From Octopus sinensis (taxonomy: Eukaryota): DNA of 64,000 bases. Both the position numbers and the translations under genes were made by a program. Below are positions 1 through 64,000 of this stretch, piece after piece. The stretch covers positions 61,380,001-61,444,000 of the forward strand of contig NC_042998.1 in NCBI RefSeq assembly GCF_006345805.1, written 5' to 3'. Positions within the stretch are counted from its first letter, which is position 1. Each line of letters begins with the position of its first letter. Under the pieces are notes generated by a model that saw only the letters and a program-made list of their open reading frames with translations, made no database searches and had not been told where the DNA came from.

Positions 1-172
1 CAATCCTCATCAGAGTGACAACTTTTCGAAATTGTCTGTTCATTCATGGTTTTTCCTGTAGACATCAAACCCACATTGATCTTACCAGCCTGTGAGAACC
101 CGACAAAGTGATGGATGCTGTCTCTCAGTATTTAAACAGTTTTTAAAAGAAAATAGAAATTGAAATGCTTAC

Positions 173-269
173 TTGATATAACCATAAAAGATTGCTGTAA
201 GAATGTGTAAGACTAATGATATTCCACAGCTAATGTGAGACAAACAAATAAGTGTTGCTCGGGGGCATC
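173..269 (-). CDS. Adhesion GPCR exon M: transmembrane helix 1
   Basis: gtttcAG / GTaagc, 97 nt, phase 1-2; (G)CPRATLICLSHISCGISLVLHILTAIFYGYI, resembling aGPCR TM1 (xGCGISxxxLxxT); the other two frames have stops. Confidence 0.85.
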
Positions 270-475
270 CTGAAACAGACACAAACGACAACATATTAAC
301 TCACCCTCCACTTCATTTCATCTGTGTCAATCAATATAAATCATAAGTGGATATAGCATTGATGTAGAAAACGAGGACTACAGTAAACTGCATTAGAAAC
401 AATGTATTATTGGGCTTTCTTCTATTATGTGTTACACAACTCTAATATGAATTTTCACTGCCTTCATAATGTATA

Positions 476-1333
476 TCAGGTTGAATAAAAAGTTGAACCA
501 TGAAGAATTTGTACCGGATTTTGGCAGAGTTTTGAATTTTTTGAAAAAATTTTCTTGCAATTGTCTGATAATAGAGACATAGACTTGCCCAAATGCATCA
601 ATAAATTAACATTGATATTTTTTTCAATGTTGTTACAATCATCTGAAATGGAACTGTCAAAGAGTGATATTCGAGCAATTTTGCTATTCAACTTCAAAAA
701 AGGACGTACAGCAGATGAAAAAATGTTCTTTGCAGTTGCTGGAGCAAAATGAAGCACCAGAAACCTTCTCTAAACCCAAGCTCTTCAAAAAGAAGGTAAT
801 GGTGATTGTTTGGTGGTGTACTGCTGGACTCATCCACTATAACTTCTTAAAACCCAGCAAAACCATTACTGCAGAAACATATTGCCACGAAATTGCCAAA
901 ATGAAAAACTGCAATTCCTTCATCACAGATTGGTCAACAGAAACAGGCCAATCATTCTTCATGACAATGCTTGACCTCATGTTTCACTGACAATTCTCCA
1001 GAAGTTGAGGGAACTTGGCTACAAAGTTCTTCCCCACCCAGCTTATTCCCCAGATTTTTCTCCTGCAGACTACCACTTTTTTAAGCACCTTGATGGTTTC
1101 CTGCGAGAGAAGGAGTTCAAAAATCAAACCAATGCCGAAAGTGCATTCAAAGAGTTCATTAGCTCCAGAACTCCAGATTTTTATGTTAGCAGAAGAAACA
1201 AACTTGTAACTCGTTGACAAAAATGTGTTGATTTCAATGGTACTTATTTTGATGAACAAAATTTCCTCATTCTTGAAATATATTGTGATGAGTTTTATGT
1301 TTTAAAACATTGCTTACTTTTTACTCAACCTGA
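476..1333 (+). mobile_element. Internally deleted mariner transposon
   Basis: TIRs TCAGGTTGAATAAAAAGT / ACTTTTTACTCAACCTGA flanked by TA; remnants KVMVIVWW, HDNA and LPHPAYSPDFSPADYHFF (YSPDL motif). Confidence 0.9.
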
Positions 1334-2060
1334 TATATAAGACATCTAAGTAGAGGCAGAATGTACCACCAATCCATAGATTTTTAGCTTAAATTCAATG
1401 AAGATATAACTTTGTACAGGTATTGGATACATGTCCTTTATTGACATGAAAGTCTCAGGCAGAGAAATCCAATGAATGGAGAGGAATCACGAAGAGGCCA
1501 AGGGTTTAACATCTGATCAACGATCATGTTTAATGTGCTATGGAGGTTTGTTATACCTTAAATATGACTCTGTTAGTTAGACAACACAATAAATTTCAAA
1601 ACCAGGAGAAATGATTCTGCCTCCCTCCAATTCATATCAATGCTGGAGGAATTCCTATGCATTTCATTGAAAACGGTAGTTTGATACCTCTAAAAGGTAC
1701 CATCCTGAATTCAAACTAATAACAGAAATAGCAACAAGAACAGTGCTGTCTTACCATTTATCAACCCTAATAAAATTAAAACTCTTGATATATTATCAAA
1801 AAAAAAAAAAAGCAAAATTCTCTTATCCCCCTATAATCAATTTTTAAATATTGTAATCTCATATATCTAAAAATCACAAATGCAACTCTCATTTCAATCA
1901 AAAATTTAAGGATAACAATACAATAATCCCTATTAATATTTCTATAATACCAACCAACACAAAGTCCAGTAGGTGTGTTAGTATATACAACTCTTTAAAA
2001 TCATTGATACATAAATGTAACTGCTGAATTACTGGTAATTATGACTTGTCATATTGTTAC

Positions 2061-2202
2061 CAACCAGTAGAGTAAAACTTGTAAGGTGGTTACAGGAACA
2101 AACTACTTTCTCTCCAGGCACATAGGTGGATGTTTTACAGCCATTTGTTGACCAACGGGGTTTCTGATCAGAGGATTCATCCCAATAAGCACACTGTTGG
2201 TT
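2061..2202 (-). CDS. Adhesion GPCR exon L: GPS motif and tethered agonist (Stachel)
   Basis: tttttcAG / GTaaca, 142 nt, phase 0-1; NQQCAYWDESSDQKPRWSTNGCKTSTYVPGEKVVCSCNHLTSFTLLV-G, canonical GPS with HL|T autoproteolysis site. Confidence 0.95.
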
Positions 2203-2414
2203 CTGAAAAAATAGAAAAATTAAAATTTTGATAATTTATTTAATCAACTTGCTTTGTAATTAGAATACATGTTTATTATTATGTCTACCTATTTGACATA
2301 GAAAACATCAGAACAGACCATTGTCATTTGTATTTGGTTATTATTAACATTGTAATTCCCATATCACAGGCTGGGACAGTTTAGCGGACCATTCCATCTC
2401 ATTTATAGATTTAC

Positions 2415-2780
2415 TCTTTTACTTGTTTCAGTCATTTGACTGTGGCCATGCTGGAGCACCACCTTTAGTCGAGCAAATCGACCCTAGGACGTATTTTTTG
2501 TAAGCCTAGTACTTATTCTATTGGTCTCTTTTGCCGAACCGCTAAGTTATGAGAACGTAAACACAACAGCATTGGTTGTCAAGCGATGTTGGGGGGGGGG
2601 GGACAAACTCACACACATACGACAAGCTTCTTTCAGTTTCCATCTACCAAATCCACTCACAGGGCTTTGGTTGGCCTAAGGCTATAGTAGAAGACACTTG
2701 CCCAAGGTGCCATGCAGTGGGACTGAACCCAGAACCATATGGTTGGTAAGCAAGTTACTTACCACACAGCCACTCCTATG
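2415..2780 (-). mobile_element. tRNA-derived CORE-like SINE (major family in this window)
   Basis: Reverse-complement head GGCTGTGTGGTAAG...GGTTCAGTCCCACTG followed by CCTTGGGCAAGTGTCTTCT; many further copies, e.g. 24290, 28920, 29880, 30310, 31225, 33480, 48620, 51015, 58190. Confidence 0.85.
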
Positions 2781-2939
2781 CCTATGTATATTCTTATAAT
2801 TTACACTGCATCCTATATTCTTATACTTGTTTCAAATCTACTCAGGGCTTTGTTCCACCCAAGGCTATAGTAGAAGACACTTGCCCAAGGTGCCATGCAG
2901 TTGGACTGAACCCACTCCCATACCTATATATATATTTCG

Positions 2940-3235
2940 AGACAAAGTTTCTGAAAATGTTAAGATTAAGAAAGAAAACTTCTTACAGAGTAGAATGGTG
3001 TGAATCTTTAGGAAGGAATTTCACAAATTGTGTGTAGGCTTTAATAAATGTATAAATGCTTTCAGTTTTCAATGTCATCCAGCACATGTTATGGCTGTTG
3101 TATGAAAGTGCTTGCACATTTATTAGAGCCTACACACAATTTCTTAAATTTCTTCCTAAAGGTTAGTACCATTCTACTCTCTAAGAAGTTCTTTTCTTAA
3201 TCATAATTTTTTGAAAAATTCTTTTTCTAAATATT
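2940..3235. repeat. Degenerate long inverted repeat
   Basis: Arms such as aacttcttacagagtagaatggt...attgtgtgtaggct vs agcctacacacaat...accattctactctctaagaagtt. Confidence 0.75.
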
Positions 3236-3301
3236 ATAGCTGTAACAAGAAATTTCCTAAATTATATATATATGTATGTATATATATATATATATATATA
3301 T

Positions 3302-3632
3302 ACAATTGCAGCATGGAAGGTGTTTATAAGCCATTTAAGAAACACACAAAAGCCGTTCGATTCACTTCAACATTTAAGTTTAATTTGTCAAAATATTTTC
3401 GTCGCTAAAATCCGCGACGTGTTCACTGACAAAAACCCGTGCTGCATCCTTTGTCAGTGAACACGTCGCGGATTTTAGCGACGAAAAATATTTTTTTGAC
3501 AAATTACTTAAAGTGAATGAACGGCTTTTGAGTGTTTCTTAAATGGCTTATAAACACCTTCCACACTGCAATTGTTTTCGTTTCAGCACACGATCTCAGA
3601 TCAAATTACTTGCTATGCGAGTACAACTCCGT
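3302..3632. mobile_element. Palindromic Penelope pLTR-like element in (TA)n
   Basis: Near-perfect inverted arms 3302-3433 / 3450-3575 plus short unique tail, between (TA)n runs; each arm carries a hammerhead-like motif. Confidence 0.7.
3384..3433 (-). ncRNA. Hammerhead-ribozyme-like motif with G3:C8 core swap
   Basis: Minus strand UUUGUCA-GUGAACA-C-GUCGC-GGAUUUUA-GCGAC-GAAA-AUAU-UU-UGACAAA: 7-bp stem I, 5-bp stem II, palindromic minimal stem III. Confidence 0.65.
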
Positions 3633-3640
3633 AATATATA

Positions 3641-4051
3641 TCTTTATATATAAAAGTGAGGTTGTGTGCTGTCTGTCTCCTACGATTTAGATTCCTAACT
3701 ACTCCCACATTTTGCGGTGCAGTTTAACCAAAACCGGTATCTTATAGTCGTGATTCATATCAAGCCCTTCTGGGTATTAGCGCGTGTCTACGATGAGTCT
3801 ACGATGAGTCTACGATTAAAAAAAAAAATTACCATAATTTTTTCCATTTTAATGCATTTTTTTCGCTATTATATAAGGGAAGTAACTCTCTAAAAATGTC
3901 TACGATGAGTCAACGATTTTTTAAAAAAATTAGCATCATTTTTTTCCATTTTTTATGCATTTTTTTGCTATTTTTTGGCTATAACTCTCTAAAAATGCTT
4001 ATATAGTTATTTCCCTTACAAACCCGAGCAACGCCGGGTGATACTGTTAGT
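3641..4051 (+). mobile_element. Non-autonomous Helitron-like element
   Basis: 5' TCTTTATATATAAAAG..TGTCTGTC; 3' hairpin CCCGAGCAACGCCGGG followed by ..TTAG-T. Confidence 0.7.
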
Positions 4052-4130
4052 ATATATATATATATATATATATACACATACATACATACATACATACATA
4101 CATATGTACACTGCTATTATTCCCTAAGGG

Positions 4131-4169
4131 CTAATACAGCTTATTTTGGAAAATCGCCTCATCAGTTGA
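4131..4169 (-). ncRNA. Degenerate hammerhead motif
   Basis: CAA-CUGAUGA-GG..CC-AAAA(G12A)-UAAGCUG-UA-UUAG. Confidence 0.4.
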
Positions 4170-4281
4170 GGATTCTGCCTACTACATCGATTATTCTATG
4201 AAAAACATACCTATATCATCATAGGAACTATACTCTTAGAAACTTTTCGAGAAAATTACAGAGAATTTTTTCAGATGGATG

Positions 4282-4342
4282 GATAACTGAAGAGATGGGG
4301 GCATGGATTTCCACCGCGACATCCGAAACTCAGAGCTTTATC
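4282..4342 (+). ncRNA. Degenerate hammerhead motif
   Basis: GAUAA-CUGAAGA-GAUG..CAUC-C-GAAA-CUCAGAG-CU-UUAUC; 5-bp stem I, U16.1 replaced by C. Confidence 0.5.
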
Positions 4343-4394
4343 ATGGCTACCGAATAATTGTCACATATTACATTTACAGATATACATATATATA

Positions 4395-5272
4395 TCATCA
4401 TCATCATCATCAGCATCGTTTAGTGTCCGCTTTCCATGCTGGCATGGGTTGGATGGTGCAACTGGCGTCTGGGAAGCCAGAAGGCTGCACCAGGCCCAGT
4501 CTGATCTGGCAATGTTTCTACGGCTGGATGCCCTTCCTAATGCCAACCACTCCATGAGTGTAGTGGGTGCTTTTTACGTGCCAGACGAGGCTGGCAAACG
4601 GCCACGATCGGATGGTGCTTTTTATGTGCCATCGACACGGAGGCCAGGCGAGGCTGGCAAACAGCCACGATCGGATGGTGCTCTTTACGTGCCACCGGCA
4701 CGGAGGCTAGGCGAGGCTGGCAAATGGCCACGATCGGATGATGCTTTTTATGTGCCACCGGCACAGAAGCCAGTCGGGGTGGAGCTGGCAACAGCCACGT
4801 TCGGATGGTTCTCTTATGTGCCACCGGCACTGGTATCACAGCTACAATTTCCATTCATGTTGATCGATTTTGATTTTTGATTTTGATTTTGATTTCACTT
4901 GCTCAACAGGTCTTCAAAAGTAGAGTTTTGTGTCCCAAGAAGGAAAGGTATGCATAAGGGACTGAGGCCATGGGTTATGGTCTCACTTGTCCTGCTGGGT
5001 CTTCTCACGCACAGATACTTCCAAAGGTCTCGGATCTCTAGTCATTTCCTCGGTGAGACCAAAAGTTCGAGGTCGTGCTTCACCACTCATCCCAGGTTTT
5101 CCTGGGTCTGCTCTTCCACAGGTCCCTCACCGCTGGGTGTGGCACTTTTCACACAACTATCTTCATCCATTCTCGCCCACATGGCCATACCAGCGCAAAA
5201 CATCTCTCTGCACACCACAACTGATGCTTCTTAGGTCCAACTTCTCTCTCAAGGTACTTACACTATGTCTAG

Positions 5273-5273
<1 letters not shown>
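4395..5273 (-). mobile_element. RTE-clade LINE 3' fragment with tandem-repeat 3' UTR and (ATG)n tail
   Basis: Homologous by eye to the 3' end of the 52.8-57.2 kb RTE; ends ..GCGGACACTAAACGATG..(ATG)n. Confidence 0.85.
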
Positions 5274-5311
<38 letters not shown>

Positions 5312-5313
<2 letters not shown>

Positions 5314-6339
5314 GGGGGAGAAACTAGAAGTAGTTGATAGTTTCCGCTACCTAGGTGACCAAGTTAGTAGTCGAGGTGGATGCTCAGAGAGTGTCACCAC
5401 TAAAATACGAACAGCCTAGGCAAAGTTTAGAAAGCTTCTACCCCTACTGGTGACAAAGGGTCTCTTACTCAGAGAGAAAGGTAGATTGTACGACACATGT
5501 GTGTGAACTGCCATGCTTCATGGTAGGGAAACATGCGTAGGCTTGAAAGAAATGAAGCTAGCATGATCCGCTGGATGTGTAATGTCAGTGTGCACACACG
5601 ACAGAGTGTAAGTGCCCTCACAGAAATGCTTGACATAAGAAGCATCGGATGTGGCGTGCAAAAGAGATGTTTGCACTGGTATGGTCATGAACTATGGATG
5701 GATGAGGAGAGATGTGTGAAGAAGTGCCATCCCAAACAGTTGAAGGAATCCGGGGTAGAGGTAGACCCAGAAAAACATGAGATGAAGTGGTCAAGCATGA
5801 CCTTTGAACCTTGGGCCTCACAGGGGCAATGACAAAAGACTGAGATCTCTGGAGATATGCTGTAACTGTGAAGACTCAACAAATAACATGAGTACATGGC
5901 TGTTTCCTGCACCAGTTTCACATAGCAGCCCCAGCCCATCCAAAGTATCTTGGATCGTAGAACAGCTTGCTGTGCTTACTTTGGATCATAAGGCAACCTG
6001 CTGTGCTTGAGGAGACCTACTGAGTCAAATACATCATCAAAATATATATCAAATGGAAATTCTAGTTGTGATACCTGTGCCAGAGGCACGTAAAAAGCAC
6101 CAACCAATTGTGGCCACTGCCAGCCTTCCCTGGCACCTGTGCCAGTGGCACGTAAAAAGCACTCACTACACTCATGGAGTGGTTGGCATTCAGAAAGGGT
6201 ATCCAGCCTGTTAGAAACCCTGCCAGATAGACTGGAGCCTGGTGAGCCTCCTGGCTTCCCAGACCCTGGTCAAACCGGGCATCCCAGGCTAAACATAGAA
6301 AAACAGACGTTAAACGATGATTTGATGATGATGATGATG
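5312..6339 (+). mobile_element. RTE-clade LINE 3' fragment
   Basis: MRRLERNEASMIRWMCNVSV is identical to the segment in ORF 54455-55813; same 3' tail ending CGTTAAACGATGATTTGATGATG. Confidence 0.9.
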
Positions 6340-6355
6340 CATGTATGTATGTATG

Positions 6356-6396
<41 letters not shown>

Positions 6397-6432
6397 ATAT
6401 ATCTATTCTATCTATCTATCTATATCTATCTA

Positions 6433-6473
<41 letters not shown>

Positions 6474-6590
6474 ATATATATATTCCTGGTTTTAAGGGTA
6501 TTGTGAAAGGCCTGATTGGAGGCCCAACTTTCCAAATTCTTAGAAAAAGCTGAAGTACTGCTGCAATAAGTGTGTGAATCTGGGAGGGGA

Positions 6591-8050
6591 ATATATAGAA
6601 TAAGATCGTAATTAACCAATCCTCCTTTTACCCAAAGCCAGGAACTTTTCAGCAAACTCTCATATATATGGAAATGTGGAGTATATCCCTCAACGAAGTG
6701 AAGATGATGTTTCTGGAACTCTAGATTCGTGCATTGTACCTTGTTTAACAGAGACTACCTATGTATATCAGGGATCAGAGCACAGATGATACTGAAAGCT
6801 AAACTCAACTACATTCACAGCAAAATTTCTTTTTTCTACTCTAGGCAAAAGGCCCAAAATTTTGGGGGAGGGGGCCAGTCAATTAGATCGACCCCAATAT
6901 GCAACTAGTACTTAATTTATCGACCCTGAAAAGCAAAGTCGACCATGGCAGAAATTGAATACTACTAAGGAATGCTAACGGACAGCCTTAATCAATACAT
7001 ATTCTTTTTACTAAGCATTTGTGGAGGGGGCCAGTTGTAGCTAACGTTTACTCGACCCAGTTTGCTGCCTTTCATCATAACCCATATTTTTTTGCTAACT
7101 TCTGCCAGGCCACAGGCCTGAATTGTGCTGGCGGGTGGCCAGTGATTGCTTACAGTCTTCTGGGACCAGGACGGAGTAGTGATGACAGATTCCTGGCAAA
7201 GGGTACCACAATTGCAGGAGCCTATTATGCTTCACTTTTGAGGAAATTAAGAGAAGTTATCAAAATCAAGAGGCGGGGCAAGATCAGCAAAGTTATCCTC
7301 CTCCTGCAGGACAACGCTCCGTTCACAACTCGCTTGTCGCCAGATCAGAAGCACAGGCGTATGGCTATGAACTCCTCCCCCATCCCCCTACTTTCCTGAC
7401 CTTGCACCCTCTGATTTTCACCTCTTCCCAGTCATGAAGTTGTTTTTTGAAAGGAAGAGCGTTTCCCAGATGATGCAGCCTTGATTTCTGAAATCACGTT
7501 GAGGTTGGAGGACCAAGCTGGGGTCTTCTACAAAAACGGTCTCCAGAGCTGCATCAAGCAATGGAAGAAATGCGTAACTCTGGGTGGTTCCTATGTAGAA
7601 AAAGACTAATAACTGTGCCAAGTTTCGTTGCTCTACTGCTATGGGAAGTGGGTCAGAGGCATTACTTATTGAACGCCCCTCGTATATAGAATAAGATCGT
7701 AATTAACCAATCCTCCTTTTACCCAAAGCCAGGAACTTTTCAGCAAACTCTCGTATATATGGAAATGTGAAGTATATCCCTCAAAGAAGTGAAGATGATA
7801 TTTCTGGAACTCTAGATTCGTGCATTGTACCTTGTTTAACAGAGACTACCTATGTATATCAGGGATCAGAGCACAGATGATACTGAAAGCAAAACTTAAC
7901 TACATTCACAGCAAAATTTCTTTTTTCTACTCTAGGCAAAAGGCCCAAAATTTTGGGGGAGGGGGCCAGTCAATTAGATCGACCCCAATATGCAACTAGT
8001 ACTTAATTTATCGACCCTGAAAAGCAAAGTCGACCATGGCAGAAATTGAA
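6591..8050 (+). repeat. Direct duplication of about 370 bp (6591-6959 and 7684-8050)
   Basis: Near-identical blocks beginning TATAGAATAAGATCGTAATTAACC and ending GACCATGGCAGAAATTGAA. Confidence 0.9.
7110..7682 (+). mobile_element. Mariner transposase 3' fragment
   Basis: TIAGAYYASLLRKLREVIKIKRRG..LLLQDNAP, HPPYFPDLAPSDFHLF; right TIR ..TTATTGAACGCCCCTCG-TA. Confidence 0.85.
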
Positions 8051-8577
8051 CTCGGAATGTAAAGACAGACAAAATACTACTAAGCATTTTGCCCAGTGTG
8101 CTAACGTTTCTGCCAGTTTGCTGCCTTAATCACAACAAATATTCTTTTTTACTTTAGGCACAAGGCCCGAAATTTGTGTGGAGGGGGCCAGTTGATTAGA
8201 TCAACCCCAGTATGCAACTGGTACTTAATTTATCGACCCTGAAAGGATGAAAAGCAAAGTCGACCTCAGCGGAATTTGAACTCAGAACGTAAAGACAGAC
8301 GAAATACCACTAAGCATTTTGCCCGGCATGCTAACATTTCTGCCAGCTCACTGCCTTAATCACTGCAAATATACCACTAAGCATTTTGCCCGGCATGCTA
8401 ACATTTCTGCCAGCTCACTGCCTTAATCACTGCAAATATTAATGCATTTATGCTTCTGCTGCTGCCGTGGTCTGTATTTTCTTCAGGAGGAATCAGAGAG
8501 AGCCTTCAAATAAAACATTGACAACATTTACAACAACACAAACAACAGCTATTATAAATATAATACTTAGCTGTTAC

Positions 8578-8706
8578 CTGATATACTGAATTGAATGATA
8601 CGGTTACTGGTTCATTGAGGTTAGTTATCTGAATGTTAGGAATATTTGCAGAAATAATATGACTGGTACTTTTGTTATATTCTTTGGTAGAAGATGTTTG
8701 TATCAC
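8578..8706 (-). CDS. Adhesion GPCR exon K: GAIN subdomain B
   Basis: ctttacAG / GTaaca, 129 nt, phase 0-0; VIQTSSTKEYNKSTSHIISANIPNIQITNLNEPVTVSFNSVYQ (S.IISA...NL.EPV.xxF motif). Confidence 0.92.
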
Positions 8707-8849
8707 CTGTAAAGAGAAGTCATCAAATAAACTAATTTATCCAATAGAAGAGTTCAATGCATTTTTAAAGTATGAAACATCTGTGTTGTTGTAAACTGCT
8801 GTTCAAAGCTATAAAGCCAGAACACAGTCCTTTTTTCTTTTCTGGCAAA

Positions 8850-10130
8850 ATACACAACACAAATTCATGAAATTCCCCTCTAAATAGGAAATGGACTAGA
8901 AGAAGCCATTGCAGTCTTTAAATTTATTGAAATCCAAAAGCAAATAAGATAATAATTAAAAAAAACATACAAAGTCAGAAACCCTGTGTACAAAACTATA
9001 ATGCCAGGTTGAATAATGTTGCAAAAATGATGCAAAATGGGGAAATTATGATATATTTCAATGATATTCTCATGCAATACAGCAACAATAGTGTGTCTGA
9101 CCGTCACCTTTCTAAATTACTTCAAAAACATGTGATTTCAGGCTCTCAATCATCTTCTGCTGCAGACCAGTAAAAGATCTTTCCAGGCCTTCTTTATTGT
9201 CATTTTGAGTTCACCAACAGATGAATACTGTTTGCCTTCACTGTACACAACGTTCATGAGATAACCCCAGGCATTCTCTAGGGGATTAAGGTCAGGACTT
9301 CTTGCTGACCATGTCATGACTTCAACCCCGATTGCATGAAGGAAGTCTAGAGATGCCTTCGTTTTATGAATAGGAGCGTTGTCCTCTTGAAATATGAAGT
9401 TTTCTCCACACAGCTTTCTTCCTTCTTTGTCGATGTCAGCTCCGTCCAACATATCGATGTATCACACAGCATTGAAATGGCCATCCTTGATGACAAGTGG
9501 CAGCTTCCCAGTGGCAGCTATTGCTCCCCATACCATAAGATCTCCTCCAATACATTTACCTGCCCAGTAATATTTATAACCGTCATCGCTGTCCAAATTC
9601 CATTTTTTCTCACCAGAGAACAGAACCCTGGTCCATTTACCATCTCACTGATGCGGCCTAGCAAACTTCAGTGTAACAGCTTTGTGGGAAGGGGACAATA
9701 ACGGATGTCCTAACCACTTATACGGGTGGAAACCAGGGTTCAAAATCACTCTTCATATGGTGGATATCAAGGCTGATGTTTTGATTTTGAAAACAGAAGA
9801 GCAGCATGACTTCTTCACAACTCTGACAATAACCCTTTCATCCTTTTCCGATATAGCCTTGGGAGGTCCACCAGCATGAGCCTTGTAGTAGCTATCAGGA
9901 TCTTCAGAAAATTGTCCACTAGTGTTCTGCTTTGCTGAATCTTCTCGGCAATCTTCCGGTTACTCATTCCTTTCACTTTCAGAGCAAGGATCTTCTCTTG
10001 TTTAATTTCACAAAGCTTTGTAGCTTTAGGCATACTGGAAATGTCATCTGGATCATGGGGAATATGATTGAGTTGAATATTTTCCAAAAGAATCTGGAAT
10101 GGTAGCTTTATAGTTTTGAAGAGTTGATAT
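8850..10130 (-). mobile_element. Degenerate Tc1-type transposon
   Basis: HTH GMSNRKIAEKI (ORF 9815-10246); FIFQEDNAPIH and WSARSPDLNPLENAW (ORF 9150-9452); boundaries approximate. Confidence 0.85.
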
Positions 10131-10994
10131 GCTAGGGATAAAACATCATGGTCATATAAGTGGTGTTCTTTGTTTCCAGTTTTGCATGAGGACATGTCTA
10201 GCCACAAGGAAAGACTACCTTGTTTGAAACAAGAGAGGGTTATCAACTGGAAATCAGGCTCAAGGAATCCTGCCTAGCCTTCACAAGCATGGAAAAATGA
10301 ATCTTAAAACAATGTTGACATTATATGTTTTTATGTGTGTGTGTGTGTATGCCTGTGTGTGCCTGTACCTGTGTGAGTGTGAGAGAGGGAGAGGAAGAAA
10401 GAAAGAAAGAGAGTGTGGGGGAAAGTGAGTGTGTTTGTGTATGTGTGTCTCAAAGAAATTTTTCTTAAGGGACTTGATGTGTTATAACGTAGGGTCCTAA
10501 TGACAAAATATTATAACTTGACCTATTCTGCATTTGCATTTAATTCATAAATGTTAAAAATATAATTATTTTACTCTACAGCTGTATCAAGTGTATGTAT
10601 TGATTGAATTTAAACCCAGCCAACTCCTGAATAAATCAGTGAATGTTTTGTTTGTTGATATATTTATATTGGAACAAAGATCCTGAATAAACTAAGGATG
10701 TCTGGAGTATTTGTTGCTGTGGGGTCCAAAACAGACCAAAATTCAGATATCAATTGATTTGTTGATGTCACTTCTGAGTGAGATGTGTTTCTAACACACC
10801 AAGTCCCTTAGAAGAGGGACAAGTGCTGTTCTGAGTTTGTATATGCATTATTAATGGTACACGTACACACACATACACATACAAACACACACACATATAC
10901 ACCTTTCATCATTTTATCATTTGTCTTTTGCTTGTTTCAGTCATTAGTCCACAGCCAGGCACAGCACAACCTTGAAGAATTTTTGGTCAACGGC

Positions 10995-11412
10995 TAAGGG
11001 GCTGAGTTCCCTTTGAGTGTTGGGCCTCATGGAGACAAAGTGGCTGAGTTCCCTTTGAGTGTTGGGCCTCATGGAGACAAAGTGGCTGAGTTCCCTTTGC
11101 ATGTTGGGCCTCATGGAGACAAAGTGGCTGAGTTTCTTTCAGGCATAGGGCCTCATTGAGACAAAGTTACTGAGTTCCCTTTGAGTGTTGGGCCTCATGG
11201 AGACAAAGTGGATGAGTTCCCTTTGAGTGTTGGACCTCATGGAGACAAAGTGGCCGAGTTCCTTTCAAGCATTGGGCCTCATGGAGACAAAGTGGCTGAG
11301 TTCACTTTGAGTGTTGGGCCTCATGGACACAAAGTGGTTGAGTTCCCTTTGAGTGTTGGACCTCATGGAGACAAAGTGGCTGAGTTCCTTTCAAGCATTG
11401 GGCCTCATGGAG
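10995..11412 (+). repeat. 42-bp minisatellite, about 10 copies, at the start of an RTE 3' fragment (to about 11720)
   Basis: Unit GTGGCTGAGTTCCCTTTGAGTGTTGGGCCTCATGGAGACAAA; runs into GGCAATGACCAAGACC of the RTE 3' end. Confidence 0.9.
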
Positions 11413-12420
11413 GCAATGACCAAGACCTTTGGCGTTATGTCATGCTTGAGGAGAAGACCCATCAAGCCAAGCAAAATTGCAGTTGTGGCAGATGCCAGTG
11501 TCACACAATAGGCACCCATGCTGGTGGCATGTAGAAACACCCATTACACTCTCAGAGTGGTTGGTTTTAGGAAGGGCATCCAGTATCAGACTGGAGCCTG
11601 GCGAATTCTTCAAGTTTACCAGCCCTGGTCAAACCATGCAACCAAAGCCAGCATGGACAATGAACATAATATGATGATGATGATGATGATGATGGTGATG
11701 ATGGTGATGATGATGCTGATGTGTAAATCGCAGGGCTTCATGATATTTGTTCTGTTCTTTGGCCAAACCACTAAGTTACAGGGGCGTAAATACTTCAATG
11801 CCGCTTGTCAAGAAGTGGCAGGGGACAAAAACTGACACAAAGACACACACACAAACAAAACACATGCAACACACACACGTGAAGACACACACATATGCAT
11901 GAATGCATACTCACACACATACACACATGCAATACACACAGCACACACACATATATACATGCATGCACATACACACACACACAACCTGTGCACACACACA
12001 CACAACCTGCACATACACAGCACACAACCTGTGCATACACAACACAGATGCATGCACACACACATGCACACATACACGCATACACAAGCATGCCCATACA
12101 TACACATACAACACACACACGCATGCATGTGCACACACACACACTCACATGCACATGCATGCACACATGCACACACACACACACACACATCCATACATGA
12201 TAGGTTATTTTTTCAGTTTCCATCCACCAAATCCACTGACAAGGCTTTGGTTGGCCTGAGTCTGTAGGTGAAGACACTTGCCCAAGGTAGCACACAGCAG
12301 AGCTGAACCCAGAACCATGTAGTTGTGTTATATTAGTATTGTTTCCTCAATTATCAAAAAGTATGAATTCAAGCATTCTTTAATCAGTTTGAAGAAGAAT
12401 TTCCCATGTTTGTTCCATAC

Positions 12421-12564
12421 CTTGTATAGTTTATCATCCTCAATGAAGAAAAAAGAAATTCGGGAAATGGATGATTGTTCTTCACTTTTCAGATGTTGAA
12501 ATAAACTCCTTGGCAATGAAATGAAGATCTTCATTGTATCTTCTGGCTGTGAGGAGTTGTATAT
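12421..12564 (-). CDS. Adhesion GPCR exon J: GAIN subdomain B
   Basis: tttgtcAG / GTatgg, 144 nt, phase 0-0; IYNSSQPEDTMKIFISLPRSLFQHLKSEEQSSISRISFFFIEDDKLYK (IxLPxxL and RIxF...xxLF-type GAIN motifs). Confidence 0.9.
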
Positions 12565-13019
12565 CTGACAAAGGAAAGTGAAAGGAAAATCGAAATTAAT
12601 AAATAACTACTACTGCTGCTGCTGCTACTACTAATATACTACTACTACCACCACCACCACCACCACTACTACTGGAGAAGGAAAAGATGCACAGAGCTAG
12701 AAATGGAGGCGAGAGGTATGTTAGGGGTAGATATAGTGGGTGACAGAAAGAGGTAGGGGGATGTCGGTGAGAGATACGAGAGGATTTTTAGAAGAAAATA
12801 ATAAGTGGTAAAAGATGATGTTAAGAGTGCTAGATGGGTGACAAAGGAATTCTGCTCCCGTATAATTACAGCATCTGAGGAAATAGTGCTATAGCTATGA
12901 GATTATGGGGGATGGATGTAACGATGATGAGCTGTGAGGGGGCATAGACATTAATGACTTGCTTTTAGGACCTCATTTTAGCTGATATTGACAGGTCTTC
13001 TTGACCACAATGCATTTAT

Positions 13020-13605
13020 TTCTTTATTGCCCACAGGGGCTAAACATAGAGGAGACAAACAAGGAATCAGGTCAATTATATCGACCCCAGTGCATACCTG
13101 GTACTTATTTAATCGACCCCGAAAGGATAAAGCCTAAGTCGACCTCGGCGGAATTTGAACTTAGAAAGTAGCAGCAGACGAAATGCCTTTTTCTTTATTA
13201 CCCACAAGGGGTTACACATAGAGGGGACAAACAAGGACAGACATAGGTATTAAGTCGATTACATCGACCCCAGTGCGTAACTGGTACTTAATTTATCGAC
13301 CCCGAAAGGATGAAAGCCTAAGTCGACCTCGGCGGAATTTGAACTTAGAAAGTAGCAGCAGACGAAATGCCTGTTTCTTTATTACCCACAAGGGGTTACA
13401 CATAGAGGGGACAAACAAGGACAGACATAGGTATTAAGTCGATTACATCGACCCCAGTGCGTAACTGGTACTTAATTTATCGACCCTGAAAGGATGAAAG
13501 GCAAAGTCGACCTCGGCGGAATTTGAACTCACAACGTAACGGCAGACGAAATACCCTAAGCATTTTGCCCGGGGTGCTAACGTTTCTGCCAACTCCCTGC
13601 CTTGA
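13020..13605 (-). mobile_element. Tandem array (3 x about 183 bp) of a second tRNA-derived SINE family (Nin/Deu-domain-like)
   Basis: Repeated TCGACCCCAGTGCGTAACTGGTACTTAATTTATCGACCCCGAAAGGATGAAAG..GTCGACCTCGGCGGAATTTGAAC (reverse-complement B box GTTCAAATTCC); other copies at 6830, 7920-8430, 34300, 34680-35070, 44230. Confidence 0.8.
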
Positions 13606-14145
13606 GCATAACACATTGCTAATCATCCCAATCCTTTGTCATTGTTCTTTGTGCCATTTATCCTTTCCCTTCATTCTTACCTTCTCTTTTCTTTCTTCTC
13701 TCAGCTAAATTTCTATGGTATTTTTGTAATCTCCGCTGAGTAACTTCCTCTCTATAATAATTAGCAATATCTCCTTAAAACACTTGTATATTATCTTTGG
13801 TAATGCTATTCTATTATGCTGGTCACAACCATAAATATTTTAGTTATTTAAATGTTTATTTAAAATAAATAGTGCAGCCTATATTTTAACCCTAAATCCC
13901 TTAAACTAAGCTAATTAAGTAAGCCAATGAAACTGAATAAATGGTACCTTTGAAAATGCTGTCTACAGAATGCTTAAGAAAATGAAGTAAAACTGATTCG
14001 ATGCCACTGAAAGTAGTTAATATACACTTATTCTACAGGATTTCACCACAATCATTGAAACTTTGAAACAAGAATTGCTACTTATCTTTCTCTATTCTTT
14101 GCCTTTGAATTTTTAAATTCTAATCAATAATATTTGGTCCAATAA

Positions 14146-16281
14146 CACTGGTCAACAAAATGAAACTTCTTTTATTCATCAGAGTTGCTGATTGACTTTT
14201 CTGGGTTAAATTTTGATGCTGATTACGAATCTGAAGTTCGATTTCCTCTATCAGGTCACATTTTCATGTTAATGATACCTTCTGTTTTAACTTATAGAAT
14301 ACGTAAAGCATGTCTATATTAAGTATATTGAATACAAGATATGATAATTTCATGGCTTTTTATTGTACAAAATCAAAATTATTGTGTACAAATAAGTTAG
14401 AATACACTTAAATGCATAACAACTTAAAATCTTTGGGATTTGGACTTTCTATGGTGTTTTGTCTCAGGTTCATCCCTGTGTAACACCCAACAGTAGTCAG
14501 CTAACATTCTTGCATTCCGAAATCCTTGATATCGTTGTTCATCGATGCAATATCTTGATGAAAGCATTCCCCTTGCTCACCAGACACTGCTCCAAGGTTC
14601 TCTGCAAAAAAAGTCTAGATGTGAATCAAGAAAATGGACTTTTAGTGACATCCAACAGCCCAGCGTAGGAGTCTAGAAGACATTTCACTCCATTTCTAAA
14701 CTCTAGAGATCTCTTGTTGCCTAGGAAATTTTCACAGAGCCATTTGAAGGATTCCCAGGCTTTTAGCTCAATCTCATCCAGTACTGTAAGAAAGTGGTTG
14801 TCCTTCAGAAATTCTTTTATCTGAGGAGACCTAGGAATACGCCCTCCTTCAGTTTTGCCTCGGTGATTTTTGGAAATTTGGCCTTCACATATTCAAAACC
14901 TTTTGAGCTTTTCCTGGCAAGTGTCTTCACGAATTGTTTCATGAGGCCAAGCTTTATGTGATGAAGGAAAAAAAGAACATTTTCTGGGTTTAAAAGTGGC
15001 TTACTCTGGACGTTAGAAACTCCTGGCTCATATGATTTTCGCAAAGGCCACTCTGATTGCACATAGTGCTTGTTAGTTGCACGCCTGTCCCATAGGCATA
15101 AAAAGCTACAATATTTGGTGAACCCAGATGGCATTCCCATCAACATTCTAATCACCTTCAAGTCTCCACATATTTTCCAGCTGTAGTTTGTATACTTTAT
15201 GGCATTGAGGAGTACTTTCATGTTTTCATAACACTCCTTCATGTGTACTGAATGTCCTATGGGAATGGATGGTTTCTTATTGCTGTTGTGTAGTAGTACT
15301 GCCTTGAGGCTTCTCTTAGATGAATCAATGAATAAGCACCATTCAGCTGGAACATGCTCTTGGAACAAACAGCAAAATAACTCATCAGTGTTATTACTGA
15401 AACAAAGTAGTCCATCAACAGAGAAGCATGAAGTCAGGTCCCTATTTCTCTTCCTGAAATGAGTAATACAAACATCTTTCTTAAGCAGACACTTTTCTTG
15501 TAGGTGAGTTCAGCTTTATCCTTCAACAATGACAAGTCTCTAACTAAATCATTTAACTCTCCTTGAGAAAATTTCTGTGGTATGTCTTCATTTTCAATTG
15601 TGAAATCTGCATCCACTTTGGTCTCTTCCACAGCAGTAGTATTTTCTTCAGGAAACACATCTTCATCAGACATCTGAAGGCCATTTTCTGGTGGTATTGG
15701 AATAAGAAGATCATCATCGTTGTGTGGTACTGGTCTTCTTGTTGATTCCAAGTTGGGATACACAATCTTATGCTTGGTCTTTACAGTAAACCCACATACA
15801 TTAACGTTGCAGAAATAACAGTCCAAGAAATGATCCTTTGGCTCTCTCCATATCATAGGTATTGCAAACGCCATTGCTCTCTTCCTCTTATTTAGCCAAT
15901 CCCTTCGTCCATTTGAACAAACTGAACAGATGATGTGCGGGGCCCAACTCTTATCTTGTTCCCCAAGAGAGCAGCCAAAATATAACTGGTGGATCTTCTT
16001 GATTTCACTTGTGATGGCATGTTGCTGAGCTTTGGTGGTAAATGAACCACAGATATGACAAAATATATCAGGACTGTTCTTGCAATGCCTTAACATAGAA
16101 TTTACCTATATAAGAGGTTTATGTGTAGTGATATTGCTGATGGAAGTTATACACCTCTCTTATCTCATCAGAAAAACTGTGCCTGATAGAAGGAAACCGA
16201 TTATATTTTTGAAATCTGCAGACAAAACTACATATAAAACACCATGTAATATCCCTGATGAAAATTGGCTGTTGACCAGTG
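14146..16281 (-). mobile_element. Full-length Chapaev3-like (CMC) DNA transposon with frameshifted transposase
   Basis: TIRs CACTGGTCAACA / TGTTGACCAGTG with TAA duplication on both sides; ORFs 15434-16096 (CxxC, WREPKDHxxDCYFC) and 14817-15368 (FIDSSKRSLKAVLLH, ICGDLKV, HIKLGLMKQFVK), then HLDFFAENLGAVSGEQGECFHQDI; family name from recalled motifs and CAC/TWA ends. Confidence 0.8.
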
Positions 16282-16624
16282 TAATTCTTATACATCTGGT
16301 CACTCCTTTTCTGTGATGTCTGTATTCTCTGACAGCCTAATCAACCTACCTACCTTTCCAGTTAGCATGTTACATTCCAGCTTCTTTCCAGTTTTGGACT
16401 GTTGGTTTTCTTTATTTGATTAGCCCATGCTATTGGGCTACACTGTTTAGTGGCTCATCGATATTTGCACTTATGCAACATGGTAGAACCTGAAGGTTTA
16501 GTAGGGTCTCTTTTGTGTTTTGCAGTATCTTATACAAGTTGCACTACATACATACCTACAAGTACGATGTTACCATACAATAAAGTCTCCTTATGAAATA
16601 GTTGTAATGAAAGAGTATAATCCA

Positions 16625-16655
<31 letters not shown>

Positions 16656-16706
16656 CTAGGTATATATATATATATATTATATACATATATATATATATAT
16701 ATATAC

Positions 16707-16748
<42 letters not shown>

Positions 16749-16877
16749 CATATATAATATATATATATATATACATACATATATATATATAATTTTGCAT
16801 TTAAATTGTAAGCTGTGTGAAATAATGTATCATAACAGCTCTATATGACAATAAAGATATATTTTGTTCTAATGTCT

Positions 16878-18165
16878 GAGGCTGGCTAAAAGGTTTATAG
16901 GCTGACTATAAAGGAATGAGGCGAGATCTGTGAAACCTTGCATGCATTAATTTCAACCCTTCTTAATAATGGCATTGTTTTTTTTTTTGTTTTTTAGGTA
17001 AACTGACATCTGACTGTTCAAAGAAGACTTTGAAAGTAACTAGTTGTGACTTCTCTTGAAAATGGACAAAATTTGTCATCGTTGTGACATCATGTACCTG
17101 TAGAAAAAGTCTTTAGTGCCCAAGGACATTCATATCGACATAATTGCTACATATAGGGGATGACACCATGCAAAAGTGGGCAGCTGAATTCAGGATGGAA
17201 TGGACAAAATTTGTCATCGTTGTGACATCATGTACCTGTAGAAAAGTCTTTAGTTAAGGAGTGCCCCAAGGACATTCATATCGACATAATTGCTACATAT
17301 AGGGGATGACACCATGCAAAAGTGGGCAGCTGAATTCAGGATGGACAGGGAGAGTCTTGAAGACGACCTAAATTCTGAACATTTGTAACTACCACCACCG
17401 AGGAAAACATTGATCATGCTTATCCACCACATGCACAAGGCAGATTGAGCTAGTTTCGTTGAACATTTCCTAAGCCAGGATGAGTGTTGAGTTCACCACT
17501 TTGAGTCAGAGACAAAGAAACAGTCTATACAGTGGAAACACCCTTCCTCATCTGCTCCAAACAAGGCCAAGGTCGTTTCATCTGCAGGGAAGATAATGGC
17601 CTCAGTTTTTTTGGGATGCAAAAGACATTGTGGTTATTGACTATCTTCAAAAGGACCATCAATGGAGAGTGTTATGCCAACTTTCTGAGGGAGTTACAAA
17701 AGGCTATGAAAACCAAATGTCCAGGAAAACTGATGAATGTGTATTGGAGTTACAAAAGGCTATGAAAACCAAATGTCCAGGAAAACTGATGAAAGGGGTA
17801 TTGTTTCATCAGTACAATGCTCCAGTATGCAAGTCCTTGGTTTTAATGGCTGTTGTTTAATGACGGTGGCTTTGAACTGGTTGATCACCCTCCCTATTTT
17901 CCTGATTTGGCCCCATCAGACTATCATGTTTCCCAACATAAAAAAATCAGTTGACTGAGAAGGAGTATTGCAGTGATGATAATGTCATATCTGTTGTTGC
18001 TACTAGTTACTTTTGAAGTTTTCTTTCAACAGTCAGATGTCAGTTTACCTGGAAAGAAACAATGTAGTTATTAATAAGAAAGCCTGAAATTAATGCAAGC
18101 AAGATTTCACAGCTCTATCATGAATTCCTTCATAGTGAATGTATGAACTTTTCAGTTCACCCTCA
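16878..18165 (+). mobile_element. Degenerate mariner element with about 165-bp terminal inverted repeats
   Basis: AGGTAAACTGACATCTGACTGTT..AGTAACTAGT (about 16996-17044) inverted at 18002-18050; transposase remnants (SAGKIMASVF, IDYLQK, HPPYFPDLAPSDY); internal tandem duplications at 17061-17345 and 17690-17795. Confidence 0.85.
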
Positions 18166-18232
18166 TATTTTATCAACTTGAATGATTAGAATAAACAGTT
18201 AGTTAGAAAGTAATCAGAAAAAAGTATTGTAC

Positions 18233-18404
18233 CAATGTCTTGGCTTTAGTTTCAGGATTTCCAGGTAAAACACCAAAAGAAGAACCATTGAAAGTGTCGT
18301 TTTCCACTTTGATAACACCAATACCAAGATTAGAATATAAAACTGTGACTTGCTGTTCTTCCAGTGAAATCTGGTCTGGGATTGTTTCTATAATGTCCAG
18401 CATT
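18233..18404 (-). CDS. Adhesion GPCR exon I: GAIN domain
   Basis: cttatAG / GTacaa, 172 nt, phase 2-0; MLDIIETIPDQISLEEQQVTVLYSNLGIGVIKVENDTFNGSSFGVLPGNPETKAKTL. Confidence 0.88.
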
Positions 18405-18731
18405 CTATAAGAAAATCAAGAAAATAACTTTCAGTAAACAGTGTATTTTTCAAATTCGTAATTCAATACAGGTGTAATTACACTAATTTCAATTAACAAA
18501 TGTTGATATGTTGCTGTTGTTTCCTCTACTTTTGCTTTTGCTATTGTCAGTGTTAATGCAACTAATTTCATTGTTTATGCTGCTGTTGTTATGACTGCTG
18601 CTGCTGCTGCTTCTTCTTCTTCTTCTTCTTCTTCTTCTTCTTCTTCTTCTTCTTCTTCTTCTTCTTCTTCTTCTTCTTCTTCTTCTTCCTTCTCCTCCTC
18701 CTCCTAATGCTGTTCACTGTTGCTGCTGTTG

Positions 18732-18770
<39 letters not shown>

Positions 18771-18834
18771 TTACTACTACTACTACTACAACAACAACAA
18801 CAACAAAAACAACAACAAGGGATTTGAGTATTAC

Positions 18835-19066
18835 CTGGTGACACTTCTACCAGCTTGTTCTGCCCCATTCAAAATCCTCTCTGGTGTGTCTTCCATATTG
18901 TTAATACTAAGCAGTATATTGTTCAGAGTTATATTTGTGGACACCCTCGATATCAATGGCACCATTTTCTCATGAATGTCCACAGCCAAATTAAAATCTT
19001 CTTCTTTGAAATACAATGATTTCTCTGAAATATTCCTGAGCTGTCTTGAGAACTTTTCGATATTTC
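18835..19066 (-). CDS. Adhesion GPCR exon H: GAIN subdomain A (helical)
   Basis: ccattgcAG / GTaata, 232 nt, phase 1-2; NIEKFSRQLRNIS...NNILLSINNMEDTPERILNGAEQAGRSVT-R. Confidence 0.88.
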
Positions 19067-20499
19067 CTGCAATGGAAAATTCAACAGGAAATTTAATGAA
19101 ATTTGCAGTTACTTTGAGATGAAATATCAGATGTAAATTAAATGCCACAAAACAATTAAGGAATCACTGGAAGTTAATTAACAACTTCACTTCATATAAC
19201 ATAGAGATATGTTCAGTTCCTCAGTTGTGAACTCATTGTTATGGGTGGGACAGTACCACAAGAGCCAGCCAGGCTGAAGCCTGCACCAAAACAGTCACAG
19301 AAATCTGGTGCAGGCTTCAGCCTGGCCGGCTCTTGTTGTACCATCCCACCCATGCTAGCATGGAAGATGGATGTTAAACGATAATGATGATGGTGATAGC
19401 ATTGGGTGAGTTGAATGAACACTGAAATATAACACTCATCATGGAACTCCTTGTAGCTGAGTAAGGTATACATTTAGTGGTGGCTGTTTGTATTTAATGT
19501 CATTTATGAGTGATGGATAATGATACACCAACCATCACAAACAGTCATTAATTTTAGAGAAAGTATTGATGCATTGACAAGGTGAACCTAGATGAAAATA
19601 GGTCTAAGAATGAATATTGATCAGTTTTCATGAGGACCATATCACTCAGTTTGAGAAACCAAAAGGGCAATAGGATGTACTACTTTCAGTTTTTGCAAGC
19701 CCCAGATTCTCACAAAGAGACAGAACATCACCAGACAAAGTGACCACAAGCTAACAAAATAGGACTCCATTTTTATGAGGACACTGACACCATTTTGGAA
19801 GTGATGGTTAAGGCTAATGTGTATCATTGATTCAGATGACCACCACCGCCACCACCACCATCATTGCTCTAGCAGCTGAGATGTTCAGTCTGGTGGAGAA
19901 GAAATTAGTGAATCTTACCTAAATCTTGAGTAACACAGCCAGTAAAATCCATCAATTTGTACAGAAGCTTAAGAGTTTAAGGTAGATGAAGGTAGAGGTG
20001 TGAGAACTTTTTATGGACCTGTTGAGCATTCTCCACAAGAAACTCATAACAATGAGAAGAGCTACATGGCACTAGAAATGACGGAAGGAGGGAACCAGGA
20101 TGCAAGTTGCCCTTCTAGAAAATCTATGTTGATTTATGAAATAACTACTGGAGCAAAGGCACAGTAGTGAACTACCTGTTTGAAATGAGAAGTCAGCAGT
20201 CATTTCAGTACCACCTTCAGTAATAGATATAGGGAACAAGACCAGGGTAACTATCCCACCTGATCTTCCTCTCTCTGAAGCTGAGCATTTTCTCTTTATT
20301 ATGGATCTCCATTTCATGCGTGTCACATTGTCCAGTAACAAGTTTCACACTCATGCTGGTGTCCAACACTTTGTATACTTTCATAATTCTCCACCTGCAT
20401 CTAACGGACAAGACTGCTTCTCTGACCTGGGTCGCTGACCATCCCGCTGGATGTCAAACACTTGGCTAGTTCCATGTAGGTGATCAGTTCACAAACACT

Positions 20500-21880
20500 T
20501 GTTACCAGACCCTAAAACAGTGCAACTTCCAAAGCCAAACTCTCATTCCCCACCCCATTCCCTCTGACGCAATGGGGGATCTCATCATCAAAACGGTTAA
20601 CAAGGGAGGAGCTGTGGTTTTGTTGCATGAAGATCTCTACAGAGCTCATGCCTCACTACCAATAATTTGCATCCTTTACTATTCGCAAACTCATTTCCAC
20701 TTCCCTTCTATTCCACGTAATCTCCAACATCATTGTCCAGATCGCATGCACCCCTACCATTTACTTCCTCCCCATACGGCTGTGCCATTGTCTCAGCCCT
20801 ACAGAATTAATCTCCCAATATCTAACATCAACCTCATCCTCACGCCCCTCATCACTTCTCTTCTCTCCCACATTCACAACACCAACCATGCTCTTTAATT
20901 CTTTCTCTTTTACTCCTGAAACTTCCTGACTCTTGTTTACCATCAATATCAAGGCCGTCATAAATAAGGCCTCCTCACTGTCAAACATTTTTCTAGACCT
21001 CCATCCCCATTCCTACCCAACCACTTATATCCTCATCTGGTGGGCTGAACTTGTTCTCAACTAAATTGCTTTTAATTTGCTAGAGAGTTCTATTAACTGG
21101 TCTCAGGAGTGGTTATAGGAACCTGTGTGGGCCAAAACTACATAAACCTGATTGTCGGCTATGTTGAAGCCCAAATATTCTCATAGTTCACTGGTCCCAC
21201 TCCTGAGCTTTATGGTCGGTATATCAATGATTGCATCAGCACCACCTCACTCACGTGCAAAAAATTAAGCTCCTCCCTCTCTTTCATCCAGTCCTTCCAC
21301 CCCACCCTTGAATTCTCCTGCTCTATCTCCGACACCTCTGTTAACTTCCTCGATATTTCAGTTTCCATTAACTACCCCCCCTTACCACTTCCATCTACAA
21401 GAAGGATATGGACTCACGCTCCTACCTCAAATTCACTTCCTCCCACCTCACCCACACCAAATTGTCCACCTCCTACTTTCAGTTCCTCTCTCTCTCTCCA
21501 TTGGCACTCTAATGATGGCAATGACTTCCAGACAGTCCCAATTCATGGCCTGCTACTTCAACTACCATGGATGCACCCTCCACTATAATCCATGCTTCCC
21601 TCACTTATGCTTGAGTTATTGACCCTGCATCAAACCTCTCTGACTGTCCTACACTTACCCGCCTCCCCTCACCTATCCCCTCTACTCTTCCTCTTCATCA
21701 CACTATTTTATGCACTTTCTGTGCACTTTAATCCGACCCCACCACTTCCTCTTTCTTCCCCAATCCCTTCCTTCAAACACACCCAAAACCTACATGGCTT
21801 ACTGGTCTGGAGCTTTTCCCCCCTGCTTGGCAGTCAACCTCCACATAGCACCATATCCACCTTACATTAAAACAACTCAC
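20500..21880 (+). pseudogene. Degenerate Penelope-like element reverse transcriptase
   Basis: IIKTVNKGGAVV (DKG motif), SGVVIGTCVGQNYINLIVGYVE, YGRYINDCI, VNFLDISV, TSIYKK; many stops and frameshifts. Confidence 0.8.
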
Positions 21881-22628
21881 ACATATCAACTAATATACTG
21901 TGAATCATTGAAAGAGCCTCTAATTAGTCACCTGTTCTACTAGAAATAGCAACCACACTTCCACCCAAATCACACTCCTCTGCATTAGAGAGAAAATGGA
22001 ATGGTCTTGATTAATATGCTTATGCTGAGTTGAAGCTGATCTGGGACCGAACTACTTTTACTAATATTGGGTTGATGCATAATTATTGTGGCTTTTTTTT
22101 TCTTCAAAAAGTTTAGTTGAACAAACACAATAACAACATGTAACAAAAAACATCCTTAAATGATTATTCTGGAGCATGTTCACCATCCACTTCAATTACT
22201 GTTTTTGTAAAATATTGTTATTGTTTATGTTGAATAAAATTTGTAGAGAAAAAGCCGCAATAATTATGTACCAACCCAATATTATACTACATGGTTATTC
22301 CCCTTGCTCCTCTTCCTCTTGCACAGGTAAAAAGACAAAAGCTTTCCTGGTATGGTCATGTATCCTGCCACAACTCCCTGTCAAAAACCATTCTTCAGGA
22401 AACAGTTGAGGGTGGGTGAAAGAGAAACAGACAGACAGAAAAAATCCTAGTTTGCCAATCTCAAGGAGTGGACAGGTCGCAACACAGCAAACCTGCTATG
22501 TATGACAGAGAACAGAGAACAGTGACAACAGTTGACTATAAAAGTAACTAGAGATGCAACCCAACAACTGGCAGCATCATTTAAGGGATGCTGATGATGA
22601 TGATTTCGAAACACAGTTGTTCACTTAC

Positions 22629-22798
22629 CTTCATTAATGTCTTGTCTGTCGATGTCTTTGAGTTTCTGAGTGATCCATTCTGTATTGTTACACAGAGACA
22701 TTTTTGGTTTTTGCCAGACACCAGTAAATGGTTTACACTTTTGTGTTGTGTTCGAGTGGCTTGTTGGAATTCCTAGATGTAAAGCTGTGCTGTAAGAA
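22629..22798 (-). CDS. Adhesion GPCR exon G: HRM second half
   Basis: tttttcAG / GTaagt, 170 nt, phase 2-1; SYSTALHLGIPTSHSNTTQKCKPFTGVWQKPKMSLCNNTEWITQKLKDIDRQDINE-G (GxWxxPxxxxC). Confidence 0.88.
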
Positions 22799-24609
22799 CT
22801 GAAAAATAAAAGTAAAATATTGTCAGTCATGTTTATTTGTGGTTATTTTATCAATCTCACAGGAACGTAAGGAAAATATTGGTCATGCTTGGATGTGAAC
22901 TCATACTCTAGCAGGACAAACATAAATACAGAACATGTAAATAGTTTGTCCATCAACCTGTTGTTTGCACCAATTCACTGTCCACAAAAGCCTATCAAAA
23001 ACATTCCCTATCAAGATTTAACAAAAAATTACTGTCTACATCCATTTACTACTTTATGCTTTGTTATTTTTTATGATTATCTGATACAAGTTAGGTTTAA
23101 GTGGTATAAGTAATTAGGGCAATAGCCTGCTAATTAAAGTTGAGGAATGGGGTCAAATGTTCATATTCCATCTCTAGCCTTCTGTTACATTCCTAACAAC
23201 AGATTAGATTTATCATTTAACGGATCTGTATTTGCCTAGCCAAAAAATAAGTGCTCTAAGTAGTGAAGTAAAGTTGGGTCAATGAATAGGACAGTAAAAC
23301 ATGTATGATGGAATAGAGGAGTTCCCTGCTTGAAAACAACAACTAAAAAAAAAAGAAAATACAATCCACAGAACCAGGAAGAAATAAAGTTTACAGGCAG
23401 AAACATTTGACATAAATATTACATAACTAATTAGTGGTTTCAATATAGACATTATATAAATAATTATCATTATGTTATAGGTATTATATAAATAATTATT
23501 ATGTTACAGACATTATCTATATGATAATGGAGAAGGCTGTTTATTAATTAGGTATATAACAATTATTAAAAGTACTAAAAGAAAGCTATTATTAAAGGGT
23601 TGACCGTCTGAAAATATTTTTATAAATTCATGTCCTAAGAAATTTCCTATAATTTCAATTTCAAGTTTATTGAATTTTAACTTCAATTTCTCACAAATTT
23701 AAGTATTCACTGTGTCCAATTCATCACAAATTTAAATATTTATTGCATCCACTGTGGAGTATTCCATTTTCATTTACAAAGTCTCTCACTTTCTCTTTTA
23801 AGTTTTAATTCACTATTAATGTATAAACATTATTTATTGAATGAAATTCTTTTTAAATACGAGTATGATTTTTGAATGTGTGATAGCTGTGAGAAGGGCC
23901 TAGAAAGTTAGGTAATTACTATAAGAAGATGAGGAAAAATAAAACAAAATGTTACCGACAAGTACAAGTAACTTGCACCTTATTCAGTTTCCAAGCACAA
24001 CTTTAAGTGACACAATGCACACACACACACACATACACAAGCACACATGCATGCACACACACACACACATACACACATGCATGCACATGCACACACACAC
24101 ATACACACATGCATGCACACACACACACACACACGCACACACACACACAAGCACACACACCAATACACACTCGTGTACACACTTAGATACACATACACAC
24201 AAATGATTAATTAGGATTTCATTAGATTACAGTTCATGCTGAAATCTTCCTCTGAGTAAAAGTACCATGAATGCAATGTTTAAGCAGTGTTAGGCATGGA
24301 TGTGAGGTAAGATGTTTGCTTCCCAACTACATGGTTCAGGGTTCTGTCCTGCTGCGTGTCACCTTGGGCAAGTGCTTTCTCCCAAATCTTTGGACCAACC
24401 AAAGCCTTGTGAGTAGATTTGGTTGACGGAAACACATGTGTGTGTGTGTGGTGTGTGTGTGTGTGTGTGTGTGTGTGAGTATGTTTGTCCACAATACTGC
24501 TTGACAACTGGTGTTGGTTTGTTTACATCCATGTAACATAGTGGTTTGACAGAAGAGACCGGTAGAATAAGTAGGCTTAAAGAAATGCACTGGGGCTGAT
24601 TTGGTGGAG

Positions 24610-24660
<51 letters not shown>

Positions 24661-24662
<2 letters not shown>

Positions 24663-24726
24663 TTCCCATAACATTACCACAACCTAATATATATATATAT
24701 TAGGTTGTGGTAATGTTATGGGAATG
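24661..24726. repeat. Perfect 66-bp palindrome centred on (TA)n
   Basis: CATTCCCATAACATTACCACAACCTAA-(TA)n-TTAGGTTGTGGTAATGTTATGGGAATG. Confidence 0.9.
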
Positions 24727-25700
24727 TCTGTTGATGACATTTAGTGTTAAATGAGCATGTATATAATCTTGTTCAGTAGATGAATGCCTTCCTTTTCCTC
24801 ATCCTCTCCTCATTCCATCCCCTCCCTTCTTTTTCTCTTTCTTTTTCTTTCCTCTTCTTTTCATCATCTTCATTATCATCATCGTTGTCATCATCTGTCA
24901 CAACAGCAGCTATACATCCAGTTTTTCATAATTAGACTGGTTTGATTAATTGCACCTGCTGACTTTATCTTAAAACTTATAAATCTCCGCCTCTGAGAGG
25001 AACAATTTAGAGGATTAGTATGTGGAATGGTGTGGAAGAAATCAGAAAAAGTCACCTTGTAACATCATCTATGAAGAGTTAAGTCCCAGGACAACCTGCT
25101 TTCTTTGCTTCCCATCATATTCTATTCTTTATCATAAAATTATATAAAGTGGTGTTATGTTGCCAATTTAATGTGGCAGTCCCATGAAAGGGAAGAATAT
25201 TACTGCTATTTAGCCCTAGGAAACACCGTTTCCAAGGGCTAAATAACAGTAGCATTCCTCCCTTTCATGGGACTACCACATAAAGTTGGCAACATATTTA
25301 GTGTTGCTACAGTGCTGCTACTGTATAAATCTCTATGAGAGGTTTAGAAATGCAATATTTCTATTAAATAAAATTACCTTGAAATCAATAGAATTACTTC
25401 ATAAATTCTATTGGCTGTATCTAGATATGTTTTCTTTCTTACATTTATTTTGTAACTTGAGAATCCTGGAATCACATGAATCTTTCCAAATCTTTTAAAG
25501 CTTTGTCTGACATTGACAACAAACCAAGCATTGGTAGTTAGACCAAAGCAAAATTATGCCATATACCAAGTAAATGTAAAATAGTTGTGTTCAATGATTT
25601 GAACTGATGGATATTAATTCTGTCATCTAAATCTCTTGTGAAAATGATGACACAATGAAAACTTTGAAATTAGAGAAAGAATAAAACAATACAAACGAAC

Positions 25701-25815
25701 CAGTATCTTGTTGCTATATTCGCATGACATGGAATTGTCACAGAAGTTCCTACTTTTGTCATTGGCCAGTTGAAAGATATATTGTCAGTAAATATTGTGT
25801 CTTCATTACAAATTG
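25701..25815 (-). CDS. Adhesion GPCR exon F: hormone-receptor motif (HRM), first half
   Basis: ttttacAG / GTtcgt, 115 nt, phase 1-2; (A)ICNEDTIFTDNISFNWPMTKVGTSVTIPCHANIATRY-C matches HRM pattern C..WPxTxxG..PC..ATRxC. Confidence 0.9.
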
Positions 25816-27127
25816 CTGTAAAAGAAACAAAACATGTCTTAGAGAATCCATTAAAAAAAGCACATCACACAGTTTGATTCTCTCTAGTCATGTTATTCAT
25901 AGCTCATATTCTACCTTGACAATACAGTTCTCTTACATAAGTCATATCTAGTTCCATCACATGACTTTTTGTTCCGAGGTCCCATTCCTTCAATCAAAAT
26001 TTATAATCTACGCAACTTTTATTCACAGCTATATTTTACTTTATTCTATTTGAAGTTCGATATTTCACGTTATCCCAAAGAACATCCTTAAAAGTACAAG
26101 TTAAATTTATTTAGGTCTATTACAAATTTCAACAAGTAAAACTCGCAGATATGAATAAAAGAGCACTTTTATAATCCAGGCAACTTTCAAAGACAAACAC
26201 AGCACACTTTTCACTTCCTGAAATCATCAATCAGTTCAGAATAATCAAGCCGAGAGCTAAGTTTGTGTTCAATAGATATCATAGACAATCCACAAAGTCT
26301 GGTACACGTTTGTGGTTCAATATAGAACTTTTGCAGGTACAATGTATTACCATTTTATTTGTTGAAAATTTCAGTTAACATAGTTTAATTCTTGTTCAAC
26401 ATCTTAACCAAAGTAAATAGATGATGACTCATCTATGCACTTTGATCTCAACCACAGAGGCCCCCTGTGACTGTAGGGGTTGCAAGGGCTTAGTGACGGC
26501 CCTGGTCATCTCTTCCTGTATTCTCAAAATAAAATAATCTTTTCAACAGAAACAGAAATGAAATAATTTTACCTGCAGCAAAAGTGTTTCTGAAAGCTTT
26601 TTTCAGCCTAACGGAACTTTATAAGTGAACAGCTCCATAAATGGAGTGGCATCGAGACGACTTCAATGTAAAGTTTCATCAAGCCCACACTTCATCAACA
26701 CTCACATTTTAGTTGGCAAACTGTTTTTAGACTCCAATTCTAGCCCTAAATATCTACTACTACTACTACTACTATTAAGTTTTTCGACAACAATGCCATT
26801 CTGTACAGCACCGCCAATTTTCAACCTGTTTGTGCCTCTCTCTGCCCGGTAAAATGTTAACATTTACTTTTTCTTTTCCTACTTTCATGATTTTTATTTT
26901 CTTACAGTTGAGTTAGAGGTCATGTACATCTGATACCTTCTAGACTTTATTTATCATTTCTTGTAGTCTAGCAAAGGAGACTGGTAGAATCAGTATCAGG
27001 CTTAAGAAAAAATAAGTTCTGAGGATGATTCATTTAACTAAAGATTTTCAAGATGATGCTCCAGCATGGCCACAGTCTAATGACATAAATGAATAAGAAA
27101 TACAAGGTATATATATACATATATATA

Positions 27128-28866
27128 TCATCATCATCATTGTTTAACGTCCGCTTTTATGGGTGCTTTTATGTGCCAGCATGAGGGCCAGTGAGGTGGT
27201 ACTGGCAATGGCCATGCTCAAATGGTATTTTTTACATACCACCTGCACAGGAGCCAGTCCAGCAGCACTGACAATGACCTTGCCCGAATATTTTTTTATG
27301 TGCCACTGGCATTTTTACGTGCCACTGGCATGGAAGCCAGTCAGCAGCTCTGGCAATGATCACACTCAGATGGTGCTCTTAGTGCTCCACTGGCATGAGT
27401 GCCAGTCACCGAAATTGAGCAGAGTTAGGTGCTCAATGAAGGAAAGATATGCATAAGTGGGCTGGTTACACCCCTGGCGAAGGCCATGGATTATGGTCTC
27501 ACTTGGCTTGCTGGGTCTTCTCATGCACAGCATATTTCCAAAGGTCTTGGTCACTAGTCATTGCCTCAGTGAGGCCTAATGTTCGAAGGTCATGCTTCAC
27601 CACCTCATCCCAGGTCTTCCTGGGTCTACTTCTTCCACAAGTTCCCTCAACTGCTAGGGTGTGGCACTTTTCACACAGCTATCTTCATCCATTCTCACTA
27701 CATGACCATACCAGCACAGTCATCTCTCTTGCACATCAATTCTGATGCTTCTTAGGCCCAACTTTTCTCTCAAGGTACTTACATTCTGTTGAGTATGCAC
27801 AATAACATTACACATCCATCGGAGCATACTGGCTTCATTCCTTGCGAGCTTACACATGTCCTTAGTAGTCACAGCCCATGCTTCACTGCCATGTAGCATG
27901 GCTGTTCGTACACATGCATCATACAGTCTGAGCGAGAGGCCCTTTGTCACCAGCAGGGGTAAGAGCTCTCTGAACTTTGCCCAGGCTATTCTTATTCTAG
28001 CAACTACACTTTCAGTGCACTCTCCTGCTACTGATTTGGTCACCTAGGTAACGGAAGCTATCAGCTACTTCTAGTTTTTCTCCCTGGAATGTGGCAGAAG
28101 TTGGTCTCTTCACATTTTCAGTGTTTATTGCTCCTGAGCATCTGCCACATACAAAATCTATCTTCTCAGTTAGCATTCATTTGATATTGCTGCACCTCTT
28201 ATGTGTTCATAGCTTACACTGGGTACATCTTATAGAGTTTCTACCTACGTCTTTTCTAAAGATTGAGCAGGGCCATCTACCTGAAGGGATTTGTAGTTTG
28301 TCTGCCTTCCAACATATTAAGGAATTTGGTTTTAGCTAGATTGACTCTAAGACCCGTCGATTCTAATCCTTGCTTTCACACCTGAAACTTTTCTTCTAGT
28401 TCTGATAGTAACTCTGCAATTAGAGCAAGGTCATCAGCATAAAGGAGCTCTCAGGGGTATCCTGTCTTGAATTCCTCTGTTATTGCCTAGAGGACTATGA
28501 TAAATCGGAGGGGGATGAGGACTGAACCTTGATGGACCCCTACTTCTACTCGGAATTCTTCACTGTACTCGTTGCCAACCCTCACCTTACTGACAGCGTC
28601 CCTCTATTTGGCTTGCACAGCTCTCACTAACCATTTATCTATCCCTAGTTTCCTCACTGACCACCAGATAAGGGATTGGGGACCCTGTCAAAGGCTTTAT
28701 CCATGTCAACGGAAGCCAGGTACAGAGGTTTATCTTTGGCTAGGTATTTCTCCTGCAGCTGTCTTACTAGAAATATAGCATCAGTGGTGCTTTTTCCTGG
28801 CATGAACCCAAACTGCATCTAATCTAAACTGACTCTCTCCCTAATTAGTTGGGCTATGACCCTCTT

Positions 28867-28870
<4 letters not shown>
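27128..28870 (-). mobile_element. RTE-clade LINE 3' half, degenerate
   Basis: ORF 27720-28043 RIRIAWAKFRELLPLLVTKGLSLR..MLHGSEAW; RT motifs GVHQGSVLIP and LLYADDLAL on the minus strand. Confidence 0.9.
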
Positions 28871-28913
<43 letters not shown>

Positions 28914-29111
28914 ATATATAGGTGCAGGAGTGGCTGTGTGGTAAGTAGCGTGCTTACCAACCACATGGATCTGGGTTCAGTCCCACTGTGTGGCACCTGG
29001 GGCAAGTGTCTTCTACTATAGCCTCGGGCTGACCAAAGCTCTGTGAGTGGATTTAGTAGATAGAAACTGAAAGAAGCTCATCGTTTATATGTATGTATAT
29101 ATATATATATA

Positions 29112-29144
<33 letters not shown>

Positions 29145-29796
29145 GCCAGTGGAACATTAAAAGCACATCTGAGTGTGATCGTTGCCAGCATCGCTTTACC
29201 AGCACATTCATGTATGGTCATTGCCAGTGCTGCCGGACTGGCTCTCATGCAGGTAGCACATAAAATACCTTTTGAGCATGGTTGTTGCCAGAACTCTCTT
29301 ACTGGCCCTTGTGCCGGTGGCATGTAAAAGCACCCACTACACTCTCAGAGTTGATGATGTTGGGAAGGTCATCCAGCTGTAGAAACTTTGCCAGATCAGA
29401 TTAAGCCTGGTGCAGCCTCTGGTTCACCAGTCCTCAGTGAAACCATCCAACCCATGCCAGCATGGAAAGCGGACGGTAAACAATGATGATGATGATGATG
29501 ATGATGATACATATATGTGTGTATATGTTTGTGTGTTTGTGTTTGCCCCCCCCAACATTTCTTGACAACTGATGCTAGTGTGTTTACATCCCTGTAACTT
29601 TGTGGTTCAGCAAAAGAGACCGATATAATAAGTACTAGGTTTACAAAGAATAAGCCCTGGGGTTGATTTGCTTGACTAAAGGCGGTGCTCCAGCATGGTC
29701 GCAGTGAAATGACTGAAACAGGTAAAAGAATATATATACATATGGTGCTCCATCATGGCCGCAGTCAAATGACTGAAACAAGTAAAAGAGTAAAAG

Positions 29797-29827
<31 letters not shown>

Positions 29828-30047
29828 TTATATACATGCTCAGGCGTGGCATATAGATGCAGGTGTGGCATATAGGCATAGGCGTGACTGTATGGTAAGA
29901 AGCTTGATTCCCAACCACATAGTTCTGGGTTCAGTCCCACTGTATGATACCTTGAGCAAGTGTCTTCTTCTATAGCCTTGGGCCGAATAAAGCTTTGTGA
30001 GTGGATTTGCTAGATGGAAACGGAAAGAAGCCCATCGTATATATCTG

Positions 30048-30082
<35 letters not shown>

Positions 30083-30708
30083 TTGTTCCCACTGTCACCG
30101 GTTGTCAACTGGTGTTGGTGTGTTTATGTTCCTGTAACATTGTGGTTTGGCAAAACAGACTGATAGAGTAGGTACCAGGCTTAAAAAGAAAAAAGTAAAA
30201 AGCACTGGGGTTGATACATTCAACTATAAATTCTTCAAGGCAATGCCCCAGCATGGCCACAGTCTAATGGCTGAAACAATTAAAAGATAAAAGATATATA
30301 TATATATTCTTTTTTTCTTTTATTTGTTTCAGTCATTTGACTGCAGCCATGCTGGAGCACCACCTTTTAGTCAAACAAATTGACCCCAGGACTTATTCTA
30401 TGTAAGCCTGGTGCTTATTTCATCGGTCTCTTTGCTGAACCGCTAAGTTATGGGGATGTAAACACACCAACATCAGTTGTCAAGTGATGGTGAGGGGACA
30501 AACACACACACACACACACAAGCACACATACACACACACATTCACACACATATATACGATGGGCTTCTTTCTGTTTCCATTTACGAAATCCACTCACAAA
30601 GCTTTATTTGGCCCAAGCTGTAGAAGAAGACACTAGCCCAAGGTATCATACAGTGGGACTGAACCCAGAACCATGTGGTTGGGAAGCAAGCTACTTACCA
30701 CACACACA

Positions 30709-32242
30709 TCAATATCTATAAATCTGAAATGCGAAAAGTTTGTTTGTCTGGTTTTGGCATTGGAACGGGTTAAAGACCACTATATCCCGTCGGATTGACT
30801 TCATAATTTACAGTGACATGTAAAATGAAGTGAGGATGTCAGTGGGCTAGATTAGAAATCCCTATCTCAAAAGGTGTCGTTACTAGGGCAAAAAACGCAC
30901 ACTTTGACAAGTCTCCTCTCATTCTCTTATCACGCCTGTCTTCCTCCTCTCTCTCTTTCCTCCCCTCCTTTCACTCTTTCTTTCACATCCTATCTCTCTC
31001 TCTCTCTACGTCTGCCTGCATTCATAGAGAGAATTATTATCGCCACCACCACCACACAACCACGAGAACAAATATTATGAATCAGATATTTATTGGGTTA
31101 ATTTGTATATGTGTGTGTGTGTTCTATATATAAATATGTATATATAATGTATATATACAAAGTGTATATATCTGTATTTATATATATATATATATATGTA
31201 CATATATATATATCTTTACTCTTTAGTCTTTTACTTGTTTCAGTCATTTGACTGCGGCCATGCTGGAGCACCGCTTTTTAGTCAAGCAAATCGACCCCAG
31301 GACTTATTCTTTGTAAGCCCAGTACTTATTCTATCAGTCTCTTTTGCTGAACCGCTATGTTACAGGGATGTAAACACACCACCATCGGTTGTCAAGCAAT
31401 GGTGGGGGGACAAACAGAGACACACAAACATATACACACATACATATACATACATATATACGACGGGCTTCTTCCAGTTTCCGTCTGTCAAATCCACTCA
31501 CAAGGCTTTGGTCGGCCTGAGGCTATAGTAGAAGACAGTTGCCCATGCAGTGGGAATGAACCCAGAACCATGTAGTTGGTAAGCAAGCTACTTACCACAC
31601 TGCCACTCCTGCACCTGTGTATACATTTGTATATATAATGCGTACACACACACACACACATCAATATCTATAAATCTGAAATGGTAAAAGCTTGTTTGTC
31701 TGGTTTCGGCATTGGAACGGGATAAAGGCCACTAGATCCCATCGGATTGACTTCAAAATTTACAGGGACATGTAAAATGAGGTGAGGATGTTAGTGGGCT
31801 AGCATAGAAATCTCTATCTTAAAAGGTGTTGTTACTAGGGCAAAAAACGCACACTTTGACAAGTCTCCTCTCATTCTCTTATCTGCATGTCTTCCTCCAT
31901 CTCTCTCTGTTTCCTCCCTTCCCATCACCTTCTCTCAATAACGACATTTGACAGATACTACTATTTTTCCCCCTGCCGCCTTCGCCAGTGCTGTCCCTCT
32001 TTTCCCCCACTGCCTCCCTCTCTCTCTGTATATCTGTCTGCATTCATGGAGAGTTTTATTATCGCCACCACCACCACACAATCATGAGAACAAATATTAT
32101 GAATCAGATATTTATTGGGTTAATTTATATATGTGTGTGTGTGCTATATATAAATATGTATATATAATGTATATATACAATGTGTATATATCTGTATGTA
32201 TATGTATATATATAATTTGTATACATTTGTATATATAATGCG

Positions 32243-32273
<31 letters not shown>

Positions 32274-33196
32274 CTTCGTTTAGCGTCCGCTTTCCATGCT
32301 AGCATTGGTTATATATATATAATGTGTGCATTATGTGCTCAGTTGAGCTGAAAATATGCACACCTATGTTAAAAGTGCTGGTGAGTGTGCATGACAACTA
32401 TTTTTTTCCTCAAATGAAAGGCATGACCTCTAGGACAAAATTCCTCATCTTATAAAATGTGGCCCAAATAGACCTGAATGAAATCGAGTTATATTAACCA
32501 AAATGTGAAAAGGGGTCTAAATGGGGCTGGAAGGGGATTAAAATTTACAGGAGTGGGTGTTTAGGAATTTTCTGTTACATCAAGCTAAAAAATTTGCACC
32601 AGCCTTTAAATCTTTAATGTGTTTGCCGTCCATGATGAAGAAGTTTTGAATGCTTGCCATGGTGAGTCTAATGTTATGAGAAAGAATCACTTCAAAACTT
32701 GGTGTTTAGGAATTTTCTTTTACATGAAGTTCAAAATTTTACGCCAGCCATTAAACTGCCACTATGTTGCTGTCCGTCATTAAGAAATGCCAGCCATGGT
32801 GACTCTACTATCCTCAGATTCTATCCCTTCAAACTTTGGTTTCCAATATTTTTTTTTATTCAGCTCGCAAGTTCATCTGTACCTTTTAAATGTTTTGCTG
32901 TCTGCCTTGAAGCAGGCCTTTCCGTTGTCACTGCCTGATATTTATGATTGATCTTTCAAAATATTTCTTTCTCAACTTACTCAAGATCTTTTGTTGTTTA
33001 TAAATGGGAGAGAGATAGATAGAGAAAGATAGAGAGTAAGAGAAAGCGAGGGAGAGTCCGAGAGAAAGGAAGAGTAAGAGAGTGGGAAAGTGAGAGAGAA
33101 AGGAGAGAGAAACAAAGAGGGAGAATGTGGTGATAAAAAACAGAAAGTAACAACTACACTCTTACCCGTGCGTAGAGTGGGTCAACTTAAGCTAGT
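30709..33196 (+). mobile_element. Helitron-like element with duplicated 5' part (30709-31175 and 31661-32195)
   Basis: Two copies of TCAATATCTATAAATCTGAAATG..TGTTTGTCTG; 3' hairpin ACCCGTGCGTAGAGTGGGT followed by GCTAG-T at 33196. Confidence 0.6.
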
Positions 33197-34003
33197 ATAT
33201 ATATATATATGACTTAGATAGCTGAGATTTATTTCAGCCATAACTAACTCAATAGCATCACCTGGAAAAGTCTTTTAATTAATTATTTCGGGGCACCATG
33301 GACTACTCATACAGGGGTTGTTGGCTGAGACGTATCCAGGCATAGGTGGTTTATCAAGTATTTCCAGGAAGAATTTGTCCAGGTACCATTTGAAAGTTGT
33401 GGGGTCTTCTTCTACTTTAATTGCTTTCAGAATAACATTGAAAAGTGCAGTATATATATTATATGTTCTTTTCTGTTATTCTACTTGTTTCAGTCATTTG
33501 ACTGCAGCCATGCTGGAGCACTACCTTTAGTCAAACAAATCAACCCCAGGACTTATTCTTTGGAAGCCTAGTACTTATTCTATTGGTTTCTATTGCTGAA
33601 CCGCTAAGTTACAGGAACATAAATACACCAGCATTGATTGTCAAGCGATGTTGGGGTGACAAACACAGACACACAAACACACACACACACACACACACAT
33701 ATATGATGGGCTTCTTTCAGTTTCCATCTACCAAATCCATTCACAAGGCTTTGGTTTGCCTGAAGCAATAGTAGAAGACACTTGCCCAAGGTACCTCACA
33801 GTGGGATTGAACCTGGAACCATGTGGCTGGTAAGCAAGGTACTTACCATATAGCAACTCCTGCACCTATATAAATATAATATATATATGAGTGTGTGTGT
33901 GTGTCTTTGTGTTTGTATTTTATTAATGCTATCACCTTGTGCTGATAATTATATGATGATGATGATGAGATAAAAATGATTAGCAACGCACTGCTTCTTT
34001 CAC

Positions 34004-34152
34004 CAATTATTTCCGTGTTATGTTGATCAAGCCCCAAATTATGCAATGTCTGCGATGTATTCAGAATATCACGAATATTCTGCTCAACTTGATCTTTGAT
34101 TTTGTTTTGTACTGCACAATATATTGTAAATATTTCTTTATTTGATTGCATT
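34004..34152 (-). CDS. Adhesion GPCR exon E (C-terminal part of SEA-like domain)
   Basis: atttcAG / GTgaaa, 149 nt, phase 2-1; MQSNKEIFTIYCAVQNKIKDQVEQNIRDILNTSQTLHNLGLDQHNTEII. Confidence 0.8.
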
Positions 34153-35634
34153 CTGAAATAAGATTAAAAAATAAAAATAATTAGTTTTAACAACACTCGC
34201 AAGATTTTTAGTATATGCGACCCTACCTAGATGGTTAAAATAAGCTGGTCTTGTTTTAGTAACAGAAATCTAAATTTTATTGTTATATAACACTAATGGT
34301 GAGCTGACAGCATCATTAGCATCTCGGGCGAAATACTTTGCAGTATTTTGCCCGGCTTTATGTTTTTAGTTCAAATTCTGCTGAGGTCAATTTTCCTTTT
34401 CATCCTTTTAAGACTTATAAAAAAAAGGACCAGTTGAACACTAGGGTCTATGCAATCGATTTAACTACTCCTGGTTATTAAGTATAAAAACTGTATCCCA
34501 CTGCTAAGACATGTTGAGCCAGTGTTGCTGAGTAGGCTCATCAAACCACTATGATCTCAAGCTTAAATTTACAGCCTTCACATCAGAACAAGCTTGGTGG
34601 AGAGAATACACTGAGGACTACAGTGGATTGAACATTGCCTATTAAATCCAATCCAATGACACTGACAACTGAAAGTCCTTTCTAGTAAAGGCACAAGAAG
34701 TGAAATTTGTAGGGTGATGGAGCCAGTTGATTAGAATGGCTCCCATATGTAACTGGTACTTAATTTATCGACCCTAAAAGGATGAAAAGCAAAGTCAACC
34801 TCAACGGAATTTGAACTCAGAATGTAGCAGCAGACGGAATACCTATTTCTTTACTACCCACAAGGGGCTAAACACAGAGAGGACAAACAAGAACAGACAA
34901 ATGGATTAAGTCGATTATATCGACCCCAGTGCATAACTGGTACTTATTTAATTGACCCCCAAAAGGATGAAAGGCAAAGTCGACCTCAACAGAATTTGAA
35001 CTCAGAATGTAGCAGCAGATGGAATACCACTAAGCACTTTGCCCAGCATGCTTACAATTCTGTCAGCTCGCAGCCCTGACAACTGAAAGTCCTGACAGAC
35101 CTTTATCTGCTGATAATGAAAGCCACTTTAACAAGACTGATATGTGTCAACCAGGACTTCTCAACTTAACTTTGGTATAGCCACTATCTCAGACAAAAAA
35201 AGAAGTATCCTAGATTGCAGGAAGGGATCACTCGGCTAATTAGCAGAAAGTCACTTGCAGACATATTCTAGCCTCTGTGTACTTTCCTTTTTCTGCCTTT
35301 CTACTGCTGCTTGAATAAAGTTTTCTCATTGGAGATGGCTGGACTCATGCCACCATCATTCAACCATTTTTCTCCCATTTGTCCCCCCCCACACACACAC
35401 ACATTCATCACCTTTGTTGTTTACAATCCTCCAGGCCCTGAGCTAATCAATACACCCAACCCTTCCTTCCTAGAACGACCCTGTAATTTCCTCCCTCCTC
35501 ATGTCTTTGCTGCACTCATTGACTTGAAAATAGCATCAAACTCACCAGCTCAGGAGGGCATACAAATCTCAATGGCTCTACTCACCTTCTCTCAGATTTA
35601 GTAAGTTAAAAAAACCTACAAAAACTACACCCCT

Positions 35635-38228
35635 TATTTTTCGAGCACTATCCAGAGTATTCAAGCAGTTCCAAGCAGTGCTGTTTTCTGTAAGTGCTCC
35701 ACCCTTATTGCAGCCTCTATTTGTTCCATGTACTTCTCAAGATTTTTACTCACTGTTCCCAGGGCTCCAACAATTATTGGTACCACTACCACCTTTTTCA
35801 GCGACCACAACTGCTTAACCTCCCAAGCTAAACTGTTATATCTATCGACTTTTATTTCTTCCTTATTGCATACCTTGTTGTCAGCTGGACATACTATATC
35901 TATGATCCAGCATTGTTTGCTTTCTTTCTCAATTAATACTATGTCTGGTTTCTTATTCACATTATTATTATTATTATCATTCAGTAGACTTATTTTTATC
36001 CCGTGCTTTCATTGCACAACCGAGTGCAGCTCTGTGTGCCTTGGGTATGTGCTATGGTTTGTTGTGATGCTCTTATGGTTACTGTATTGAAAGTGTTTTA
36101 TGTAGGATGTATGCAGTGCCTAGTAGTGCTATTTTTTGTATGTTATATATATTTGTTAGTCCTGGTGTTTTTATTATATATTTGTCTGAATATTTTTAGC
36201 ATACCTAATGTACCTATTATGACAGGAATTGTTTCTGTTTTAAGACTCCTCATTCAAGTTACCACTATTTCCAGGTCTTTGTATTTTAAAATTTTTTCGT
36301 TTCTTTTTGAGAAACATTGTCATCTGTTGGTATTGATACATCAATCAGAAAGCATTTTTTTCCTCATGATCTCTGACAACTATATCCAGCCTATTGGCCT
36401 TAATTTCTCTATCTGTGTGTATTGGCATATCCCACAGTATAGTTGCTTTCTGATTTTCTGTGATCTTTTCTGGTGTGTGCCTCTACCGTCTTTTTTCTGT
36501 TGTTATTCCATAGTGTTGGTAAAGCTTCCTGTGTATATAGGTACCAACTCTGTCGTGTCTGGGAATATATTGCTTCTTAGCCAGGACTGGGCAGCCAGAG
36601 ACAATATGGTTTATTGTTTCTTATCCATCTCCACATATTCTGCAGTTACTTGTTATGTTTCTTTCATAATATGTTTTTGGTAATTTCTGGTGGGGAGGTT
36701 TTGATCTTGTGCTGCAATTAAAAAACTTTCAGTCTCTGCTTTGAGTCCTGAGCTTCTCAGCCATTGTTGGTTTTTGCTTAGTCTATTTCTTTTGTGTTTA
36801 GTTTAGTCCAGTATTTGGCATAAAGGGGCTTTTCTTACCATCGTTTTATCATGATCCATTGCTGTTCCAGTTTTAGTTTGGATTTCATTTGTTTTACAGC
36901 TTTTGTTGTTTCTTCTTTTCCTTCATTGTTGTTGGGTACTATGACTTCTTTTTTATATTTATCAGCTTCCTTAAAGACTAAAAACAGTTTTTTGCTTTGT
37001 TCATGCTTTCAGGCTCTGCTATTTGCATTAGTTTTCCTTGCTTCTGAAGTAGCTATTTTTGTAGACCTATGGTGGTTATTTTGTAATAGTTTTCTAGCTG
37101 CATAAGACCTCTGCCACCTTCTATACATTGTATATATAACTTTTCTATGTCAGATTTAGGGTGGTGCATCCTAAGTCCTGTCATTATTTTTCTTATTTTC
37201 CTGTCTATTTTGATTAGTTCATTTAGTGTCCTGTTAAGGATATTGTAGCTGTAACTTATAATTGCAATGGCTAGAGTGTTGATACCTATTATCATGTTTT
37301 TCGTCTATAGTATTCTTTTTATTTTCTCTTTCTTTTGTGTATGTTGTGTGTATTCATTGATTCCTAAGTATTATTTCATTTGCTTTATCTAGTATGATGT
37401 TGCTACTCTTCACTAGTTTTCCTCATTTCAAGGTTGCTTTGGCACATTTTCTTCTAAGCCAAATTTCATGTATATTTCTTTGATAAATCCATGTACTGCC
37501 TGTAGTAATGTTTCCAGCTGTTTATCTTTTGTAGTGTACAGTCTTAGGCCATCCATATATAAGAGGTGGCTGATTGTTTTGCCGTAACAGTTGTATCCAC
37601 AGCCAGTTCTGGTTAGCATGTCAGATAAAGGTGTCAGTGCCAAGCAGAAAAGGAGTGGAGAGAGTGAGTCTCTCTGGAATATTCCTCTTCTAATGGGATG
37701 GCTTTGGTTTTTATGAGTCCCTCTTTTATCTGGAGCTGTAGCACTGTCTGCCATTTATTCATGGAATGTGCTATATTATTTTATGATTATTGGTGCTACC
37801 TTGTTCATGGCTAGTGTTTCTAGGATCCATGTGTTGGGAATACTATTAAAAGCCTTTCGGTAATTGATCCAGGCCATACTTAAACCCTTCTTCTTTCTGT
37901 GACTGTCTTCAGTTATGGTTTTATTGATCATTAGCTGATTTTTACAGCTGTATGAGCCCTTCCAGCATCCCTACGGCTCTTCTAGAAACAGGTTGTTTTC
38001 TTCCAAATACTTGCTCATCCTCTGCAATATTATTGTAGTAAAGGCTCTGTAAATTGCAGGGAGACAAGTTATTGGTCTGTAATTTTGTGAGTTTGCTGTT
38101 TCAGTGGATTTATTTGGGAATTAGAATAGTTTTCCTTCCCGTGAGCCATTCAGGCATTGTCTCTGGCTCTGCTAGTATGTCATTAAATTTCTTAGCCAGC
38201 TTTTTATGTGTTCCTGTCAGATATTTTA

Positions 38229-38260
<32 letters not shown>

Positions 38261-38660
38261 GCCTTTGCATAGCTTCTAACACTGGAGATGTATTACAGTG
38301 TCAGCTGTTCACTACCAGTGAACTAAGGTAACACCTCTTATTTTTTGAGCACCTTCCAGAGTATTTGAGCGGTTCCAAGCAGTGCTGTTTTCTGCAAGTG
38401 CTCCACCCTTATTGCAGCCCCTATTTGTTTCACGTACTTCTCGAGAATTTTGCTCACTGTTCCCAGGGCTCCGACAATAATTGTTACTACTGCTACCTTT
38501 TTCATCGACCACAACTGCTTAACTTCCCAAGCTAACCGGTCACATCTCTTGACTTTTCTTTCTTCCTTATCGCATACCTTGTTGTCAGCTGGGCATGCTA
38601 TATCTATGACTCAGCATACTTTGTTTGAGCATGCTATATCTGTGATACAGCATAGTTTGA
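35635..38660 (-). mobile_element. R4/Dong-like non-LTR retrotransposon fragments with restriction-like endonuclease, in (TAA)n
   Basis: KPDIVLIEKESKQCWIIDIVCPAD RLE motif (35661-35960, second copy 38312-38640); RT motifs RRGIFQRDSLSPLLF and ISHLLYMD (37428-37754); segments bounded by (ATT)n. Confidence 0.85.
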
Positions 38661-38671
38661 TTATTATTATT

Positions 38672-38703
<32 letters not shown>

Positions 38704-38753
38704 TATTATTATTATTATTATTATTATCATTATTATTATTATTATTATTATTA

Positions 38754-38802
<49 letters not shown>

Positions 38803-38873
38803 TAGTAGTCATTGTCATCGTCATCGTCATCATAGTAGTAGTAGTAGAAGTAGTAGTAGTAGTAGTAGTAGTA
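38659..38873. repeat. Compound (ATT)/(ATC)/(AGT) microsatellite
   Basis: Directly visible. Confidence 0.95.
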
Positions 38874-39388
38874 AGACTGTGAGCTGGGTGATTTGTTTGC
38901 ATGCTAGGCAAGATGTTTTGCAACATTTTATCCATCTTTGCATTCTGAGTTCATATTCCTCCAAGGTTGACTTTACCTTTCATTCTTTCAGAATCAAAAA
39001 AATAAGTGCCAGTTCAATACTGGGGGTTAATGTAATAACTTACCCACAACCCGAATTTGCTGGCCTTGTGCCAAAATTTGAAACCGACATTATTATAATT
39101 ATTATCAAGAGGGAAGTGCGGTCCTCCAGTGAGTGGATTGAGAGGTGGGTGAAAGTAGCAAAAATGGCAAGAGTTGATGGTACCTCTCTAAGAGTAGCTC
39201 TGTGAGTCAGAGAAGGGAAACCCTAATCCTTGGTGTCCAGTAGGATTCCTTGATCATCCCTAGAGGATTATCCTTGTTCAGGACTGCATATGTTCTGTAG
39301 AATAGTTAATAATATTAATAACAATAAAGAGAACGGAGATTTTTCACATCCATAATTTCACTTAACAGCTATTTACAGTATATTTTCT

Positions 39389-39474
39389 GGACCTGCACAT
39401 GTTTCAACTGCAGCAACTGCACACTGTTGGATATGCAAGCTAACATCATGGTTGGTGCTGTTTCATCAGGGTCC
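39389..39474 (-). ncRNA. Hammerhead motif (U16.1C variant) inside an inverted repeat 39310-39520
   Basis: GGACC-CUGAUGA-AAC..GUU-GAAA-CAUGUG-CA-GGUCC; flanks GGAGATTTTTCACAT / ATGTGAAAAATCTCC. Confidence 0.6.
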
Positions 39475-39578
39475 TTCATGAATGTGAAAAATCTCCATTC
39501 TCCATGTCATTATTAATATAATATATATATAGATATATATATATATATAAATATATATATATACACATATAAATATAT

Positions 39579-39640
<62 letters not shown>

Positions 39641-39904
39641 CCTCAAGTACAGGACAGCACCAATAAGTGAAAAATACGTAAACACATAATGAGAGAGGCT
39701 TCTTTCAGTTTCCACCCACCAAATACATTTTCAAGGCTTTGGTTGGCCTGAGCTAATAGTAGAAAACACTTGCTCAAAGTGCCACACAATAGGACTGAAC
39801 CTGGAATCATACGGTTGAGAAGAAAACTTTTTACCACACAGCCATGTCTGTGCCTACAAGGAAATTTTCCAGTATCTCTGAACAGCGTCTGCATTTCCAG
39901 CATT

Positions 39905-39933
39905 TCTGTCTGTCTATCTATCTATCTGTCTAT

Positions 39934-39985
<52 letters not shown>

Positions 39986-40020
39986 GTCTGTCTGTCTATA
40001 TATCTATCTATGTCTGTCTG

Positions 40021-40105
<85 letters not shown>

Positions 40106-40144
40106 GTCTGTCTGTCTGTCTATATATCTATCTATGTCTGTCTG

Positions 40145-40183
<39 letters not shown>

Positions 40184-40351
40184 GTCTGTCCGTCCGTCCG
40201 TCCGCCCCCCCACCCCCACCCCCATCCATCCATCCATCCATCCATCCATCCATCCATCCATCCATCCATCCATCCATCCATCCATCCATCCATCCATCCA
40301 TCCATCCATCCATCCATCCATCCATCCATCCATCCATCCATCCATCCATCC

Positions 40352-40393
<42 letters not shown>

Positions 40394-40405
40394 TTATCTA
40401 TCTAT
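39905..40405. repeat. (TCTA)n/(TCCA)n tetranucleotide microsatellite
   Basis: Directly visible. Confidence 0.97.
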
Positions 40406-40784
40406 AGATACACAAGCACAAATACACATATTCACATGCATATATATGCGTTTACACAAATTATAGCCATCACTCACAAGAGGGCTACAACTTAGAAGCA
40501 TGTATCAAGTAGATGCCCATTGTTTCAGATGTCTCTGTCATTGTGAGCAGACATTGGCACTCTATCGCATTTCCACCCATTATCCAAAGGAACATCTAGA
40601 TGTGACAGCCGGCGGGAGAGTTGGCTGTCGCCGTACAAAGCTGGTAATTACCTTAATCTGAGTCAACTGGAACAATGTAAAATGATATGTCCTGTTGAAG
40701 GGCACAACAAGCTGCCCCGTCTGGGGATAGATCCTACAATCTATGATTGTCTAACTAATACTATAACAGCTAGACTGCATGATC

Positions 40785-41335
40785 TCACACTCACTCATTC
40801 ACTCACTCACCCACTCATTCACTCACTGATTCATTCACCCAGTCACTCACCCACTCATTCATTCACTCACTCACTCATTCACCCACTCAGTCATTCATTC
40901 ACCCACTCACTCACCCACTCACTCACTTATTCAGCCAGTCACTCACCCACTCATTCATTCACTCACAGACTCATTCAGCCACTCACTCACTCATTCACTA
41001 CTCACCCATTTATTCATTCACTCTCTCACTCAGTCACCCACTCATTCATTAACTCACTCACACATTCACCCATTCACTCATTCACTCATTCACTCACTCA
41101 CTCACTCATTCATTCACTCACTCACTCATTTATTCACTCACTCACTCACACATTCACTCACTCATTCATTCACTCACTCACCCACTCACTTACTCACACA
41201 CCCACTCATTCACTCACTCACTCATTCACTCACACACACACTAACTCACCCACTCACTTACTCACACACCCACTCATTCACTCACTCACTCATTCACTCA
41301 CACACACACACACACTAACTCACTCACTCACTCAT
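40785..41335. repeat. Degenerate (CACT/CATT)n microsatellite
   Basis: Directly visible. Confidence 0.95.
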
Positions 41336-41513
41336 TTTGTAAGTAAAACAAAAACGTACACATTTTTTATAGATATGTCACATGTCAAGAATATGGATTG
41401 TGGCATGTTTTATAACATCTTCAGGTGTGTTTCAGTGACTTTTAAATAAATATTAGCAAAATTTATTTTTACTTTTACAAAAGATGTGTATAAATGGAAA
41501 CGCTTGTGCTTAC

Positions 41514-41566
41514 CCACAATATTCAACTTTGAATACACCTGTCATGCTTAAAAACTCATGTTCCAG
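41514..41566 (-). CDS. Adhesion GPCR exon D (SEA-like domain)
   Basis: ctattgcAG / GTaagc, 53 nt, phase 0-2; LEHEFLSMTGVFKVEYC-G. Confidence 0.75.
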
Positions 41567-41747
41567 CTGCAATAGATGGATAAATATAACTGTTATTAAA
41601 TACATGTAACTCCAGCCAATTGTGACAAGTCGTATATTAGTTTGTTCACTAACACACACACACACACACACATAAAAACATACACACGTGTATATACACA
41701 CATATAAATATATTTATGTATATACATACATCATGCATATATGCACG

Positions 41748-41770
<23 letters not shown>

Positions 41771-41778
<8 letters not shown>

Positions 41779-42270
41779 ATATTTCGGGATGGTCATATTG
41801 CCAGTTTAGCCAATAATATCACACGCACTATATATTTGGTGTTATTTTGCTTCAGTGTTATTTATTTTTTACATTAATCTTAATCTTAATCTTATTTCGG
41901 CCAGAGTTATTTCGTCACACTCCTGTGACCGCATCAGTGGTCCTTTGTTTTCTTCTTTCTTATTTGTGTCTCTCCTTACTAACCGTCAGCCATTTTGGCT
42001 GACGATTGGTAAGGAGAGACACAAATAAGAAAGAGAAAACAAAGGACCACTGATGCGGTCACAGGAGTGTGACGAAAGAACTCTGGCCGAAATAAGATTA
42101 AGATTAAGATTAATGTAAAAAATAAATAACACTGAAGCAAAATAACACCAAATATATGCGTGTGTTTTTATTGGCTAAACTGGCAATATGACCATTCCGA
42201 AATATAACAATATCTGTTTCAACACACGACTTCACATAAAAAATCTTGCACACAACAAATATTTAAACGT
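41771..42270. mobile_element. Palindromic Penelope pLTR-like element in (TA)n with two hammerhead-like motifs
   Basis: About 220-bp inverted arms (41771-42213) with a 3-4 nt loop; motif CCA-CUGAUGC-G-GUCAC-AGGAGU-GUGAC-GAAA-(G/U)AAC-UC-UGG at 42044-42088 (+) and 41899-41943 (-). Confidence 0.7.
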
Positions 42271-42394
42271 ATATATATATGTATATATATATATATAGAT
42301 ATATATATATAAAGTTAATCCAAACGTGAAAAACACAACAACGCGAGGACGTGGAACAAGTATAGTGTTTATGGACGCTCAAGAAAGAAGGAAG

Positions 42395-42429
42395 GTTTAA
42401 CGTTTCGAGCAGACCTCTTCATCAGAAAC
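42395..42429 (-). ncRNA. Minimal hammerhead ribozyme motif
   Basis: GUUU-CUGAUGA-A-GAG-GUCUG-CUC-GAAA-CG-UU-AAAC; truncated relative at about 43015-43035. Confidence 0.65.
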
Positions 42430-42712
42430 ATAGGAGAAGGAAAGATCTAAAGAAAGGGAAGACAGAAGAAAAAAAATCGCCTACGGTACACATTTTGAAT
42501 GCAATAACTGTTATTAAATACATGTAACTCCAGCTAAATGTGACAAGTTGTATATTAGTTTGTTCACTAACACACACACAAACGCACACACACACACACA
42601 TAAAAAAATACACACTCACACAAAGAGAGACTCACACACACGTGTATATACACACATATACATGTATTTATATATATACATACATCATGCATATATGCAT
42701 ACATATATGCAT

Positions 42713-42783
<71 letters not shown>

Positions 42784-43377
42784 CACACACACACATCTGC
42801 AATCAAGATGTAGAAATAGCGTACTCCAAACAATTCCATGAATTAGGTACTCCAAAGCCAGTCGGAAGGATGGTGGTGGTGGGGGGAATCTGTGTGAGTG
42901 TGCAGTAAATAGTTAATATAAAAAACAGAGAAAAAAGGACAACACGAAGAAACAACAATGCAAGGACGTGGTACATGCAAAGTATTAATAAGACGCTCAG
43001 GGAAGGAAAGAAAGGGTGTTTTACATTTCGAGCAAAGCCTGTTGAAGGCAGTTTTCTCTTGTGTTTAAATGTACACTATTTTATATTGAGAATATGTTGT
43101 CTATTGACTTTTTATACATGATAGGCCACTTGTAGTGAAATTTCTAAACTCACTACCTTATATATTTTACGTATATGTTTTTAGCAATTTTTTGAAAGAT
43201 TAATTCGGCAGTTACTCATTGACTGCCGAATGAAACTGCGCTTGCGCGGTGAATTTGAAGAATTATTATGTATAATGAAGAGACTCGTGTTAATTGTCTC
43301 TTAATTATATGTTAGTGTTATGGTGTGGTCACTGATGAAAAATTCGCCTAGTAAATTATTTGTCAGTTTTGGCAAGG

Positions 43378-44642
43378 TTTTTACAGCTGGATGCCCTTCC
43401 GAACACCAACCACATTACAGTGTGGACTAGGTGCTTTTAAGTGGCACCTGTACTGACAGGGTCACCAAGTACTTGCCAGGCAAAAACTTTGAAGAGGGGA
43501 GGAGGCATTGGAGGAGGTGATGAGGAAAAGGTTATAGTGAGTCAGATACAGGTGTCTTGCTGAAGAGGAAATATAAGTTTACCCAGCTGGAGAAAGAAAG
43601 AACGGGGATGAAGAGAGAAACAGGTGTGCTACCGCAAAGAAAATACATGGTTGTCCATAACTGTTTCAACCGAGGAAGGCTTATGTAATGGATGTATTTC
43701 CCATTTCATATTACCCAAACCTGAAACGTAGGTATTAAATGATTTCAAAATATCGTTATTTGGTTTGACTTCATTATTACGTGTGTATGTGTGTGTGTGT
43801 GCGTGTGTGTGTATGTTCGCGCACGCGCACGTATTAGTTGTAATAGATATGCATTAATTGTAATAAACCTAAGAAAGTGTACACATTGTACATTTAGCTG
43901 TAATAAGAGCCTGTCTGGGTTTGACAGAGAAAAATTAGGAGCTCTCTTTTAACATAAAACCTTCGATTAAAAACAAAATGGATTCAGAACAGTGTTTTTT
44001 ATTAGTCAACACAAATCTCGGATCCAGTGAGTATTTGAGTTTCACCTTGAAAGTAAATGGCGATGGTTGTCATTCACTTTGTGCAGTCCACTGTATGCTT
44101 AAGTCTGAATGTATTCATATGTTTGAACAAATTCTATATATATATATACGCTCTCTGTATGTCACTATATACATACAAATGTGTGAATGTATGTACAGCT
44201 AAGTAATGTAAATACACATACATACCTATTCATTTCTACTCTAGGCACAAGGCTCGAAAATTTGTGGTAAGGGGATAGTCAATTAGATCGATCCCAGTAT
44301 GCAACTGGTACTTAATTTATTGACCCCAAAGGGATGAAAGGTTAACTTTTTTCTTTGCAGTATTAAACCTTTGCATATATTTTCTTTGTGAAAGTACACC
44401 TGTTTCTGTCTTCATCCTTGATCTTTCTCTCTCTGACCAGGTAAACTTATACTTCCTCTTCAGCAAGACACTTGTATCTGTCTCATTATAACCTTTTCTT
44501 CATCACCTCCTCCAATGCCTCCTCCCCTCTTAAAAGTTTTTGCCTGGCAAGTACTTGGTGACCCTGTCAGTACAGGTGCCACTTAAAAGCACCTAGTCCA
44601 CACTGTAATGTGGTTGGTGTTAGGCAGGGCATCCCACTGTAA
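43378..44642. repeat. Inverted repeat, about 255-bp arms (43378-43630 / 44392-44642)
   Basis: Long near-identical core, e.g. CCAACCACATTACAGTGTGGACTAGGTGCTTTTAAGTGGCACCTGTACTGACAGGGTCACCAAGTACTTGCCAGGCAAAAACTTT and its reverse complement. Confidence 0.9.
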
Positions 44643-44953
44643 ATCTCCTGCCAAAACAGTCACAGAACCACAGAAGTCTGGTGCAGGTTTCAGCCTGGCC
44701 GGCTCTTGTGGTACCATCCTATCCATGTGTTTCGCACTTTTTTATGTAACAACATTTTTTTATAATACATACACATGAACTATTATAAATATAGGTGTAG
44801 GTATAGTTGCATTGTTAAAATGTGCGTTTCAAAACACCATGGTTACGAGTACAGTCTTACTGCCCAGCACCATGGGCAAGAGTCTTTAACAATAGGCCTG
44901 AGTGCATTGTCAATAAATTTGATGGACAGAAACTTTGCGAACATATATACACT

Positions 44954-45012
<59 letters not shown>

Positions 45013-45560
45013 ATGTGTATGTATGTGTGTGTGTGTGTGTGTGTGTGCGCGCGCACGCGTGTGTACGGAAATGTCAAACAATGAAAATGAGTGCTCAACA
45101 CCGCATTGGTGGATGTAATTTCTCTATTTGTGAATTATGGCTACCATTGGTTTCATGTTTAAAAAAGGGTGGAAAATATCCTAGTGTCTTAATTTTTCAA
45201 GCTGGTCATATGGAGAAAGGTGTTCACCTCCATTTTGGAAAACAGTGTGTATGTGTATGTATATATATGTGTAAGTGTATGCATGTATATGTTAGTGTGA
45301 GTATCTCTTTGTGTTTGTCTCTTTTTGTATCATGTGTTTATGGTGTTTGCTTACATTCTTGTAACTTAGCAGTTCAGTAGGTAAGAGAGCCAATAAAACA
45401 AGCACCAGCCTTTGAAATTAATACTAGAGGTAATTTTATCGACTGAATTCCATTAAAGCAATGCCCAATTATGGCTGTAGTCTAATGATTGAAACCAGTA
45501 AAAGAGTAAAAGTTTATACAGAAGGAGAAGATAAAAGTAAGAAGTGAAACAGTTACTCAC

Positions 45561-45649
45561 AGATCTGGATATGTTTTCATTTAACGGTCGGTTCTGGCTC
45601 CCAGAAGTCATTGAGTAAATCAGATGGAATTCCAAAATATTGTGCCACC
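45561..45649 (-). CDS. Adhesion GPCR exon C (start of SEA-like domain)
   Basis: ttccatAG / GTgagt, 89 nt, phase 1-0; (G)WHNILEFHLIYSMTSGSQNRPLNENISRS; phases match exons B and D. Confidence 0.75.
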
Positions 45650-47391
45650 CTATGGAAGAATATAAAAAACAGAAGAGAATCAATGAGATATAAATGAGAT
45701 CCATTGAAGATATAAATATAAAGTAATTGCTGCAAAGTACATTTAAGATTTATAAGTTACTATTGAGTCTTACTTTTGAATAAGCAATGCAACATTCTCA
45801 CTTTTAAGTTTATTGCCATGCAGTTTCTATAGAATTCCAAGCCAGCACTGCAAGTTACGACGTTTAGTATACAAATACATTTTTGTAAACAATGCGATCG
45901 AAGATAAAGAAAATAAGTATTGGATGTACATACATATTTCCAGGGTTATTGCTCTTTCATCAGCACCACTTCCCACCCTTTAGCTATCCACAAACACATT
46001 GTTAAAATACCCAATAAACCTGGAGGTGTAAGACTATTGGATAGACCAATTTACATATCTGACACATTCCTGGTGACTCGTATGTACATATTAATCATTA
46101 GCAAGGACACAATATTTTGTTCTGCAGCTAAAATATACTACCAGATCTAAACATAAATATATCTATGATAACAGTCATCATCATCATCATCATCATTTTA
46201 ACGTCCGCTTTCCATGCTAGCATGGGTTGGTCATTTGACTGAGGTCTGGCAAACCAGATGGTTGCACCAGGCTCTAATCTGGTCTGGCAGAGTTTCTACA
46301 GCTGGATGCCCTTCCTAACACCAACGAATCCGAGAGTGTAGTGGGTGCTTTAACGTGCCAGCGGAACCAGGGCCAGTCAGGCGGTACTGGCAACGGCCAC
46401 GCTCAAATGGTGCTTTTTACATGCCACCTGCACCGGAGCTAGTCCAGCGGCACTGGCAACGACCTCACTCGAATGTTTTTTCATGTGCCAGTAAGGTGAA
46501 GCTGGTAACGATCACGCTTGAATGGTGCTTTTTACGTGCCACCAACATGGAAGCCAGTCAGCTGCTCTGGCAGCAATCAAGCTCGGATGGTGCTCTTAGT
46601 ACTTTGGTAGCACGGATGCCAGTCAACGAATTGCTCTTAGCACTCCACTAGCACGGATAACAGTGTGGTGAATAATGCAGAGAGAAGGGAAGCAGTCAAC
46701 AGATTCAGTACACATAAAACTGACAAGTGCTTGAGCACCATACAATTCAATTTTTCTGTCAGCCATAGGAGAGAGAGAGGGAGAAAGAGAGAGAGAGAAA
46801 GAGTACAGAACTGTTAGAAATGTGGGAAGTTAGTAAAATGTTGATCAGTCTATATTACATTCTTTAGAAATATAGTATTACCATTAATAGCTGTTAGTAG
46901 GTAAATGAAGTAATTAATAACCTTTACGCTGTGTGGTACAAGTGGTGGGAATATTGGGAAAATGGCTAGTGTTTTATACATTGCAAAGCTGAATTCAATG
47001 CCTAGTGTTGATTATATTATGGAGAAAATCAGTGTCATTGCCCTACGTACATTTATAGTCTGATGAAGTCATCAATTATGAGTTCTGTATTAACCATGCT
47101 TTGCACCCTATGCAAATTTCAGTGAGGAATTACGATCCTGTGTCGACACGATACATACATGCAACTTACATACTGAACCATGCATATATATATTTCTTTT
47201 TTTTTTTTTGCTGGTTTCAGTCATTTGACTGTGGCCATGCTGGAGTACAGCCTTTACACGAACAAATTGACTCCAGGCCTTATTCTTTCCAAGCCTAGTA
47301 CTTATCCAATCAGTCTCTTTTGTTGAACCACTAAGTTTCAGGGGATGTAAACAGACCAACATGGTGAGGGGACAAGCACAGACACACAAAC

Positions 47392-47431
<40 letters not shown>

Positions 47432-47473
47432 GAAAGAATGGAGTCGAACGACGATTTAACAAAATTCTTTTAT

Positions 47474-47554
47474 TCTCGACACATGTTTCGAAGACTGCAT
47501 ATTCTCAATTCCGAAGGAATAAAGGGTGCATTATGCCATCTTCTCATCAGGAAA
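47474..47554 (-). ncRNA. Type I hammerhead ribozyme motif (mirror copy)
   Basis: Reverse-complement arm: CUGAUGA-GAAGAU..GUCUUC-GAAACAUGUGUC-GAGA. Confidence 0.78.
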
Positions 47555-47640
47555 GACAAGGAACTTATGTCAGCATCATGACGAACAAAAAGTCATCTAA
47601 AAGTTTTTGTTCATCATGATGCTGACATAAGTTCCTTGTC

Positions 47641-47721
47641 TTTCCTGATGAGAAGACAGCATAATGCACCCTTTATTCCTTCGGAATTGAGAATATACAG
47701 TCTTCGAAACATGTGTCGAGA
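47641..47721 (+). ncRNA. Type I hammerhead ribozyme motif, canonical core
   Basis: UUUC-CUGAUGA-GAAGAC..GUCUUC-GAAA-C-AUGU-GUC-GAGA; GUC cleavage triplet at 47715-47717. Confidence 0.8.
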
Positions 47722-47949
47722 ATAAAGGAATTTTGTTAAATCGTCGTTCGACTCCATTCTTTCATTTATCTATAGTAAAAAAACACACAAATTTCCACAC
47801 GAATGCACATGATTTCTGCCCTTGGCATGTAGCTTCAACCGTGCTTTCTGACGAGAATTTGCTACCCGAATTATCCATACTAGGATAATTCATTCAACTA
47901 CTTGAACATATATATATATATATATATACATATAAATATATATATATAT

Positions 47950-48475
47950 TTTTGGGGAGCTTGTTTCAGCTCAAAGGTGCAGCCATGCTGATGCACTGCC
48001 GTTTTGTGCTACGCTGTTATTACGAAGAACCTCTTCTAATATGTGGCACTTGGTGAAGAATGGAATTTGACAAAGCTATTCACATTTGCACCTCTTGCCA
48101 TGAGGTAGGTTCATCTGGGACTCTCGACAGGAAGATGTCCAGCTTTGATTTAAAAACTGCTACATCTACTTTGTGCAAGTTCCTCAGACTCTTTGGGAGA
48201 ATATTAAAAAGCTGTGGGCCATTGAAACCCAGGCTGTTGCAGAAGCTGGTCCTGAAGCGTGATGGCATTGTGGGGATCTTTGGCACTATGCAGTGTCGTC
48301 CCGTTCTAGCATTGGTGTAGCTTACAATGCCAAAATTTGGCACAATTCCTTCCAGGAACTTCCAGACATATATTACTGCATACCTCTCCCGTCTTCTCCC
48401 TAGGGAGTAGAGTCTTAGCTGTTTCAACCTTTCCCAGTAGCTGAGCTGTTCCAAAGAGACGATCTTCTTTGTGAA
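47950..48475 (-). mobile_element. CR1/L2-group LINE 3' fragment
   Basis: LSYWERLKQLRLYSLGRRRER..GPQLFNILP..FKSKLDIFLSRVPDEP; a related remnant lies at 33280-33450. Confidence 0.8.
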
Positions 48476-48504
48476 TCTATATAAATATATTATATATATA
48501 ATAT

Positions 48505-48537
<33 letters not shown>

Positions 48538-48619
48538 ATATACATATCTATTTATATATATACATTTATATACTTAGATTTATATATATATATATATATA
48601 TATACACTCTTTCTCTCTT

Positions 48620-49005
48620 TTCTCTTTTACTTGTTTCAGACATTTGACTGCGGCCATGCTGGAGCAGCGCCTTTAATCGAGCAACTCGACCCCAGGACTT
48701 ATTCTTTGTAAGCCCAGTACTTATTCTATTGGTCTCTTTTGCCGAACCGCTAAGTGACGGGGACGTAAACACACCACCATCGGTTGTCAAGCAATGCTAG
48801 GGGGACAAACACAGACACACAAACATACACGCACACACACATATATATATACATATATATGACGGGCTTCTTTTCAGTTTTCGTCTACCAAATCCACTCA
48901 CAAGGCTTTGGTTGGCCCAAGGCTATAGTAGAAGACACTTGCCCAAGGTGCCACGCAGTGGGACTGAACCTGGAAGCATGTGGTTGGTAAGCAAGCTACT
49001 TACCA
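48620..49005 (-). mobile_element. Young copy of major tRNA/CORE-like SINE
   Basis: CpG-rich copy, near-identical to the inverted copy at 58190-58512. Confidence 0.85.
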
Positions 49006-50132
49006 TACATGAAGGTTACGCTGATTACTACGCACAAAATAAAAAAATGTAAAATGTTTTGTAGATTAGGTAGGCATAATTCGCCCCTGCTTTTCAATGT
49101 CAGTATTAAGGCTATGCATAGAACTGCTGTAGTACATGTGCTGTGTACATTCCTACAAAAACATTTTCTTTATGTGCTATAAAGCCCGAAGTGATTCTGC
49201 CTCCAACTCAGTCGCGTGCCTGTGTTTTGCTTACTTTTTTGTGTTTTTTACTACATAAATGTCACCGTCTGCCTACCCTGAGTAATTACTGGTGGTGCAT
49301 GCCTGATTTGTGTGTATGACAGAGATAGAAATCCATGCTTCTGAAAAGTTATGGTCATTGTTATTGAATAACAACAGGGCTTTGATACTTTAACTTTTCC
49401 TCTGATAAAAAAAAAATAATTGTCCTAATTAAAAATGTGGTGGAGTATCTATGCGTCCTCAAAGTCCATTCCCTCCTCACAGTGGTGGGGATGCTGGCAA
49501 CAGGTAGTGTCAGAGCTATGCCGTCGGGAACTTCGGTTCCTGGTAGGGCCACCCAAGGCGGATTGGTCTGACACCGAGTGGTATTATGGCCACAACCCAG
49601 CAGACAGGGCTCTGGTGAAAATCCTCGGAGTGTCTGCTTCGTGAACTAGCAGCTCTTGGTCATTCTGTCCCTGTGTCTGCGGACGATCTGCAGCAAACAG
49701 GATGTTTCCACATGCGGGATTGTAGGGGACCGCTTGTGAAATCCACATATTCCCACGAATATATATTTATATATATAAAATGAGATAGGGATTGAAAAAT
49801 TCAACCCACCATGGGATAACATATATCCAATATACTGCTAGATAGGTACCCAACAAGACTAATACATAGATGTTAAAAATTGCCAAGCAATTAGTTCATC
49901 TATTGTATTATATGGGCAAAGGTAATAATATTACCGTAAATTAATACTACAAAATTAGAAAATGGAGAAACATACTTAAATCAATAAAACATCAACAATC
50001 AGATGATACCCAATCAATACTTTATTACACCATTACATATCAGTAAAGGCATTATACAAAATATAAAGTAAATATAAATAGACAAGGAAATAGAAATATA
50101 AAATATAAAATATAATATGTAATTATATCATA

Positions 50133-50242
50133 TCTGACAGTTGTTTCGGCAGTAAGGGCAGTCATACCTCATTTAACCTATAAGTCATAAAGGCAGGTAT
50201 AAATGAGGCATTAACAAGGATGCCCCACGGCCTCTTCAGAGA
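50133..50242 (-). ncRNA. Hammerhead ribozyme motif with long stem II extension
   Basis: UCU-CUGAAGA-GGC-[GGGCA..CCUCAUUUA..UAAAUGAGG..UGCCC]-GCC-GAAA-CAACUG-UC-AGA; lies in an AT-rich element of about 1 kb (49775-50775) bounded by (TA)n. Confidence 0.8.
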
Positions 50243-52784
50243 ATTTAATTTGTTATAATTGTGAAAAAAATTATTTTTCCATATACATATAAATATAAAA
50301 ATATAAAAATGTAAAATATAAAAACTTGTGCATAAACTCCATAATGCTACACATATATATAATACACATTGGTACAATAATGCAAGGTAAACAAAACAAA
50401 ATAAAACAAAATATATATCAGTGTATATATTAATATTAATAAGCACAGTTATTATACATATTTAGATAATAGTTCCAAAAACTAACACATAGGGAGATGT
50501 ATGCGCACTACCATTTAAATTAAAATCATCCCTATACCTGAAAATAATAATAAAAAAACCACAGTTCAGTTCATAAAATTATAAACCTATAAAAGTCAAT
50601 ATAAATTACTATTAATATTAATAATAATAATAATAATAGATACAGTTAAGTTAGCACCAAGTACATCCATTCAAAATCGAAATAACTATGAGTTTAGTTA
50701 TCCTGTCCGCTTGATATTGATTATTCGTGTGCTATTTTTTCCACCTTGTTTTGTATTTGTGTGCTTACCCTGGTATATATATATATATATATATATATAA
50801 CAAGAAATAGTATTTGTCTCTTTTTTTTAGAAACAAAAGGGCTTATAGGACTGCAAAAAAGAAGTGCTCAAATGTGAGACAAAAATAAATGAGGAAAGTA
50901 AAAAAACTTTAAAAAATATTTTTAATCGTTTGACAAAACTTTTTTAGTTGTTTGAAATTTTATTTTATCTTAGTTTTTTAGTTTCTTTTTTGGAGGGGGT
51001 AGTAAAGCACAGAACTGGCTGTGTCGTAAGTAGTTTGCTTACCAACTACATGGTTCCAGGTTCAATCCAACTGCATGGCACCTTGGGTAAGTGTCTTCTA
51101 CTATAGCCTCGGGCCGACCAAAGCCTTGTGAGTGGATTTGGTAGATGGAAACTGAAAGAAGCCCGTCATATATATGTATATGAATATTTATGTGTATGTG
51201 TTTGTGTGTCTGTATTTGTTCCCCCAACATTGCTTGACAACCGATGCTGATGTGTTTATGTCCCCGTAACTTAGCGGTTTGGCAAAAGAGAACGCTAAAA
51301 TAAGTACTAGGCTTACAAAGAATAAGTCCTGGGGTCGATTAGCTCGACTAAAGGCGGTGCCCCAGCATGGCCCAAGTCAAATGACTGAAACAAGTAAAAG
51401 AGTATGGCACACTTTAGAAATTTTATGATTTTTTAGTCGTTTATATTTACCTTTTATGACAGGCCGTTCTATTAGTATTTTATTTGCACATATATTTTAC
51501 CTTCTGTATTTTTATGCATATGTATTTTTTTAAAATCTTTCATGTGTTTAAGAACCATGGTGATATTTATATATGTTTAAATGCTTGAGGCATGGTGTTA
51601 TATAAAGTGGTTGACTCGAATTTAATGTTTGTTCTATAACCAATGTTTCTTTATATATATATATGTATGTATATATATATACATACATATATATATATAT
51701 GTGTGTGTGTATGTATTTATGTATTATGTAGTGTGTGACTGTTCTTCGCCCTAAATTATCCTTCATTTTTATGCGCTGATAATTTCTCCCTTTTCTCCAT
51801 GTTACTACGATAATTTGCCCAAACTTCGCCATCTTGAAGTCTGTTTCTTTAGTAAACTTCCGCCTTGTCCGCCCTTAAAACTCAAAATCCCCTTCCGGTC
51901 AATTTATACTTAAAAGGTCACCCCATGTGCTCTATTATTCATTCATCTAGCAGCGAGCGATGCCAGAGTATAGACAAGCTAAAATTTTCTTTTCACATCT
52001 TGACCGCCGTACTACATTCGCCTATAACACTAAAAAAAATGTATTATCTATTTACTAATACTAATACGCTTGTTTGTTTACTGGGCTAAACAGTTGACAT
52101 CGTCTTTCCTAAATATCCCCTTATTATTATGTGCTGATAATTTCTCCCCTTCTCCATATCACTTTGTCTGTTCTTCGCCCTAAATTATCCTTCATTTTTA
52201 TGCGCTGATAATTTCTCCAACTTCGCGCATTTGCATTTCGCGGTGCACCCGCCCTTGCCCACCCCCACCACCAATACCGGATATCTCTATTTTGCTCCAT
52301 CTATACCGGATATCTCTTCTCCCACCACCATTATGGGTGTCTACTCCTCGAACCCCCCTCTTCAATACACTATTTCACCATGTATTACCCCTCCTGATAT
52401 CCTACGTTCTACTTGCCTAGAACCTGTCATCGTTTCGCCGTACACCCCTCCCCACTGGTGCTCCCCTATATTACTGCACCGTCTCCCCTTCCCCCTCACT
52501 CTCTCTTCTCCCTGCTAGAACCCCCCACCCCCAGCCCATCTCTAGAATATCAATGTTTCTGCTACACTGCTTAAACCACGTCGCTTAATGACCATAATGC
52601 TTGCTTATAATACTACTAACACCTAGAATTTCAGTATTTCTACCACAGAGCTTACATCTACACCAATGACTTTAGTGCTTGTGCTTACAATGCTGCTAAC
52701 ACCTGACCCTGCCTACCGCAGGGGCCAGAACCTTAACATGCCTAAATGCTTGAATGTTGTCAGGTCAGAAGAGAGAGAGATCAG

Positions 52785-55700
52785 ATGAAAATGCCTAAAA
52801 ATCGATCACCGCCACCACAACAACCCTCTTCTTTTCAGGCGCCGAATTGCACCCCTCCCCCCACATCTCCTTCCCAGTTTTCAGAGTTGGCACTGTCAAT
52901 GTTGGTACACTGAAAGGTAGGTCTAGTGAGATTGTAGAGATGCTTGAGAGAAGACGGGTTGATGTATGCTGCATACAAGAGGTAAGGTGGAGAGGTGCTT
53001 CAGCCAGGGTCCTCACAGGCAAGGCACATAGGTATAAAGTCTTCTGGCAAGGTAACATGGATGGGGTAGGGGGTGTAGGCATTCTCCTTGCGGAGAAATG
53101 GGTGGATAAGGTCATAGAAGTTGTCAGGGTTTGCGACAGAGTGCTTAAGCTCAGGTTAGTCCTACAGAGTGGCACGGCTACGATTATCTCCGCCTATGCC
53201 CCACAAGCGGGCCTACCAAATGATCAGAAGGACCACTTTTATGATACCCTTCTACAGGCTATCTCAAAGACTAGTGGCAAGGACCTCATCTTTGTGGGTG
53301 GAGACTTTAATGGGCATGTTGGGCGGGAATCGGGTATCTTCACTGGGGTTCACGGTGGCCATGGTATTGGCTCCAGAAATGAGGAGGGAACTAGACTACT
53401 GGAATTCTGTGATGCATGTAACCTTTTAATCTGCAACACTAACTTCAGGAAGCCTGACTGCCACCTTATAACTTATCAGTCAGGGGACTCCGCTAGCCAA
53501 ATAGACTTCATCCTCACCAGACAGCGGGATGCAGGGTCGCTCTTAAATACAAAGACTCTCCCGGGTGAAGAGTGTATCCCTCAGCATAGGCTAATAATTA
53601 GTGACTTTAGGCTTGAGGCCAGAAGGACTCCAAGAAACAGACCAATCCAGAAAAGAAGGATTTGGAAGCTAAAGAACCCTTCACATGGTCAGAGATTTAG
53701 GGACATCCTCATCAAGAAATTTGATGAGAGGGAGGAGGAGCTACAGACGTCAGACATAGAAGGTAGCTGGAAATTCCTACGGGACAGCTTGCTGAGTGCC
53801 ACAGACCAAGTCTGTGGATGGTGCATAGTCCCTTCCAGACCTAGAGTTACGTGGAGGTGGAATAGTGCAGTAGACAAAGCCATTAGTTCTAAGAAACAGG
53901 CCTGGAGAGCCTGGAGGGATGGGGGTAGCAGGGAACCGTACCAAGTAGCCAAAAGGGAGGCCGGGCGGCAGGTATACATAGCCAAAGATATAGCAGAAAA
54001 GAAGAAGTTTGCCAATGTCCAGCGACGTGAGGACCAAAGAACTGAGGTATTTCGTATTGCTAGACAGTGTGTGAGAGAAAATAGTGATGTTACAGGAGTG
54101 AAATGTGTCCGCATGGATGATGGGGCACTTGCCTTTAATGTGGAGAATGAATGGGAGGAGGAGAGCCTGCCAAATGTTGACCCAGTAGAGGGACCAGCTA
54201 TCCGAATAGACGGCTCCCTAGTAGATACAGCAATTAAGGATATGAAACCGGGTAAAGTCCCCGGCCCATCAGGAATCACTGCTGAGATGCTTAAAACAGC
54301 TGGTTATGTGGGCTTTGGCCTAGTCACCCGTATTGTTAACCAGGTAGTTCACAATGGAGTCATACCCAATGACTAGCGTAGCAGCACCATAGTCAACTGC
54401 TACAAGGGTAAGAGTGATGCTCTAGATAGAAATAACTACAGGGGTATTAAACTGTTGGATCAGGTGATGAAGACCACAGAGAGGGTCATAACCCATCTCA
54501 TTAGGGAGAGAATTTGCTTAGATGAGATGCAGTTCGGTTTTGTGCCAGGTAGAAGCACCACTGATGCTATATTCCTGGTCCGACAACTTCAGGAGAAGTA
54601 CCTAGCTAAAGATAAACCCCTCTACATAGCTTTTGTGGACTTGGAGAAAGCCTTTGACAGGGTTCCCCGATCCCTTATCTGGTGGTCGATGCAGAAACTG
54701 TTGATTGACGAATGGCTAATAAGGGCTGTACAGGCTCTATACAGAGAGGCTGTCAGCAAGGTTAGGATTGGCAACGAATATAGTGAAGAATTCCGGGTAG
54801 AAGTAGGTGTACATCAGGGCTCAGCCCTCAGTCCCCTTTTATTCATCATAGTCCTCCAGGCAATAACAGAGGAATTCAAAACAAGTTGCCCCTGGGAGCT
54901 CCTCTGTTCTGATGACCTGGCCCTCATAGCAGAATCACTACCGGAACTAAAAAAGAAATTTCGGATGTGGAAACAAGGGTTAGAATCAAAGGGCCTTAGA
55001 GTAAATGTAGTGAAGACCAGTTATAGTATGCAGAAAGGCGAACTCAGCACCCCCCCCCCATCGGGCAGGTGGCCCTGCTCGATCTGTAGGAAAGGTGTAG
55101 GTAGAAACTCCATAAGATGCACCCAGTGTAAGCTATGGACGCATAAGAGGTGCAGCAACATCAAAGGGAAATTAACTGATAAGATAGCTTTCATGTGCGG
55201 CAAATGCACAGGGACAATAGACACCACAGACACTCAAAAAACAGATTCCATCACACTCCAGGGGGATAAACTAGAAGTAGTTGATAGTTTCCGCTACCTG
55301 GGTGACCAAGTTAGTAGTGGGGGTGGATGCTCAGAGAGTGTCACCACTAGAATACGAATAGCCTGGGCAAAGTTTAGAAAGCTCCTACCCCTACTGGCGA
55401 CAAAGGGTCTCTCACTCAGAGTGAAAGGTAGATTGTGTGATGCATGTGTGCTAACCTCCATGCTTCACGGCAGTGAAACATGGGCCGTGACTGCAGAGGA
55501 CATGCGTAGACTTGAAAGAAATGAAGCTAGCATGATCCGCTGGATGTGTAATGTCAGTGTGAATGCACGACAGAGTGTAAGCACCCTGAGAGAAATGCTA
55601 GGCATAAGAAGCATCAGATGCGGTGTGCAAGAGCGACGCTTGCGATGGTATGGTCATGTACTGCGGTTGGATGAGGAGAGATGTGTGAAGAAGTGCCACT

Positions 55701-57246
55701 CCCGAACAGTTGAAGGAATCAGGGGGAGAGGTAGACCCAGGAAGACATGGGATGAGGTAGTCAAGTATGACCTCAGAGCGTTGGGCCTCACTGAGGCAAT
55801 GGCGAAGGACTGAGACCTCTGGAGATGTGCTGTGACTACTAAGACCCGGGATGCTCCCGGCACCAGTTCCGCATACCCCTTGCCCATCCAAAGTACCTTG
55901 GATCCCGGAACATCTCACTGTGCTTGAGGAGACCTGTTGAGTCAAGTGCATATACATGAACATCGAACCAAATATCAATGGAAACAGTAGTTGTGATACC
56001 TGTGCCGGTGACACATAAAAAGCACCATCCGAACGTGGCCGTTGCCAGTGCAGTCTCCACTGGCTTCTGTGCCGGTGGCACATAAAAAGCACCATCCGAA
56101 CGTGACCGATGCCAACCACGCCTCGAATGGCTTCTGTGCCGGTGGCACATGAATATCGAACCAAATATCAATGGAAACAGTAGTTGTGATACCTGTGCCG
56201 GTGACACATAAAAAGCACCACCCGAACGTGGCCGTTGCCAGTGTAGCCTCCACTGGCTTCTGTGCCGGTGGCACATAAAAAGAACCATCCGAACGTGGCC
56301 GATGTCAACCCTGCCTCGAATGGCTTCTGTGCCAGTGGCACATGAACATCGAACCAAATATCAATGGAAACAGTAGCTGTGATACCTGTGCCGGTGACAC
56401 ATAAAAAGCACCATCCGAACGTGGACGTTGCTAGTGCAGCCTCCACTGGCTTCTGTGCTGGTGGCACATAAAAAGCACCATCCGAATGTGACCGATGCCA
56501 ACCCCACCTCGAATGGCTTCTGTGCAGGTGGCACATAAAAAGCAACATCCGAACGTGGCCGATGCCAGCACCGCCCCGACTGGCTTCTGTGCCGGTGGCA
56601 CATAAAAAGCAACATCCGAACGTGACTGATGCCAGCACCACCTTGTCTGGCTTCTGTGCCGGTGGCACATAAAAAGCACCAACCGATCGTGGGATCCCGG
56701 AACATCTCGCTGTGCTTGAGGAGACGTGTTGAGTCAAGTGCATGAACATCGAACTAAATATCAATGGAAACAGTAGTAGTTGTGATACCTGTGCCGGTGA
56801 CACATAAAAAGCACCATCCGAACGTGACCGATGCCAACCCCGCCTCGAATGGCTTCTGTGCCGGTGGCACATAAAAGCAACATCCGAACGTGGCCGATGC
56901 CAGCACCGCCCCGACTGGCTTCTGTGTTGGTGGCACATAAAAAGCACCATCCGAACGTGACCGATGCCAGCACCGCCTTGACTGGCTTCTGTGCCGGTAG
57001 CACAAAAAAAAAAAAAAAGCACCAACTGATCGTGGCCGATGCCAGACCCCTCTCGCACCTGTGCAGGTGGGACGTAAAAAGCACCCACTACACTCGCAGA
57101 ATGGTTGGCGTTAGGAAGGGCATCCAGCTGTAGAAACACTGCCAGATCAGACTGGAGCCTGGGGCAGCCCCTGGCTCCCCAGACCCCGGTTGAACCGTCC
57201 AACCCGTGCTAGCGCGGAAAACGGACGTTAAACAATGATGATGATG

Positions 57247-57248
<2 letters not shown>
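52785..57248 (+). mobile_element. Near full-length RTE-clade LINE (APE endonuclease - RT - PHD-like finger), inactivated
   Basis: ORF 52847-54376 has APE motifs (GTVNVGTL, QEVRW, SAYAPQ, GDFNGH, IDFIL); premature TAG at 54374-54376; in-frame ORF 54455-55813 has RT motifs (QFGF, FVDLEKAFDRV, GVHQGSALSPLLF, CSDDL); tandem-repeat 3' UTR and (ATG)n tail. Confidence 0.95.
55960..57075 (+). repeat. Higher-order tandem repeat in RTE 3' UTR (about 60-bp units within about 190-bp units)
   Basis: GCCGGTGGCACATAAAAAGCACCATCCGAACGTG recurs more than 10 times; AATATCAATGGAAACAGTAG recurs near 55971, 56164, 56357 and 56757. Confidence 0.9.
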
Positions 57249-57314
<66 letters not shown>

Positions 57315-57419
57315 CATACACATATATACGACGGGCTTCTTTCAGTTTCCGTCTACCAAATCCACTCACAAGGCTTTGGTCGGATTAGTAGATAGAAATT
57401 GAAAGAAACCTGTCGTGTG

Positions 57420-57465
<46 letters not shown>

Positions 57466-58189
57466 GTATGTGTGTGTGTATGTGTGTGTTTGCATGTCTG
57501 TGTTTGTCCCCCCAACATCGCTAGTGTGTTTACGTCCCTGAAACTTAGCGGTTCGGCAAAAGAGACCGATAGAATAAGTGCTAGGCTTACAAAGAATATG
57601 TCCTGGGGTCGATTTGCTCGACTAAAGGCGGTGCTCCAGCATGGCCAGTCAAATGACTGAAACAAGTAAGATATTGTGTATCTTAAAAATATACCTCATG
57701 TAACATTTATCTTTTTTAAAGAAATTGTGGGTGTTGGGCTCTTTTTTTATATACAGGTTACCTTAGCATAGAACAGTGGACCTTTTTGACTACTACGTCA
57801 CTCTGGTGGACACCCCCTAGCCATTTGATGTTTAAAAATTAGTTCTATAGATACTTCTTTCAAAATTCCCCTTTTCCATCCTCACATTCACTTGTGTAAG
57901 ATTGAATTATGAAAAACATTAAGAAATCTTGCTGTTTCTTGTGGGAAATACCTCTATAGCAAAGTTTTTCTCGTGGGCCCTTAAAATAAATCCTGTGGGT
58001 CCCCAGTTTACTATTTTGCTTGTGTGGATCCCCCAAAAAATCTTATAAGGCCCCCTGTTGAGAACCACTGCCACTTACTGCTACTCCTCTCCTTTTGCAC
58101 AAATTGCAGACACTACTCTGATATGCAAGCTGCTCTCCAAACCAGATGATTCTAGGTTCAATCTCCAATAACAAACTTTGTCTTTTGTG

Positions 58190-58512
58190 AGTGGCTGTGT
58201 GGTAAGTAGCTTGCTTACCAACCACATGGTTCCGGGTTCAGTCCCACTGCATGGCACCTTAGGCAAGTGTCTTCTACTATAGCCTTGGGCCAACCAAAGC
58301 CTTGTGAGTGGATTTGGTAGACGGAAACTGAAAAGAAGCCCGTCATATATATGTATATATATATGTGTGCGTGCGTGTATGTTTGTGTGTCTGTGTTTGT
58401 CCCCCTAGCATTGCTTGACAACCGATGGTGGTGTGTTTACGTCCCCGTCACTTAGCAGTTCAGCAAAAGAGACCAATAGAATAAGTACTGGGCTTACAAA
58501 GAATAAGTCCTG
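58190..58512 (+). mobile_element. Major tRNA/CORE-like SINE copy
   Basis: GGCTGTGTGGTAAGTAGC A-box and GGTTCAGTCC B-box-like head, CCTTAGGCAAGTGTCTTCT core. Confidence 0.85.
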
Positions 58513-58514
58513 GC

Positions 58515-58902
58515 AGTGAGTTGATGTCAGTATATAGTATTTACAAAAAGTTGATAATTACGCCAGGATTTTATTTTTGACTGTAAATGTTATATTATTC
58601 ATCTGATTTTAATGAAATTTGAAATTTTGGTAAATTTTGAGGTAAGGGAGATGGCAAAGGTTTTAACTTAATTCCAGAGGAATTGGAAGGCAACAAGCGT
58701 GAGTCAGCTTTTTTCAGAGACTATTCTATCGATTTTCAAGATATGTCACACGTGATTACAGTTGATGTCCATAAGTTGAATGCGGCATACATCTTAATGA
58801 GTACTATTTGGCAAGGGGAACATAGACGATTTCAATACAAGGTCAGAGGTAGGCTTAACTTCAACACGAAAAACATGAGCAACACCGGATCCAACTGCTA
58901 GT
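58515..58902 (+). mobile_element. Helitron-like 3' fragment
   Basis: Ends GAGCAACACCGGATCCAACTGCTAG-T, resembling the 3' end at 4022-4051. Confidence 0.5.
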
Positions 58903-58959
58903 ATAGATATATATATATATATTTTGTGTTTGTTTGTTTTTTTTTTATTTTTGGGATTA

Positions 58960-59010
<51 letters not shown>

Positions 59011-59110
59011 TCCCAAAAATAAAAAAAAGAACAAACACAAAAAACATAACAACACGAGTACGTAGTACAAGTGATGTATTAGCAGACGCTCAGGGAAGGA
59101 AAGAAAGATG

Positions 59111-59146
59111 GTTTAACGTTTCGAACAGACACTCTTCTTCAGAAAC
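59111..59146 (-). ncRNA. Minimal hammerhead ribozyme motif
   Basis: GUUU-CUGAAGA-A-GAG-UGUCUG-UUC-GAAA-CG-UU-AAAC; same family as 42395-42429. Confidence 0.65.
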
Positions 59147-59187
59147 AGAGTAAAGTCCAATAGAAGGGAAGACGGAAGAAAACGATT

Positions 59188-59225
<38 letters not shown>

Positions 59226-59499
59226 CACACACACAACTGCATGTATGCGTGTATATATGTGGTGCCAAGACGTCTTGCAATCATATATCAATAGTTTGTG
59301 AGATTAAATCTGATTCCTTGGCAAAGGTGATATTTTTATAGGTTCCCATGGAATTATTGACCCTTGCTTCACACATACTACTATCGTGCTTGCTAAAGTA
59401 TTGTTATGTCATATGTTTTATGTATAATTATCAAAAAATATTTTCTCATAAACATTAAAAAATCAGGCGTAATTACATCAAAGAATAAACGACACTTAC

Positions 59500-59683
59500 C
59501 ATAGAAACCTCTCTTGTTACACAACTTTCCAGTGCAACAATTTACACAAGAAGTTCCACTACTCCATGTCTTACAAGTAAGGGCATTTTTTCCCATAGCT
59601 TCAACACATTTTCTGTATGTGCTGCAGGATCTTTCTAACTTCCATGTCACACCAGTTATTGAAATTGTATTCTGACATACAGG
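59500..59683 (-). CDS. Adhesion GPCR exon B: C-terminal half of Ly6/uPAR domain
   Basis: ttattacAG / GTaagt, 184 nt, phase 0-1; PVCQNTISITGVTWKLERSCSTYRKCVEAMGKNALTCKTWSSGTSCVNCCTGKLCNKRGFY-G with the CCxxxxCN LU signature. Confidence 0.88.
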
Positions 59684-61272
59684 CTGTAATAATAAATATA
59701 AAAGTTATATACTGCTACTGCTGCTGCTTCTGTTGTTGTTGCTGCTGTTGCTGCTGCTACTACTACTACTACTACTACTACAACTACTACTACTACTACT
59801 ACAACAACAACTACTACTACTACTAACAATGATTATAAAAATATTGTTTGTTTTATCATCCACAAAGGCACTAAAGGGCATAAAAACATGAAACTTCCAG
59901 AAGTTACAAAGAAAGAAAGTATAACGTTTGCATATACAAAGAGAAGGACGTTATATGATACAGGGAAAGAAGTATTAGGAATTTTAAAGGTACACACATG
60001 CACACACACATACAAGCATATACATAGATACACACATATATATATATAGATATACACACACACAGACATATATATATAATATATCATCATCATCATAGCT
60101 TAACGTCTGTTTTCCATGCTGGCATGGGCTGGACGGTTTCACTGAGGGCTGGCAAGCCAGGAGGCTGCACCAGGCTCCAATCTTATCTGGCAATGTTTCT
60201 ACAGCTGGATGCCCTTCCTAATGCCAACCACTCCGAGAGTGTAGTAGGTGCTTTTTACGTGCCACTGATCCCAGGGGCCAGTCAGGGGATACTGGCATCG
60301 GCTGTATATATACACACACACACACACACATATGTATGGCTTAGTGGTTACGGTGTTGCACTCATGATTGCGAGATTGTGGTTTCAATTCCCATGCCAGG
60401 CATTGCATTGTATTCTTGAGCAAAGCACTTCATTTTACACTGCTCTGCAATCATTTCATCATCTGACATGTAGCACATGGTGCACATGTACAGGTAATGT
60501 CGATATGATGGAGGGAATGAGCTTATGTGAACGCAGACGTTTGATCACTATAAACAATCATCAGTGTTGTTGTTTGGTAAGAATTTGCCGGACTCTCATA
60601 CATCGTCTAACGACAAAAGAGTCCGTAACAAACATATTTATATATACATAACAAACAAATTAGCTGGTTAGAAAATCTCTATAACAGATAAAAGCATTAG
60701 CAATACTGAGAAGTAATGTTTATCTGTTCGCCACTTAAACATGGCTCTTCCATAGAGACCAGCATTACTGCTATTTTTAACCCCAGGAGGACGCCTCTTC
60801 CAGCTGGTTATTCAATACAATCTACACCCAATATATACGATGTATAATCCAAACAGGTGAGAGAACTCCCACGTTTTTCTAGCCATGAGGCCACTTGACT
60901 ATACAGTTTCTTTGTGGTCATACACGTTGGTGGATAATCGTGCACTAGAAATAGCAGGAGTTCACTCCAGCTAGCAATACATTGAAAACAAAGTTACACA
61001 TGGTCACTGATCTTGCAACGAGCAAACTAGTTCATTTCCTTATTGCAAGATCAGTGATTATGTGTCGTTTGTTTTTCTATGACTCTTGTGAGGGATATCT
61101 TCTTTCTATAAGATGAATTTAGATGATTTACGACTCAAATAATTGTGATGAAAATATTTCAGAGGAAGATATCATAACATCAACTCATAAGACAATATTT
61201 ACACAGTTTTCAGATATTTATATTTTAGTGACATATTATAACACAAAAGTAAAAAATAACATCTTAATTTAC

Positions 61273-61344
61273 CTCGGCACCTGGACAAATTGTCACATCA
61301 GAATCAGTGCACTTGTTTGTTGAACACGTTTGACATTGCAAATT
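61273..61344 (-). CDS. Adhesion GPCR exon A: N-terminal half of Ly6/uPAR (three-finger) domain
   Basis: tttcaacAG acceptor, GTaaat donor, 72 nt, phase 0-0; translates NLQCQTCSTNKCTDSDVTICPGAE (LxCxxC start typical of LU domains). Confidence 0.85.
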
Positions 61345-62539
61345 CTGTTGAAAAAGTTTGTAGTCTAAAGAATTAAAAAAAATATCAACAGTTAGGAATC
61401 AGACTCATCATGTATCGAAATAATATGAAATATTTAGTTTGTGATGAAGAGTAAATGTGAATGTGGTCGTGCGGAGATCAATACATAATAAATATAAGTT
61501 AAATTGAATGTGGAGTGATAAGGTATTAACTTTGAGTTTTAATTTAAATATGACGATATTTTTCAACATTAAACTAACAAATGAACGTAATTAAATGTTT
61601 AAATTAGTGTTGTTTACAAGACACAAAATAATGTTTAATTTTTTTTTAAAACTATTCATGGTGTGGAGAGAAACACTTCTTTGAATTAACCTCATTGTAT
61701 TACTGGTTCATGTTTATTGGGGGGGTGATTGAACTGTGAAACTGATCTCATCTGAGAGCACAGGGGGCCCAAAACCAAACCCTGTAACTTATATCATCTG
61801 ATGGGATACGACTGATGCCAAAACAGTATGTTTTCAGTAACAAAAATGATAATAATTACAATTCAGTTTTTGCTTTAACACAACGCCACAGATATTTGGG
61901 ATGCTAGTCATTATATTCACCATCATCGTTTAACGTCCACTTTCGATGCTAGCATGGGTTGGACGGTTTGATTGAGAACAGGCTCCGATCTGAGCTGGTA
62001 AAGTTTCTACAACTGGATGCCCTTCCTAACGCCAACCACTCTGAGAGTGCAGTATTTGCTTTTTATGATTCACTGGCACAGGGGCCAGTCAGGTAGTACT
62101 GACATCGGCAATGCTCAATGGTGCTTTTTACATGCCACGGGCATGGGATCCAGTCAGGTGGTACTGGCAATAACCATGCTCAAATGGTGCTTTTTACATG
62201 CCACTGGCATGGGAGCCAGTCAGACAGCACTGGCAACGACCACGCTCGAATGGTGCTTTTTACGTGCCACTGGCACTAGTATTTATTCTGTATGGGTAGT
62301 TTAGAGCAGTCTACTGAAGAACGACTTGCTCAGGGTCGCTTGCTGTGATGTAGTACTGTGTACTCTGGAGTGCAGAACTCTGAGTCAGAAATGATCAGAG
62401 AAGCTAAAAAGAGGACAACTGCACAGAAATCCCACTGGCTTCTGATTCTGCTGTTACAAACCCCCTTTGTAACCATTGATTTAATTGCTAAAATGGGCCT
62501 AAAGTCACCTCAGGACTCACAAAGTGCAAAGCTGATAAC

Positions 62540-62596
62540 CTGATGCTCTTCAGAGACATAAACAATGACCCTGATAATAATAATAATGTATTTCAT
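62540..62596 (-). CDS. Candidate signal-peptide exon of the adhesion GPCR
   Basis: MKYIIIIIRVIVYVSEEHQ then CAG|gttatc, phase 0 and so compatible with exon A; donor is weak and the Ile run is an (ATT)n microsatellite. Confidence 0.25.
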
Positions 62597-63374
62597 TATG
62601 AAATATGAAAGGTGAAGTGCACATCGGCAGGACTTCAATACAGAACTTAAAGGTATGTTGCTAAATATTGCAAATGATTTTGGCCATATCATTATCCTAC
62701 AAAATGAGGCTAGTAAACATAAAGTAACAACGAAAGGAAAGAAAATTTTTAACTACTTTCACATTGTGAATAATGCAATATATTTGTTGATCTGTTTTGG
62801 TCATTTAGGCAAGAGCCATAAACATTCATATATCTGCTATATTCTTGCTTCATATAATCAACAAAAGCTGGCAGATGGCATCCACAAGCCATGTTGTCAT
62901 TGTGTCTCAGGTCACTGTAATTATAGAGAGAAGATCAACAAAATTTGCATAAGATCAATTGAAAAATCTTTGATTTAATTTAACTCAAGAATCATGTGTA
63001 TGAATGTATATGAATGTATATATGTATGCATGAATGTATGTATATGTGTAGATTTATATGTTTTATTTAATGCATGTCTTCTCATAAATATAATTGCTTA
63101 TCTAGACATGCTCATATATATTTAAATGATAAACTTCTAGAAACTTTTACAGATATTTACAGTTCAAGTGATGGACTGGATCTGTAGTCTTCAAATTAGC
63201 TTTCTCCTTTCTGATTTTGATTTCTCAGAATTGGTTTTAGGCAGTGTGTTACATATCCCAGTGCCCCAATAATCACAGGTATTACCCTGAACTTGTAATC
63301 TGGATAGAGTAACTGCAGATTTCTCAATAGTTCAGCATATTTATATGTGTCATAATTCGGTTTATTTATTCATT

Positions 63375-64000
63375 CCGTAAGCTCGCAAGGAACGAAGCCA
63401 GTATGCTCTGATGGATGTGTAATGTCAGTGTGCATACTCGACAGAGTGTAAGTACCTTGAGAGAAAAGCTGGACCTAAGAACATCAGATGTAGTGTGCAA
63501 GAGAGACGACTGCACTGGTATGGTGATGTGGCAAGAATGGATGAGGATTGATGTGTGAAAAAGTGCCACACCCTAGCAGTTGAGGGAACCTGTGGAAGAG
63601 GTAGAACCAGGAAGACCTGGGATGAGGTGATGTAGCACGACTTTCAAAAATTAGGCCTCACCGAGGTAATGACTAGTGACCGAAACCTTTAGAAATATGC
63701 AGTGCGAGAAAAGATCTGGCAAGCCAACTTTCCTTCATTGGACACTAAACTCTGCCTGCGAAGACCTGTTGAGGCAAGTGAAATCAAATCAAATTCACAA
63801 ATTCGATGACTGGTACCCATGCCAGTGGAGCGCTAAGTGCACCATCCAAGCGTGATCGCTGCCAGAGCAGCTGATTGACTTCCGTGCCGGTGGCACATAA
63901 AAAACACCATTCGAGCGTGATCATTACCAGCGTCGCCATACTGGCACTTGTGCCGGTGGCACGTTAAAAAGTATTCAAACGAGGTCGTTGCCAGTGCCGC
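63375..64000 (+). mobile_element. RTE-clade LINE 3' fragment
   Basis: RKLARNEASML*WMCNVSVHTRQSV..RGRTRKTWDEV followed by the 60-bp repeat 3' UTR. Confidence 0.9.

What the first reader, a model, noticed from the sequence alone, without database searches (positions are those of the whole stretch)
173..61344. Adhesion GPCR with an N-terminal Ly6/uPAR three-finger domain (LU - SEA-like - HRM - GAIN - TM)
Seen: 13 minus-strand GT-AG exons whose phases (0-0, 0-1, 1-0, 0-2, 2-1, 1-2, 2-1, 1-2, 2-0, 0-0, 0-0, 0-1, 1-2) chain into one stop-free frame of about 582 aa across 61 kb. The LU exon ends in a strong phase-1 donor just after CCTGKLCN with no stop, and the next detectable exon starts in phase 1. 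Established: LU domains are normally GPI-anchored or secreted (Ly6, lynx1, Quiver/Sleepless, three-finger toxins) and often modulate nAChRs and ion channels; I know of no vertebrate adhesion GPCR that carries one. Inference: a lineage-specific receptor uses a three-finger fold as its adhesion or ligand module and couples it to GPS autoproteolysis and tethered-agonist signalling. Most exons are missing or only partly visible in the ORF track.
Basis: partly seen in the sequence, partly recalled or inferred. Interest (0 to 1): 0.88.

Follow-up and report, generated by a model that had tools for sequence, protein, structure and literature searches.

The report
Octopus receptor with internal three-finger domain
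This is a real, spliced octopus cell-surface receptor gene whose outer part carries a small three-finger (Lynx2-type) domain in the middle, behind about twenty leucine-rich repeats; the layout is shared with scallops and such receptors are already reported in molluscs and starfish, so it is a likely signalling receptor of a known kind rather than a new invention.

Summary
The window holds the middle of Octopus sinensis LOC115224769: 13 corrected exons give 612 of 612 residues of that model. (1) The LU domain is internal, not N-terminal: an LRR C-cap exon (62914-62757) was missed, and a signal-peptide exon plus about 20 LRR exons lie upstream. Full layout: LRRs - LU - SEA-like - HRM - GAIN/GPS - 7TM. 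(2) The last two phases are wrong. RNA-type contigs join 2065 to 269, and 4 of 4 runs carry one base the assembly lacks at 241, so the TM1 frameshift is an assembly error. (3) It is not lineage-specific: two scallops have the same layout, and LU-bearing GPCRs are in print for starfish, molluscs and arthropods. Confirmed: spliced contigs join the LU exon to 45649 (30 of 30 bases, two studies), and a family profile matches human Lynx2/LYPD1 (E 2.8e-6, 12 cysteines aligned). The genome has at least 72 LU-exon matches, 27 followed by GAIN and GPS. This scan noted the same architecture before on other octopus DNA. Signalling and ligand are untested.

The parts
62757..62914 (-).
   Evidence: tblastn to P0002 539-596; AG/GT ends and phase; 55 matches in the genome
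61273..61364 (-). LU domain exon a (4 of the 12 Cys); phase 1-0; conserved acceptor is 61364
   Evidence: its 3' end is joined to 59683 in contigs of X1, X2, X9
59500..59683 (-). LU domain exon b (8 Cys, ends CC-x4-CN); phase 0-1
   Evidence: 72 matches in the genome
45561..45649 (-). SEA-like exon 1; phase 1-0
   Evidence: loose ends of X2 and X9 match 30 of 30 bases
41514..41566 (-). SEA-like exon 2; phase 0-2
33992..34152 (-). SEA-like exon 3; phase 2-1; exact donor unsettled (33992 in model P0002, about 34004 in P0003; both phase 1)
25701..25815 (-). HRM exon 1; phase 1-2
   Evidence: Pfam HRM only below cut-off, in relatives
22629..22798 (-). HRM exon 2 and start of GAIN; phase 2-1
18835..19066 (-). 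GAIN subdomain A exon; phase 1-2
   Evidence: helical in model
18233..18404 (-). GAIN exon; phase 2-0
12421..12564 (-). GAIN exon; phase 0-0
8578..8706 (-). GAIN exon; phase 0-0
2065..2202 (-). GPS exon with H-L-T motif and start of the tethered-agonist sequence; phase 0-0
   Evidence: Pfam GPS E 3.9e-13; joint 2065-269 in X1, X2, X9
173..269 (-). TM1 exon; phase 0-2 in the reads; the assembly lacks one base at 241/242
   Evidence: extra base in 4 of 4 runs, and X1 runs on into the TM2 exon about 4 kb beyond the window edge

Best explanation
The window holds the middle of a spliced octopus adhesion GPCR gene with the order LRRs - LU (Lynx2/LYPD6 type, 12 cysteines) - SEA-like - HRM - GAIN/GPS - 7TM, which likely cleaves itself at its HLT site and likely signals when its outer LRR-LU part binds a protein on a neighbouring cell or in the matrix. 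Shown: exon structure, LU-to-SEA and GPS-to-TM1 splicing, all 7TM exons in the flank, LU identity by profile, the same order in scallops, many copies in this genome. Inferred: the LRR array and the LU fingers together form the binding surface; LU-SEA-HRM is the stalk that passes binding or force to GAIN, as CUB-PTX-SEA-HRM does in ADGRG6; the peptide after the cut would act as tethered agonist. The layout predates the bivalve-cephalopod split and was amplified in octopods.
For: 612 of 612 residues identical to P0002 545-1156, no stops. Signal/LRRNT exon and about 20 single-LRR exons upstream, 7TM exons downstream. Spliced joints. Profile A3 (11 relatives plus the window exon): LYPD1 E 2.8e-6, and all 12 PDB hits to E 10 are three-finger-fold proteins. 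Pfam GPS and 7tm_2 above cut-off. Closest solved sequences to paralogue P0009: ADGRG2 1.2e-66, ADGRG6 1.4e-60. Foldseek of the P0003 model: BAI3 HormR-GAIN 2.8e-7, full GPR126 ectodomain 4.7e-7. Pecten and Ylistrum proteins with LRR, 12-Cys LU, GPS, 7tm_2. 27 of 72 LU matches have GAIN then GPS downstream within 70 kb; 56 of 72 have an LRR cap within 30 kb upstream.
Against: No Pfam LU family reaches its cut-off. Both AlphaFold models are poor (mean pLDDT 38.8 and 40.2) and the LU fold search gave no hit at E 0.001. SEA and HRM score below cut-off. An HXS/T motif does not guarantee cleavage (ADGRB2, ADGRG5; PMC13062082). The peptide after the cut reads TSFTLL then D, where most paralogues have M, so tethered agonism may be weaker (the role of that Met is recalled). 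No ligand or G-protein data. The LRR cap-to-LU junction was not tested with reads.
Confidence: 0.8

Rival explanations
1. The LU domain is the real ligand or partner module: like Lynx2 and LYPD6 it would bind nicotinic-type channels or Wnt co-receptors in the same membrane and tie them to G-protein signalling.
For: Closest solved relatives are LYPD1, LYPD6, LYPD6B, which modulate nAChRs (PMC7582953, passages). LU is better kept among seven Octopus copies (55% mean identity, 47% without Cys) than the SEA-like region (37%) or the LRR cap (46%). The starfish authors suggest a Lynx2-like role for LyAr2.
Against: LU is fused at both ends and sits behind SEA, HRM and GAIN, far from the membrane unless the ectodomain folds back (inference). 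The match to Lynx2 is mainly the cysteine frame. No binding data.
Confidence: 0.12
2. The family is an immune or environmental recognition repertoire: variable LRR arrays would sense foreign molecules, and LU is only a rigid spacer.
For: LRR number varies widely between copies; one LRR per 72-nt exon; the O. bimaculoides orthologue has a cytoplasmic Death domain (E 3.3e-6); gill and skin expression of group 3 in C. minor.
Against: The Death domain was seen in one sequence only and survives here as a partial last exon; O. bimaculoides expression of the expanded groups is mainly axial nerve cord, suckers, skin.
Confidence: 0.2
3. This copy is a decaying pseudogene, or the LU exon belongs to a separate GPI-anchored Ly6 gene.
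For: The assembly shows a frameshift in TM1 and model P0002 skips TM1-2; the neighbouring inverted copy has a stop in LU exon a; 45 of 72 LU matches have no GAIN-then-GPS pair found downstream.
Against: 4 of 4 runs carry the missing base; spliced contigs run LU to SEA, GPS to TM1 and TM1 to TM2; no loose end pointing to another terminal exon was listed (4 runs only).
Confidence: 0.04

Closest known systems
LU-domain GPCRs of molluscs, arthropods and echinoderms (Paramonov et al. 2026, PMC13719153; starfish LyAr2/LyAp2, PMC9410279, PMC11595613)
   Same: LU domain in the extracellular region of a 7TM receptor. The starfish ones are annotated as adhesion GPCRs and their LU is closest to Lynx2/LYPD6, as here. 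The 2026 figure legend lists GPS and LRR among the domains drawn.
   Different: I could not see the figures or supplements, so I cannot say whether this octopus gene or the SEA-like and HRM parts are named there. The text read does not link these receptors to the octopus expansion.
Octopus-specific adhesion GPCR expansion, group 3 (Ritschard et al. 2019, PMC6408891)
   Same: [quoted passage not shown] P0004, the orthologue of this gene, has LRR and Death.
   Different: No Ly6, uPAR or three-finger in its main text (0 hits). Membership inferred from the description; its sequence list was not read.
ADGRG6/GPR126 and ADGRG2 (vertebrates)
   Same: Best solved matches for GAIN-7TM; SEA-HormR-GAIN stalk (PMC6954182, abstract and section 11).
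   Different: CUB and pentraxin are replaced by LRRs and LU; no (R/K)-X-K-R furin site in the SEA-like region of the window protein (sequence).
Human Lynx2/LYPD1, LYPD6, LYPD6B
   Same: 12 cysteines, extra pairs in loops I and III, helix in loop III.
   Different: Those are single-domain GPI-anchored proteins; here the domain is internal in a receptor.
ADGRA2/ADGRA3 (LRR-Ig-HRM-GAIN-7TM; layout recalled)
   Same: N-terminal LRR array with caps, HRM, GAIN.
   Different: LU plus SEA-like instead of Ig; the 7TM is nearest ADGRG among solved structures.

Membership tests
Adhesion GPCR | GAIN domain with GPS before TM1 | tested here: met
   Pfam GPS E 3.9e-13; HormR-GAIN structures top the fold search of close relative P0003
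Adhesion GPCR | Secretin-like 7TM | tested here: met
   7tm_2 E 2.3e-12 on P0002 despite two skipped exons; TM1 in window, TM2-7 exons in the flank
Adhesion GPCR | H-X-S/T cleavage motif | tested here: met
   HLT at the end of exon 2202-2065; motif definition from PMC13062082
Adhesion GPCR | Autoproteolysis and G-protein signalling | not testable with these tools
   needs expression and assays
LU / three-finger domain | Cysteine frame ending CC-x4-CN | tested here: met
   12 invariant Cys in 10 of 10 octopus rows; 12 Cys in the three scallop rows
LU / three-finger domain | Sequence homology to a solved LU domain | tested here: met
   profile A3 to LYPD1 6ZSS E 2.8e-6, full length; the narrower profile A1 gave only E 0.21-6.9
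LU / three-finger domain | Pfam LU-clan family above cut-off | tested here: not met
   window exon: Activin_recp E 0.07, UPAR_LY6_2 E 0.46; best among 12 rows 0.00077. Read as library insensitivity, given
LU / three-finger domain | Three-finger fold | tested here: inconclusive
   model pLDDT 38.8; strand-strand-helix-strand order as in Lynx2; top Foldseek rows Lypd6, Lypd6b at E 0.87, 1.5
Stand-alone GPI-anchored Ly6 protein | LU followed by a terminal GPI-signal exon | tested here: not met
   spliced to the SEA-like exon
SEA domain | Ferredoxin-like beta-alpha-beta-beta-alpha-beta fold before HRM | tested here: inconclusive
   that order in the P0003 model, residues 226-321, pLDDT about 56-74; Pfam SEA E 0.013, below cut-off, in Argonauta P0034 only, 1 of 8 scanned; no SEA-only structural hit
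HRM domain | Pfam HRM and Cys/Trp pattern | tested here: inconclusive
   below cut-off in P0018, P0009, P0016, P0045 (E 0.0007-0.044); none for P0002; Cys/Trp pattern present
ADGRG6 orthologue | CUB and pentraxin domains | tested here: not met
   absent from Pfam scans of P0002 and P0004
Ritschard group 3 | Placement in their clade | not tested
   their sequence list not read; descriptive match only

The most novel reading that the evidence does not exclude
The octopus adhesion-GPCR expansion expressed in arm nerve cord, suckers and skin is a repertoire of dozens of LRR-LU receptors whose Lynx2-type finger grips nicotinic-type channels, including the nAChR-derived chemotactile receptors of the suckers, so that touch or adhesion tunes taste-by-touch through a self-cleaving GPCR.
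Probability: 0.06. Interest if true: 0.8.

Novelty: new member of a known kind. Interest (0 to 1): 0.3.

Why it matters
It shows that the known octopus adhesion-GPCR expansion carries an LU domain that Pfam misses, and a likely SEA domain, in a layout old enough to be shared with scallops. That gives a concrete domain map for deletion and binding tests. It also corrects a gene model: one missing base in the assembly hides TM1 and TM2 and makes an intact receptor look broken. The concept of an LU-bearing adhesion GPCR is already in print, which limits the surprise.

Tried and rejected
Pfam on single exons found nothing significant. ESM Atlas gave no usable hit for the LU region or for P0036; this says nothing on novelty. 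No run was on record as RNA; I used runs labelled RNA by guess. AlphaFold models were low-confidence and the LU fold search was not significant. The VIA-align searches never ran because the machine was busy, so SEA has no direct structural match. Acceptor 61344 rejected: relatives keep the residues upstream of it. Donor 2061 rejected by the joints. Pseudogene reading rejected. A complete Death domain in O. sinensis was not found: one partial exon at 45% identity and one weak stop-containing match. The tree used 15 proteins, left out partial or redundant rows (P0001, P0003, P0007, P0012, P0014-P0028, P0031, P0032, P0035-P0044), has no non-mollusc outgroup and is midpoint-rooted, so it does not settle orthology to vertebrate subfamilies. 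No complex was predicted: no candidate partner was in hand. Paper searches; none returned a paper naming the full LRR-LU-SEA-HRM-GAIN order, but the figures and supplements of PMC13719153 could not be read and may show it.
Full report
Identity. One GAIN exon searched against longer proteins gave four Octopus adhesion-GPCR models. Octopus sinensis LOC115224769 (P0002, 1566 aa) matches the window exon by exon. The window is G000:C2:61380001-61444000. Thirteen corrected exons, 62914 to 2065, all AG/GT, give a stop-free chain identical to P0002 545-1156 in 612 of 612 residues.

The key joint is real. Contigs laid on 59390-59705 cover only the exon. Those of X2 and X9 run on into 45619-45648 (30 of 30 bases), and those of X1, X2 and X9 run into the end of exon 61364-61273. 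X1's downstream end differs and looks like a sister copy. X3 touched only 37 bases. No loose end pointed to another terminal exon, in four runs only. The runs are RNA by guess, and contigs show presence, not level.

Correction 1: the LU domain is internal. The window has an LRR C-cap exon at 62914-62757, and the next acceptor is 61364 in phase 1; the residues between 61364 and 61344 are kept in relatives. Upstream tiles hold about 20 single-LRR exons of 72 nt and a first exon with a hydrophobic leader and LRRNT, 68 kb beyond the window (Pfam). The cap-to-LU joint rests on the models and relatives, not on reads.

Correction 2: the 3' end. In the assembly the TM1 exon shifts frame against the O. 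bimaculoides orthologue P0004, and P0002 skips TM1-2. All 4 runs laid on 20-2400 carry one extra base behind 241, three join 2065 to 269, and X1 continues into the TM2 exon, which lies about 4 kb beyond the window edge with TM3-7 further on.

Domain tests. LU: 12 invariant cysteines. Pfam stays below cut-off. A profile of 11 diverse relatives plus the window exon matches human LYPD1/Lynx2 over its full length at E 2.8e-6, and all 12 hits to E 10 are three-finger-fold proteins; the narrower profile was not significant. Lynx2 has six disulfides and a loop III helix (PMC7582953, passages), and the low-confidence model shows the same order of elements (pLDDT 38.8; fold search not significant). SEA-like: beta-alpha-beta-beta-alpha-beta in the model of the close relative P0003 and one sub-threshold Pfam SEA hit; likely, not proven. 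HRM: sub-threshold in four relatives. GAIN/GPS: Pfam GPS, HLT motif, and HormR-GAIN structures as top fold hits. The nearest solved sequences to paralogue P0009 are ADGRG2 and ADGRG6.

Spread. In this genome LU exon b has 72 matches (80 candidates scored, a lower bound), the GPS exon 47, a GAIN exon 45 and the LRR cap 55. Of the 72, 56 have a cap within 30 kb upstream, 27 have GAIN then GPS within 70 kb downstream, and 23 have all three; 22 of the 46 on contigs C1-C30, taken as chromosomes, have GAIN then GPS. Small contigs may be haplotype duplicates and tandem LU copies share one cap. A profile search of 1.84 billion representatives gave 26 proteins. Of the 10 looked up, 5 are Octopus, one Argonauta, one the scallop Mizuhopecten and 3 unnamed. 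The scallop fragment led to full-length Pecten and Ylistrum proteins with LRR, a 12-Cys LU, a similar SEA-like region, GPS and 7tm_2. A 15-row tree groups the window gene with P0004 (100/100) inside an Octopus clade (100/98), with Argonauta, an unnamed protein and the scallops outside (midpoint root). The layout is thus shared by bivalves and cephalopods, and the expansion is octopod.

Literature. PMC13719153 (parts 1-3 of 4 of the text read; figures and supplements not visible) reports LU-bearing GPCRs in molluscs, arthropods and echinoderms, with GPS and LRR in the figure legend. PMC9410279 and PMC11595613 (passages) describe starfish LyAr2/LyAp2 as adhesion-GPCR parts with Lynx2/LYPD6-like LU. 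PMC6408891 (passages) describes the octopus-specific group 3 of adhesion GPCRs with LRR and one Death domain, expressed in nerve cord, suckers and skin, without naming LU. Three earlier notes of this scan reach the same reading on other octopus DNA (none near this locus). They are not independent support.

Mechanism. Most likely a standard adhesion-GPCR cycle: cleavage at HLT, binding by the LRR-LU head, transfer through SEA-HRM to GAIN, and tethered-agonist or allosteric activation (PMC13062082, passages; PMC6954182, abstract and section 11). All of this is inferred. A Lynx-like contact with nicotinic-type channels, including sucker chemotactile receptors, which diverged from nAChRs (bioRxiv 10.1101/2025.03.03.641191, passages), is not excluded but has no evidence here.

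Verdict.

Noticed in passing
G000:C2:61553057-61568636 (+), L011-L013: Head-to-head partial copy of the gene: first exon, LRR cap, LU a with an in-frame stop, LU b with one Cys changed; no LRR exons found between, and it ends just before a 100-N gap.
   Followed up: partly
G000:C2:61320400-61347900, L016-L019: The cytoplasmic tail is coded by 11 tandem genomic units about 2.74 kb apart, each with the same 12-residue exon, then two 20-residue repeat exons. Could be recent amplification or an assembly artefact.
   Followed up: no
L033:2789-2905 (-): Last exon of P0002 is 45% identical to part of the Death domain of the O. bimaculoides orthologue and stops early: a Death-domain remnant.
   Followed up: partly
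G000:C29:1825954-1842411 and 2087014-2117752; C6381: Runs of LU exon b copies 4-16 kb apart, suggesting genes with tandem LU domains or LU-only genes.
   Followed up: no
window 52799-55810 (+): Two long ORFs (525 and 478 aa) of a LINE-like element, endonuclease and reverse transcriptase by eye, in the intron after the LU exon.
   Followed up: no
window 55954-57010: Tandem array, period about 67 and 193.
   Followed up: no
window 14629-16105 (-), 9153-10273 (-), 480-1340, 35664-38610 (-): Decayed transposase-like and LINE-like fragments in introns, by eye; 480-1340 is very high-copy in run X18.
   Followed up: no
window 2065-2085 and 269-258: The tethered-agonist stretch lacks the Met that most paralogues have after TSFALL, and the linker to TM1 is shorter; shared with the O. 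bimaculoides orthologue.
   Followed up: partly

Follow-up and report, generated by a model that had tools for sequence, protein, structure and literature searches.

The window analysed here is a 64,000-nt stretch of the Octopus sinensis genome (GCF_006345805.1, contig NC_042998.1, positions 61,380,001-61,444,000 of the forward strand), and all of its hammerhead sites lie in introns of a single minus-strand adhesion-GPCR gene (Table 1). Direct reading of the sequence and comparison with family copies identify 11 of the 12 motifs listed in a first-pass annotation as real type I minimal hammerheads, spread over eight insertion sites; the coordinates in that list are the low ends of the motifs. 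The twelfth, at 4131..4170 (-), is a chance motif: it lacks G12, is missed by the motif descriptor and differs in the other family copies, and its CUGAUGA, which lies antisense to the family G ORF-start piece, results from a change found in the window copy alone. The earlier estimate of about one locus per 8 kb agrees with eight loci in 64 kb, and the several unrelated families it proposed number seven (A to G), with hundreds to thousands of candidate copies in the genome.

Table 1. Host gene, element ends and hammerheads in the window (positions are counted from its first letter).
Feature	Position	Strand	Remarks
Host gene, adhesion GPCR	2065..62934	-	12 exon matches; gene runs past both window ends
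Family A palindrome, head-to-head	3303-3575	.	one-sided tail 3576-3634; whole locus 3303..3634
Family A hammerheads	3384-3433(-), 3450-3503(+)		G3:C8 core; core position 3 at 3426(-), 3457(+)
Family G	4106..4381	+	ORF-start piece 4106 to about 4263 joined to element end
Family G hammerhead	4282-4342	+	U16.1 is C in window copy; core position 3 at 4287(+)
Family E	39200..39518	-	short inverted arm at about 39484-39518; tail runs towards roughly 39200 (approximate outer limit)
Family E hammerhead	39389-39474	-	U16.1 is C in window copy; core position 3 at 39469(-)
Family B palindrome	41773-42211	.	tail 42212-42269; whole locus 41773..42269
Family B hammerheads	about 41899-41942(-), 42045-42088(+)		C at core position 9; core position 3 at about 41937(-), 42050(+)
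Family C solo end	42311..42500	-	hammerhead 42395-42429, 3-bp helix II, ACGU helix III palindrome; core position 3 at 42425(-)
Degenerate C-like end	42938..43038	-	core destroyed; not in the first-pass list; nhmmer E=3e-13
Family D palindrome	47426-47770	.	tail 47771-47907; whole locus 47426..47907
Family D hammerheads	47474-47554(-), 47641-47721(+)		canonical core; core position 3 at 47550(-), 47645(+)
Family F young AT-rich 3' region	49759..50726	-	hammerhead 50133-50242, long helix II; tail 49759-49943; core position 3 at 50239(-)
Eighth hammerhead-bearing family, 47-nt end	50727..50773	+	its hammerhead is seen in locus L256
Short stub of C-like end	58922-58961	+	faces solo end 59007-59190(-) across TA run
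C-like solo end	59007-59190	-	hammerhead 59111-59146; whole locus 58922..59190; core position 3 at 59142(-)

An Rfam scan of the window gave 78 matches at E<=1 with hammerhead absent among them, because the motifs are too reduced for the models. Strict first descriptors returned only 2 and 4 hits. After a run with three perfect hits the thresholds were relaxed to catch the listed sites, and the resulting descriptor picked up 10 of the 12; it gave 8 perfect-core hits against 0.15 per shuffle (maximum 2), and, with up to one deviation allowed, 14 against 2.85 per shuffle (maximum 7), in 60 block-wise dinucleotide shuffles, contrasts that this relaxation makes optimistic. One of the eight perfect-core hits, at 9907(-), is absent from the first-pass list.

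The type I order, with a 3:8 pair, GAAA, UH and helices I and II, is present in the family majorities of A (as G3:C8), C, D, E, F and G, while family B has C9 in place of A9. The G3:C8 core is intact in 38 of 39 family A arms, and neither a fixed natural G3:C8 nor a fixed C9 was found in print, within the portions of the literature covered. Helix III is palindromic in six of the seven families, B being the exception, and its duplex energy is -7 to -11 kcal/mol for D, E, F and G and only -0.2 and -1.7 kcal/mol for A and C, with +1.4 for B. One helix II pair of family D occurs as G-U, A-U and G-C in 17, 12 and 4 of 35 copies that are otherwise very alike, and other stem variants within families mostly break pairs. 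As judged from sequence, the hammerhead identity is supported by the common fold across seven unrelated families and by the 3:8 swap. The ribozyme is predicted to act only as a dimer of same-sense copies, so that next to no activity would be expected in host pre-mRNA from opposite-strand arms or solo intronic copies.

Four of the five solo copies are sense to the host gene, so the earlier statement that most are sense stands as a count, and it is the one observation in favour of these copies being retained for cutting or regulating host pre-mRNA, a reading to which we give almost no credence. The bias itself is not significant (P=0.375; 5/6 with the degenerate copy, P=0.22), and the cleavage triplet is broken in one of the four sense copies. 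In the window copies at 4287 (G) and 39469 (E), U16.1 has become C, breaking the triplet, where U is the family majority (42/49 and 25/26, respectively). In all seven families, core identity among copies is about the same as downstream identity, with no clear excess of core conservation, as neutral decay predicts, and single minimal motifs showed no cleavage in the experiments covered from PMC4209133.

Longer copies of every family continue upstream into a Penelope-like reverse transcriptase (RT) and/or endonuclease frame, with the weakest links in C and G. Therefore, each window copy is the truncated end of a coding element: the first-pass proposal of Penelope-type minimal hammerheads is borne out, and its description of the copies as non-autonomous ribozyme retroelements is not. 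In family A, the long copy L311 holds a 793-aa stop-free RT and endonuclease frame between inverted ends, and such a frame is present in three of the four long regions fetched; none of 30 copies taken from 181 matches continues past the tail into an ORF, the link lying upstream instead. Family B has a GIY-YIG motif upstream in 7 of 30 loci, Pfam hits under curated cut-offs and, in L124, the order RT, endonuclease, UTR, hammerhead. A Neptune-like RT/endonuclease lies upstream of family C, in the same direction, in 1 of 30 extended loci (L273), across low-complexity sequence. For D, E, F and G the frames are endonuclease-like only, identified by tblastn and motif: about 500 nt upstream and in the same direction in 6 of 30 loci for D, upstream in the same direction in 2 of 25 loci for E (L149/L247 and L137), likewise upstream in the same direction, at a distance of about 2 kb, in 3 of 3 long loci for F, and upstream of a diverged copy for G, in which an ORF start also follows the tail. 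Pfam gave no RT or GIY-YIG hit on the A, C, D-type, E and F frames, whose identity comes from motifs and tblastn. Compared by eye, A, B and C share a CX3-4CxxC linker and CCHH-type residues, the F frame has CxxC and CxH motifs, and the G ORF start resembles the N-terminus of Hydra-1_Obim as given in the PMC8557442 supplement. From these by-eye motifs, rather than an RT tree, D, E, F and G are candidate members of the Hydra clade and A, B and C of Neptune/Nematis.

ORF-bearing copies are far fewer than stumps (of 30 tail-selected family A loci, 2 extend upstream), which lends some weight to an alternative in which the short copies are self-propagating, retrozyme-like elements that are transcribed, hammerhead-cut, circularised and re-inserted by the Penelope RT in trans. 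Elsewhere in the genome, family G forms a three-unit head-to-tail array (units of 375-382 nt, a hammerhead in each) that fits the retrozyme definition in the part of bioRxiv 10.64898/2026.07.22.740005 covered here, and the window G copy has the same ORF-start-to-end junction type as this array. These junctions, however, differ from copy to copy among the 19 listed, which points to separate template jumps and not to one amplified monomer. Tandem copies occur at none of the eight window loci, all families connect to coding frames, and the stumps have no TATA box and so would not be transcribed on their own. We consider this alternative improbable.

The proposed targeting of (TA)n tracts is confirmed, as TA/ATT runs adjoin 99 of 128 short ends against a background of 5.3%; in family E only 5 of 16 short ends do so. 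With a tail probe set for families other than C, two fixed 3' ends are found in A, B, D, F and G, the tail between them measuring about 57 nt (A, B, G), 150 nt (D) or 170-185 nt (F). Palindromes with two tails are absent in both families counted (0/30 in A, 0/12 in D). Of the 30 A palindromes, 15 have a tail-less arm that extends further 5' than the tailed one, 9 show the opposite and 6 have arms of equal reach, and in 15 each arm holds sequence missing from its partner; later hairpin deletion can also produce unequal arms. A terminal inverted repeat around 39389, considered as the end of a DNA transposon, is the short inverted arm of the E copy. The copies of family F are 94-99% identical to one another and run upstream into the endonuclease frame, so that 50726 is not a fixed 5' end of the family. 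At this point the window copy is joined head to head, through a 5-nt microhomology, to the 50727..50773 end of a different family. For the F stretch, the matches listed comprised contigs only and no RNA data sets, and four RNA runs aligned on the host exons gave no usable splice joints.

Palindromes could alternatively form from one cDNA, by fold-back or by the self-priming on an antisense template proposed in PMC3846280 (as far as covered). Consistent with this, the two arms of a palindrome on average resemble one another more than they resemble other copies, and the A subfamily allele agrees between them in 25 of 26 cases. In a mirror test, the sister arm is the closest arm in only 0/19 (A), 3/17 (D), 2/6 (B) and 1/14 (G) palindromes, and private changes are mostly one-armed, which excludes strong homogenisation. 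The reciprocal private sequence of the A arms, the position of the 2.4-kb frame on the tail-less arm of L311 and the joining of the F copy to another family's end all speak against a single-cDNA origin, which we regard, together with its account of the 5' ends below, as unlikely though deserving more weight than the retrozyme-like alternative.

The 5' ends of the stumps pile up at a start site predicted from motifs and copy ends. Family A has a TATA-like box and, 30 nt downstream of it, a site at which arms accumulate: 20 of 48 end at -1 to +4 relative to this site, where positions near +3 in palindromes may shift through similarity to the partner arm, and none ends between -2 and -148. No arm (0/48) starts at the ribozyme cut site, which argues against ends set by self-cleavage and against retrozyme-like propagation. 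In family D the corresponding point is a TCATT initiator lying 28 nt downstream of TATAA, and 15 of 30 arms end between -2 and +5 relative to it. On the single-cDNA reading the A wall would be a splice boundary or an RT pause, and its position does match a textbook 3' splice site, complete with branch point, pyrimidines and AG; the D wall, in contrast, has TATA/initiator spacing and no acceptor AG. Short ends coincide with splice acceptors in F and G, but those of B do not, and a general link was dropped. An extra G precedes 10 of the 14 A arms that start at +1; four of these could derive from the partner arm or a duplicated piece, leaving 6/10 (P=0.02), and in family D the extra G is seen in only 2 of 6. 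A pile-up of 5' ends at a TATA/initiator site with either arm the longer was not found in print, in the portions of the literature covered. This pile-up, together with the fact that either arm can be the longer, suggests that the stumps probably represent dead-end cDNAs, primed from both nicked strands and ending by run-off on a capped RNA that had stayed uncut.

We assign a probability of roughly 85% to the reading that the eleven motifs are pLTR hammerheads of seven endonuclease-bearing Penelope-like families whose short solo or head-to-head stumps, probably dead ends, persist in TA repeats, with the mechanism inferred as follows. The element's RT-endonuclease would nick both strands of a (TA)n tract, and each nick would likely act as a primer, with reverse transcription beginning at either of two set positions on the RNA, which correspond to the short end and the tail end. 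Copying of the RNA's 5'-most repeat would proceed for 130-190 nt, past the uncut hammerhead, and finish at the capped 5' end. Two cDNAs joined at their free ends by microhomology would give a palindrome with one tail, and a single cDNA would give a solo copy. More tentatively, and at somewhat less than even odds, the stumps are a record of insertion itself. Twin priming from both nicked strands would begin at two set sites on the RNA; synthesis would run off at the capped 5' end, copying the cap as an extra G, and two independently made cDNAs, in some cases of different families, would be end-joined. G3:C8 would in that case imply selection on the ribozyme.

As an inventory the locus is ordinary, since hammerhead-bearing Penelope ends in TA repeats have been published, octopus included; the comparisons below refer to the parts of the cited papers that were covered. 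Cervera and de la Pena 2014 (PMC4209133) describe minimal type I hammerheads of metazoan Penelope-like elements that share with the present set the topology and short palindromic helix III, an extra base after position 9 (here in A, B and C), and many unrelated families per genome, mostly as single copies, with opposite-strand pairs 100-700 bp apart; the activity reported there is low and dimer-only. Their natural core swap is U3:A8, in contrast to G3:C8 in A and C9 in B, and the 40-80 nt loop II inserts of D, E and F are a further difference. Arkhipova et al. 2013 (PMC3846280) and Craig et al. 2021 (PMC8557442) describe the head-to-head inverted copy, the one-arm tail, partial tandems, (TA)n targets and a pLTR with TATA and initiator, as observed here, with tails of 30-40 nt versus 57-185 nt in the present families; the octopus element Hydra-1_Obim (PMC8557442 supplement) likewise has a hammerhead and a (TA)n preference. 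In vitro, Poseidon of green anole (Frangieh et al. 2024, PMC11167929) starts reverse transcription at two internal sites, which define the tail, cuts and extends both strands of an AT-rich target and copies mainly uncut RNA, all as proposed here; that work concerns one element, with palindrome formation outside its scope. Its engineered C3G/G8C change partly rescues cleavage, whereas G3:C8 in family A is natural and family-wide. Non-LTR retrozymes (bioRxiv 10.64898/2026.07.22.740005) share the type I hammerhead, the short copy without an ORF and an origin from Penelope-like ends, but they are head-to-tail tandems with a hammerhead per unit, unlike the window loci, whose stump ends lie off the cut site.

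How the inverted ends form and what the hammerhead does in Penelope-like elements are standing questions in the covered parts of PMC8557442 and PMC11167929. The end statistics give a sharp prediction in this respect, namely that two independent cDNAs pass through an uncut ribozyme and terminate at the capped start. Families A (G3:C8) and B (C9), which are 62% related in RT, are natural core variants missed by descriptors with a fixed CUGANGA, so that such genomes probably contain more hammerheads than have been counted. If true, G3:C8 as the fixed natural core of a family whose ORF is nearly intact would demonstrate selection on the ribozyme, although the template that is copied remains uncut.

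All 12 listed sites were read directly in the sequence. A descriptor for minimal type I hammerheads, with C3:G8, G3:C8 or U3:A8 permitted, was also run over both strands. The hammerhead set is real and well above chance. A looser version of the descriptor, tuned to catch sites already listed, recovered 10 of the 12, and with these tuned thresholds eight perfect-core matches were observed against 0.15 per shuffle. The descriptor missed 41899(-), the mirror arm of 42044(+), because helix III is mutated there. Direct reading, the descriptor and family copies together support 11 motifs at 8 loci. The first-pass annotation's estimate of about 12 holds apart from 4131(-), a chance match that lacks G12 and whose motif is absent from other copies of the same family. 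An Rfam search of the window found none of the 11. A perfect-core match at 9907(-), within an apparent Tc1/mariner transposase remnant, is probably chance.

Every hammerhead site is intronic in the host gene. For one exon in the window, octopus adhesion-GPCR proteins match at 86-100%. When one of these proteins is mapped, 12 exon matches line up on the minus strand between 62934 and 2065, the gene running on past both window ends. A short exon match 200 nt from the B palindrome, seen with a related octopus protein and absent with the closest annotated one, is possibly a missed or alternative exon. The proposal that most solo copies are sense to the host pre-mRNA lacks statistical backing (4/5, P=0.375).

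The motifs do belong to several unrelated sequence families, as first supposed: seven, A-G, each searched across the 2.7-Gb genome, with the fold common to all. For each family 40 candidates were scored and 25-30 loci fetched, so all copy counts reflect the best-matching copies.

Families and other features of the window.
Feature	Position	Strand	Genome candidates	3' tail (nt)
Family A query	3303-3575		589	~57
Family B query	41773-42211		278	~56
Family C query	42311-42500		3480	
Family D query	47426-47770		2438	~150
Family E query	39389		276	
Family F query	50133		1245	170-185
Family G query	4282		1225	~59
Diverged relative of family C	59111			
Family G piece, translates as ORF start	4106-4263			
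Eighth family's end, at 5' end of F copy	50727-50773			
Perfect-core descriptor match 9907(-)	9830-9915	-		
Cysteine-rich DNA transposase remnant, two frames; contigs in presumed RNA runs match	14817-16105	-		
Degenerate Neptune-like Penelope RT fragment, intronic, antisense to host (tblastn E=8e-41)	21100-21764	+		
Short exon match	41513-41566	-		
Near-complete LINE, antisense to host; 525-aa endonuclease and 478-aa RT frames	52799-55813	+		

We place at about 0.9 the probability that the window hammerheads are truncated ends of autonomous Penelope-like elements, a known kind. The elements had been taken as non-autonomous, a view that the longer copies do not support: in these each family is joined to a Penelope-like coding frame, the link being weakest for C and G. 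Linkage to reverse transcriptase (RT) and endonuclease is fullest in A and B. For B, 7/30 loci have a GIY-YIG motif upstream, and one locus (L124) preserves RT, endonuclease, UTR and hammerhead in that order; Pfam matches of the B frame fall under the cut-off. A motif upstream of family A has 285 exact matches, and an RT and endonuclease frame lies between inverted ends in three of the four long regions fetched; in one of these (L311) the frame runs without stops over 793 aa and is 62% identical to the B RT. A Pfam search of the A frame gave no match; its 162 relatives are mostly unnamed, a few being named reverse transcriptase domain proteins. In C the link is seen at a single locus of 30 extended, across low-complexity sequence. 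Endonuclease-like frames lie upstream of D (6/30 loci), E (2/25) and F (3/3 long loci, ~2 kb upstream, the intervening DNA continuous at 95-97%), and at L053 a diverged G end is located below such a frame. These D-G frames were found by tblastn with the frame of locus L121, which itself has no Pfam match, so their naming rests on motifs. Compared by eye, the G ORF start is similar to the N-terminus of Hydra-1_Obim given in the PMC8557442 supplement; the paper describes a hammerhead-bearing Hydra element from an octopus. Clade names for the families are tentative. No hammerhead end was seen downstream of the Neptune-like RT fragment.

Insertion in (TA)n is borne out. In A, B, D, F and G the 3' end falls at either of two fixed points, at one of which the tail is added, and TA or ATT runs follow 99/128 short ends versus 5.3% of random flank positions; in E, the oldest family, such runs follow 5/16 short ends only. 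Palindromes with two tails were absent (0/30 in A, 0/12 in D). An inverted copy, tail and TA targets are described in PMC8557442, and opposite-strand pairs of minimal hammerheads of this type, 100-700 bp apart, in PMC4209133, where cleavage is weak and as dimer only; PMC6765202 reviews the field. Different families pile into one TA tract at L053, L113, L195 and in the window (41773-42500, B and C together). Three near-identical D palindromes in a row, with TA runs between, at L345 (G000:C4:17371000-17375500) are a DNA-level duplication or assembly artefact. Retrozymes are defined as tandems (bioRxiv 10.64898/2026.07.22.740005); a retrozyme-like array of three head-to-tail G units (375-382 nt, a hammerhead in each) sits behind a short inverted arm at L239 (G000:C2:33078000-33087000).

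The 5' ends of these stumps pile up. Among 48 family A arms (30 loci selected by tail alone), 20 end between -1 and +4 relative to a single site that lies 30 nt downstream of a TATA-like box, none end between -2 and -148, and two extend further; none start at the predicted cut (+59), the nearest being +53. Of 30 D copies selected to reach +6, 15 end between -2 and +5 relative to a TCATT initiator that is itself 28 nt downstream of TATAA, four end between -17 and -65, and 11 extend past -200. Of the 14 A arms starting at +1, 10 carry an extra leading G at a position that is C or T in long copies; in four of the ten this G may come from the other arm of the palindrome or from a duplicated piece. 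No excess was seen at D starts. We read this pattern as cDNAs running off the RNA template at its capped 5' end. For the A site, a splice acceptor is a second possible reading. Head-to-head repeats with TATA and initiator, with self-priming proposed, appear in PMC3846280; we found no statement of start-site run-off in the literature searched, which was covered in part.

Palindromes may likewise consist of two cDNAs made from the same kind of RNA. Fold-back predicts one arm contained in the other, which two cDNAs do not, and in A either arm may be longer at its 5' end (tail-less 15/30, tailed 9/30). The subfamily allele is the same in both arms of 25/26 A palindromes, one row being a local duplicate. 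The window F copy stands head to head with another family's end via 5-nt microhomology. Both the unequal arms and the F fusion could also result from later deletions or from an insertion next to an older copy. We regard the run-off and twin-priming steps as evenly balanced between right and wrong. Two RT start sites, with both strands extended and the template uncut, are reported in PMC11167929; twin priming in Penelope-like elements was not mentioned in the part of the literature searched. The eighth family forms hammerhead palindromes elsewhere (L256, L041).

Among the best-matching copies, cores are complete in the family majorities, and G3:C8 occupies 38/39 A arms. PMC3088659 lists U3:A8 as the natural core swap, and no statement on a natural G3:C8 core was found within our partial coverage of the literature. 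Core position 9 is C in B, and position 4 is C, not U, in 8/17 C arms (L061-L090). A related family beside an RT-EN frame (L125) has U at core position 6. Helix III is palindromic in six families, and in the window both the E copy and the G copy have lost U16.1. Because identity in the core approximates identity downstream in every family, again among best-matching copies, individual hammerhead copies look as if they evolve neutrally. The case for a functional fold rests instead on seven unrelated sequences retaining that fold, together with the 3:8 swap.
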